Shown in pieces: positions 1 to 64,000 of a stretch of 64,000 nucleotides of DNA. Origin of the DNA: Chiloscyllium plagiosum (lineage: Eukaryota); the NCBI RefSeq assembly GCF_004010195.1, contig NC_057758.1, positions 2,454,205-2,518,204 on the forward strand, in the 5' to 3' direction. The position numbers were made by a program, and so were the translations under genes. Numbering within the stretch: the stretch's first letter is position 1; the number at the start of each line of letters is the position of its first letter. The notes under the pieces were generated by a model. It searched no databases, was not told where the DNA came from, and saw only the letters and a list, made by a program, of their open reading frames with translations.

Positions 1-114
1 AAAATAAAGACTTTTGCTTTTGTTTTAGGGGAAACAGCTGTCACCTGAGAAACACACATTTCCTGCTTGATTAGTCAGTCTTGCAGATGGCTTGGCGGTT
101 GGTGTATATAGACC

Positions 115-620
115 CATGGAGTCATACACCACTAAGCAGATCCTTCCGTCCAACTAGTACATGTCAAACATAATCCCACATTAAACCAGCCCCACCTGCC
201 TAATCCTTGCCCTCCAAACCTTTGGTATTCTTTGATCCATCCAAATGTCGTTTTAGTTGTGATTGCACGCAAATCGTCCACGTGAGAAATAACCTCGGCA
301 TTAAAAAAAGACTCTTGCCTTTTTAAAAATCTTTCTCCTCTCTTCTTAAAAAATGTGCCCACTAGTATTGAAATACCCCAACCGAGACACAAGACAACTA
401 TCATTAATGCCAACAGTTTAGGGCTGGGAGGAAGCGATTCAGTTTTGAAGTTCCAGACCAGGACGGGTTGCTTAAATCTGGAAGTGCTTGTGTGAAATCG
501 ATTAACTTTAAACTCCATTGTATGATGAAGAGATATAGAGGTTGCTAGATTCTGGTGGCACAGACTCCAGGATGTTCAACGGAACAGAGAGATCTTGGAA
601 TGCTAATCCATAGATCTTTG
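115..620. mobile_element. Degraded CR1/HER1 LINE fragments
   Basis: Reverse-strand CR1-like 3' tail (CCAAATGTCGTTTTAGTTGTG, AAAAAAGACTC) and a short + strand RT-downstream piece (GAACAGAGAGATCTTGGAATGCTAATCCATAGATC) resembling other CR1 copies in the window. Confidence 0.5.
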
Positions 621-1181
621 AGGACGGACACAATCTGAGTTTGCATGTATACAGGATTCTTCCCTGTAACCCCAACATGATCTCAATGTAAGATTTTCTA
701 TATCCACAACTGTGAATTCAAAAGTTGTACTATTCTTTCTCCAATGTTATGCTGACTGGTCTGTCGTTCAATGCTTTATGATTCTCCACTTCTACAGAAG
801 TAAAGGCATTTACCAATGCTGAAGTCTTCTTAAACATTTGCCATCTATAAGAGCATGTTTGAAAATTTGTGACCAATGCTGCACTATTTTCACAATTCTG
901 TTGCTCATTCGAAGTACTCTGACAGACTTGAAATATATTCAAATGTTTTCTGTTAGACTTTTGGTTAGAAAGGTGTTAATTGAACTTGTTTGTTCAAAGA
1001 CTGTGATTAATGTCAGTCTCTATGGATCCTAACTGTGACACTGGAAGCTGCTCACCTTTTCACAAGAAGTCCCTGCTCTAGACGGGATTATAACACCGTG
1101 TGACTGGGAAACTGAACTCTGATGCTAATAACGACCAGCTATTCCAGACAGAAGGGATTCGGAGACAAGAATCTGAGAACA

Positions 1182-1341
1182 ATGGAACGGAATGCTTCTG
1201 CCATGGATAGGGATTTCACGTATGGTCTTCACTGGCTCTTTGCGGATCGACCTTGGATAACAGTAGCCCATCGAGTTTCATACGCACTTCAGGTTATACA
1301 GGGCGGCTATTACCCCATGCTTGCGATTTTTGGCATCCCTG
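1182..1341 (+). CDS. GPR139-like class A GPCR, copy 1 (intact), coding exon 1
   Basis: ACAATGG (good Kozak) at 1182 reads MERNASAMDRDF...LQVIQGGYYPMLAIFGIP, then G|GTAAGT donor at 1341/1342 (phase 1). NAS glycosylation sequon present; start of TM1 resembles GPR139 'YYSLLLCLGLP'. An in-frame upstream ATG at 1122 could add 20 aa. Confidence 0.85.
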
Positions 1342-1443
1342 GTAAGTATCCAAAAGCCATGTATAACCTATGTTACAGTTTTTCTTGTAGATATTTATGT
1401 ATCTATAGTCATCGTTATTATAAAACAGATATTTGCACTCCAC

Positions 1444-2364
1444 TGTGAACTAAAACCGAAACACTCAAAGAGGAGCACCTCACCATATGATCTGGAGAAG
1501 GAGCATAAAAAGTGCTTTAGCCTGCTTTTCAGTAACTTCTCGCATTGGAATAAAATTACTCCTTGACACTTTAAAAATAACAAGTAGTAATTCGCTTATC
1601 TGAATCTAAGAGTGAACAGTTACTAAGTCATTAACAAGTAGAATAAATCCCTTCAACTAAATACTGTCCCCAAATAAAACAATATTGTGATGGTATGCTG
1701 TTCCACATCACCCCCGTTCATAAGTATAAAATGAACAACATTTATTCTGTTGAAATTACAGCCAGTATACAAGTCTTCCGGGATGTTCTGTGCTTTCTAC
1801 GCGTTTCTTCTGTCAGGAATACCTTCTCAATCATTTGTTGCTCAGATGGTCTTTTCTTGAAGAGAAAGATGAGGCCGTGAGAGCCAACGATTGACACTGG
1901 ACAGCTGAAGGCCGTTTACTCTGTCGGATGGCAGCTAGCTCTGAGGTCTTTTTACAACTGTCACCTTCTTTTTTACCCTTGATGACATGTCAATATTTCT
2001 TCCAGATGTTGTCAAAACTATCAGAGTTAAATTTAATAGGTTTTTGGTATCAAAGTGCCTTGAGTAAATTGATTGGCTAAATTCTTCGTAAAAACTTCTG
2101 CTTGGCCTGCTAATTGCACGGTCTTTCGATTCAAATGTCTCAGCTTGGGTTATTTGTGTACTTACAGACTTTCACCTGGTGATCACAGGAATCCATTTTC
2201 AATCTCTTAGCACCGACAAAACACCATCTCTCAAATAGATCACGCCATGTTTGCCCCCTTCCCTCCAACCCCCCCCCACCAGCATTTGACAACTACAATT
2301 TTACAAACACCAAGCGCTAACTTCCTGCTTCCCAATCTGCAATTGCTCTACCAACTTCGCAACA
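1444..2364 (-). repeat. 3' LTR of Gypsy element 1
   Basis: Begins TGTG, ends CCAACTTCGCAACA. Aligns by eye with 11666-12886 (e.g. CCTTGATGACAT..CAATATTTCTT; TTTTACAAACACCAA). Confidence 0.7.
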
Positions 2365-3847
2365 ACTCGCACTTGGAAAGGAACGAACCAACATTATGAA
2401 AAGATGGCTTCGTTTAATTTTTCAACTGTAATTCCATTATATTACTAGATCCAAAGCTCAAACCTAGACCTAACTTGCATGTTTTGTTCACATTATATTT
2501 ATTTATAATATTTAACACTACCGTTTCTATCTTATATAAGCATTTTTCTTTTAAATTCAGGATAACCCATCCGTGATCATTTTTTAACGACCCACAATAT
2601 GTACAATATGTCAGGTACATGACAGTACAACGAAATAATCTGATGTACTTATCGTAAATCTTTGCAGAAATATCAAAGGATTGTGATCACTGTACGTAAT
2701 CATCTCTGATACTTTGTTTGCCACGTAAACATTAAAGTGTTGCAAGGCCATTACCAACCTCAATAAGTATTTGTCAATGGCTGAATATATTTCTTACCGT
2801 TGAATACTGCACAATGCAAGACTGAATCTTTCACAGCAATCTCAATCCAGAAATGCCGAATGGACTATCCATCTTGGCCTCCTCCAGCGGTTCCCAATCT
2901 TACTGATACCAGATTTCAGGCAATTCAATTAACTCCCCGTTATTTCAAGAAGGTACTGGATGCTGCAAAGGCTAAGGACCCTGACAACATTCCGGTAATA
3001 ATCCTGAATACTAGTGCTCCAGGATTTGTGTCACCCCATAGCCAGACTGTTCTAGTAAGGTTACAACACTGGCATCTATCTGACAATGTGGAAAATTGCC
3101 CAAGTCACTTTCTGGACATAAGAAGAGGGCAAAGCCAACTCGGTCTATTACCACCCCCATCGGTGTACTGTCGATCATCAGTCCAGTGATGGGAGGAGAC
3201 AGCAACAGTGCCATCAAACAGCACGTACTCAACAACAGCACGTTCAGTGACGCCCGGTTTGGGTTCTGCCAAGGCCACTGAGCTCCTTACCTCATTATAG
3301 CCTTGGTTCAAGCATAGACAAAAGATCAGAATTACAGAAATGAGGTGAGAGTGACAGAACTTAATATCAAGGCTGCATTCCAATGAGTGTGGCATCAAAG
3401 ATTATTCGCAAAACAGGAATCAACGTGTTACAGGGGATCAAATCTCCGGTGGTTAGAGTTTTGCCTGTCACATAGGACGGCAGGCATGGCTGTTGGAGTT
3501 GGGTCATCTTAGCTTCAGGACGTCCCTGCAGACGTTCCTCAGGGTACAGTCCCATGGCCAGCCATCTTCAGCTGCTTCATCAATTACCCAAGATCTGAAG
3601 TCGGAATGCTCACCAGTGATTGCACGTTGTTCAGCAACATTCGTGAAACGTCAGATACTGAAGAAGTCCGTGGAAAATGCAACAATTCTCGACAATATCC
3701 AGACGTGGCCTGACGAGCAGCAAGTAACATTCGTGCCACAAAAATGCCAAGCTATGACCATCAACTATAAGGGATGGTTTGAACACTGGCCTTTGACATT
3801 CAATAGTGTTACCACCTCTGAAGCCCTATCAACATTCTGGGAGTTAT

Positions 3848-4925
3848 TGTTACGAAAGTGTGGGGAATCCTGCTGCCAATTAAACTAAACACGCAGAAAA
3901 TCTCACCTCAGCTCCAGCTCTGTTAAAGTATGAGTGACAGAGAACTCCATAATTCCATTGCTAAAAGAAAATAATACCAACTTTTTTTTAGCTCTAAATG
4001 TGAACATTAAACAATAACTATTCACAGCTCCAACCCACCCGCCTTCTCTTAACTGCTTATTATCTACCTCCAACTCCAAAACAATATGATTAGATTAGAT
4101 TACAGCGTGGAAACAGGCCCTTCAGCCCAAACCGACCCACCGAAGCGCAACCCACCCATGCTCCTACATTTACCCCTTACATAACACTACGGGCAATTTA
4201 GCATGGCCAATTCACCTGACCTGCGCATCTTTGGACTGTGGGAGGAAACCGGAGCACCCGGAGGAAACCCACGCAGACACGGGGAGAACGTGCAAACTCC
4301 ACACAGTCAGTCGCCTAAGGCGGGATTTGAACCCGGGTCTCAGGCGCTGTGAGGCAGCAGTGCTAACCACTGTGCCACCGTGCCACCCTTTAATATGCTG
4401 TTCCAATAAGACACATATTAAAATTGCAGCAACTTAATCTCAAAACCACACAACCGCTGTCATCTTTAGTGTTTGCCTTCTTCTCGCTGAAGGTCTCCCT
4501 GGGTCATCTTTTTTCTTTTTACTGTGAATACGTTTCAAATGAAAAGATGCCTTTGATAGAGAGTGTTTCCTAATGTCTTGGGTTTCTCTCGATTGTAGTT
4601 TCTCTCTCTCCAATAATCAAAATGCCTCCACCTTTATATCCAGAACACGGCATAGTCTCACTGGTTCGATGTTGGCAAAACAATCAACTCAAACTCGGTT
4701 AGGTTTTCGGATTCTGGGGCATAATTTAAACGGATTGGTTAAATTCGAATTGTTGTCAAAACAGCAACTAAAATCCAGTTATCACTGTCACAGCCAAATG
4801 TTACATATTTCAAATTTTCCAGTACAAGCTGGGACTGCCAACTCGTCATATGCACTGCTACTCCCAGTTCAGAGTAGCATTCATTCTATCTGAAAGGCAC
4901 AGTACACGCTTCCAACTTCATAACA
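3848..4925 (-). mobile_element. Solo LTR (Gypsy family) containing an HE1 SINE
   Basis: TGTTAC...CATAACA termini with 4-bp target duplication TTAT (3844-3847 and 4926-4929). Homologous to 59460-60511. Confidence 0.8.
4090..4388 (-). mobile_element. HE1 tRNA-derived SINE
   Basis: Box A TGGCACAGTGG, box B GGTTCAAATCC and (TAATC)n tail on minus; AATATG on both flanks. Confidence 0.9.
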
Positions 4926-6649
4926 TTATCATTGATCATAAACTCATCTGGACTCACCACATAAGCACAGTTGTAAGAGCAGGCTGGAGGCTGGATATCC
5001 GTGGCGACTAGCTTACCTCCTGACTCCTGAAAGCCTGCCCACTATCTCCAAAGCAGAAGTGAGGAGTGCGATGGAATACTCAACAATTGTCTGGATGACC
5101 GCAGCTCTAACAACATGGAAGAAGCTTGACATCATCCTGGACAAAGCTGCCCCTTTGATTGGCACTGAGTTGACAACCATCCACTCCCTCAACAACTGGC
5201 ACTAAGTAACAGCAGTGTGTACTATCTACAAGATGCACTGCAGAAATTCACCAAAACACTTGAGACAACTCCTTCCAAACCCACGGCCACTTGCATCCAG
5301 AAGGGCAAATACAGCAGGCATTTGGGAACACCGCCATCACGTTCAAGTTCCCCTCCAAGTCGCTCACTATCCTGAAGTGGAATTGTATCGGTGTTCCGTT
5401 ACTGTTGCTCGATTAAAATCCTGGAATTCCTTCCTCAGTGGCATTCTGATCAACCTACAGCAAGTGAACTGCAACAGTTCAAGAAGGCAGCTCACCATCA
5501 CCTTCTCAAGGGCAAATATTCACGGGCAAAAAATGCTGGTTTGTCAGCGACTGTCACATCCCAGTGAATGAATAAGTACATTATCGAGTCTATTTTTGGT
5601 TAATAAACTATAGACCTTTCAATTCTTCCTCGTGATCATCATCCTGGAGCAATACAGGTCCAAAAACTGATTGCTTGCGTCAATGGCGACTTTGTAGAGG
5701 TTCAAAAAAATTGGCATGGCTAAAACTGGTGCGTTGATTAACATTGCTTTTTAAATCTCACATGTCTCCTGGCCTTGTTCTGTCTACTGAAATTTTGTGT
5801 TTTTTTTTATGGGTGATGCGCACTTGATTTGCAGTATTTGATAATTGAACTGCTCATGACATCCTTAACTAATTTGACAGTAAAATTGGAACCTTGGTCT
5901 GACTGAAACTCCTTTGGTCGTCCATAATGAGTATATAAAGCAATCAACTACTCCACAATCTTTTTTTTTGGCCTTGCGATTCTGTAATGGAATTGCCTCC
6001 AGAAAACTGGTCGATACATCCATTACGGTAACGTACACCGATTCCCAAATTTTATTTTAAGGAAGAGACCTATACAGTCCATTACAACCCGTGTAAAAGT
6101 TTCTTGAAATGCGCGAATTAATACTAAAGTCGCCGGTTTTATCACCACTTGTGGCTTTCCTTCCATCTGATACGTATGCCATGGACAGGAAAATTAAACC
6201 ATATCTTTATTAATTGTTTTTAATTCAGGCCGATGGAAATGCATCTATACCTTTGTCTTCCCCATTCATGAATGAACTCCTATAGGTATTTAATGTGATT
6301 ACTGCAATGTTTCCTGTCTGTATTCTACTGGCAACACAATCTCGTGTACTTTGACCCATTTCTCATCTGTAATAAGTTGCCAAGATCTCCATTTCTGCCA
6401 TAAGATTTTATCCGTAATGTTTAGGAATACGCTCAGATTCCTTTCTGAGACGGCTTTATGAGATAAATCATTTCCCATCTCATCTTTTTGCTGTAGGACC
6501 GTTAATATTACGGAACTAAACATCTCTAGCTTATCCTCACCTGCATAGGTTTTTCCTTTTCCATCTCAGCAAATATCTCTGCAAAATGAACCTCAACTCA
6601 TTCATCTTTCTTTCTGGTTTTCCCTTCGGTTTGGACTTATTGGTTGTGG

Positions 6650-9600
6650 CACGTTGTCACAAGAAAGTCTCAGAGCGTCGAATAGGGGACTGCCAGAAAG
6701 GTGAATCACTGATTTAAAAACTGACTTTGAGCGTCGGGGACCTCAATTGTTGGTACAGCAGCAGGAAGAGCTGGAGCGTCGACCAGTGAGCTGCCGGGAA
6801 CGTGAATCACTGACTGAAAAACGTACCAAGTGAATAGTCAGACTGCACGCTGAGCAGGAGCAGACCCGAGACTGCTGAGTAAGTGAAGTTGGTGAATATT
6901 TGGATGGCTGTGTTAACTGAAACACTATTTAAATACTGTCGCCCACCCATTCTACTCTAACCAAAACAATATATTCTGTGTGCCGGTTTGGTAAGATAAT
7001 TAGCTTTTCGTTCTTTATTTTTCAATAGTCTGTTTGGAAATTTAGAATAGTGGGAATTGAAGGTAGGGAACTACAATGCTCCTCCTGCAGAATGTGGAAG
7101 GTAAGGGTCGCCAGTAGCATCCGTGCTGACTTCATCTGCAGGAAGTGCACCAAACTCCAACTCCTCACAAATCATGTTCGGCAGCTGGAAATGGAGCTGG
7201 ATGAACTTTGGTTATTTCGTGAGGCAGAGGGTGTTATTAAAAGGAGTTTCAGGTAGGTAATCACACCTCAGGTAAAAGAAAAAAAGCAGATGGGTCACAT
7301 TCAGGGAATGGAAAGGGAAACAGCAGACAGTGCAGGGATCCGTGAGGCCTTTCCCTTCTGCAACAATTTTATAATTTTGAATACTGTCGAGAGGGGCGGT
7401 TCACCAGGGGAAAGCCATGAGGTAAAGGTATCTAGCACAGGGTCTGTCCCTGTTGCTCAGAAGGGAAGTGGGGAGAGGTGCAGTCATTGGAGACTTCATA
7501 GTTAGGTGGACAGATAGGAGATTCTGTGCGAATGAGAGACACTCATGTTTGGTGTGGTGTCTCCCAGGTGTGAGGGTTCGTGATGTTTTTGGGATTGTTG
7601 AGAGTGATCGTAAACATACCCAAATCGTGGTCCATGTAGACACTAACAACACTGGTCGGAAAAGGGATAGATATTTAAGGCAGAAATTCAAGGAGCTAGG
7701 GTAGAGGCTTACAGCTAGAAAAAACACAGTTGTAATCTTTGGTTTATTGCCCGTGCCACGTGCTAGCGAGGAGCCGGCCAGGAGTTCGATCTGGAGGGTC
7801 ATGAGAATTTTGGTGATAGTGACCACAGTTCGGTTATGTTTACTTTAGCGATGTGATTTACTAAAGAATTTGAATCTCTTGTTAAGAGGAATAAAAAGGC
7901 TTATGTTAGGATGAGACGTGAAGGCTAAGTTGTGGCGTTAGAGAGTTGCAAGTTGTCAGGAAAGACCTAAAGAGAGAGTTAAGAAAATCTTGGAGGTGAT
8001 ATGAGAAGGCGTTGTCGGATAGGACTATGGAAAATCTTAAAACTTTCTATCGGTATATAAGGAATAAAAGAAAGACTAAGTAAGATTGGGGCCAATCAAT
8101 CAGAGCTGTAGGAAGTTGTGCATGGACACCAAGTAGATAGTCAAAGCACTAAATGATTATCTTCAGTCAGTATTCACACAATAAAAAGACATTGTGGTCG
8201 AGGAGAATACTGTATTTCTCGCTACTACACTTGATGGAATTAAAGTTCACAAGGAGGAGGTGTTCGCATTTCTGGAAAGAATGAAAATCGATATGTCGTC
8301 TTGCCCGGATATGAGTTATCCCAGGATTTTCTGGGAACTTAAGGAGGAGATTGCAGCATCTTTGCCTTTGATCTTTATGGCGTCAACGGCGGCAGGAATA
8401 GTGCCAGAAGACTGCAGGATGTAAACGTTGCCCCTTGTTCAAGAAAGGGAGTATGGACAACCCTGGCAATTATAGACCAGTGAGCCTTACTTCGGTTGTG
8501 GGTAAAGTGTGGGAAGGATTACAAGATAAAACATTTATACTCATTTGGAAGGGAATAATTTGATTAGCGATAGTTAACACAGTTTTGTGAAGGGTAATTC
8601 GTGCCTCACAAACCTTGTGGAGATTCTTAAGACAGTGGATGAGTGCAAAGCGGTTGATGTGACGTATGTGGATTTCAGACATACATTTGATAAAGTTCCC
8701 CGCGGTAGGCTATTGCTGAAAATGCAGAGACATGGGATTGAGAGTGATTTAGCGGTTTGGACAAAATTGATTGATGGGAAATGTTCATACTGGAGTTAAG
8801 TTACTAGTGGTGTTCTGCAGGGATCTGTTTTGGGGGCACTGTTTTTTGTAATTTTTAGAAATGATCTGTATGATGCTTTAGGACAATAAAATTGCAGATG
8901 ACACTAATGTTGGTGGAGGTTTAGGTTACAGAGGGACATAGGTGAGCTTTTGTGCTGGGTTGAGAGTTGGCAAATGGAGTTTAGTGTGGAAAAGTGTGAG
9001 GTAATTCACTTTGGAAGGAACAAAACAGGAATAAAGAGTACTGGGCTAATGAAAAGATGTTTGGTAGTGTAACTGTGTAGGGAGATTTCAATGTCCATTT
9101 TCAAAGATCTCTGAGAGATGCCACCCAGGTTGATAGGTTTGTTAAGAAGGCAAAATGTCTGTTAGCTTTTCTTGGTCAAGAGATTGAATTCCGGGAACTT
9201 GTGGTCATGCTGCAGCTGTGCAAAGTATTGGGGTATTGCATGCAGTTCTGGTTTCCGCACTACAGGAGGGATGTAGAAGGTTTGGAACGAGTTCAGCGGA
9301 CATTTACTGTGATGTTGCCTGATATTGAGGGAAGGTCTTGAGCAGAAAGCCTAAGGGACTTGAGGCTATTTTCGTCAGAGAGAAGAAGCTTGAGAGGTGG
9401 CTTAATAGTGACATATAAGATAATCAGAGCATTCGATATGGTGGACAGTGAGAGTCTCTTTCCTAAGATGGTGATGGCCCGTATGACGGGACGTAGCTTT
9501 AAATTGAGGGGTTATATATATTGGACAGATGTCAGAGGTAATGTCTTCATTCAGAGAGTAACATGCGTTTGGAATGCCTTGCTGTCAATAGTAGTAGACT

Positions 9601-9750
9601 CGCCAAATTTAAGGACATTTAAATGATCATTGGATAGACGTGAATGAAAATGGAAAATTTTAGGTTAGATGGGCTTCAGATTTTTTTCACAGATCTGCAC
9701 AACATTTAGGGTCAAAGGACCTGTATTGCACTGTAATGTTTTATGTTCCA
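6650..9750 (+). mobile_element. CR1/HER1 LINE with 5' UTR, ORF1 and internally deleted ORF2, inserted in Gypsy element 1
   Basis: ORF1 zinc finger (CSSCRMW...CRKC) and GDS-like esterase segment (VIGDFIVR...CLPG). RT motifs NYRPVSLTS, SCLTNL, YVDF, FDKV. TTCTATG-like 3' end. Confidence 0.88.
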
Positions 9751-11665
9751 TGTTCCAATTTCAGTGCATTTCTTTTCTTGTAACTGCTCAGTTCCCCTGT
9801 TTTCTTCTGGCTTTTCCACGACAATGGGCATCAATCCAACGTGTGGTCAAGCTACACCATTTTCAAGCATAAACTGTATTCCTGGAATAGCCATTTTTTT
9901 CCAATCCTCATGCTATCATTCCCCAGTCTTGATTGTCCATTTTAGCCTTAATTTACACAGGAGAACATTACTCTTTTCTCCGTTTATACCTCAGATTTCC
10001 ACTCTCTCGGGCAATATTTCAGAAGAAGTGCAAATCTTTTAATCTCTTATTATTAGAGACAGACCACCTCCCACAGCTCTCAGTGTTTTAACTTATCTTC
10101 CTCAGTCCCTTGAATTAATCTTACACACACATGTGAAGTCTTTGAATACATCGTGTGCTAACATACTATCCATCCCATAACGAGGCTGTGCATTCTGCTG
10201 CAGCTCCTCGACTTTTCGCAATATTTTCTTCATTATTTTAACTCATCCCATTTGTTCAACGCCTTTTACCACATTCTTTTTCCCAGCGTCTTTCTTAAAC
10301 TGCCACTACTTTGACTTTGTGTGCCCCACCTTATTGCAACGAAAACACGTGAGCTCTTTCATCTCTTTTCCAAACTCCTGGATTTCTTTATTTTTCATTA
10401 TATGTGATAAATTGTTCCCAGTGTGATCTAATTTTTGCTTTTCATTGAAGGATCTTCCTCTTTCCCAATTTCTAGCCCTCACAGAATGAAATTCCATTCT
10501 GAAGCTAGATTTAGATTTGTGCCCTAATACATATTCATCCGCCATCTCTGCAGCTCTTCTCGCTGTTATTACTTCCGGCTCCTCAACATGAGTTCTTATC
10601 ATTTCTGTAGGTAAGTTTGCAAACTCGATAAGCAGAATGATACCTCTAAGAGCCTCATGTGTATTTTCTATCTTTAATGCTCTCACCAATTTATCAGAGT
10701 TGCTTTGTTTAATTCTTTCAAACTTGATATAAGTCTGACTTGGTTCCTTTCATAAATGTTTGATACGTTGTTGATATGCTCTGGTACGAATTCGTAAGTA
10801 TTCAAAATAGCCTTTTTTAAAAAAAACTCATTTTTTTCATTCTCTTCTCATACATCCTGCAAAACATTCATTAGCTCTAACTTTATTGAGATCAACAAAA
10901 CCCACCTTGTCTCTGGCCAGTTCATCTGTGTCGCCAGTTTCTCAAAGAAACGAACAAGTCTTCACGTTCTTATCATCGAATTTTGGTAATATTTGGAGAT
11001 ATCTGTGCAGATCCCTACCAGGCAGTTGGCTACGTTGAGTTTGCTCATCTTTCTTTGAATTCTTTACTTTGACTTTGTCATTTGAATTATTTTTGCTTCA
11101 AGTTCCAACTTCATATTTGCCAACTCGGACATTCTTTCCATTTCTTCTCCTAGGCCCCTCCACTCCTTCACATTTCCTCTCCTTTTAAACGTAATTCAAC
11201 CTGTTTCCATTCCATTTCTTTTTTTCTCCCCTTTTCACTATCTAACGGCAATTGTCTCCTTTACAAATTATTTTTTCCTAACTCCAGTGCATTTTAATGT
11301 TTCTCTGATATACCTAAATGCTTTAACATTTCAACGTTCTTAAAATCCCTGGTTCAAGCCAATTTTAGCCTGCTTGCTAATTCTACAACCGTCGTCGTTT
11401 TCTGTGGTTCTGAACATGTTTTTTTTTTGCAAATTGAGAAGCATCTTCGACACTCAGAACCTATATAACTACGTTAAGAACAACTTTCACACTTTTAAGT
11501 TCACCAATGGCAAGCAACTGAAATTACACAGAGTTTGCACATTTTCTTCAATTTTATTTAAAGATCTAGGATACTCGCCCCCAAGTCTGTTTAAATCTGC
11601 TGTGACCTTCCTTACCCTGATTCTGTTCAAATCTGTTCAAGTCCCAGACTACGAGTCCCCACATT

Positions 11666-12886
11666 TGTGCTGAGGCAAAGACTGACCGCCGTCTGAGAAC
11701 GAAAACTGAAATATTGCAAAAGCAGCACCTCACCCTGTTATCTGCAAAAGGCATGTGAAAGGTGGTGTAGCCTGATTTTCAGCAACAAAATGTGGTTAAA
11801 TGGAACAAATCTCTGACGCCCACTTTAAAATCAATGACTAACAATATAATTATCTCACTCTAACAGTGAAAAACATGACTAAACTATGAACAAACCGTAA
11901 AAATCCCTTCTAACTTACAACAAATCGAAATAAAGCAAGATTCAGATGGTATGATGCTAATAAAAGCAAGGACCACTCGAACAAAATGAATTTAATGTCT
12001 CGAAGCTACAGTTTAGGTACGTGTCTTCCAGACTGTTCTACACCTCTCCGTCGAGGTTTCTGTCAGGAATTGATTCTCTGTCACTGGTACCATTGTTATT
12101 TTGATGGTGCTTTCTTGAAGACATAGGCAAGTCTTTGAGAGCCAGTGATTCCTGTGGAGAGCTGAGGGCCGTCAGCTCTGGCAGATGGCAGCGATCTATG
12201 AGCTCTTGGTCCAACTGTCCAATTCTTTTGTATCCTTGATGACATCAATATTTCTTAAAATAGAAATGATTCTAAGTTATCAAAGCCATAAGATTAATAT
12301 TAAATATGTTTTCGGCTATCTGAGTGCCTCGTTCATATTAATTGGCTCAATTCAAAAGTTTGTTGTGTTGGTAAAAACAGCTGCTTGGTCTGCTAACTGT
12401 ATGGATTTTCGACATAGATTTGCGTCGGCACGGTGGCTCAGTGGATAGCACTTGGGTGACTGTCGGTGTGGAGTTTGCACATTCTCCCCGAGTCTGCGTG
12501 GTTTTTCTCCGGGTGCTCCGGTTTCCTCCCATTGTCCAACGATGTCCACATCAGGTGAATTGCCCGTGGTGCATTAGTCAGAAGGTAATGGGTCTGGGTG
12601 GGTTCCACTTTTGAGGGTCGGTGTGGACTTGTTGGGCCGAAGGCTCTGTTTCCACACTGTAGGGAATCTAATCTACATGTTTCAGTTTGGGTTCTCTCTG
12701 CAATTAAAAAAGACACTTTCAAGCGGCTGCTCACAGATATCTGTTTTAAATTTCTAAGCACCAAAATGGCACCATCTTTTAAAGGAAGCATGCAATGTTT
12801 TCATCCAAGCTCTTCACCATTTTACAAACACCAAATTCGAACTTCCTACCTCTCAATGTGCAATTACTCTACCCAACTTCTCAATA
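11666..12886 (-). repeat. 5' LTR of Gypsy element 1, interrupted by an HE1 SINE
   Basis: Homologous to 1444-2364 and adjacent to the PBS-like motif. Confidence 0.7.
12425..12672 (+). mobile_element. HE1 SINE, internally deleted
   Basis: GGCACGGTGGCTCAGTGG...GGAGTTTGCACATTCTCCCC...GTTTCCACACTGTAGGGAATCTAATCT; box B region missing. Confidence 0.85.
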
Positions 12887-13699
12887 ACGCCGACAATCCC
12901 AGTGGAATATTCTGATTTTTACCCTCTAGTACCAGCCACACAACATCACACCGAACTTCCTCCACTTTGAAAAATAGTCAACATCCCAGTGAGCGTGTTC
13001 GCCCTCTGTGCAACCCTGTCGAACCCATGTTCATTTCTAACCTCATATCTACTTCATTGTTGAGATTTTTGAACAAGTGATCGCTGGCCTTATCGACTGT
13101 GGAAACCCCTGATCTGTACTCTTGCTGAGTCCACGTTACTATTCTGAATCCCGCCCACCTCTCCTCCGAGTTTCAAATCTGACGAGGCACAGCTGATACA
13201 ATCATCCCTGCTCGAAGTGCACTTCATTAGGTCTCCTATGCAACTCAGTGTTGACCTTTTCGTTTCCTTCTTTGGAATTCGCTCCGTGGTTTCGCCTCTC
13301 AATTCGTCCCCCTCCCCTCAACATATTACCACAATTCATTTTTTCTTTCAAAGTTGTAACAAATTCCCAGTTTGACGTGAAGTTGTTTACTTCTGTTCTT
13401 ATCCTTACCCATGATTTTAACTATCACTGTGCCAGAATTGTAGATGCTAGAATAGTGAATATGGGGTCAAAGACTGTGGAGACATCGACATAGGCAGCTG
13501 AATCAAACCATTCTTCCACCTCAAGTAGCTATGGTTCCTGAACAGATTTTTCAATGCAATGAATTCCTGACCTCCAGAATAATTAATTTTCAGACATTGA
13601 TTTTGTATAATAATGAAAAAAAAGCTTCACTTTTTTAAATACTCAGTAACTTTAGCAGAGAGAAAATTAAACACCACGGTAAGCTGATTGGGTCTGTGC

Positions 13700-15487
13700 T
13701 TTCACCCCCCAGAAAAATGTTTTCAGTCCCCATTCAAACAAAAGACAGACAGAAAAGCCATCAGACGCAAAGGACAGCATGCTGGTTCAGCTGTCAGCCC
13801 TACAGCCTCACAGCGCCGGGTTTAACAGTTCAGTCCCAGCGTGTGTACGGTCTGCATATTCTCCACGTATCGGCTTGGATTTCCTTTGGGTGGTGCGGAT
13901 TCTTTCGGCGATTCAAACATATAGATTTAGCCAGGGAAATGCAAATCTATAGGGATAGACTAAGGGGCGTGTGTCTGAACAAAGAACACATCAATAGGAT
14001 TCTGACCTTCAATCATATCTCTGCATCTCATACCTTAGCAGATTTTATTCGATTTTCCCATAGTTGCAGCCTCTCCAGATTAAACAAATCGAGTTTTTCG
14101 AGCCTCTCCTTACAGCTCATCCCCTTTAACGCAAGTAGCATCTTGGAAAACCTCTTGAGCACGCTCTCCAAAATCTCCATATCCTTTCTGCAGCCTGGCC
14201 ACCAGTATTGAATGCACTACACCAAGTGTTGTCGTACGAATGTCTTATAAAGCAGCAAGATAATATCCTGACTCTTGCACTCAATTCCACGACCAATAAA
14301 GGCAAACATGCCATATACGTTCGTGATCACCTTAATTACTTCTGTGGTCACTTTTCGGGAGCTTTGGACTTGAACCTCAAGATATCTCTTTAACATCAAT
14401 GGCTTTCAGGGACCTGCCATTACCTGTATACTTTTCTTTAACGTTTGATCTCACAAAGGGCACAACGTCACACTTGCTTGGATAAAATTGCATCTGCCAT
14501 TTCTCTACCCATATCTGCAACTCATCTATATCCTTTGACAGCATTCTACATTATTTACATCTCCACTGAAATTAGTATGGTCTGCAAACTTATCAACCAA
14601 ATCATTTATAATTTCATCAAAATCATTCGCGTATATCACAAACTGCAGAGGTCCAGCCAAGAAAAACTCCCTTCACCTATTACTGTTCCCTCCGTGGGCA
14701 AGCCAATTCTGAATCCAAGTGGCCAAGTCACAGTGGATCCCGTGCGTCTGAATGTTCCAGATGAGCACATGATGAAGGTCCTGAACGAAAACCTTACTAA
14801 AGTCCATGCTGACAACATACACTGCTTTATCCTCATCGATCACTTTCGTGATCTCGTCGAAAAATTCAATCAAGTCCATCAGACATGATCTGTCTGCACA
14901 AAGCCATGCTGCCTCCCTAATTTGGCCGTGCTTTTCCAAATGCGGGTAAATCCTACCCCTTAAAATTCTCTCCAATAGCTTCCCAATCACTGCTTTGTAT
15001 TTCACTAGGTCGATAGTTTGCTGAATTGTCCGTAATTCCCTTCTAGGACAGAGGTAAAACATCAGCCACTCACACCAGTCCTCTGGGAACACGCCAGTTA
15101 CTAGTGGTGATACAGATATCTTAGTCAGGACCCCAACAAATTCTCTCACTAAATTGGGGTAGAAACCATCGGGCCCAACACCACATCGTTTTTGATCTTA
15201 AAATGGTCTTGCATATGAGCATGCTCCACACTATCATCGTGTCTGACATATCCTTCTCATGGGTGAATGCGGATGCAAAGTATTAATTTAGAACTTAGTC
15301 GACGTTCTCTGCCTCCATGCACAAGTTCACCCCCTTATTCATAAGTGGTACTACTCTTTCCCTAAGCATCCTCTTCTTTTAATTTAGGTTTGGATCGGAT
15401 GCTCTTCAGAGTGTCAGTGTGGTCTTGATTGTCCAAATAGCCTGTTTTTCACACTGTGAGATATCCATGATCGACAAAGTAAATTAA
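13700..15487 (-). mobile_element. Diverged HE1-like SINE (+, ~13770-13980) plus CR1 LINE RT fragments (-, ~13985-15390)
   Basis: Minus ORF 14673-15149 has RSCLMDLIEFF/MDFSKVF. The whole block is absent from the paralogous intron at ~50100. Confidence 0.75.
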
Positions 15488-16270
15488 CAAAACTGGCCAG
15501 ATTCCTTAAATAGCTTTCAGAATCCGTTGGCCCACAGGTATAAATGTGGACGCCACAGTTTTTTTTTAATTTTAGAAATGTTGATAAGGGTCACTGTCTC
15601 AATTCACTTAGGCAAATATAGCAATAGTTCCTATTCAGATTTTTGTTTTGCACTTTGGGCTTTTGGAATTTGTTGTAACATATTAGGCAGAGAGCTTTCT
15701 CTCTTTCACTCTCTCCTTCCTCCCCTCTCTCTCTCTTTATTTCTTCCTTCACCTCTATATGTCTCTTTTCATTTTCATATCTCATTGGAATAACACAACT
15801 CCCTTAATTTGGGAAATGTTTCAATATATTGCATGGTTCCATAGTACAATGGAGCATCTCAATCCATCAAAAATCAAATTTTTTACTCTGCTGAAACCCA
15901 TGTATAGCTGCCGAACTAAAGTATCATCTCAGTGATATTGTGACATTAAACGACCCTCAAAGTGGTCTAATTGTATCTAACAACACTTTATAAAGAACAG
16001 GCAGCAGATACCAAGTTTAGATCACAAACAGACATTTGTAGTTTATTATTAATATGATAACTTTACCAAAGGTAAAGAACAAGGTAATCAAAGTCTTTGA
16101 ATTATACTCAGTCATCTGTGATTGAGTGAGAACAGACACAGACATATTCAAGCGATAAACTGAAAATGAAAATGGGTGTTACAATATGCCAAGGTGTTAC
16201 AACTATAATTTCAACATTACCTACAGCCAAAGTATATAATGTACATGTTATTTCTATGTCTTCCTCACAG

Positions 16271-17160
16271 TGAACTTACTGACGATTGTGATCCTGTCTC
16301 AAAAGAAGTGTGGGTTCTCCAAATGCATCAGTCTTTACCTGCTATCCATGGCAGTGACAGATCTACTGGTCGTTATTTTTGACCTGATATTAAGGCACAT
16401 CCCGATTGTTTTCCGGGCACAGTTTTATTTCATGTTTTCCATTCCTGCCTGTAATATCCATGCAGTCCTGCTGAATGCAGCCTCTGACTGTTCTGTTTGG
16501 TTCACTGTCGCTTTCTCCATGGATCGCTTTTTGGCTATATCTTGCCAGAAGGTGAAAAGAAAATATTTCACAGGAAAAATGGCAATTGCAATCTTGGGAA
16601 CAGTAACTATGCTAGGTTGCGTCGAGAACTTATTCTGGTTTTTTATCTTCAAAAACCAGTATGACTTAAGGAACAATCCTTGGTTCTGTGTTGTACGATT
16701 GAAGCTTATCTATTCACAGTTTTGGGGAGCTCTTGAGTTTCTTCAATACATTCTAACCCCAGGATTTCCATTTGTCCTGATTCTGCTGCTCAACGTTTTC
16801 ACTGTCAGATACATTTTAGTGACAAACAGAGCCCGCAGGAGACTCTTGGCTGACAGTTGCAGGAAAAGTCCAAGAGACCGAGAGGTGGAGAGACGCAGAA
16901 AGTCGATCATTTTACTCTTTGCCATTTCCTCCAATTTCATTGTCCTATGGGCAACATTAACGTTTTTCTGCATATGGTACAGATTAAGAATATGGGGCTA
17001 TGTGCCTAGGATATTTACAGGTTTTGTACGTGAACTAGGATGCATGCTCCAAATCCTGAGTTGTTGCACCAACTCTATATCTTATGCAGTAATTCAGAGA
17101 AATTTCAGACAGCAGTTTCAAAAAGCTCTAAAATATCCCTTCACGTCACTTCTTCAATAA
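16271..17160 (+). CDS. GPR139-like class A GPCR, copy 1 (intact), coding exon 2 (TM1 end to C-terminus)
   Basis: Pyrimidine-rich acceptor TTCCTCACAG| at 16270. G+TG gives Val in frame with exon 1, total 349 aa. Motifs: NLLTIVIL (TM1), MAVTDLL (TM2), TVAFSMDRF (TM3), ECL2 Cys (PWFC), PFVLILLLN (TM5), RRKSIILLFAISSNFIVLW (TM6), CCTNSISY and RNFR (TM7/helix 8). No internal stops. Confidence 0.93.
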
Positions 17161-17244
17161 ATTCAACGAAGATAGGAGATACAGCAGAGAGTGCTGAGAA
17201 GTGTCAGTGGCAATACGCACAGGAGAGAGCTGTCACTATGTCAT

Positions 17245-17812
17245 TGGACGGGGTATTGAGTACAAGAGTTGACAGTTCATGTTGCAGTTGTGTAAGACTT
17301 TGGTTCAGCCACATTTAGAATATTACATACAGTTCCAGTACCACAAGGATGTGGATTTTTGGAGAGAGTGCAGAGGAGGTTCATCAGGATGTTGTCTGGT
17401 ATGGAAGCTGCTAGCTGCGAGGAGAGACTGAGTAGATTAGAATTATTTTCATTCGAAAGTAGGAGATTGATGGGATACCTGATTGAGGCCTACAAAATCA
17501 TGAGAGGAGTAGACAGGGTAGAGAGCAAGAATTGTTTTCCCAGAGCAGAACACTCAAATACTCGGGGTCACGAGTTTGTAGTGAGAGGGGAACGGTTTGG
17601 GGAGATATGCGTGGAAAGTTGTTCACGCAGAGGCTGGTGGATGCCTGGAAAGCATTGCTAGTGGGAATGGTGGTGGAGGAACGACAGCATCATTAAAATA
17701 TATCTAGACAGATACATGAATGGGCAGTGAGCAAAGGGATACAGATCCTGAGGAAATAGGTGGCAGGTTTAGATAGAGTATTTGGATCGTCGCAGGCTTG
17801 GAGGACCGAGCA
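17245..17812 (+). mobile_element. CR1 LINE 3' fragment in the 3' flank of copy 1
   Basis: ERVQRRFIRML...YLIEAYKIMRG...TRGH. Confidence 0.85.
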
Positions 17813-17827
17813 CTTTTGTGAGCACTT

Positions 17828-18010
17828 TCAGAAGTCACAGTACACCATGTTATAGTCCATATGGGTTTATTCGAAATCACCAAGTTCGCCTAATGAAGGA
17901 GCAGCTCTCAGAAAGATTGTGATTTCTAGAAAAGATGTCGGACTATAGCCTTCTATCTTGTGACTTCTGATCCTACCCACCTCAGTCAACTCCAATACCT
18001 CTACATCATC
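17828..18010. mobile_element. Penelope-type terminal-repeat fragment in inverted arrangement
   Basis: AGAAGTCACA...TTATAGTCC and GGACTATAG...TGTGACTTCT arms; degenerate hammerhead core CTAATGAAGGAGCAGCTCTCAGAAA. Confidence 0.6.
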
Positions 18011-19249
18011 TCTGTATGAACAGGGAGAAGTATGGTGCCACTAAGTGTCAGGAGGGTGCTCCACTGTGGCAACATAGACCGAATGTAGAGTCACTCTGGA
18101 CGGAATATAAATTATGAGGAAGCTTTCCCTATGGTCACAGAAAGGGGGAGTGGAGTCACTCAGTGTGCAATGTAGATCAGTTGGATCTCCTCTTTCGTAT
18201 AGGTTTTGTGCCTTACTGCACAACATCATCGGCAGTAGACAATGGACCCGGGTCCTGAGGACAAGTCAATCGGACAGATTGGTAGTCAGTTAGCCTTGTT
18301 TTCTCATGCTGCCTGAGGGCTTCTCAGGGTGTGTTCATTTTGGAATCAGATGGGTTCACCAGACTGTTGAGGTTTTTTTTTTGCAGGTTACCAGTTGAGT
18401 AATTCCTGGCACCAAAGTTCCTGAAACATCAAATCATAACAGAAGAGTCACTAGAGGAGGCCATTTGACTTTGCAACCCTGATAACCATTCAGCATCATG
18501 ATGACTGATCACTTCTGCCTGTTTTCTTTCGACCTCAGGACCACATTTAACTCCTTCTTCAATACTCCAACGTTTTCGCCTCCATCACTTTCTGTGGCAG
18601 AGTATTCCACAGTCCTATCACTGAGAGAAGATATTTCTTGTAATCTCAGTCCAAAATAACCTACCACATATCCGTCGAAATTGCCCCCTTGTTCTTGACG
18701 TCCACGTCATTGAGAACATGATTCCTCTGTTTATCCTGACTTGTCCTTTCAAAACAGTTTTCTTTTTCAAAACATTACACACTCTCATTCTTCTAAATGT
18801 CAAGGAATAAATTCTCTCCACAAATGTCAGTCTGAATGTATCAGTTAACCTTTGATTTGAATCCGGTTTTACTACGCCATCTGATACTAATACTGGACAA
18901 TTCGCAGAACCGAAGGTAAAACCTGATTTGATAACGCGTGTTTTGTTTTTCTTCTCTGTTCCAGGAGGATTTCATTCTCTGAACAACTTTACAGCAGGCT
19001 GCCAATGTACTTCAAACATAGCAGCGTAAATTTATACCAAATAAAACAGCATCTACAATCTGGCATAGTTCCAGTACACATGCCAGAAAGGAGCATTAAA
19101 CTGTTTAATCCTGACAGAGCCAGAAACGTCAGGAATGGTCACAAAAGACTACATGAAAAGATGCATTCACAGCTGCTTTATCATTCATTACTTCCTTTTA
19201 CCGATTTGGTGCCTGCTGCTATGCATATAAGCATCAAGTGTCCTTCATT

Positions 19250-20430
19250 CAGCGTATCTCAGTCTCATTAGTTGTGCCGAACATTTGTTGCTCATCCATT
19301 GTTGCCCCCTAGTGAATGTGGATATGAGCTGCCTTCTTAAGTTGCTGCAGTACACATGCTGTAGCGAGACTGGTTAATTGGGAATGTCCAGGATTTTGAT
19401 CAATGACGCTGAGGGAGTGGAAATATATTTCCAAGTCAGATTGGAATGTGTTTTGTAGATTTTGCATGGAGTTGTGTTACCATAGATGTGCTAACCTAGT
19501 TCTTCTAATTGTTAGCGCTCATAGAGTGCGGAGGTGCTGCCTGAGGAGCTTTGGTGAATTTCCACTGTGCATCTTGGAAGTATTTCAAGTATTTAGCATC
19601 AGTAGTGGATTGAATGGAAGCTTTAGATCTGGTATAAATCAAACAAGCTCCTTTGTTTTGGATGGTCTTGAATTTTTTGATTGATATTGGAACTACATAC
19701 ATCGAAGTAGGGTATATTCTTCCACACTGGTGACATGTGCCTTTTTTTATGCTGGACAGGTTTGGTGAGTCAGGAGATGAGTTACGCACTGTAGAATTTC
19801 ACGCTCTTGTAGCTACTATACAAATATGGCTAGTCCTGTTCAGTTTCTGGTTAACGGTAACCCACAGGATGTAGATCGTGAAGGATGCAGTGATTGTAGC
19901 AACATTGAGAGTGAACAGCCAGCGGTTAGATTATTTCTGCTTGTGTATCGTCATTGCCTGGCGTATCAGTGATGTGAATGTTCCTCGGTACTTGTCAGAC
20001 CAAGCCTAGATATTGTCCACATCTTGTTGCATTTGAACATGGACTACTTCAGCCACTGAGTCGCAAACGTTGCTGAACGTGGCTGAACACTGAGCATGAT
20101 CAGTTCTGTCCTTATTCCAGAGGGAAAATTATTGATGAAGAAGCTGAAGATGATTTGGTCTGAACTCTGTCCTGAGGAACTCCTGCAGATATCTCCTGGA
20201 GCTGATATTACTGATCTACAACAAGCACAAATATATTCCTGTGAGGGATCTTTGACTCCAATCAGCAGAAAATATTTCCTCTGATACATATAGAATCCAG
20301 TTTCTCTCATGCTTGATAAGGCCACTCAGTTCAATCTGACCTTGATATCAGGGGCTGTCATTCTCACCTCCCATCAGAAATACAGATACTTTAACCATAT
20401 TTGAATGAAGATGGTAATGACGTCAAATTG
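19250..20430 (-). mobile_element. CR1-group LINE (second family) fragment
   Basis: Reverse complement matches 2810-5575; paralogous to 53430-54570. Confidence 0.7.
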
Positions 20431-22250
20431 CTTTGACATGTTCTCGCATGGCAGGCTCAGAAAGAGATTAAATGTCCATGGGATTCAATGCAAGTTGGCA
20501 AATCGAATCCAAACTTGGCTGAGTGGCAGGAAGCTGAGCTGAGAACAGTTAAACTGAAAAGTTGTATCCATTGACCTAGTACAAGGCTCAGTGCCGAGTC
20601 ACTTGCTGTTTGTTATGTATGTTTATGAACTAGACATGAATGGTCCTGTAGTATAAAGTAAGGATGAAGTACTTCGACTGCAGGACAATATAGATGGACT
20701 GGTCAGATGTGTAGATCAGTGACAAATGGAATTAATCAAAAAACGTATAAGATGAAGCTGGGAGTAGTAATTGAAGGAAATTTCTCGAAATGAAGAAAGA
20801 TTACGAGTTGTGTTCTACAGGGATCAGTGCTGGGGCCACTGCTGTTTGTGATATACATGAATGATCTGGAAGACGGCATTGTTGGTCTGATTAGTAAGTT
20901 TGCAGATGATACGAAGATTGGTGGAGTAGCAGAAAGCATAGAGGACCGTCAAAGAATAAGAAGAATATAGATAGACTGGAGAGTTGGACAGAGAACAGCC
21001 AGATGGAGTTCAATCCAGGAAAATGTGAGGTGATGAATTTTGGTAGTCTAATTCTCGAGCGAACTATACTGTCAACGGAACTGACTTGGGAAACCTTGAT
21101 GAGCAGAGAGATCTGGGAATTCAGGTCCACTGCTCCCTGAAGTTGGCTGCACAGTTGGATAGAGACGTCAAGAAGGCATACGGTATGCTTGCATTTATCG
21201 GACGGGATATTGAGTATAAGAAATGGCAGGGTGTGTTATAATTGTACGAGTCTTTGGTTCGGCCACATTTTGAGTACTGCTTACTGATTGCCACATTACC
21301 AAAAGGATGTGGATATTTTGGAGAGGGGGGAAAAAAGTTTTACGAGGATGTTGGCCTGATATGGAAGGCGCGAGCTATGAAGAGAGGTTGACTAGGTTCG
21401 GATTGTTTTCATTAGGAAAAAGGGGATTGAGTGGTGACCTGACTGAGGTCTACAAAATCATGAAGGGTCTCGACAGGGTAGATTGAGATAAGCTTTTTCC
21501 CAGGGTGAGGGATTCATTTACGAGCGATCACACGTTCAAGTTGAGAGGTGAAAGGTTTAAGGGGGATACACATGGAAAGTAATTTACAAAGAGGGTGGTA
21601 GGTGCCTGGAACGCGATGCCCAAAGAGGTAGCAGAGGCAGGCACGGGAGATTCATTTAAGGTGCATCTAGACAGATGCATGATTAGGTGGGGAGCAGAGG
21701 GATACAGATGTTTAGGAATTTGGCGAGAGGTTTAGACAGTGGAATTGGATCGACTCATGCTTGGAGGGCCTAAGGACCTGTTCATGATCTGTAAATTTTC
21801 TTGGTTCTTTGTTCTTTATTAATTTAGGAGGATTAAAAAGGCAAGGGAGTTCACAATAAATCGTAGGATCAGGAAAGAACACAGGATCAGAAGGACCTTG
21901 GCATGAATGTCCGAAGATCCTGCATCACTGAAGAATAGCTACGTGCTTGGAAAAGTATATGGGATCACTGCCTTTATTAATCAATGATTTGAACATAAGA
22001 GGAGAGAGTCTATGATGGAGATGTAGAGACGTTAGTTCGGCAACAGCTAGAATACTGAGTACAGTTCAAGTAATTAAACTGTGGGAAGTGGACCAGTGCA
22101 GAGGATATTCGAATTTTGATGAGTGTTGGAGACACCACAATATACAGGCTAGAGACCAAGTGCTGAAAATTGAGATTAGAATGGATGGTTATTTAATGAG
22201 CAAAGTGAATTCGATGGTCCAAAGTGTATTGATCCTTTATGATTCGAGGC
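20430..22250 (+). mobile_element. Older CR1 fragment with a younger CR1 (~20760-21815) nested in it
   Basis: QGSVLGPLLF, SKFADD and TTCTTTG tail at ~21810. The younger insert is absent from the paralogous 54580-55600. Confidence 0.8.
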
Positions 22251-22744
22251 AGTGCATTTTGCTGCCTTTTAAGAGTTGTATAGTGAAATAAGTTGATTCT
22301 GCAGGGTGTCCCTCTCTGAAATTTGAACATCACATTTAGAGAAAAGACTGAGCGCCAGGGATCAAAACCTCCCAAATTGCACAAGACGACGTTGAGCAAA
22401 CAACAAATGTGCATTTAAACCAGAACACAAAGTGTTACCCGTTGATCTGCCTGTCGTATTTTGCATTCAAAAGTTACGGGCTTTTTCTCTTTCGGTCTTG
22501 CCCTACATTACTTATATATAAGGACTGTAGAATTCTACCCTCCATTGCACTTGCTGCCTCTTATCAAATTCCATTAACACCTTTTACATTTAGGAAGTTG
22601 ATTCTTTTATAAAAGCTCGTAGCATTAATAATAATTGTAATTTGTATAATTTGCTTCCACCGTTAACATGTTTTAGTTTATCAGATAAACCATGCCAGGC
22701 AATTATTTCATGTTTCATAATTACGTTGAAATCGATATTCTGTG

Positions 22745-23120
22745 ACCATAGTTTTGACACGGTGTAAACCCCTCTGCTAATAAAAACCTGACACACAGAG
22801 AAGCTCATTAAGCATGAAAGTAGCTGTCCAGTTTCTTTTTCCCCATACTCGCTGAATACCCCTGCTCATGGTGATGCGAAGACATCACGAGCCCAATCTA
22901 AATGTTTTGTTTGGATCAACAAAACCCCGTTGTCACTAGCCATTCCACGTTTTTAAATGCAACGAAAAAGACTTCCAAATCCTTCTCATCAAATTTAGGC
23001 AATGCTTGAACCTACCTAAACAATTTCTCATCAGGCTTTCGTCCACCAAGTGTGTGCTCATCTCCACTCTCTTCCTCACTAGACTTACCTTCCGCCTTCA
23101 TCTACATCCTCTCTTTGACT
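22745..23120 (-). mobile_element. Gypsy LTR start and gag fragment
   Basis: TTTTGACACGGTGTAAACCCCTCTGC resembles the LTR starts at 26595 and 35231. Minus strand encodes LPKFDEKDLEVFF, as in the gag at 34505-34765. Confidence 0.6.
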
Positions 23121-23139
23121 CTCAGTGGTGTTACATATC

Positions 23140-26035
23140 TACAGTGATGTTAAAGGCCTGGAGAGAGATCAAAGAAGATTTCCCAGAATGGTACCTGGGA
23201 ATGAGGAATTTTATAAGCGTGGAGATATTAGTGAAATTGTTATTCTCCTTGCAGCAGAGAGAATTAAGAGGTGACCTTGTTGACATGAACAAAATTACGA
23301 ACATTTTGGCAGGGTTAAGAAAGATATTCTGTTCCAACTAGTTAGCTAACTCAGTCAGTATGGTCACAGGTTCCGAGATTATCGGCAAGAGAGCCAAGAG
23401 TAAAATGAGGAAAAACATTTTTTACTCAGAGTTGTTAGGATTTGGAAAATACTAAGTGGGAAAGTTGTGGAGGCAGATTTCATAGGACATTTCAAACCAC
23501 AGCTTTTTATATATCCATTTATGAGACTTGGGTGCCGGTGGCTGGCCAGCATTGACAGCCCAACCATATTTGCCCTTGAGAACATGGTAGTGAGCTGCCT
23601 TCTTGAATCGCTGCAGTGGCTTGACCCATAATATCTGTAGGGAGGGAATTTCCAGGATTGTGACCCAACGACTCTGAACGTATGGCGGTATATTTCCAAG
23701 TCAGGGTAGGTGGCTTGGAGGGGAACGTGGAGGTTGTGGCGTTCCCAAGTACCTGTTGCCTTGTCTTCCTAAATAGAAGTGTATCTTGTCGACAGTACAC
23801 GCTGCTGTAATTGAGTGACGGTGGTGGAAGGATTGAATATTTGTAGATATGGTGCCAATTAAGTCGGTTGCTTTGCCCTGGATAAGGTCAAGCTTCTTGA
23901 GTGTTGTTGGATTTGCACCCATTCAGGCAAATGGGGAATACTCCATCACAGTCCTGACTTGTAGATGGTATTTAGAATTTGGGTGGTCAAAGGACGTAAT
24001 TTAGTCGCCGCAGCATCCCTCATCTCTCTCACACACACACACTCACACACATATGCATATCAGAAAATGGTGAACTCCGAGGGCTGCAGAGATAGGGTTG
24101 GAGTATGGAAACAGTCGGGAAGCTCTCTTCGGAGCCAGAACATATGCAATGGTTTGAATGGCCTCCTGCCACTCTCTAATTCTACACTTGGAAAGGTGTT
24201 CATGTGCTGTGAACAGGAATAGGCTTCCGCGCTCAGAACCGGAAAGGAGTCAGACTGGGAAAAAGTTCGAGCAGCAGTATTAGGGAAGAGTGGTTGAGGG
24301 TCCAGAATTGGCAAGAATCTCAGGGAGTCAAAGCTGGAAAAGTATTCAGGTAGTTAGAAGTGGAAGGGTTCGGGAGTTTCCAATGGAAAGCAGTTCAGGA
24401 AGTGAAAACTGGAAAGGTGTGTGTCCTCTGAATTTGAGGTGAGTACTGGAGCTGAGGGACTTAGGGATTGGTGAGCATGATTCTCTGAAGGTGGTCAGGC
24501 AAGTTGAAGCCATCTTTAAAAAGGCTGAAGGGTTTACTGGGTGTATAAACAGGAGCATGCAGTATAAATCCGAAACTCAACTCCTCCACAAATTATTGGT
24601 CAAACCACATTTGAAGTATTGTGTTCAGTCTAGTTTGATGAAGGATGTAAGTTCCTGGGGAGAGCATAAAGGAAGCAATTGGGTACCTCTCTTCGGAGCC
24701 AGAAGATATGGTTCAAATGGCCTCCTGCCATTCTCTGATTCTGTATTTGGAAAAATATTCATGAGCTGTGAACAGGAATACGCCTCTGTGATCAGAACTG
24801 GAAAGGGGTCAGATAGAGAAAACGTTTCGACGGACAGGTACGATAATGGTACCAGGAATTGTGGATTTGAGAGATAAAGAAACATCTCGGAAAGTTGACT
24901 TTTCTCTTCGGAACAGAGAAAGTTGAGAGGCAACCTTTTTGAGGTGTTCAAGATTATGAACAATTTTGACAGGATGAAGAAGGATATTTTCATTCGATCA
25001 TCTCAGTCACTAGCAGTCATAATTTCAAAGTTGTCAGCAAGAGAGCTCAGAGTCACATGAGGAGAAGATTCATTATTAAGGCAGTTAACAGGATTTGGCA
25101 GGCACAGATTGGTGGAGGCGGATTCAAGTGGAGATTTCAAAAGGGGGTGGATATATATTTGCAAGTGGTGAAGTTAAGTGATAGGGCTCGAGAGCTGGAA
25201 TAGCTGAGCAACATTTGTTTTTGGTACTGAGTGCAAACAAGTGGATCAGGTGGCCTCTTTCACTGCAAACGTCTATGACTGGAATGGGGAAATATAAGGT
25301 CCACATGCCACTAATTAGCACTAGGGACACTTGATTCTAGCCTTAGGTGACCGTCTCTATGGAGTTTACACATTCAAACTAGTCTGAGAGGGTTTCGGCT
25401 CTAGCTTCAGGTCTCATCCAAAAATGTCCATCTTTGTGGAGTGAATATGCTAAATTGTTCTATAGTGTCCAGGAGGAGCATGATATGTAGAAATGGGGTG
25501 ACGAATATCGAATGAGGGAATGGGTTTGGGGAGACTGCTCTTCGAATTGTCAGTGCAGATTCGATGGGGCAAATAGTATCTTTCTGCATCATAGGGATTC
25601 TGCGTTTTCAGAGGGTCAGGATACAAACTGGCTTGAAGTGCTCAGAATAGTGAACAACTGTAAAACGTCTTCAGTATTCAAAGTAGTTAAAGGATAAACA
25701 GTTTGTTGGGGACAAAATTGAAGATTCAAGATATAGTTGCTTTTAACTATGTTTTTGGGTCTGAGGTGGAGCTCACTGCGGAATGACTAGTGACATTAAC
25801 TTACTTGTTTTCACTTTTATTGTGGAAGTCCTTCCGTGTATATTTAGAGATTCATTGGTGTCCTTCCATTCTCCTTCCATTTCCCTTTTGTGTAATAAAC
25901 ATTCGTTCTTCAGTAGATTGGAGGGATATGGGCCGGGTGCTGGCACGTGGGACTAATTGGGTTGGGATATCCGGTCGGCATGGACGGGTTGGACCAAAGG
26001 GTCTGTTTCCATGCTGTACATCTCTATGACTCTAT
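23140..26035. mobile_element. Mosaic of old CR1 fragments, a second-family LINE piece, a diverged HE1-like SINE (~25290-25600) and a CR1 tail (25915-26035)
   Basis: LVKPHLKYCVQ, LRGDL motifs and (CTATGACT) tail. Confidence 0.6.
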
Positions 26036-26699
26036 GAAAGGAAATTAATGGCCTCTTTTGGATATCTTGAGTGATTCATCACCAGAAAGATCAACTGCAA
26101 GATGATCACTGAAGAGAGCTTTAGCTCTGGTGTCTGCATTGTCCAGGGTTACCGGGACTCATGACCAGTGAATTAACATTCACTACTGGGGTAAGCAAAT
26201 TGACTCCTCTGTCTCAGCAGCATTGAACTGGCGGAGAGCAGACAGATCAGGACGTGGAGACTGAAGAAGTGAAGATTTACCCTTATTGTGCCTCTATCAC
26301 GAGCCCCTAATGATAGCTGAGTAAATATATTATGGATACATCATGAACCTACGACAGAACATATTTTTCTAGGATTTCCAATCACTTGCAATCGAGCGAG
26401 GCTACTCTTTTAGTTTCTGTGTTAACTTATCAATTGAAGCAAAAGGTTATTTCAACACATTCTTCAAATTCTCTCTGAATTTAGTTTGGGTCACAGCAAG
26501 AGTGAAAGTATTTTTGGGGCAAGAGGGTATTTGAAGCATGAACCGAAATTCATGTAGATACATATCTAAATTTGCAGATTCAAACCAATGATGCTGCTAT
26601 GACACGGGGTAAACTCTCCTAATTAATTTAAACCAGCAACACAGAAAAGGTTTAGACGTGTAGTAATATGTGAAAATTCGAGAGGCCAAGGATTATTTA

Positions 26700-28270
26700 C
26701 ATAGATAATAAAACATTACAGCGCAGTACAGGCCCTTCGGCCCTCGATGTTGCGCCGACCTGTCATACCAATCCGAATGCCATCTAACCTATGCTATTCC
26801 ATTACACCTATATGCTTGTCCAATGACGATTTAAATCTACTTAAAGTTGGCGAATCTACGACCGTTGCAGGCAAAGCATTCCATATCCTTACTACTCTCT
26901 GAGTAACGAAACTACCTCTCACATCTGTCCTATATCTATCACCCCACAATTTAAAGCTATGCCCCGTCGTGCTCGCCTTCACCATACTTGGAAATAGGCT
27001 CTCCCTATCCACCCTATCTAACCCTCTGATTTATCTTATATGTCTCTATTAAGTCACCTCTCAACCTTCTTCTCTCCAACGAAAACAGCCTCAAGTCCCT
27101 CAGCCTTTCCTCGTAAGACCTTCACTCAATACCAGGCAACATCCTAGCAAATGTGGGCGGCACGGTGGCATAGTGGTTAGCACTGTTTCCTCATAGTGCC
27201 AGAGACCCGGGTTCAATTCCCGCCTCAGGCAACTGATTGCGTGGAGTTTGCACGTTCTCCGGTTTCCTCCCACAATCAAAAAACGTGCAGGTTAGGTGAA
27301 TTGACCATGCTAAACTGCCTGTAGTGTTAGATTATATTGCATTACGGAAACAGGCCCTTCAGCCCAACAAGTCCACACCGACTCGCTGAAGCGCAACCCA
27401 CTCATACCCCTACATTTACCCCTTACCTAACACTACGGGCAATTTAGCATGGCCAATTCACCTAACCTGCACATCTTTGGACTGTGGGAGGAAACCGGAG
27501 CACCCGGAGGAAACCCACGCAGACACGGGGAGAACATGCAAACTCCACACAGTCAGTCGCCTGAGGCGAGAATTGAACCCGGGTCTCTGGCGCTTTGAGG
27601 CAGCAGTGCTAACCACTGTGCCACCGTGCCGCCTACGGTGAAGGGGTAAATGTAGGGGAATGGATCTGGGTGGGTTGCGCTTCGGCAGTCAGTGTGGACT
27701 TGTTGGGCTGAAGGGCCTGTTTCCACACTATAAGTAATCTAATCTAAATCTCCTCTGCACCCTTTCCAAAGCTTCCACATCCTTCTTATAATGCAGTGAC
27801 CAGAACTGTACACAATACTCCAATTGTGGCCGCACCAGAGTTTTATACAGCTGCAGCATAACCTGTTCCAGAACTCGATCCCTCTATTAATAAAAGCTAA
27901 AACACTGTATGCCTTATTAACAACCCTGTCAACCTGGGTGAAACTTTCAAGGATCTGTGTACATGGATACTGAGACTTCTCCGCTCATCTACACTACAAA
28001 GAATCTTACCATTAGCCCAGTAATTTGCAGTCCGGTTACTCCGACCAAAGTAAATCACCTCACACGTGTTCGCATTAAACTCCATTTGCCACTCTCAGCC
28101 CAGCTCTGCAGCTTATCTATGTCTCTTTGTAACCTACAACATCCTTCGTCACTATTCACAACTCTACTGACCTTAGTGTCGTCTGCAAATTTCCTTACCC
28201 ACCCTTCTATGCCTTCATCCCGGTCGTATATAAAAATGATGAACAGCAGTGGACCCAACACTGACCCTTG
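26700..28270 (-). mobile_element. CR1/HER1 LINE 3' part inserted in the 3' LTR of Gypsy element 2
   Basis: LGPLLF...KFADD...LQRDID (28055-28261) and the C-terminal ORF at 26794-27012. Confidence 0.9.
27155..27746 (+). mobile_element. HE1 SINE (+) with a second full HE1 SINE (-, ~27329-27633) inside it
   Basis: Outer copy breaks at GTAGTGTTAG and resumes at GGTGAAGGGGTAAATGTAGG; the inner copy is complete and inverted. Confidence 0.9.
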
Positions 28271-29589
28271 GTATTTTGGGTTATAATTTAAACTGATTGG
28301 CCGAATTCGAATTTGATTTTACCTCGAGACAACCAGCTTCATTGTATTTTATTGAGAATACTTGGTGCTTGGTAGCCTTGAACTTTCTCTAAGGTAAAGT
28401 ACACTAACATCTTCATAACACCTCCCCCAAAGAAAAACTGAACCACTATAATGAAAAGACGTCTTCATTTTATTTTCACTAGTCTTTAAATGCATTACCC
28501 TTGCCTAAAGATAACTTTAATCTAAGTTCACCTTAACTTCTTTCCATATGACTGTACAGACATATAACATTAAATAATGGCAAATGTCATCTAAACTTTA
28601 TCAGTCAAATCCGCGATAACGCAGCTGCAATTACATTCTCACGACCAGCAACATATGTGATTTTGAAATTAAAAGTCTGTAACATAAGACTGCAACGAAA
28701 TAGTTTCATGTTCTTGCCTTAAAAGCGTTCTAACAATGTAAGCAGATTGTAATCCGTGTACACAACCAGCTCCGACAAAATGTTTCTGACATACACATTA
28801 AAATGCTAAAAGGCCAGTACCAAACTCAATGGTTCTTTTTCAATTGTGGAATATTTCCTCTGGTGGATATTGATCTTCTTCGAAAGGAACCAACTGGTAG
28901 TCCAATCCCATCCTCATCTTCCTAAATTAGTGTATCTCCAACCCCAATGTCACTGGCATCGATGGTGAATTTAAACGGTTTTAAAAGTTTGGTGTAGTTA
29001 AAACTGGTTTTGTGGTTAATATTGATTTGAAATTTTCGATAATCTCCTGAGATGGTTGTGTTGACCGTATCTTTGTGTTCTTCAGCATATCAATTAACTG
29101 GGCCACTACATTGCTAAAGTCTGGAACAAAGTTCTGATAGAATCCACTGAGTCCTAAGAATCGAAGCATCTCTTTCTTTGAGGTCGGTCGTGGAAATTCC
29201 TCCATGACTTTCACTTTTGCGTTCCATTCGGCAACCTTTCATTACCGTTGTTACGTCCAAAGAACGTCACTTTTGATTTCACGAATTCAGTTTTATTTCA
29301 GTTTATCATCAGTTTTATTCTTGTAGTAGTTCAAAGAGTTCTGCCAAATGTACCATGTGATCTTTCCAGAACTTACTAAAGATCACTACATCGTCCAAAT
29401 AGATGTGTTTGTTAACCCAACCACTAAATCTGTTCATGCATCTTTGGAAGGTGGCGGATGCGTTCTTCATTCCAAATGGCATCACTTGAATTTGATGAAG
29501 CCCATTTGAGGTTACACATGCAGAAATTTCTTTTGCCGTCTCTGATAAAGGTATCTGCCACTAATCAGGCATTAAGTTCACTTTGGTCA

Positions 29590-31732
29590 ACATTAAGTTC
29601 AACATCGACTGGGACTGCCATAGTGTTAAAGGTTTAGATGGAGAGGAATTTCTTAAGTGCGTACAAGACAGTATTCTGATTCAGTATGTGAATGTACCTA
29701 CTAGAGAAGGTGCAAAACTTGACCTACTCTTGGGAAATAAGGCAGGGCAGGTGACTGAGGTGTCAGTGCCGGAGCACTTTGGGGCCAGCGACCATAATTC
29801 TATTCGTTTTAAAATAGTGATGGAAAAGGATAGACGATCTAAAAGTTGAAGTTCTAAATTGGAGAAAGGCCAATTTTGACGGAATTAGGCAAGAATTTTC
29901 GAAAGCTGATTGGAGGCGGATGTTCGCAGGTAAAGGGACAGCTGGAAAATGGGAAACCTTCAGAAAAGAAACAACAAGAATCCAGAGAAAGTATATCCCT
30001 GTCAGGATGAAAGGGAAGGCTGGTAGGTATAGGGAATGCTGGTGAAGAAATTGAGGGTTTGGTTAAGAAAAAGAAGGAAGCATATGTCAGGTATAGATCG
30101 AATGAATTCTTAGAAGAGTATAAAGGAAGTAGGAGTATACTTAAGAGGGAAATCAGGAGGGCAAAAAGGGGACATGAGATAGCTTTGGCAAATAGAATTA
30201 ATTCACAAATATATTAAGGGCAAAAGGGTAAATAGGGAGAGAATAGGGCCCCTCAAAGATCAGCAAGGCGGCCTTTGTGTGAAGCCACAGAAAATGGGGG
30301 CGATACTAAATGAATATCTTGCATCAGTATTTACTGTGGAAAAGGGCATGGAAGATATAGACTGCAAGGAAATAGATGGTGACATCGTGCAAAATGTCCA
30401 TATTACACAGGAGGAAGTACTGGATGTCTTGAAACGTGTAAACGTGGATGTATCCCCAGGACCTGATCAGGTATACCCAAGAACTCTGTGAGAAGCTAGA
30501 GAAGTGATTGCTGGGCCTCCTGCTGAGATATTTGTGTCATCGATAGTCACAGTTGAGGTGCCGGAAGACTGTAGGTTAGCAAACGTGGTGCCACTGTTTA
30601 AGAAGAGCGGTAAAGACAAGCCAGGTAACTATAGACCGGTGAGCCTGACTTCAGTGGTGGGCAAGTTGTTGGAGGGAATCTTAAGGGACAGGATATACAT
30701 GCATTTGGAAAGGCAAGGACTAATTAGAGACAGTCAACATGGCTTTGTGCGTGGGAAATCATGTCTAACAAACTTGATTGAGTTTTTTGAATAAGTAATA
30801 AAGAGGATTGATAAGGGCAAAGCAGTAGATGTGATCTATATTGACTTCAGTAAGGCTTTCGACAAGGTGCCAATGGGAGACTGATTAGCAAGGTTAGATC
30901 TCATGGAATACAGGGAGGACTAGCCATTTGGATACAGAACTGGCTCAAAGGTAAAAGACAGAGGGTGGTGGTGGAGGGTTGTTTTTCACACTGGAGGCCT
31001 GTGACCAGTGGAGTGCCACAAGGATCGGTGCTGGGTCCTCTACTTTTCGTCATTTACACAAATGATTTGGATACGAGCATAAAAAGTACAGTTAGTAAGT
31101 TTGCAGATGACACCAAAATTGGAGGTGGAGTGGACAGCAAAGACGGTTACCTCAGATTACAACAGGATCTGTACCAGATGGGCCAATGGGCTGAGAAGTG
31201 GCAGATGGAGTTTAATTCAGATAAATGCGAGGTGCTGCCTATTGGGAAAGCAAATCTTAACAGGACTTCTACACTTAATGGTAAGGTCCTGGGAAGTGTT
31301 ACTGAACAAAGAGAGCTTGGAGTGCAGGTTCATAGCTCCTTGAAAGTGGAGTCGCAGGTAGATAGGATAGTGAAGAAAGCATTTGGTATACTTTTCTTTA
31401 TTGGTCAGAGTATTGAGTATAGGAATTGAGAGGTTATTTTGCAGCTGTACGGGACATTGGTTAGACCACTGTTGGAATATTGCTTGCAATTTTGGTCTCT
31501 TTCCTATCGGAAAGATGCTGTGAAACTAGAACGGGTTCAGAAAAGATTTACAAGGGTTCAGAAAAGGGATGGAGGATTTGAGCTATAGGGAGAGGCTGAA
31601 CAGTCTGGGGCTGTTTGGAGGGATATGGGCCGGGTGCTGGCAGATGGGACTAGGTTGGGATGGGATATCTGGTCGGCATAGACAGGTTGGACCAAAGGGT
31701 CTGTTTCCATGCTGTACATCTCTATGACTCTG
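29590..31732 (+). mobile_element. Relatively young CR1/HER1 ORF2 (endonuclease end plus RT) inserted in the Gypsy RT
   Basis: LDLLL..SDHN, SPGPD, NYRPVSLTS, QHGF, GVPQGSVLGP, KFADD and (CTATGACT) tail; scattered stops. Confidence 0.92.
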
Positions 31733-34700
31733 TGGTGATGTACCTGGCTTGTCCGACTTTCTTGATACAGACCTCCATCTTGGAACTGGATATGAGTCTG
31801 ATTTTGTAACGGCGTTGACCATTCGATAATCCACGCAGAATCATTGAGTCCCGTCCATTTTGGGAACTAAGACACTCGGCGAACTCCTGGTTTGGTTCCA
31901 TGATGTTCTCGACGAGCATGGCTACCACCTCCACCTGGACCTGTCTGGCTATGAAAGGATTAAGTCGATAGGAGCGTTGTTTCGTGGGAGAAGTATTCCC
32001 TACATCTACTTCATGTACAAGTGCGTTAGTCCTCTTTATCTGATTCTTACAAATGTAAGTAATACTGCAGTAACAACTCTTTCAACTGTGTTCTATTCTC
32101 CTGAGACAGATAGTTTTCGAACGTTTCCTACTCCTACTTCATTTTTAAATCTATTTTGAGGCACATCAAATACACATCATTTGGACTTGATTCTTCACTC
32201 TGCGAGGCAGTAACTAACACCTGTTTCTCCAATTCTTTCTCTCTAGTATAATTCGGTTTCAGCATGTTCACATGGCACATTTGATACATTTTCTTTAAAT
32301 TGGTATTCTTACTAAATAATTGACCTGACTCAACTTTTTCTCAATTTGCTAGGGACACTAAACCTGGCTTTAAAGGGATGTCCTATTCCTGGTAACAGTG
32401 CTAACACATCATTCCCTCGAGAAAACGCTGGTGTCTCAGGGCTTTTATCTGTCACTTGCTTCATTCTACACTGTGCCTTCTTTAGGTGCTCTTTAGTCTA
32501 ACTCACCTACTCCACTTAATCTCTCCCTCACCTCTGCTGCATAATCTAAATGTGAGATCTCTGATTTTGTTCCTCTCAATTTTTCTTTAGTTAATTACAA
32601 AGTGCCTCTTATTTCATAACCGAAAATTAACTCAAAGGAATTCGACTGAGTAGATTCATTTAAGGCTTCTCAAATGGCAAAAATACGAATGGGATATCTT
32701 TATCCCAATCATTCGGGTAATCCTGACAGTATGCTCTCAACATAATCTTCAAGGCCTAATGCTGCCTTTCTAAAGCTCCCTAGGATTCAGGATGATACGC
32801 ACTGGATTTAAAGTGCTAAGCTATCCATAAACTCATTTAACAGCCTAGCAGTAAAATTTGATCTTTGGTCCGGCTGAATCTCTCTGGGTAGCCCATACCG
32901 TGTGAAAGAAAAGCTACTAACTCCTCTCCCAAGTTTTGTTATTGTCTTGATACTCCATAATCGAATTGCCTTCTGAAATCTGATAGACACATCCATTATG
33001 GTTAACAAGTGTTAGCTCCCACATTTAGTTCTCGGGAGGAGACCAACGGAATGATTCATTACCCACGTGAAAAGTTCTTGAAATGTAGGAATTGGCAATA
33101 AATATTTCGGTTCCATTACCGCCAGTGGTTTTCCTACCATTTGGCATGTATGACACGTGCAGCAAAACTATACCATATTCTTGTGCATTCCAGGCCAATA
33201 AAATGGTTTTTGTACCTTAGCCTGAGACTTTCGCACTTCGAGCTGTCCCCCAGCAGATAGTTCATGTGCTACCCGTAACACCTCCTGTCTGTATGCTACT
33301 GGCAACACAATTTGGTACACTTCGGCCTATTTCTCCTCCGCACTAAGCTACCGTGGTCTCAATTTCTGTCTTAGGATTCTATCTTTCAGATAATAACCCT
33401 CCAGAATGTTCTTTGCCTCCTTTTCGTAGTACATATCCACATACATTTTTGTTTATCGTATTGCCTTGTTGTTGCAAGTTTCTTCACTAAATTTCTGTCC
33501 ATCTATCCCACACATTACCAAACCCTTCGGTGACATCATAGAAAGAGTGCATGTTCGCTCATTCCTTACTATCAGCGACTGGTTAGATCCGCAAAATTGT
33601 CCTTCTTCCCCGTTCTTTCTGAGCAAACTTTACCCATTGAGACGGATAAAGAGACCAGATAATAACTCCATACCCAGCCCCTGCCTAAGCTGTGCACTCT
33701 CATGGAGCTCCTTGGCTTTTCTTTGTGTCTCCTTTACTACCTTCACTAATACCACTGGCTTGGCTTTTATTACCTCATCTTTTCCCACAGTGCCTTTCTT
33801 TAATGATTTTGACTTTAGGAGTCCCACTTTCTGGCAGTGAAAACACCTTTTCCCTGCGCCCATCTGATACCACCAGCACTGTACTTTTCTGTGTCACGCT
33901 GCATTACATCGAAAACTGAGGCTTTTCACCTCCGGTCCACCCTCTGGAGATTCTTCGTTATCCTGTGATATTTTCTTTTTACCAGCGCACTCTGCTCTTG
34001 ATTTCGTAATGTGTGATATCCCCTTCAGCCAACTTCTATCCCTCACAGGACGAAATTCTGGCTGGACGCTTGTCTTATGCACCAACATGCTAATTATCTG
34101 CTAATTCTGCTGCCAGTCTCAGTTCCTGAACTTTCTGCTCTCCGCGTGAATTCTTGCCATCTCTGAAAGTCATTTTTTAATCTCCTCCAGCAGAATGATC
34201 TCTCGTACAGCCTCAAAGGTCCTACCTTTATTCAAATCACTCACCCATCTATCAAAAAAACTATGTTTAATTCTTTTGAACTCAACATATGTCTGTCCTG
34301 GTCCCTTCTTTGTGTTTCTGAACCGCTGTTACATGCATCTGGTACCATTTCATAAGCAATCAAAGTAACCTGTTTAACCTCTTCGTAATCTCTTGACCCC
34401 TCATCTGACAGCATGGCAAATGCCTCACTAGCTCTGCCTAAGAGTTTAGTCTAAACTAGCATTACCCATAAATCCTCGGATCGCTCCATCTGCCGAGCCA
34501 ATGTTTAAAATGAAATAAAGAAGTCTTCAACATCTTTCTCGTTAAAATGTGGCAGTTTTGACATATTTATGTATACATCACTACTTTCTCTTTTAATCGC
34601 CATCCTGTTAACTTCACTTTGCTGACTAAATCGCAACTTCTCAAGTTCAAATTCTCCTTCGTTTTGCTCAGCTAAGTACTCTCTCTCTTTCCTCTCTGTC

Positions 34701-35519
34701 TCTTCTCTCTCTTTCTCTCTTGCCTCTATCTTTCTTCCTATTTCTTCTCTCTCAGCTAAGAACATTCTCTCGCTTTCCTCCCTCTCTGTTTATCTTCTAA
34801 CTCCATTTCCCTCGACTTTAATTTAACTTTTTTCTGCCTCTACTGCACTCGTGGGTTTCTCTAACACACCTAAGTGTTTGAGTAATTCTCTTAAAATTTC
34901 AGCTTTACTTTTGTCCTTGGTTAAACCCAAATCATACTTATTTACTAATTCTAAAAGTATGGCCTCTTTCTTTCCTTCTAAAACTTCCTGTTAAATTTGA
35001 CAATCACCCTCAAATCCCTGAAAGTCCAATGCAATTTTAATTGCCATTTCTCTCACTTTTAATTTAATCAACGATAAATCACAGAGATTAAACAAATTGT
35101 CTCACCTACATTTTATTTAAAGATCTCGCACACTATACTGCAAGAATTTAAATCTGCTCGGATGTTTTGTACCACCAAATCTATTCAAATTTGTCTAACA
35201 GTGCTGAAATCCCAACGACAGCCCGCAAACTGTTGCGACACTGGGTGAATCCTCCTGTTTAATTTAAGCAAACAACATTGAAAAGATTTATCAAGCGCAT
35301 TAATCTGTGAAAATTCGATGGTCCAAGAACTACTTAAAGAAAAAGTTAACAACGTTATTTCTTAGAGTTTAACGGCTTTATTTCTGAAAGTTAACGTTGT
35401 AACTCTAACCTATCTTTTACTTTCCTTTCTAATGGACGAGTCTGATAAAACACCCGATTAAGATTTACCACAAATTCAAATTTCAAAACCAGACAGCTGT
35501 CGAATCTTCTATTTGCAGA

Positions 35520-36870
35520 TTTGCTCTCCAGCTCGGTATCTGCAGTTTATCCAATCCCCCTGCAACTTGCAGCATTCTTCCACACTGTCCACTATTCCAA
35601 CGACTTTAGCGTCATCTGCACACTTACCCATCCACCTCAGCCTGTGTCAATTCATTTATAAAAATGACAAACAGCAGCGGACCCAAAACAAATCCTTGTG
35701 ACACACCACGCGTAACCGGACACCAGGCTGAGTAGTTTCCATCAACCACAACTCCTTACAGAAAGCCAGTTTATCATCCAAACTGCTAAATCACCTTCAA
35801 GCCTATGTCTCTGCATTTTCTCCAACAGCCGACCATATAGAACCTTAGTGAACTCCATATACACCACATCAACTGGACTAGCCTCATCCACATGCTTCCT
35901 CACCTTCTCAAAAATCTCAAAGCGCTTTCTGAGACATGACCTGCCCTTGTCTATATGCAGTCAAGTTTTTTTTTGCTAGATGATTATAAATCCCATCTCT
36001 TGTAATCATTTCCAAAACTCTTTGTCCAACAGACTTAAGACACACTGGTTTATAATTACCTGGGTCATCTCTACTGCCCTTCCTGAACAAAGGCACAACA
36101 TTTGCAATCCTCCAGTACTCTGGTACTAAACCTGTCGACAATGACGACTCAAAGATCAAGGTCAAAGTCTCCAGTGTCTCCCACCTAGCTTCCCAAAGAA
36201 TCCTCGTATAAATGTCTACTTTCACTCCTTCTAGAATTGATAACACCCCTTCCTTAATAACCTCGATCCTTTCTTGTCTAATATCCAGTATCTCATTCTT
36301 CTCCACTACAGTATTATCTTTTTCCTGAGGGAAAACCGATGAAAAATATTCGTTTAGCACCTCACCGATATCCACAGGGTCCACACACGACTTCCCACTT
36401 CTGTCTTTGACTGGCACTATTCCTACCCAAGTCGCCCTTTTATTCCTCACATAACTATAAAATGCTTTAGGATTCTCCTTTATTCTACCTGCTAAAAACT
36501 AGTCATGTCCTCTCTTTGCTCTTTTTAACTATCTCTTTAAGTCCTTCCTAGCCAATCGGCAACTCTCCATCACCTCATCTGAACCATCTTGTCTCAATGT
36601 CACATACGCCTCCTTCTTCCATTTAACAAGAGATGCAATTTCTTCAGTAAACCACGGTTCCCTTACCTTATCACTTCCTCCCTGCCTGACAGGGACATAT
36701 CTATCATGGACATGCAATACCTGATCCTTAAACCAACTACACATTTCGATTGTCCCCATCCACGCATTTTGCTACCCCATTCTGTGCATCCTAAGTCTTG
36801 CCTGATCGTATTATAATTGCGCTTGCCCCATCTATAACTCTTGCCCTGGACCCCATGCGACTTCACCTTC
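35520..36870 (-). mobile_element. CR1 LINE ORF2 fragment interrupting the 5' LTR of Gypsy element 2
   Basis: ORF 35917-36450: VLNEYFSSVF...WRIANVVPLF...PGNYKPV. Confidence 0.88.
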
Positions 36871-36879
36871 TCCATCAGC

Positions 36880-39400
36880 CAAACATTCACACTCTCTGAG
36901 AGAAGGAATTCCTCCTTATCTCTTGTTAAATTAATGCACCTATATTCTGAACCTCTGTTCCTTGACCCCGCCATGAGAAGTAAAATCCACTCATTATTTA
37001 CTATGTGAAGCCCCCTTATAATTTGTGTGCTTCACATGAGAACAAATCTCATTCTTCTAACTTCCATTGAGTGGAGTCCCAAGCACGTAATACTTTGCTC
37101 ATAAAATAAACATAATATTCCAGGAGTGATCCTAGTGAACCTTCTCTGAATTCCCTCCAAAGAAATGATGTCGTTCCCACAAACGGGAACCTATACTCCT
37201 CACAGTACTCCAATTTGCTCTCACCAGCACCTTTTGTGGGTGCAGTGAGACTTTTGATTAGGTTCCTCACAGTGTGGAAATAGGCCCTTCGGCCCAACAA
37301 GTCCACACCAAACCGCAACCCACCAAGACCCATTCCCCTAAATTTACCCCTTCACCTAACACTAATTTACCTAATCTGCACATTTTTGGACTGTGGGAGG
37401 AAATCGGAGCAAACCCACGCAGACACGGGGAGAATGTGCAAATTCCACACAGTCAGTCGCCTGAGGCAGGAATTGAACCCGGGTCTCTGGCGCTGTGAGG
37501 CAGCAGTGCTAACCACTGTACCACCGTGCCGCCCACTCTTATTCTGCAATCCCCATCAAATAAGGATGGTCATTCCATTAACCTTCTCGATTAGCTGTGT
37601 GTCAGCTTTCTCGGTTCTGTGTCCAAGATCGCCCAGTCCCACAGCTCTGCAGTTTTATCCATTCAACTGATACTCTATTATTTTGTTCTCCCCTCCAAAC
37701 AAAAGTCATAGAGTCATAGAAATGTACAGCATGGAAACAGACCCTTTGATCCATCTCGTCCATGCCAACCAGATATAAATTAATCTAGTCCAATTTGCCG
37801 GCACTTGGCCCATGTCTCTCTAAGTGCTTCTTTTTGATATACCCATCCAGATGCCTTTCAATATTGTAACTCTACCAACCTCCACTACTTCCTTCAGCAG
37901 CTCATTCCCCTTAGGTCCTTTTTAATTTTATCCCTCTCACCCTAAACTTATGCCCTGTGGTTCTGGACTCCCCACTTGAGTGAAAAGACCTTGTCTATTT
38001 ACCCTATCCATGCCACTCATGATTTCATAAACGTCTGTAAGTTCACCATTCAGCCTCCGACGCTCTAGGGAAAACTGCCCCCGACTATTTAACCATTCCC
38101 TGTTGCTCAAATCTGCAGATCTCTCCTCATCTAGCCTATGAATCCCTGAAACAATGTTGAATATTTCAATTAAGTTCCCTCTAAAGTCGAGTCAGCATAG
38201 TTTCATTTACTCAAAATCTCTTTATGAGACAGTGCCCCTAGCCTCGAATCAACCTGGTGAACTTTCTCATAAGGAAAATGTAAAATGGGCTCAGGTTTCA
38301 TCGCTGAAATCAGGAGTGTGGTCTACCCCTCAGCCATTGACCAATTGTCCAGGAATCTGGTCTCCAAGTGGAAAAAGTAATGTTTTACAAAGCTTCTGAT
38401 CATCTGGTCAGGGCTCCGTCTCAGCTTCAGGGGTTTGCCTGTCCCTACTTGCCCTTGAGAAGTTCGTGGCGAGCCAACTTCTTGAACAGAAGTAAATAAG
38501 TCCATAATGAGACTCTGTAATGTAGAGAGATTGGAAAGACTGAAGTTGTGTCCCCCAGAACGGAGGAGATTACGAGAGGACATGTCTGAGATGTAAAAAT
38601 GATGAGAGGAATAGGCATGATGTACAAGAAGAAATGTTTCCCCTTGATGGAGGGTTCAGTAACCGACGGCATAGATATACAGGAAATGACGAAACATTTA
38701 CAGGCAATGTCGATTTCTTTTTTACCTGGAGGATGTTGGGAATCTGCAACACACTGTCTGTCGAGGCAGAAATGCTCATAATAATGAAGAAATATTCAGA
38801 CACAATTATATGGACAAATCTTGGAGTCCAAGTCCATAGCTCCCGGAAAGTGCAGTCACCAGATTTGGGCACCATACCTTAGGAAGGAGGTTTTGGTCTT
38901 CGTGTGAATTTTGTGCAGGTCCACAAAGATGATCACAGGACTTCGGAGATAATATTCTGCGGAAAGATAACGTAAATTAAGCCTTTACTCACCATGTATT
39001 TAGAAGAGTTTCTCAAAAGATTAATAGCTTGTGGGTGAAATCGTGGATTCATTTCCTGAGCTGATGTGCTTTTCTGCAAATGTTTCGTCACCTCTCCGGG
39101 TGACATCAATGGGCCTCCGGTGATCCTCAGAATTTAGAAGGTTAAGAGATTATGTAACTGAGAACATCTCGATATTAATAGGGAAAGACAAAGTCGATGA
39201 AAATAAACTATTTCAATACTTGAAGTTGAAGTCAAAAATGAACTTGGGAAAAATTCTGGAATTCCCTCCCTCGGGACATTATTGGTTTGCCTACAGCATG
39301 TGAATTACTTCCGTTCAAAAAGTGGCTCATCATCACCTTCTCAAGTGCAACTAGGGACAGAAATATATATTGGTCTCAGCCAGTGACGCCCACATTACAT
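36880..39400. mobile_element. Mosaic of CR1 3' fragments in both orientations plus a short Penelope end (~39030-39125)
   Basis: AGTCATAGAGTCATAGA tail at ~37705 (minus), LGVQVHSS motif and other CR1-like text. Confidence 0.6.
37258..37535 (-). mobile_element. HE1 SINE
   Basis: Boxes A/B and conserved HE1 body on minus. Confidence 0.9.
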
Positions 39401-40499
39401 TCAATATACTAAGGCCACATCATTCTGGAGAGATGATAGAAAGAACAAAGAGTATTGGAGGTTTTGTACACTTCTTCTCAAATCGCAATAACAATATAAT
39501 TGTTGAATTTCAATCTGAGATAGGCTGCTTTTATCATTCCGTAAGGACATCAATGATATGTGACAACGCAGTCATATGAAGTAATCCCACAGATTAGCAA
39601 TGTTCTTTTGAGTAACTGACTTGGCTCGAGGCGATGAATAGCCTCCCCCTGCTTCAATGAAGAAATTATTTTGATATTCATTAGTTCAATTTTTACTCAG
39701 GCCAGTATCTCTTTTCAGCTTCTGATGTAAACATGCAGGAGACACGTTTAATCTTTGATTCCATTTGCTGCCCATCCCAGTTAGTTATGTACATCTTAAT
39801 AGAACCCAAAGTGGAGTCAGTTGTCATTGTGTCAACGGATAAAACCAGAATACTCTGTGAGAACGCAAATAGAGGATCTATGCTCCAGTCTTACCATTCT
39901 CCCTCTCAGATCCACAGCGGTGGTGTGGGAGAAACTGCTTTGCTGTTTGTAGCTTTGATGTTAATTGAAGTCGCCATAGATAGTATGTTCATCTGTTAGC
40001 CTTACCGGCAGAGATTTGTACATTGCCTCATCAGCAAACGGGGGAAACACAGTTTGGAACATTGGCCACTGTGCTCTGTAGGTGCTCGCTGCTGTTCTGG
40101 TGTGTGCTCATTCTGTCAGCGCATTTATTATTGCAAATAATAATGGCCAATTAACTTTTCCCTGTTCTCTCAGAGGTGCCATTGACATGCGGCGCCTCCG
40201 ACACGGCGTTTTATTTTTTAGGTGCAGTACTAGTGCTCCTATCTCTGAACCAGGAAGAACTGTGTTCCAATCCTATCTGCTCCAGAGGTGTATAAAAAGG
40301 TCTCTGAACAGGTTAATTAGAAAACAGGTCCACTACGTTTTGAAATACGTTCATAGATTTGCCCAACTCTAATTTAAAAGTCAATGATTTTTTATCGTCA
40401 CGAGGCCTTGCTGAAAATCTACAAGTCTCTCATAGGAGCACAGCTGGAATACTGAGAAAACGTTTTGGTCCCTGATCTGAGGAAACATACTGGCACTTA

Positions 40500-42600
40500 A
40501 GGTGAAGATATGTAGCTAAGATTTTGGTTGATGTTGTTAGTCGGTTCACCGAGCCTGTTAACATTTTGAAAACGTTTTCTCTCCTAACTAGGTGACAGTT
40601 TCCGTGCTGTGTAGCCTTCGGGTGAAGACCTGTTGTCTTGATCTACCTAAAAAGTGTACAGTTCTGTCTATCAATATGGTTGATTCTATTTCCGGTTTGG
40701 TACTGACGTAGCCTGTAGATGGGGTCTATAGAACTTTTTTTTATGGTACCAAGGATCAATACCAAGCTTTTCTTTGTTTTGCCTGTCCCAGTATTGTAAA
40801 GTTGTCCCAGTTGAATTGATGCCCTTCATTGTCAGTGCGTATTGATGTGAGGGAAAACTGATCATGTCTATTTATTGCAAGCTGATGGTCATGTATTCTG
40901 GTGACGAGTTTCCTGCACGTTTGTCCTATGTAGTAGTTTTCTTGCAGTTGCTGCGTGGTATTTTGTATATATCACGTTCGTCCTGTCTGGTGTGGAGATG
41001 GGTTATTTTGTCGTGAACAGTGGCTAGCAAAATGTGGCTATTGGTTTGTGCACAATCGTTATTCCCTGAGGGCGGAGGAGTTAAGAAGTCAGTTCTGAGA
41101 TGTTCCTTATATACGGTAGAGTGGTCAGAGTGTTGGAGCATACAGTATTTTCATGATGTTGTTTGTACGCCAGGCATCACGTGATAAAGCTGCTCGGATA
41201 CCTATTATTAGCGATGACGTTGTACAGGTATTCCATTTCTTTTTGCAGAGTTCTGGAGTGTTATAGTGTATTATGACTCGTTTATATAGAGTTTTGATAC
41301 AGCTTTGTTTGTCAACATTGGGATGGTTCCTCTTGTAGTTGGGAATCTGGTCTATTGTTGTAGCTTCTCTGGTAAAGAGTTCACTGTTGTTTTTTCGTTC
41401 TACAAGTACGTCTAAGAACAATATTTGGTTGTTCTTCTTTTTTTCTCCAGTAAAATTGATCCTGCGGAGTATGCAGTTAATAAGATCGTGAGAGCTTTCT
41501 AACATGGACACTTTCATGCTAACACAGAAATCGTCCATGTACCTGATCGACAGTTTGGCCTGGATCTGGGAGAGGGCTGGGCTTTCTAGTCTATGTATTA
41601 CTGCTTCAGCAATGAGCACCGAAATGATTGAGCCCATGCATGTCCCAATAATTTGCTCATATTAATGGCCAAAAAAGACAAAGTTTGTATTCAAGGTCCA
41701 GTAATTTCAGCATATATTTCTTTGTTGGTGGTTTCATTGGTGGTCTGTGTTATCCGTTTGTCCAGAAGTGCGGTCAGTGTTTCCTTTGTCAGTGTTACAT
41801 TGATAGAGGTGAATAATATTGTTTGATCAAAAGCGGCCATTACTTCATCCTTGTCGATTTTGTATTTCTGATGTTGTTGAGCAATTTCTGTGCTGAGCGA
41901 ATGTGTGTGTTGAACTTACAATGAGCTGTTTCAGTCTGCAGTGCAGCTCTTTGGCTGTCCTGTGTCTTTACGTGCCATGAAGGGAGACGATGGGTCAAAG
42001 GGGAATGCCTGCTTTGTGCACTTTGGGGGGTTCCATGAAAGCAAGGATGTTTGACCTCGATGTTTCATTAATTGAACATTTTTTCTTTGTACTTGTCCTG
42101 CTTTTTTCTCGTTTCTTTAGTGTGTAGGTAATCTTGTTCACTGATTGTCATGTGGGGTCCGACTCTCTCTGCTGGTAAGTGTTAGTATTAGCAAGCAGTT
42201 TTTATACTTTTGCAATGTAATCTGATTTATTTATTAGTATTGTCAATCGAGCTTTTTTGGCTGACAGTATCACTATGGTCCTATCATTTTTATAATGCAT
42301 GAAGGGCTTTTCTCTTGGAAGTATTGCTTCTTTTAGATTGGTTAGTGTGGGGAATGTGGTCTGTTGGATGATCTGTTTTGTTTCCTATGTCGGTCGATTG
42401 GATTTCAGTGTACTGTTTAGTGCTGTCAGAAAATCTGTTTTGTTGGCGTCCCTGTAGTTGTTGATATACTATAGTTCTCGTTTTGTGTACCTCAGTAAGA
42501 CCACATGTGGATGTCCTACTGTTTCTGACTGTTAACAACAATAACCCTATTTCTCTTTTTATTCTCTCTTCTACCTCCATTGTTCCCATGTATTTTAGAA
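40500..42600 (-). mobile_element. Penelope-like element (RT plus GIY-YIG endonuclease), degraded
   Basis: MGSIISVLIAE, RYMDD and LFLDVLVE (41125-41637); IYKIP..C..GQT GIY-YIG motif at ~40920-40975; AAFDQTILFTSI motif at ~41800. Confidence 0.85.
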
Positions 42601-42899
42601 GAAATGTGACACCATCTGATTATTGTGTTTCAGTGATGAACAAGGGGACCAGCCCACTCTTCCAAGTGTGCTGTTTACTTTTCTGACATCAAAGAAGAAA
42701 AGACAACATGCAACGCTGGAAAGCATCTTAGTTTCCGAATGCAAATATCTGTCATGCAGCAATGTACGCTTCATTTGATAGTGTTAATCCAATGAGCCCT
42801 ATAACATTGCTTTCTCAGTCGTGTGAACAAATCTGAGTGACACTGACAAGCATTGATTGCTAGTACGGCATTTCACATTCAAATCATTGTCGCAACATC

Positions 42900-44195
42900 A
42901 TGACAGAGTGGAACGAGGAGGTCATAAACTGGGCAAAGAAGATTGATGGCCTTCTCATCGCAGCAGCTTAGCTGCTGGACAGGTCTTTAGTTCGGCCACA
43001 GCTCGGGGGCCGTGTGCATTTCCGGTCTCAACTTGATAGAAAGGATATGAAGGGCTTGCAGAGAGTGCAAAAGCGTTTAACAGGATGTTGCATGGAGTGG
43101 ATTATACCAACCTTTAGGACAGTTGGGGTTCTATTTCGCTAGAATTTCAGAGATGATAAGAGACGTGAATACATCAGTTTACCAGAATTCATTTTTTTTA
43201 AATCCAGGATGGAAATGTCAAATGTAGCGGGCATGGGCTTAAGATGAGAGGGGAAAAGTAGAAATAAGATGTATGAGGAAAGATTTTTACACAAAAGTTG
43301 ATAGGTGTCTGGAGCACGCTGCCACGAGAAGGTCGTAGAAATGGACATTATAGCAAAGGTGAGGAGGCATTTAGATAGACACATGAAAGGGCAGAAAATA
43401 GTGGTCTAAAGATCATGTGCAGGCATAAGGAAGTAGTTCAGAATGTCATCACGATAGGCACAGATATGATCGACAGAAAGGCCTGTTCCAGTGTTGAGCT
43501 GCTCTGTGTTCCATGCAACAATTTATTTATGAAGAGACTTTAAGTATGTTTGGGCTGTTTTCTTTGGAGCAGAAAAGGTCTTGAGACCTAAAGGATTATG
43601 AGGGATATTGATAGAAGGAATAGAAAGCAGCTGCTCCCCTGAGTTGGCACGTTTTGAAATTGAAAGATCAGTAACTTGAGAATAGCATAGTGAGTAAGTA
43701 TTGTTGGCTCACAGCGCTAGGGATCCTGGATCCATTCCTGGGTTTGCGTGGGCTTCCTCTCACAGTCCAAAGATATACAGGTGAAGTGGATTGGTCATGC
43801 CAAATTGTCCATAGAGGGAACTGTTGTGTTACAGAAATGGCGTGCGTCTGGGTAGGAAGCTTTTCTGAGGGCTGGCGGGGGCATGATGGGTCAAATCGAC
43901 TGCTTCCAACCTGGAGAAGCATTTGCTCTGATTCCATGGCTAAGAGGGCAGTTGAGGAGGTACGTTTTCACCCAGAGGGTGATGAGAGTCTGAAATACAC
44001 TGCCTGGGTGCATAGCTGAGCTGGAAAATCTTTCAAACATCAAAAATATCTTGGCTAAGCCATTTGAAATGCCTGAGCATTCAAATCTGCTGGTTAAATT
44101 TTGGACCATAGGACGAATGTAGATTTCAAGTATTATCTCGCAGTTTAGAATCGACTGGATGGGTGGACCTCTTCGGTACTTCCATATTCTATGAT
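42900..44195 (+). mobile_element. Old CR1 3' fragments and a diverged HE1-like SINE (~43690-43910)
   Basis: LVRPQL, RVQKRLTGC and FTQRV-like text. Confidence 0.6.
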
Positions 44196-45439
44196 TATGT
44201 GCTTGTACATACACAAACCATAGCTTTCAGGTAACGTCGCTGGCTCAGTCTGCACCCTTCTCTTTGGGGTATGCTGTTCCACTCAGACAACGTGTACTGC
44301 GCTGTAATGTTCTACATTCTATACTCATTCTAAACTCACTCCTCAGCCTTTGACCTCCAGGGAAAACAGCACCAGCCAATTTAGCCTCTCCCTCTATTAA
44401 AAAAAAAACACCTTTAATTGTGGATGGGCTTAAACATCGAATGGAAAGCATTAATTTTACGATCACTTTATGATCTATCTGGCTGATCGTACTTTGTTGT
44501 AGCTTCTGCGCTTGTACAATACCTCCGGGAATCCCGGTGCATTTTTACAAATGGTGGGGCAGACGTACTTTTTTTTATTGTTCTTCAAGAATCACCATGT
44601 GGTAATTGAATCTGCTCAAAATGAGGTCGTGATTATTAGCAGTTGCTACGGGTGTTATGCTGTCACCGATGCATTCCCTGTTTCTCTTTATAAGGAACTA
44701 CCTCTCATCGAGTTCAATCACTGGCTTAGGGAGACCTCTATGTCACCTCCTAAACTGACAGAAAACTGCAGCTCAAGACAGAGGGCGAAGGTCGAATGGA
44801 ATCTCAAAGATTGCAACAGGAATGGATGGGGATTTGGGATCAAAGCTTCCCAATGTTCCAAAAGTGTAAAAATCATTCCCATTTATGAGAATCATATTCA
44901 GATGGATTTTCAATCGCTGATCCATTGGTTGGTTCTAATTAATGAACATTTTTACGATCCCCTTTTGGCCATTTTCGGGGCCCAAGGTAACTGTTTTCAG
45001 TCATTGATTGATGCTGGGCGGCAGGCTATACTGCAAGAAATCGATTTTCTTTCAGTGCACCTCCTTCTGGGGTTATAATGACCACGTATAACCAGGCTAC
45101 TATCCTTTTAATGTACTCTCTCAGAAGTACTTCAAACAGGAATAGCAAGCCAAACCAAGCCAACCACTCTATCCCTGGATTCGCAACACAGTCAATTTAA
45201 AATGTTCAATAACACTCAAAAATTTCCCAACTGTTCCTAATCAAATCCTCGAATAACTGAATTTGTTTACAACCTTCATTACTGAAACAAGAATATCAAT
45301 TCATTATTCATACTGTACCTTTGGCAATGACTGTGATTTAATCATGTGTGAGATGGGCAGTGATTAGTTGGCAAGTGCGCTCTGATTGTACACTGATGCT
45401 GCCTTGTGGAGGTGGTGTCGAGTCAATGTTTTAGTGTTT

Positions 45440-46480
45440 AATCGTGCCCACCTCTCCCTGAACAGCTCAACGGTGTTGGTGGACACCGCATGCTCCTTCT
45501 GCAAAGACACTCGGGCTCTAAAATAACTGCGGAAGAGGGGTAGGCATCGGCCCAAACGACCCCCTCCACAGCCCGCTGCCTGGACCTCTTTATGGCCAGA
45601 TTGGCCAGGCCCAGGAGCAGACCCAAGAGGAGGTCGTCAGACCTGCCCACTCCCCTCCTTACCAGGTGCCCGAAGACCAGGAGCGTGGGACTGAAGTGCA
45701 ACTAAAAGCAAAGAAGAAAATCAAAAAGGGATTGCAAGCGCCCACAACCAACATATAAATGGCACATGGATCCCACAGCACCACAGAGCACGCAGTTGGA
45801 CTGGGAGTCCGTGAACCACTGCAATCTGTGGTTGCAGGGGATCACTGCGTGCAGCACCTTCCACCCCAGATCCCTGAGAGATAAGGGGAGGACTCCCGTG
45901 TAGAGACCCCTCCACGGGGGACCCCACTTCCGGGTGAAAAATGGGCACGCCAAGGCGCGTTTGGACTGTGGATGAGGGAGAAGAGGTGGACGGTGCGCAG
46001 CAGCAGTCTGTACAGGGCCCACCGTGATACTTCCTTAAAAGGAACAAAACTAAAATTCCGGAGGCGGCTCAGGTTATGGGGCACAGGTTACATCAAGACT
46101 TTACTCGACCGAGGAGACAGTCAGCCGTTTGATTAAACACTAAAACATAGACTCGACACCACCTCCACAAGGCAGCATCAGTGTACAATCAGAGCTCACT
46201 TGCCAACGAATCACTGCCCCTCCATCTCTATTTTGATTATTCTCCACCCTCCCCTTCACAGTTTGATCACGCAGCATTGCCATTTGATGTGAAGGGCACT
46301 GCTTGTCACTGGCCACTTGGGTGTTTCCTTTCTTCCTGTGGTGGGCATTGAATAAAAATTTGTCCACCTTGTGTCTTTCACTGTGTCTCACACTGCACAC
46401 ACACAAAACATGGGTGCTAGAGAAAAATAAGCACTACCACAGTTAGGTGGTAGTGTGGGAGTTTTAGAAAAGAAATAAAC
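45440..46480. mobile_element. Tx1 (L1-clade) non-LTR element: ORF2 C-terminus on minus (45444-46090) and extreme 3' end/UTR on plus (~46218-46480)
   Basis: zf-RVT-like DLGWKVLHAVIPCNHRL...CVLCGAVGSMCHLYVGC and LLLGLANLAI...FRERWA; GC-rich. The plus piece has AATAAA and an A-rich end. Confidence 0.8.
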
Positions 46481-46649
46481 CGTGTTGATGCAATGGAATT
46501 CCTACATTCTGACCTGCTGGTGTAACACCCGGTTATTCAGGTTCAGATAGAAATGAATGGCCCACGACAAGATGTATATTCTTCAGGATTCAATGATGGG
46601 AACGCCATTGAACGTCAAGATGGAGATGGCGCGTAGTGGTTTGATTTCA

Positions 46650-46870
46650 TTATGTTGGAATTAGGATTTTACTGAAGACTATGTGGTACGAATGTCTTTT
46701 GCCATCTGTCAGGAGAAGCATGACTGTTCCTACTGCATTTGGAGCACAAAACCTCCGAGTATATCCTAAGGCTGAAATATTTGCACTCATTTTCAGATGC
46801 GATCCATTTGTTGAAGGATCACCTAGCTCTGCATAAAAAAGTTTCTGCGGTATTATGTTGGTATTATAAA
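46650..46870 (-). mobile_element. Possible RTE LINE 3' fragment
   Basis: IIPQKLFYAEL resembles the RTE 'RLPKQLFYGEL' motif. Confidence 0.45.
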
Positions 46871-47071
46871 GATCCATTTCATGAGTGGTTGATGAGAAAC
46901 CCTCTTAAACTGTTGTGTTCCATCTATCCATTACATGATCTGTCTTTGTAGAGATAAAATCTTCATGACTGTGTGTTTGAAAATGTCCCAGTTTATAACT
47001 TGTGAGCATGGAGATAAGAAACTCTGTGTGACCAGCTCAGCCTTCTATGTGGCACTTTCTTGGACGGAAGT

Positions 47072-47386
47072 GGGCAGCACGGTGGCACAGTGGTTAGCAC
47101 TGCTGTCTCACAGCGCCAGAGACCCGGGTTCAATTCCCGCCTCAGGCGACTGACTGTGTGGAGTTTGCACATTCTCCCCGTGTCTGCGTGGGTTTCCTCC
47201 GGGTGCTCCGGTTTCCTCCCACAGTCCAAAGATGTGCAGGGTCAGGTGAATTGGCCATGCTAAATTGTCCGTAGTGTTAGGTAAGGGGTAAATGTAGGGG
47301 TATGGGTGGGTTTCGCTTCGGCGGGTCGGTGTGGACTTGTTGGGCCGAAGGGCCTGTTTCCACACTGTAATCTAATCTAATCTAAA
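47072..47386 (+). mobile_element. Full-length, young HE1 SINE
   Basis: Intact box A TGGCACAGTGG, box B GGTTCAATTCC and (TAATC)3 tail. Confidence 0.95.
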
Positions 47387-48349
47387 AAAAAGTGTGTGTT
47401 CATAATGTGTACCTATGTCTCCGTTTTTGTGCTTGTGTCTGCGTGTGTGGCAGTTATGTACATCATTATTTTTGCATGTATCTGACTCTTTGTGTCCAGT
47501 TTTGCCTGTAATGGGATGCACACTTGGAATGAATGAATAAGAATGTGACGAATCAAAGTCTCATTGTCTCTGTGTCGGTGCGTTTTGTGTTTTAAGTGAT
47601 GCAATGAAACCCTCGACTGCCCTTTCTACGGCACTTCAAAAACACATCATGCTTTTGTTCGGAGATAGCAGCAACGCCTCTGAACCTCACAGGTTGCTCA
47701 CTTTGAATACCCAATCTTCCAGTGGGATGGATCAATCCGCTATCACATTGATCATTCAGTTTTCCAGACGTGAAGGATGAAGCCCTCGTGGCATCGATCA
47801 CCAGGGGATGCACCAATCACCCATCACATTGATCCTTAATCCTTGTGGTATGAGGGGTGGATGAATTCTTCATTACATTAATCACGAGTCATGCAGGGAA
47901 TAGATCAATCCGCGATCAAAATCTCATTCATCTTCCCCGTGTCTCTCTATTTCTCCCTCTGAATCTTTCACTGTCACTCTTTCATTCCCTTGCACGTTTC
48001 TTTCTCTCCCCATTTACATTGCTGTGCTACTGTCCCATTTCTCCCGCTTGCTGCATCTCAATCCACTTTGCTGATTAAGAATCTGCTCCCTCTACTCCTC
48101 GCTTACACTCTATTCCTCAAGTATTTTCTTTTGCTGTATCTTGTGCTCTCTTTTTTTCATGAGTTGACACCATGCCCCTTCCTCGCGCCACCTCCCTGGC
48201 TATCTCGCCGTGTTTCTGTCTCCCTGCGTCATCCTGCTTCCCGGAATATTGAATATTTTTGATCGTCGGTGTTGCCAGTTTGTTAAAACTTTCCTGTGAA
48301 GTGGAACGATTCCTTTCACCAGTCGCCATCGAGTCTGAAACACGTCAGC

Positions 48350-48600
48350 AAAGTTGCAAGGAATGAACTGTCCCTGAATATAATCTAGCAACTCATTCCA
48401 CTCTCCGCTACCTTCCCCCGAGTCCCACCCCCTCTTATTTATTTCTCCATCGCCTCAGTTCACAAGCCTCATTCCTGATGAAGGACTCTTGACCAAAACA
48501 TTGATTCTCCTGCTTCTCTGATTCTGCCTGAGCTGCTGTGGTTTTCCAGCACCCCACTCTCGACTCTGATCTCCAGCGTCTGCATTCTTCATTTTCTTCG
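48350..48600 (+). mobile_element. Penelope-type terminal fragment with degenerate hammerhead motif
   Basis: CTGATGAAGGACTCTTGACCAAAACATTG at ~48476-48503; same family as 50996-51084. Confidence 0.6.
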
Positions 48601-48639
48601 AGCAGCTCATTGTCTATCTGTCCTTAACGTTCGCTATCA

Positions 48640-48955
48640 TATTAGATTAGATTACGGTATATATTAGATTACTTACAGTGTGGAAACAGGCCCTTCAGCC
48701 CATCGACTGCCGAAGCGCAACCCACCCAGACCCATTCCCCTACCTTTACCCCTTCACCCAACACTACGGGCAATTTAGCATGGCCCATTCACCTAACCTG
48801 CACATTTTTGGACTGTGGGAGGAAACCAGAGCACCCGGAAGAAACCCACACAGACACGGGGAGAATGTGCAAACTCCACATAGACAGTTGCCTGAGGCGG
48901 GAATTGAACCCGGGTCTCTGGCGTTGTGCTAACCACTGTGCCGCCGTGCCACCCA
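48640..48955 (-). mobile_element. HE1 SINE
   Basis: Conserved HE1 body on minus. Confidence 0.9.
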
Positions 48956-49140
48956 TAAACTCAGCCATCACTCGCTTGAAAAAGTAAAACTTGTGAAATG
49001 GTGTAGATATTATTTGAGAATAATAAATATAAAAATGTATTTACGAGTTTGCACACAATTCTACTTGTATTCGCTCTCCAAATCTATTGGGAATGTTTCA
49101 ATTTACATAGATGGATGCAGGCATCACTTGAAAGACAAGA

Positions 49141-52085
49141 CATGTTTCGTACACGCTTCAAGCTATGTAGGGCAGTTATTTTCCACTGCACGCAATTGTT
49201 GACGTCCTTGCTAAGTATCTCGACATAATTCCTGATTCTCTAACCCACAATTACAACCTTTCCTGCAAATATGCATGAAGCTGAAGCCAATATCTACACA
49301 TCCTGTCGAAAATGCTGATTCCTGTCCATTCACGCCTGGCACAAAGCACCACCCCCACCTCCCTCCTCTTCCAAAACTGGCCAACAGCTCAGTGGCAGTG
49401 TTCGCCATATGTGCCACTGCGAACCCAAGTTCATTTTCAGTCTCATACACTCTTCATGGTTGAGACTTTTGAACGTCGGTCTCTGCCCTCGTCTACTGCA
49501 TCTGTGCTCTTGATAGCCCCGCGTTTCTGTTCTGAATCTTGTCTTAGCTCTTCGAATGACAACCTGGATTTGACCAAACCCAAGACAATCATCTCTGTTC
49601 TTACTGCACTCCATTGGTTCTGCTTGGCACCTCAGTTTAAACATTTCCATTCTCTGCATTTGATTTTGCTCTGTGATTTCACCTGTGCAGTTCATTCCAC
49701 TCTCGGCACGATATATTCCCGCTACTACTTTGTTTATTTTCTATCAACCTTGTATGCAATCCCTAGTTTGAATTCAAATTGTTGCTCTCTGCCCTCGTAC
49801 ATACCCATGATTTTAACCATCACTGTGTCAACGCTACAGATGCTAGAATACTGAATGTTGGGCCACAAACAGGTATTTCAACCCCTATATTCACAAATTA
49901 AACCATCAGAGACGCCTAAGGTAATCACTGCAATGGTTCCTGAACGGATTTTTCAATACACTGAATTGCCAACTTTCAAATAATTTAATTCCAGACAACG
50001 ACGAAACGTAATACTGAAAAAATAATGCTGAACTGTTTATTAAACACAAAGTAACTGTAGTGGAGATAAAGTTAACCCCACGGCATCCTGATTAAGTCCA
50101 CGGCAAAACTGGCCAGATTCCTTAAAAGGCTTGTGGATATATTGCTTCAAAGGTATAAATGTAGAGTACTCGGTGATTTTTCTTGTAAATATTGATTAGC
50201 GCCATCGTCTCAATTCACTCAGGCAAAGACAGCAATGCTTCTAATTCAGCTTTCTGCCCTTTGAGATATTTAAAGATGCTATGTAAGGTCAGGGAGGGAA
50301 TTTTCTCGTCCTCTGTATCTCGCTCTTGCTCAGTGACTATTTATCTGATCCTCCACCTCTAGCTCTCCTTCTCTCCATCTTTATCTCTCATTGGAAGAAC
50401 ATGACTTCCAGCTTCATTCTCTATCCTTTCCATCTCCTCTGCCTCCAGACAAAATTCAGTTCTTTACCCAAGTAGTTATAGTAATCCCTGTTATCCCTCT
50501 CCCCTTGTCTCTTGCATTTTTTGGCTTCCTCCCATCACCTCTAGATCCCCTCTCGCTCCTTCTCAATTCTCCCTCTACACTTTCAGCCATGATTCTTGCA
50601 AATATCTTGAATTGAACCAATGTGGCAGACAGCCCCCTTTCTCCCTTCATGAGGGAAATGCTTCACGATATTACATGATGTGTTCGCACAGTGAAAAATC
50701 TCAATCTGTCAACAATCTGCTGAGACCCAAAGCTAGCTGCCAAATTAAATCATTATCACAGTGACATTGCAACATTGAATGGCCCTCAAAATGATCCAAT
50801 TGCTCCTAGCCAGACTTCATAAAGGACTGATGAACAACACAATGTTTAAAACTCCAGCAATAACTTAAAATTTATCAATAATGCTGTAAGTTTCGCAGAG
50901 TAAAGAAAAACAAAACGTGATCAAATTACAGCCTATGATTCGAACCCAATCTTCTTTGATTATAAGCACTGCAAGTAGACGGACACACTTAAGTGCCTGA
51001 GGAAGGGCTTATGCCCGAAACGTCGATTCTCCTGTTCCTTTGATGCTGCCTGACCTGCTGCGCTTTTCCAGCAACACATTTTCAACACTTAAGTGTCAAA
51101 CTGATAAAGAAAAATAAGAGTTGCAATCTACCAGTTTGTGAACTGCATTAATGAATAAAATGAGGGTTTTATAGAATCCTTGAAAAATGTATGTTTTGCG
51201 TAGTGGATGATTGTGATCCTGTCTTAACGAAGCATGACCTCTTCAAGTGCATGAATCTTTATCGGCTGTCCGTGGCAGTGGCAGATCTACTGGTCGTTAC
51301 CTTTGATCTGATATTGATGCACATTCTGATTGTTCCGGGAACAGTTCTTTTTTCATGTTTTCCATCTCTATCTGAAAAATTCATATGGCCCTGCTTAAAG
51401 CAGCCTCTGACTGTTCTGCCTGCTGCTCACTGTTGCTTTCTCATTGGATTGATCTGTGGCCATTTCTGGACAGGAGCTGAAAAACAAATATTTTACACAA
51501 AAAATACCAATTGTAGTACTGGGAGCAGTGATTGTGCTAAACTGTGTAGACAACACATTCTGTTTCTTTCAATGTTAATGAGCAATGAAGGAACAATCTT
51601 GGTTCTGTGTTGTGAAATTACCTACTCTCGGTCTTAGGAGCCCTTGAGTTTCTCTAATACATTCTAACTCCAGGGTTTTCATTTGTACTGATTCTGTTGC
51701 TCGAAAGTTTCACTGTCAGACGCATTTACATCACAAACAGTGCCGGGAGGAGATTCTTGGCTTATAATTGCAGTGAGAGTCTAAGAGACCAGAGGTGGAG
51801 AGACACAGGAGGCCCATTATTTCCGTTGTTACCATCTCATCCAATTGCATTGTCCTATGGGCAACGTTAATGGTGTACTGCATATAGTACTGACTACAGA
51901 AATGGCAATATGCAAATAAGATTTTTTGACATTTTGCACGTGAACTTGGCTTCATGCGATAAATCCTAAGATGCTGCGTTAATTCTGTCTCTTCTGCCGT
52001 GATTCGGAGAATGTTTAGAGAGCAGTTGAAAAAAAAACTCTCAAATCTCCTTTCACTTTAATTAATCAATACATTCAACGATGAT
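49141..52085 (+). pseudogene. GPR139-like GPCR copy 2, unprocessed pseudogene (exon 1 remnant 49141-49210, exon 2 ~51204-52085)
   Basis: 49141-49210 reads HVSYTLQAM*GSYFPLHAIVDVL, aligning to copy 1 RVSYALQVIQGGYYPMLAIFGIP, with TAG at 49168 and the donor mutated to CTAAGT at 49211. Exon 2 aligns to 16271-17170 at DNA level (e.g. GTGGCAGATCTACTGGTCGTTAC, AGACCAGAGGTGGAGAGAC, CCTATGGGCAACGTTAA) with several frameshifts and stops. Confidence 0.9.
50996..51084 (+). mobile_element. 89-bp Penelope-derived insertion with hammerhead ribozyme core
   Basis: Flanked by the 11-bp duplication ACACTTAAGTG (50985-50995 and 51085-51095). Core CTGAGGA-A-GGGC TTAT GCCC-GAAA-CGTC at 50997-51024. Absent from the copy 1 intron. 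Confidence 0.8.
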
Positions 52086-54846
52086 AAGGCGATCTAACAG
52101 GCAGTGTTTAGAATTTTCACAGTCGTAACGTAGACCAAGAGGGATCAGTCGCCATGTAAACAGAGAGATGCTGTGGGGTTACTCTGTGTGTGAAATAGAT
52201 CAAGAAAGAGCTATCATTGTGGTAACAGAGACGGAGTGTGGGGTCACTCAATATGTTAGACAGGTCAGGAGTGAGCTGTCACTGTGGCATAAACGGGGGT
52301 GTGGAGTCACTCGGTGTGCAATATAGATGAGGATGGAGTTGGGGATCCTCTTTGGGCTCAAATCCTATGAAGTACTGCACAATACAATCCACATTAAAGA
52401 ACCCCGGAGTGCTGGGGACGAGTCGAGAGAACAGATTGATTGCCAGTTTGGTTTGTTTTCTGAGATTTTCTGGTTTTATCTTGTGATTATATGGGGTCCC
52501 CAGAGATTCTGATGACGTTTATTTGTAGAGTTAACTTTCGACTATTTCTCCACCACAGGATTTCTGAAGCTTCCAATCAGAAAAAGTGTGAACTCTGGCA
52601 TGCCATTCCAATATGCAATCCTACTCCACCACTCCACATAACCACGGTTGATCTCTCTTTGCCTGCTTTCTCTCCCATTCCTTTTGGTCTCTTTCAACTT
52701 CAGGTCTACTTTTAACTCCTTCTTGATATCATCCTGTGCTCCTCACAGACTGTGGCAGAAATTCACTCATTGGGTGAAGATATTTCTCCTTGTCTCAGTA
52801 CGAAATGACCCCGTATCCTGAGATTGTGACCCCTTGTTCTTGACGCCACGTCATCGATAATTTCCTTCTTGTGTTTGCACCGTCTAGCCCTGTTAGGCTT
52901 TTTATTTGTCTCCATGAGATTCTTCCCTTTAACCTTCTAAACTCCAGTAAATATATTCATGTGCACTCCTGTTTCGCTTCATGTGCCAGTCCAGTCATCC
53001 CAGTTAATCTTTGCTTTGCATCCTTTGCTACATCTTCACCTGCTGTTAACAATGAACAAGTCAAAGAACCTCGGGTGAGACTTGATTTGATCGCGCACGT
53101 TTTGTTTTTTTTTTCTTTTCTGATCACTTAAGTCACTGAACAGCTTCACATGTGGCTGTCAAGGTACGTTTAACATAAGAGCAGGAAAGTATTCGAAACA
53201 AAACAGAATCAGTGATCTGGCAAAGTCCAGGTATAAGCATCAGAAAGGTGTGTTAAATCGTTTAATCTTATCAGAGCCATAAATCTCTGGAATTTATCTC
53301 TCACATGTCTTTACGTGCTCAGATGTACCCAGGATTCCCTTATCATTGATCACTTCTTTTTACTGATTTGTGACTCCAGTCCTGTATATTCCTCTCAACT
53401 ATTGAGTTTCCTCCATTCAGCGCATCTGTCCGGCACTGATGGGCCCACCATTAATTGCCCAAATAACATTGCCCCCTCGGGAAGGTTATGGTGACCTTCC
53501 TTCTTGACATGCTAGGTTCCACGTGCTGTAGGTGGACTCGTTAGGGAGGCACTTTCAGGATTTTGAACAGTGGATGTGAAGGAGAGGCGATGTGTTTCCA
53601 AATCAGGATGAACAGCATCTTAGTGGAGATCTTGCAGGGGAGTAGGGTTCCCATGGATCTATTGTCCTTGTTCTTCTGGATGAGAGTGGTCGTGGGTTTG
53701 CAAGGTGCTTCCTGAGGAACCTTGGTGAATTTCTGCAATGCATGTTGTAGGTAGTACACACTGGATGCTTGTGGATGCGTTGCCAATCAATTGAGCTGCT
53801 TTGTTCGGGATGGTGTCGAAATTCTTCAGTGTTTTTGGAACTGCATTCATCCACAGAAGTGGGAAATATTTTGTACACTTTCATGACTTGTTCCTTATTA
53901 AGCTGAACAGGCTTTTTGAAGTCAGGGTTCAAGTTAATTGCTGCATCACTCCCAGCCCCTGACCTTCTCTTGGAATCACGGAGTCGATATGGCTGGTCCA
54001 GTTCTGCTTCTGATTGCGACATGATTGAAAGTGAAGGGGCGGGCGTTACATTCTCTCTTTTTGTAGATGGCCATTGCCTGGCATTTTTGTGATGCCAAAG
54101 TCCTTGCCACTTGTCAGTCCGAGATATTGTCCATATCTCGTTGCATTTGAACATGGTCTGCTTCATTGTCTGAGTAGTGACAGTGCTGAATATTGTGCAA
54201 TCATCTACAAACGTCCTTGCTTCTGTCCTTATGATAGACGGATGTCATTGATGAAGCAGTTGAAGATGGTTGGGCGTCGGTCTATAGGCGTCGTTCCCTG
54301 AGGAACACCTGTAGAGATATCGTGGACCTGAGATTTCTGATCGCCAATAACCACAACTACCTTCCTGTGTACACGGTATAACTCCAACCGTTGGGTGAGA
54401 TGGGGGTGGGGGGTTATCTAATGATACATATTGACTCTACTTTTCCTCGGGCTCCTTTATGCCAATCAATTTAATGTGGCCTTGCTGTCATGGGACATCA
54501 CTCTCACCTCACTTCTGGTATGCAGTTCTCTTTTCCATGATCGAAGAAAGACTGTAATGACGTCAGCTTGCGTTCACGTGATCTCGTATAGCAGGCTGGG
54601 AAAAAGGCTCAGAGTTTATGGGATTCAAAGCAATTTGGCACATCGGATCCAAAATTGACTAAATGTGGGGAAACAAAGGGTGATAGTTGAAGTGTGTTTT
54701 TTGTCACTGTAAGCCTGTGACCAGTAGCATAGTGTTTGGCCCTTTGCTGTTTGTGGCGTACAGTAATAATGCAGACATGAAAGGTAGAGGGATAAACAGT
54801 GAGGAGGAAACCTTACACGGTAGACTATTATAGACAGGCTGGTCAG

Positions 54847-54945
54847 CGTCCAGAGTGTGGGGTTGGAAAAGCACACAGGTCAGGCAGCATCCAAGGAGTA
54901 GGAAAATCGACGTTTCGGGCATAAGCCCTTCATCAGGAGCATCAG
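54847..54945 (-). mobile_element. Penelope-derived insertion with hammerhead ribozyme core
   Basis: Minus strand CTGATGA-A-GGGC TTAT GCCC-GAAA-CGTC (54936-54909); GCTGGTCAG on both flanks. Confidence 0.78.
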
Positions 54946-55334
54946 ATGGTCAGCTGGTCAGAACAGTGGCAAATAGAATTGAATCCAGAAAAGTGTGTGG
55001 TGATTCAATCTGGGAGAATGAACAAGGCAAGGGACTACATGATGAATGATCGAACCCTGTACAGTAAAAAAAAGATCAGAGGGACCTTGATGTGAATCCC
55101 CATAGATCCTGAATGACAACAGGAGAGCTCGACAAGATGGTTCTGAAAGACGACAGCATACTTCCTTTTATCAGGAGATTGTTTGAACACAAGAGCAGAG
55201 AGATTGTGATGAAGCTGCACGTAATGTTAGCTAGGCCACAGCTGGAGTACTGTGTACAATTATGGTCATCACGTCAAGTGAATAATGTGAGGCACTGGAG
55301 CAGTGGAAACCGAAAGATTCCACGTGTTGTATAA

Positions 55335-55442
55335 ATCAGAAACAATGCCAGAAATTGCTGGAAAAGCTCAGTATCTCTGACAGCATCTGTGAAGAGAATC
55401 AGAGTTAATGTCTCTGGTCCGGCGACCCTTCCTCAGAACTGG
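55335..55442 (-). mobile_element. Short Penelope-type terminal fragment
   Basis: Minus strand CTGAGGAAGGGTCGCCGGACCAGAGACATTAACTCT, a degenerate hammerhead; related to the arms at 57954-58160. Confidence 0.55.
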
Positions 55443-55919
55443 GTTTTCGCGTCTTAAGGAGCATTTGAGACACCACATTGTCCAAGGCTAGAAACCAAGC
55501 GCTGGAAATTGGGATCAGATTGGATGGACGCTTAATGACCAGTATATATTCGATTGGCCAATACGTTTTCTTCTGATTGTAACCCCTTTTAATTCAATTG
55601 CTTCTTCAGCTGTAGAGTCAATTAGTTAAATTCTACAGGGGATTTCTCCTTGTGAGCTGTGTGAAAGCCTTTGGCAGAAAAGGTTGCCGTGTTCTGCAGG
55701 GAATGAAAAAGGTGTTACTCGAGGATTTTATCACACACCACTTTTTCCTCTCACCTCCATTCTTTCTGGCAGTGACCCTCCCTCGTCATTGCTAATTATT
55801 CATACTTCACTGTGGTGCAAAGTACAAGGGATTGAAAGGGTGTAACCACATCTGCTGTTCAGTCACTGTGATCTGCGTCCGTCTCCATAGATTTGAATTG
55901 TCTCGCCAAAGAGTTTCCA

Positions 55920-55975
55920 ACTTCACCAATAAAAAGGGATTCCTTTCGATGTGTCATTATATTGTATAAGCGGGA
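55920..55975 (+). promoter_or_regulatory. Possible CCAAT and TATA-like core promoter upstream of GPCR copy 3
   Basis: CCAAT at 55926-55930 and TATAAG at 55965-55970, ~120 bp upstream of the ATG-equivalent. Motif match only. Confidence 0.25.
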
Positions 55976-56924
55976 GCTTCACCTCCGACACTAACAGGGA
56001 ACATCAGCTCAGGAGAGAGGGAGAGCAGAGATCACAATCTGAGAGTAATAGACTGGAACATTGCAACAATTGATTAGAATCTGAAAACAATGGATTAGAA
56101 TATTGCAGCAATAGATATATCTTTCTCCGAAGTTCTTTATATGATTTCTAGAGATGAATATCATTATCAATACCATCACGGATCACATATGTCCTTTTAG
56201 ATTCTTGAGACGGGTTTCCTGGGGAATCTTGGTGGCCCTGGTAAATCTTCCTTCCCAGTTGTTAATCTCTCAAGCCACGTTGAACATAATGCCTGCCCTT
56301 GTCTCTCATGACTGTGTATAACTCCTTTGGAGTGTCCATTTCCAGTAAGGTATTCTGCAATCCACTTCGCTTCTGCCTGATTAAATATATTAGGTAAATG
56401 ACAGCTTCACTTTAACACAATGCTCCCACTTCTCTGAGATGCAAACGAACTCTCAGCATCCTCCGTGCACTGCTTGGTTCAGAGTTCAGTTCTAACTCTA
56501 CCTTTTGCTTAGCCTAACTGTGTATCAAACTTTATATGTCTTTGGGAAAACCAGACACAATAAAAAGCAGTCCCTGGGTTGCAGACATGTTCTGTTCAGG
56601 AACTTGTTCCCAGATCAATTTGTACGCAATGCAGGATAGTATGAAAGGACAGATCCTACGTACAGGAATGCTGCAACATCGACTCTTTAATATTATGTCT
56701 TTGCAGGGATCGTGTTCATACGTGTGAGCCTTCAAAAGTCAGACGTTCTTAAATCGGGCACCCACTGTATTGCAATTCGCTGCTGATCGTCCTTCCAGTT
56801 GAACACTTACATTAATGCTCCACCTATACTCGAATCTAAACCGCAACACCATCGCCTTGTCTGCTCGCAAGGCCTCCATTTTAATATTCTCATTCATGTA
56901 ATTGGATCTGTCCACCGTAATACT

Positions 56925-57330
56925 TATCATAGAATCATAGAATCATTGAGATGCACAGCATGGAAACAGACCCTTCAGTCCAACCCGTCCATATCCCTCC
57001 AAACCCTTCCTATTCATCTCCCCAACCAATGTTGCAATTGTACCAGCGTCCACCACTTCCTCTGGCACCTCATTCCATACACGTACCAACCTCTGTTTGA
57101 AAACGTTGTCCCATAGGTCACTTTTATACCTTTCCCCCATCAAATAGTAAGATTCATAAGATGATAGGGCAAAAGTAGTGCATTCAGCCTACTGTGTTGA
57201 TTCTACCATTCAATGAAATCTTGACTGATCTGATCGTCCGAAGTCCGCTTTCCTGCTTTTCCCCCCCATAATCCTGGATTCACTTCCTGATCAAAACACC
57301 GTCTATCTTAGGGTTGAATATACTTAATAA
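56925..57330 (-). mobile_element. CR1 3' tails in the copy 3 intron
   Basis: CATAGAATCATAGAATCAT tail; QRLVRVWNEVPEEVV. Confidence 0.75.
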
Positions 57331-57404
57331 GTATATTAGCAGAAGGGTTTACCGCCGTGTCATAACATTCTCCTTCCTTTTTTCTGACATTCATTTACCC
57401 CATC

Positions 57405-57797
57405 ATAGATTAGATTACTTACAGTGTGAAAACAGGCTCTTCGGCCCAACAAGTCCACACCGACCCTTCGAAGAACAACCAACCAAACCCCTACATTTAC
57501 CTAACACAAGGGGCAATTTAGCATAGCCAATTCACCTAACCTGCACATTTTGGGACTGTGGGAGGAAACCGGAGCACCCGGAGGAAACCCACGCAGACAC
57601 GGGGAGAATGTGCAAACTCCACACAGCCTGAGGAGCTGTGAGACAGCAGTGCTAACCATTGTGCCACCGTGCCGGGAGGAAACCGGAGCACCCGGAGGAA
57701 ACCCACGCAGACACGGGGAGAATGTGCAAACTCCACACAGACAGTTGCCTGAGGAGCTGTGAGACAGCAGTGCTAACCATTGTGCCACCGTGCCGCC
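57405..57797 (-). mobile_element. HE1 SINE with tandemly duplicated, box-B-deleted 5' half
   Basis: Near-identical units at ~57561-57674 and ~57675-57797. Confidence 0.9.
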
Positions 57798-57953
57798 TAC
57801 AATCTTGGGGTAGCACCAGAAATGATGATTTCAATTCATGTCAGGATGAACCAACACATTTGTCAATCTTAACGACTTCTTCACAACACTTAATATTTCA
57901 CAAAGCCTGGTGCATTTCAGACTGTATTTCCATACCTCACAGTTACATTAGTC

Positions 57954-58194
57954 ACCAAAAGAGAAAATGCTGGAACATCTCAGCAGGTCTGGCAGCATCT
58001 ATAAGGAGAGAAAAGAGCTGACGTTTCGAGTCTAACTGACCTTTTGTCAAAGCTGACAAAGCTTTGACAAAGGGTCAGTTAGACTCGAAACGTCAGCTCT
58101 TTTCTCTGCTTACAGATGCTGCCAGACCTGCTGAGATTTTCCAGCATTTTCTCTTTTGGTTGCAAATTCCAGCATCCGCAGTAATTTGCTTTTA
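57954..58194. mobile_element. Palindromic Penelope-type insertion in exon 2 of copy 3
   Basis: 100-bp arms at 57954-58053 and 58061-58160 with a 7-bp spacer. Target duplication TACATTAGTCAC (57944-57955) / TACATTAGTTAC (58195-58206). Confidence 0.85.
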
Positions 58195-59459
58195 TACATT
58201 AGTTACTATTGGTATCCTGTTTCTCAACAAATGTGGCCTTTCAAAGTGTGTAACTCGTTTCCTGGTGGTCATGGCAGCGGTGGTTTTGCTGATTACTGTC
58301 CTCAACCTGATATTAAGACACATTTGAATTGATTTTGAACACTTTTATTTTGAGAAGTCCATTCCCGCGTGCATTATCCATGATATTATGCTTTCTGCAG
58401 CCACTGACTGCTCTGTCTGGTTCACTGATCGAGTTGTGGCCACTTGTTGCCATAAACTGAAAAGTAAATATTGCACTGAGCCCCGGCTATTGGTATTCTG
58501 GGAACAGTGACTGCACTGAGCTGTTTAAAGAATATTTTCTGATATTTTATGTTAATGCATTATTATCAATTGCAGAACATTCAGTGGTTTTGCAAATTAA
58601 CAGCCGCCACTAACGAGTCTCCAGTCTGGGTCACAGTCGAGTTCCTCCATTACAGTCTAACCACATCTCTTCAATTTCTCCTGATTCTCCTGCTCAATAT
58701 TTTCACAGTCAGATACATTTTAGTGACCAGTAGAGCCCGGGGTGGGGGGGGGACTCAGTGCTCCCAGTAATGGAGAAAATACCAAGGACACGGAGATGGA
58801 GAACCAAAGAAAATCAGTAATTTTGCTGTATGTGATCTCGGCCTGTTTCGTTTTTTTTTAATGCTCAACATTAATGGTTCACTCAATGTGGTACCGCGTG
58901 TATTAGATGTGGTTTGATTCTGTCTGGATAGATCATCTTGTGAGGGAATTGGGCTCCTCAGTGGCTGAACAAACATTGTACTTTATAGAGCGACACAGTC
59001 TAAGTTCAGACAGCAGCTGAGGGTTGTGGTCGTTTTGCATTTGAAGATCAAAATGCCTGACACAGATACAGAGAGAGGGATCAAGGGACACAGGGACAGA
59101 AATGAGAAGGGTCGTGGAGAGATAGAGAGATGGATAGGGACAGACAAGGGGCACAGCAAACAAGCGATCGAGACAGAAATAGTAACAAACAGAACCAGAG
59201 AGGCAGAGAAGAGTGAATGAAAGAGAACAGAGGGGCATTGAAAATAAACACAGAGAGTGAGGGAGGCTGCATAGAATAATGAGCAAGGCGAGCAACAAAG
59301 AATTGATTGACGGTGGGGGGGACGAGACAAGAGTTAAGTAATGAGAGAGAGAGAGAAATTGAAAAACTATGTAAGCAAATGTGAAGAGAGAGTGACAGAG
59401 GAAGGATGCAGTAGGAAGAGGTGGGGTACTCAATGTCAGAAAAAGAGAAAGAGAACAAG

Positions 59460-60511
59460 TGTTACGACACAGCAAAGAACCCTTCTGTTAAAATAAGCAC
59501 CTAGAAAAGCTCACATCGCCTCATGACCTATTAAAATATGTGAGTGACAGATAACACCCAAATCCCATTACTAACAAAAATAATATCAATTTATTCTTTA
59601 ACTCTAAAAGTGAACTTTAAATAACAAATATTCACTACTCTCCGCCTCTCCGTTCTTTTAACTGCTTAGTACCCACCTCCAACATTATAACAATAATCTG
59701 TTCCACTAAAACTCTTATTAAAATTGCATCAATTAATTTCAAACTATGCAGCGACTGTCATCGTCTGTGACTTTCTGGTTTTAGCTGTAGATCTCCCTCT
59801 TTTTCTTGTTACTGTGAAGATGTTTAAAATGAAAATAAATCTTTGATAGCGAGTGCTTCAATGGCAGTTACTCTGCCTGACTTTCAAAACGCCAGCTTTT
59901 TTATTATACCCCCAACATTGGACCGTTTAATTGATTCGATTTTGGCAAAAACAAAAAATGCAAACTCGATTTTAGTGTCCTGGGACATAATTTAAACTAA
60001 TTGGTTAAATTCGAATTGTTATCAAAACTGCAACCACCTCAGGTACCTATTTCATGGCCAAATGTCATATGTTTGCTATTTTCTAGTACACTCCGAGACT
60101 GCTGGCTCTTCATGTGACAGGTGCCTGTAATCTCTCAGTGTCAAATAGCATTCACTGTCTCTTAAAGGTCTGGTACACGCCTTAGATTAGATTCCCTTCA
60201 GTGTGGAAACAGGCCTTTTTCTCGGCCCAAACAGTCCATACCGACCCTCCGAAGAGTAACCCACCCAGACCCATTCCCCCTAACAAATGCACGTAACTCT
60301 ACGGGTAATTTAGCATGACCAATTCACCTAACCTGCACATCTTTGGACTGTGGGAGAAAATCGGAGCACCCGGAGGAAACCCACGCAGACACGGGAAGAA
60401 TGTGCAAACTCCACACAGACAGTCGCCCGAGGCTGAAATTTAACCCGGGTCCCCGGCACTGTGAGGCAGCACTATGCCACCATGGCGCCCCACAACCTCA
60501 ACTTCATAACA
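59460..60511 (-). mobile_element. Solo LTR with nested HE1 SINE (-, ~60183-60491)
   Basis: TGTTAC...CATAACA termini; aligns with 3848-4925 (CATAATTTAAAC..ATTGGTTAAATTCGAATTGTT). Confidence 0.82.
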
Positions 60512-60724
60512 ACAGGCAATGAACTAAGTATGGAGACAGCAAGAGATGCCGAGAGCAGGAAAGAGAAAAGCAAAAGTTAAGATACACAGTGAGAGAACAA
60601 GGCAGAGACTGCGAGACAGCGAGAGCCAGAAGGGGAGAAAGAGATAGAGAAGGAGAAACATAGAGTGCAAATGACTGCGGGGGGAGGGGGTGGGGATGAG
60701 AGAGAAGCTCTCGTACAGAAAGAG

Positions 60725-61887
60725 TTGATGTGGAGAGGCCACTGTTGGACTGGTGGGAACAAAGGCAGAAGTCGCACGACACAGTCCAACAGGTTTATTT
60801 GAAATCACAATTTTTCTGAGCGCTGCTCGTTCGTCAGGTGAAGTGGAGGAAAGCACAAAGTCACAGAAATTGTATGCAGAGAAATAATGCTAAAATAATC
60901 CAGGCAATTTAGTCTGTCTAATGATAAATACAAATGATGTGTTTGGAGTGTCAACAGGGTGAACACAAAATCTTTCCAAGCAATCATAAGTGTCAACGGT
61001 GTCAGTAAAGTGTCAACAGCCACTTGGCAAATGAAGCAATGCCCTGTGGTCCGATCAATAGTTACAAAAAAAAATGTTGCTGGAGGCAAGCCAAATGGCT
61101 CGAATAACATGATAGCTCGAAGAGTCTCATGATGACTGTCTAATCAAAGTTACACGTTATCCAAAACTTTACAAACTGATTAAGGTAGGGAGAAAATGAC
61201 ATGTCAAAACAGAACAGTGTGGAAAATTTTACACAGAACAATATTTTGTAATACAAGTAGCGCAATGTAAACCTAAGATCACAGTTCAGGCCATCTTCAT
61301 GGGTACACTACGATGAGAACGTTCTCAACTGTGATCATGGGTTCATGTTCCGCTACATGTAATCCCATCATACTGTTCTGTGTAAAATCTTCCTTACTGC
61401 TGCATTTTGAAACCATTATCTTGACATCTTGCTATCACCTTTCTACCTTAATTAGTCTGTACAGTTATAGGCCATGTATTACTTTGGTTAGAAAGTCGTC
61501 ATGCGACTCTTCTAGCTATCAGGTTATTCCAGCCATTTGGGTTCTCTCCAGCACCATCCTACTTTTCATTTTATTTTTGTTTGTGATTATCAATCGGATC
61601 TTAGGGCATCACTTTGTTTGCTATCCAGCTGTTGACACTTTACTGACATCGTTTCACACGTTTGATCACATGCAAAGATTTCTTCTACAGACACTCGACT
61701 CATGCCATTTGTACTTATCTTTAGACACCGTTAATTACCTGGAATTATCTTGAAATTATATCTCTGCCGATAAATTTTATGCCTGTGTGCATCCCTCCAT
61801 TTCACCTGATGAAGGAGTAGAGCTAGGAAAGCTTGTGACTTTAAATAAACCTATTGGAATATAACCTGGTGTCGTGTGACTTCTGAA
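60725..61887. mobile_element. Inverted pair of Penelope 3' ends (~520-560-bp arms)
   Basis: 60767-61288 is the diverged reverse complement of 61324-61887. THEDGLN-like GIY-YIG C-terminus near the centre; hammerhead-like cores at ~60810-60837 (-) and 61806-61834 (+). Confidence 0.8.
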
Positions 61888-61889
61888 TT

Positions 61890-63869
61890 TATACAGAAAG
61901 AGAAAAAGGAAACAAAAGAGAGAAACAGTAAAAGAAATGCAGTGAGAGAAAGTGAAAAAGAGAGCTATTGACATAGACAGAGAGATAGAAAGAGAGGCAG
62001 CTGAAAAAAATGAGAATAGGCAAAGAGAAAGAGAGCACGTGGGCAGGAGAGAGATTGGCAGACATATAAAGCAACAAAGAGAGAGATGCAGATAGAGTAG
62101 AAAATAAAGAGAGACAGAAAGACAGAGCGATATGAGAAAGTCAGGTTGACGGCACAGCTAAAGAGTGGGGGCAAAGAGTACAATAGGTGGATGGGAGTGG
62201 GGATGAAGGTGATAGGTTAGAGAGGAGGTTGGCGCGGATAGGTGGGAAGGAAGATTGGCAGGTAGGTCAGAGAATGTAACAAGTAAAGTTAAAAGAAAGG
62301 GAGAGGATGGGAGTATGTGACAAGTAAAAGCTGAAAGAAAGGAAGGGGATGCAAGTGAGTTAAGAGCTTCACGGCAGAGGAGATGACCTGGGGGTTGCGA
62401 TGAGAGAGAGAGACTCACTGAGATTCTTGTAGAGAGAGGAGGAGAACTCTTTCAAGGTAGGCATCCTTGCAAGAGGCTTCACAGTAAGGTTAAAATCAAC
62501 TTCGAGAAAATGTGGACTGCAGGTGCGGTAGATCAGAGTCGACAGTGGGATGCTGGAAAAGCACAGTTGGTCAGGCAGCATCCGAGGAGCAGGTGGATCG
62601 ACGTTTTGGGCAAAAGCCCTTCATCGAGAATGTGTTTGAGTGTGTTTGCGTAGAGGGTGTGGAGTGCTGGGGGTTGGTGCTTCACTGCCCTATGAGCAGT
62701 TAGGGCTGAGCAATAAATGCTGGCATAGTCAGTGACACTCACATTCCATTTTGGTATTTTTCCTGAAAAAAATGGCAGATAACGACAGACAGAGACACAG
62801 AAGGGCAGATAGTGACCCAGTGACAGAAAGAGAGAGAGCGAGAGAGAGAGAGAGAGAATTGTCTGAATAAGGAGCGGAAAACATAATGAGTGAGAGAGCA
62901 TCTCTGACAGAGGCTGAAAGAATGTGGCAGAGAACAGCAGAGAGACAGAGCAACAAAGATGGAGAGAGGGATAACAACTGAGGGAGAGAGAGAGGAAGAA
63001 AGGAAATGAAACACAGAGTGTGCAGTGGAAAAAACGAAGAGATAGGGAGAGAGTAAAAGGTATAGACAGAGAGAATGTGACACAGAGAGGCAGGCAGAGA
63101 AAGACAGCCAGAGACAAACAGACAGACGGAGAGTGACAGAGAGTGACAGCGTGGGAAAGATAAAGAGAGAGAAAGAGATCGATGGAGCGACAGTGACAGA
63201 TAGAGGTAAACAGACAGACAGAGACAAAAAGACAAACAGCAGGATAGAGAGTAAGGAAGGGAGAGAGTGATTGTCAGACAGAAAGGACGGACAATAAGGA
63301 ATGGAAGAGGGAAACACAGGAAGACAGAAAGAGAGAAACTGACAGAGAGAGAAAAAGAGAAATAAAGATGGCAACTGTGTCGCCAAGAATTACAGAGAAA
63401 GAATGAGAAAAGCAGAGAGATAGATAGAACAATGCAGAGAAACTGAGAACGGCAAAGTGAGAGGGAAGAAGACTCATCAAAGGAATGAAAAAAAAGAAAA
63501 CTGGAATGAGAGCGATAGAGAGAAAGAGAAAGTGGTAGTGAGATAGGAAACATCGAAAGAGAGCCAGCGACAGAGTGGAAGAGACAGAAATAGGTAAAGA
63601 TAAAGTGGAGATGGAAAAAGAGAAAAAGAGAAACAGAGTGAGAAAATGAAAGTGATAGAAAGGGAGTGACAGTGTAATTTGTAGAAAAAAGAGAGAAACA
63701 GAGAGGGGTTAGAGAGAAAGAGGGATAATTAAAGTCTAGGAGAAAGACAGCCATACAGAAAGAGAGACCAAGAGAGAGACAGACAGAGACAGAAAGATTA
63801 TCAGAAGAAGAGAGCATATGGAGAGAGAGTGAGAGAGTCAGACAGGAAAATAAACAAGGAACACAACAT
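61890..63869. repeat. GA-rich polypurine low-complexity tract (also 59050-59460 and 60515-60725), with Penelope-type pieces at ~62140-62630
   Basis: Degenerate (GA)n/(GACA)n on +; produces spurious Leu/Ser/Phe-rich ORFs on minus. Confidence 0.85.
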
Positions 63870-64000
63870 GGGCGGCACGGTGGCACAGTGGTTAGCACTG
63901 TTGCCTCACAGCGCCAGAGACCTGGGTTCATTTCCCGCCTCAGGCGACTGACTGTGTGGATTCTGCACATTCTCCCCGTGTCTGTGTGGGTTTCCTCCGG
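63870..64000 (+). mobile_element. HE1 SINE 5' part, cut by the window edge
   Basis: GGGCGGCACGGTGGCACAGTGGTTAGC...GGTTCATTTCC. Confidence 0.9.

What the first reader, a model, noticed from the sequence alone, without database searches (positions are those of the whole stretch)
1182..59030. Tandem birth-and-death cluster of orphan GPR139-like receptors: candidate shark chemoreceptor family
Seen: three same-strand paralogues with identical architecture (short exon 1, phase-1 intron in TM1, large exon 2); one intact and two independently disabled. Known: mammalian GPR139 and GPR142 are single-copy receptors activated by aromatic amino acids (Trp/Phe), and cartilaginous fishes have few classical ORs. 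Inference: tandem expansion, divergent extracellular segments and frequent pseudogenes are what chemosensory or immune receptor repertoires look like. This could be a functionally uncharacterised, lineage-expanded amino-acid/peptide sensor family. The sequence does not show function.
Basis: partly seen in the sequence, partly recalled or inferred. Interest (0 to 1): 0.75.

Follow-up and report, generated by a model that had tools for sequence, protein, structure and literature searches.

The report
Expanded shark receptor family, variable pockets
This stretch holds one intact and four broken copies of a receptor gene that has multiplied into a very large family in sharks, rays and chimaeras, while its likely counterpart in amphibians appears to be a single gene; the family's predicted binding pocket is highly variable, so it likely works as an undescribed set of chemical sensors, although the tissue and the molecules sensed are untested.

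Summary
The intact gene is under purifying selection (dN/dS about 0.18) while its tandem duplicate decays neutrally. It belongs to a chondrichthyan family of at least 1,315 protein clusters that RefSeq labels 'probable GPR139'. It is not the GPR139 orthologue (22% identity). Its likely sister is a one-per-species amphibian/sturgeon gene that keeps a GPR139-like pocket. In the shark family the predicted pocket positions are the most variable part of the helices (the reverse of the amphibian gene), which points to a ligand-diversified sensor repertoire. The intact gene keeps only 1 of 4 residues needed for Trp/Phe activation of GPR139, so amino-acid sensing is not supported. Tissue is unknown: one single-cell run held only paralogue reads. 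Ten paper searches found no description; one paper states that sharks are GPCR-poor. The scan noted this family before on other DNA (e1-7813824, e1-7939187, e1-9870320). Chemosensory role about 45%, immune/barrier about 30%.

The parts
1182..1341 (+). Gene A exon 1 (53 codons + 1 base; N-terminus and first half of TM1), GT donor at 1342
1342..16270 (+). Gene A phase-1 intron; 1342-1444 and 12937-16270 are homologous to B's intron, the roughly 11.5 kb between is repeat-rich insertion
16271..17160 (+). Gene A exon 2, TM1 to helix 8, open frame, stop TAA 17158-17160; dN/dS about 0.18 since the split from B
   Evidence: covered without gaps by one DNA contig with 11 substitutions
26402..26823 (-).
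44820..44986 (+).
49050..49210 (+). Pseudogene B exon 1 (in-frame stop; donor GT changed to CT); start approximate
51200..52071 (+). Pseudogene B exon 2: 77% identical to A, 8 stops, 10-11 frameshifts, dN/dS about 1.1
56042..56240 (+). Pseudogene C exon 1 (stops; 21-bp N-terminal repeat unit; GT donor at 56241)
57947..58167 (.). 220-bp palindrome (108-nt arms, 94% complementary) at the place of C's splice acceptor
58190..59030 (+). Pseudogene C exon 2: 68% identical to A, stops and frameshifts

Best explanation
Gene A is an intact, selected member of a receptor family expanded in cartilaginous fishes that likely works as a chemosensory repertoire, each copy predicted to bind a different set of dissolved molecules in a variable pocket and to signal through a shared, conserved inner face. 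Shown: the gene models, the dead neighbours, the family size and range, purifying selection on A, and the pocket variability. Inferred: the family arose from one GPR139-like orphan gene that survives as a single conserved copy in amphibians and sturgeon; tandem duplication makes new copies, most of which die; survivors diverge at pocket positions (A belongs to a subfamily with Asn at 3.33, Gln at 5.42, Cys at 7.39). Untested: expression in olfactory organ, taste buds or skin, the ligands, and the G protein.
For: Family size: 1315 clusters at 90% identity among 2415 candidates; of the 120 listed, 118 are named and all come from 11 shark or skate species, 41 from Heptranchias alone (my count). 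96 clusters at 50% identity with E below 1e-30; 22 of the 23 of them that I could name-check are chondrichthyan incl. a chimaera and rays, 1 has no name. 510 contigs of one DNA run of this species lay on exon 2 at 80% or more (not a copy number). Selection: branch dN/dS A 0.18 (differs from 1, p 0.003), B 1.12; polarised changes syn:nonsyn A 19:18, B 18:62, Fisher p 0.003. Pocket: mean entropy at 27 pocket positions 2.62 bits against 1.48 at other helix positions in the family (70 of 87 rows kept, p 2e-7); the reverse in the amphibian/sturgeon clade (0.17 vs 0.54, 21 rows, p 4e-5) and no excess in the other single-copy clade (0.74 vs 0.95, 115 of 120 rows). Outer loops vary more than inner ones among 120 near relatives (1.81 vs 0.80 bits, p 2e-6). 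Sister gene: tree 94/94 for family plus amphibian/sturgeon clade; 52 of 70 family rows score best against it. Paralogues are present in a poly(A) single-cell run (20 reads of 13 million records). Catshark has only 65 known chemoreceptor genes (PMC6368271, passages).
Against: No tissue evidence at all. No read of gene A itself in run X5 (0 of 20 laid reads at 95% or more; 2% of the run read, tissue not given). The main text of the catshark sensory-organ study has no 'GPR' entry (PMC11979771; supplement unreadable), and it reports that most catshark OR genes are expressed most highly outside the nose, so a repertoire-like family need not be sensory. Variable pockets and birth-and-death are equally typical of immune receptors (established knowledge, recalled). 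The broad family set mixes species and may hold pseudogenes or faulty models; pocket positions are my own helix numbering from a recalled standard list. Family monophyly is weak (85/32) and the alternative sister is not rejected (AU p 0.074). A departs from 26 of 149 conserved columns (family median 4), so it is an atypical member.
Confidence: 0.45

Rival explanations
1. An immune or barrier sensor repertoire: the receptors sit on leukocytes or epithelia and detect microbial or damage-derived peptides and small molecules, as formyl-peptide receptors and MRGPRs do in mammals.
For: All sequence evidence for the best explanation fits equally. PMC8455134 (passage) notes that MAS1-related receptors are absent from cartilaginous fishes, leaving that role open. 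An earlier scan note places a beta-defensin-like gene 1.6 kb beyond the window (e1-8030859; unchecked). Catshark ORs are expressed in spleen (PMC11979771).
Against: The cluster-marker table of a bamboo shark immune single-cell atlas (PMC11372145 supplements) has 0 entries for 'receptor 139' or GPR139 although it lists gene descriptions and 46 'coupled receptor' entries over its species sheets; weak, since the file was cut when stored and single paralogues would be sparse.
Confidence: 0.3
2. Mostly drift: copies multiply by repeat-driven unequal crossing-over, a few are kept for dosage of one shared function, and the variable pocket reflects relaxed constraint rather than new ligands.
For: 4 of 5 pieces in the window are dead and the region is dense in LINEs and SINEs. 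A has a long end branch (0.44 against 0.14-0.22 for its neighbours) and 26 departures from conserved columns.
Against: A kept an open frame while B gathered about 18 lesions over a similar synonymous distance; dN/dS 0.18; 13 of the 26 departures are shared with B and so predate the duplication. Relaxed constraint alone would not make pocket positions more variable than other helix positions while W6.48, D2.50, both disulfide cysteines and the inner loops stay fixed. The family persists in sharks, rays and a chimaera.
Confidence: 0.15
3. An internal neuropeptide or aromatic amino-acid receptor family that works like GPR139 itself (brain, gut or gonad).
For: GPR139 is the best solved match for the family profile (E 4e-29, next neurotensin receptor 8e-21). 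The near subfamily keeps aromatic 3.33 (116 of 120), His 5.42 (113 of 120) and Trp 6.48 (120 of 120). The amphibian sister keeps Phe 3.33, Trp 6.48, Asn 7.39 and a basic 6.51.
Against: Gene A has Asn, Gln, Trp, Cys at the positions of F109, H187, W241, N271; across the broad family these positions are among the most variable. A fixed internal ligand does not call for a large diversified repertoire (inference).
Confidence: 0.1

Closest known systems
GPR139 (human; PDB 7vug, 9m42) and its relative GPR142
   Same: Best solved match for the family profile; class A fold; Trp 6.48 and an N-x-x-x-Y helix 7 end in place of NPxxY (alignment).
   Different: Only 22% identity and 32 bits to gene A; 1 of 4 Trp/Phe-site residues kept; GPR139 is described as highly conserved across vertebrates (PMC12208981, abstract start and passages), whereas this family has over a thousand clusters with a variable pocket.
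Non-mammalian GPR139-like orphans: GPR210A/GPR210B and an unnamed third set (Rinne et al. 2019, PMC6504862, passages); 'Orphan 139-like' (PMC5207463, table passage)
   Same: The family falls among such genes: 63-85 bits to coelacanth, teleost and salamander proteins, well above GPR139.
   Different: Those papers list few-copy genes and the text of PMC6504862 has no mention of shark or cartilaginous fish. One such clade (P0246 type) has its own separate single orthologue in three sharks. Equating P0246 with GPR210B is my recollection of accession numbering, not a call result (supplement gave no ids). The likely sister (P0252 type: 20 amphibian clusters and sturgeon) could not be matched to a published name.
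RefSeq models 'probable G-protein coupled receptor 139' of sharks, rays and chimaera
   Same: The same family; 117 of the 120 best hits carry this label.
   Different: An automatic label; it hides that these are paralogues of a separate lineage. Best identity to gene A is 61%.
Vertebrate chemoreceptor repertoires (OR, TAAR, V1R/ORA, V2R, T1R, T2R) and MRGPR/FPR expansions
   Same: Tandem clusters, frequent pseudogenes, variable pocket in a conserved frame (the comparison rests on established knowledge, recalled).
   Different: Different root in the class A tree: only 7tm_1 matches in Pfam and nearest solved relatives are GPR139 and peptide receptors; two coding exons; expression and ligands unknown.

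Membership tests
Class A (rhodopsin-like) GPCR | 7tm_1 domain, seven helices, N1.50, D2.50, DRx, TM3-ECL2 disulfide cysteines | tested here: met
GPR139 1:1 orthologue | High sequence conservation with human GPR139 | tested here: not met
   22% identity, 32 bits; closer to other GPR139-like genes, 63-85 bits
GPR139 1:1 orthologue | Trp/Phe site F109, H187, W241, N271 (PMC5430874, abstract) | tested here: not met
   Gene A has N, Q, W, C at the aligned positions
GPR139 1:1 orthologue | Groups with GPR139 in a tree; conserved synteny | not testable with these tools
   No tool gave canonical GPR139 or GPR142 as a usable sequence; no genome held
GPR210B-type single-copy orphan (P0246 clade) | Falls inside the conserved shark-to-reptile clade | tested here: not met
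   That clade is 100/99 with its own shark members and excludes gene A
Amphibian/sturgeon GPR139-like gene (P0252 clade) as sister | Forms one clade with the shark family | tested here: inconclusive
   94/94, 52 of 70 best hits, alternative not rejected, AU p 0.074
Known chemoreceptor families (OR, TAAR, V1R, T2R, V2R, T1R) | Family-specific domain or nearest relatives | tested here: not met
   Pfam gives only 7tm_1 at E up to 0.1; nearest relatives are GPR139 and peptide receptors
Chemosensory receptor repertoire (functional class) | Large lineage-specific family with birth-and-death turnover | tested here: met
Chemosensory receptor repertoire (functional class) | Hypervariable ligand pocket in a conserved frame | tested here: met
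   (entropy only; no codon site test across species)
Chemosensory receptor repertoire (functional class) | Expression in sensory cells, sparse pattern | tested here: inconclusive
   Only paralogue reads in a run of unstated tissue; catshark tissue supplement unreadable
Chemosensory receptor repertoire (functional class) | Activation by external chemicals | not testable with these tools
   needs a ligand screen

The most novel reading that the evidence does not exclude
Cartilaginous fishes possess a seventh vertebrate chemoreceptor family, built from a GPR139-like orphan that stayed single in amphibians and sturgeon. It would outnumber all their known smell and taste receptors together and would overturn the view that sharks have few GPCRs and a small chemosensory repertoire.
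Probability: 0.4. Interest if true: 0.93.

Novelty: new variant of a known kind. Interest (0 to 1): 0.72.

Why it matters
Sharks have large olfactory organs but only about 65 known chemoreceptor genes (PMC6368271), and a genome paper speaks of a relative paucity of GPCRs in cartilaginous fishes (PMC8455134). A family of over a thousand protein clusters, hidden under one automatic label, contradicts the second statement whatever it does, and may explain the first. The single-copy amphibian sister with a fixed, GPR139-like pocket gives an entry point in Xenopus or axolotl for the ancestral ligand and tissue, and existing catshark tissue RNA-seq could settle sensory versus immune expression without new animals.

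Tried and rejected
Whole-genome copy count: no genome held. RNA index search: no RNA holder listed; run X6 gave 0 laid reads, no test; run X7 gave 9 paralogue contigs but its RNA status is a guess. Idea that the 15-kb intron joins exon 1 of one gene to exon 2 of another: rejected; the 1443-2129 / 11693-12412 match is a repeat, no exon-1 relic lies at 11.0-11.7 kb or 12.7-12.9 kb (score 50 against shuffled maximum 84), and B's intron is collinear with both ends of A's. Idea that A is a young pseudogene with an open frame: rejected by dN/dS and shared substitutions. Fold search did not rank receptors usefully: 500 class A matches of similar score, GPR139 at rank 12. First tree was a quick search and left the deep nodes open; replaced. 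Look-up of earlier findings by sequence and for tissue words gave nothing. Supplements: PMC11979771 unreadable; PMC8455134 only 12 of 24 files searched, no hit; both may bear on tissue and on novelty.
Full report
Observation. The window is AT-rich vertebrate-type DNA full of LINE and SINE pieces. Gene A has exon 1 at 1182-1341, a GT donor at 1342, an AG acceptor before 16271 and an open exon 2 to TAA at 17158-17160, giving 349 residues with a phase-1 intron in TM1. Exon 2 matches Pfam 7tm_1 and folds as a seven-helix bundle, pLDDT 87. I doubted the 14.9-kb intron, but the 2-kb intron of B aligns with A 1275-1444 and then with A 12937-16270, so A simply carries about 11.5 kb more repeat DNA, and no other exon 1 lies in between. 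One DNA contig of a public run covers 16210-17158 with 11 substitutions and no gap; the 5 of these 11 that I could assign to it make no stop. That run may be the source of the assembly and so is not independent.

Dead copies. B (exon 2 77% identical to A) has 8 stops, 10-11 frameshifts and a GT-to-CT donor; C (68%) has 3-5 stops, at least 5 frameshifts, and a 220-bp palindrome where its acceptor should be. Their stops do not coincide. So 1 of 5 pieces is intact.

A is selected. A departs from the family consensus at 26 of 149 conserved columns, against a median of 4 among its 120 best hits, which raised the idea of a young pseudogene. But B shares 13 of the 26, and a branch codon model on 279 codons gives dN/dS 0.18 for A (p 0.003 against 1), 1.12 for B and 0.59 for C. 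A count of changes polarised by C agrees: 19 synonymous to 18 replacement in A, 18 to 62 in B, p 0.003. A is a working member of a divergent subfamily; this rests on a three-sequence comparison with a decayed outgroup.

The family. The search gave 1315 clusters at 90% identity among 2415 candidates; 118 of the 120 listed have names, all from 11 sharks or skates, 117 labelled probable or putative GPR139, best identity 61%, 41 from one species by my count. The other 1195 were not shown, so their origin is not checked. At 50% identity there are 96 clusters below E 1e-30; I could check names for 23, of which 22 are chondrichthyan (sharks, skates, rays, elephant shark) and 1 unnamed. 510 contigs of one DNA run lay on exon 2 at 80% or more, in line with many copies but not a count.

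Where it sits. GPR139 is the best solved match of the family profile (E 4e-29), yet gene A scores only 32 bits and 22% identity against it, less than against GPR139-like proteins of teleosts, coelacanth and salamander (63-85 bits). One such clade (P0246 type) is a conserved gene found from sharks to turtles and squamates, with no bird or mammal among the 120 of 145 listed, and has its own shark orthologues. Another (P0252 type) gave 20 amphibian clusters, about one per species, one sturgeon protein, and then four shark-family members (25 hits). In a 47-row tree the family joins the amphibian/sturgeon clade at 94/94 and the P0246 clade stands apart at 100/99; the family's own node is weak (85/32). 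52 of 70 family rows score best against the amphibian clade, but a tree with the P0246 clade as sister is not rejected (p 0.074). Canonical GPR139 and GPR142 are not in the tree. Rinne et al. (PMC6504862; passages and one supplement search) named GPR210A and B for such bony-vertebrate genes without mention of sharks; linking P0246 to GPR210B is my recollection of accession numbering.

Pocket. F109, H187, W241 and N271 are needed for Trp/Phe activation of GPR139 (PMC5430874, abstract). By the alignment, gene A has N, Q, W, C there; the amphibian gene has F, Q, W, N and a lysine at 6.51. Over 27 pocket positions (standard list recalled, numbered by me), entropy in the broad family is 2.62 bits against 1.48 at other helix positions (70 of 87 rows kept after dropping those under 85% coverage; p 2e-7), while in the amphibian/sturgeon clade the pocket is the most conserved part (0.17 against 0.54; p 4e-5) and in the P0246 clade shows no excess. 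Outer loops vary more than inner loops. This reversal is the strongest sequence sign that the family diversified its ligands. It does not tell external from internal ligands.

Expression. In a poly(A) single-cell run of the same species label, 20 reads of 13 million records lay on conserved blocks of exon 2, none at 95% or more, and their loose ends continue as family-type sequence: paralogues are present, gene A is not seen in the 2% read. The tissue is not given. A bamboo shark immune atlas lists no member as a cluster marker (PMC11372145; listing and supplement searches, file cut). The catshark sensory-organ paper has no 'GPR' in its main text and its supplement could not be read (PMC11979771; passages).

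Mechanism. Most likely (0.45): a chemosensory repertoire in which tandem duplication supplies copies, most die, and survivors change pocket residues while keeping the inner face for a common G protein. Rivals: immune or barrier sensing (0.3), drift (0.15), GPR139-like internal ligand (0.1). Structure, turnover, selection and pocket variability are shown; sister relationship is likely; tissue, ligand and coupling are untested.

Novelty. Ten searches of open-access full text (one search was for the binding site) found no paper describing the expansion; subscription papers and unread supplements may hold one. PMC8455134 (one passage; 12 of 24 supplements searched) states a relative paucity of GPCRs in cartilaginous fishes, and PMC6368271 (passages) counts 65 chemoreceptor genes in catshark. 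Also seen: PMC12294341, PMC5207463, PMC12208981 (passages only). The genes are in RefSeq under an automatic name, and this scan noted the family three times before. This window adds the selection test, the single-copy sister and the pocket contrast. Verdict: real, new variant of a known kind, interest 0.72; 0.93 if sensory expression is shown (probability 0.4).

Noticed in passing
proteins P0252, P0404-P0423: A conserved one-per-species GPR139-like orphan in frogs, salamanders, a caecilian and sturgeon with an invariant pocket (Y3.32, F3.33, Y3.37, K6.51, K6.55, N7.39); I could not match it to a published name.
   Followed up: partly
proteins P0243, P0246, P0275-P0392: A second conserved GPR139-like orphan from sharks to turtles and squamates, none from birds or mammals among the 120 listed; lacks Trp 6.48 (Ser/Cys) and has invariant R6.51, D/E3.29, E2.61; two models are fused by annotation to TMEM183A, which suggests the neighbouring gene.
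   Followed up: partly
window 17155-17160: An AATAAA hexamer overlaps gene A's stop codon, and a LINE fragment starts about 40 bases later; the 3' UTR may be very short.
   Followed up: no
window 45352-46222: 92-nt inverted arms (96%) enclose a 687-nt LINE-type fragment with a weak zf-RVT match, 370 bases downstream of the orphan exon 1; may mark the event that removed its exon 2.
   Followed up: partly
window 57947-58167: Near-perfect 220-bp palindrome made of a repeat that also occurs at 48470-48597, 50996-51089, 54843-54938 and 62505-62632; MITE-like or head-to-head SINE pieces.
   Followed up: no
window 56042-56116; proteins P0004-P0012, P0028: The extracellular N-terminus grows by tandem repeats of a 7- or 14-residue unit, often carrying a possible N-glycosylation site, with copy number varying between paralogues.
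   Followed up: no
proteins P0181, P0394, P0395: A bamboo shark model joins a coiled-coil/RING-type (TRIM-like) N-terminal part to a family receptor; probably a fused annotation of neighbouring genes, which would place some members beside TRIM genes.
   Followed up: no
window 62500-64000: Long purine-rich degenerate GA tract (GC skew 0.46, AT skew 0.46).
   Followed up: no
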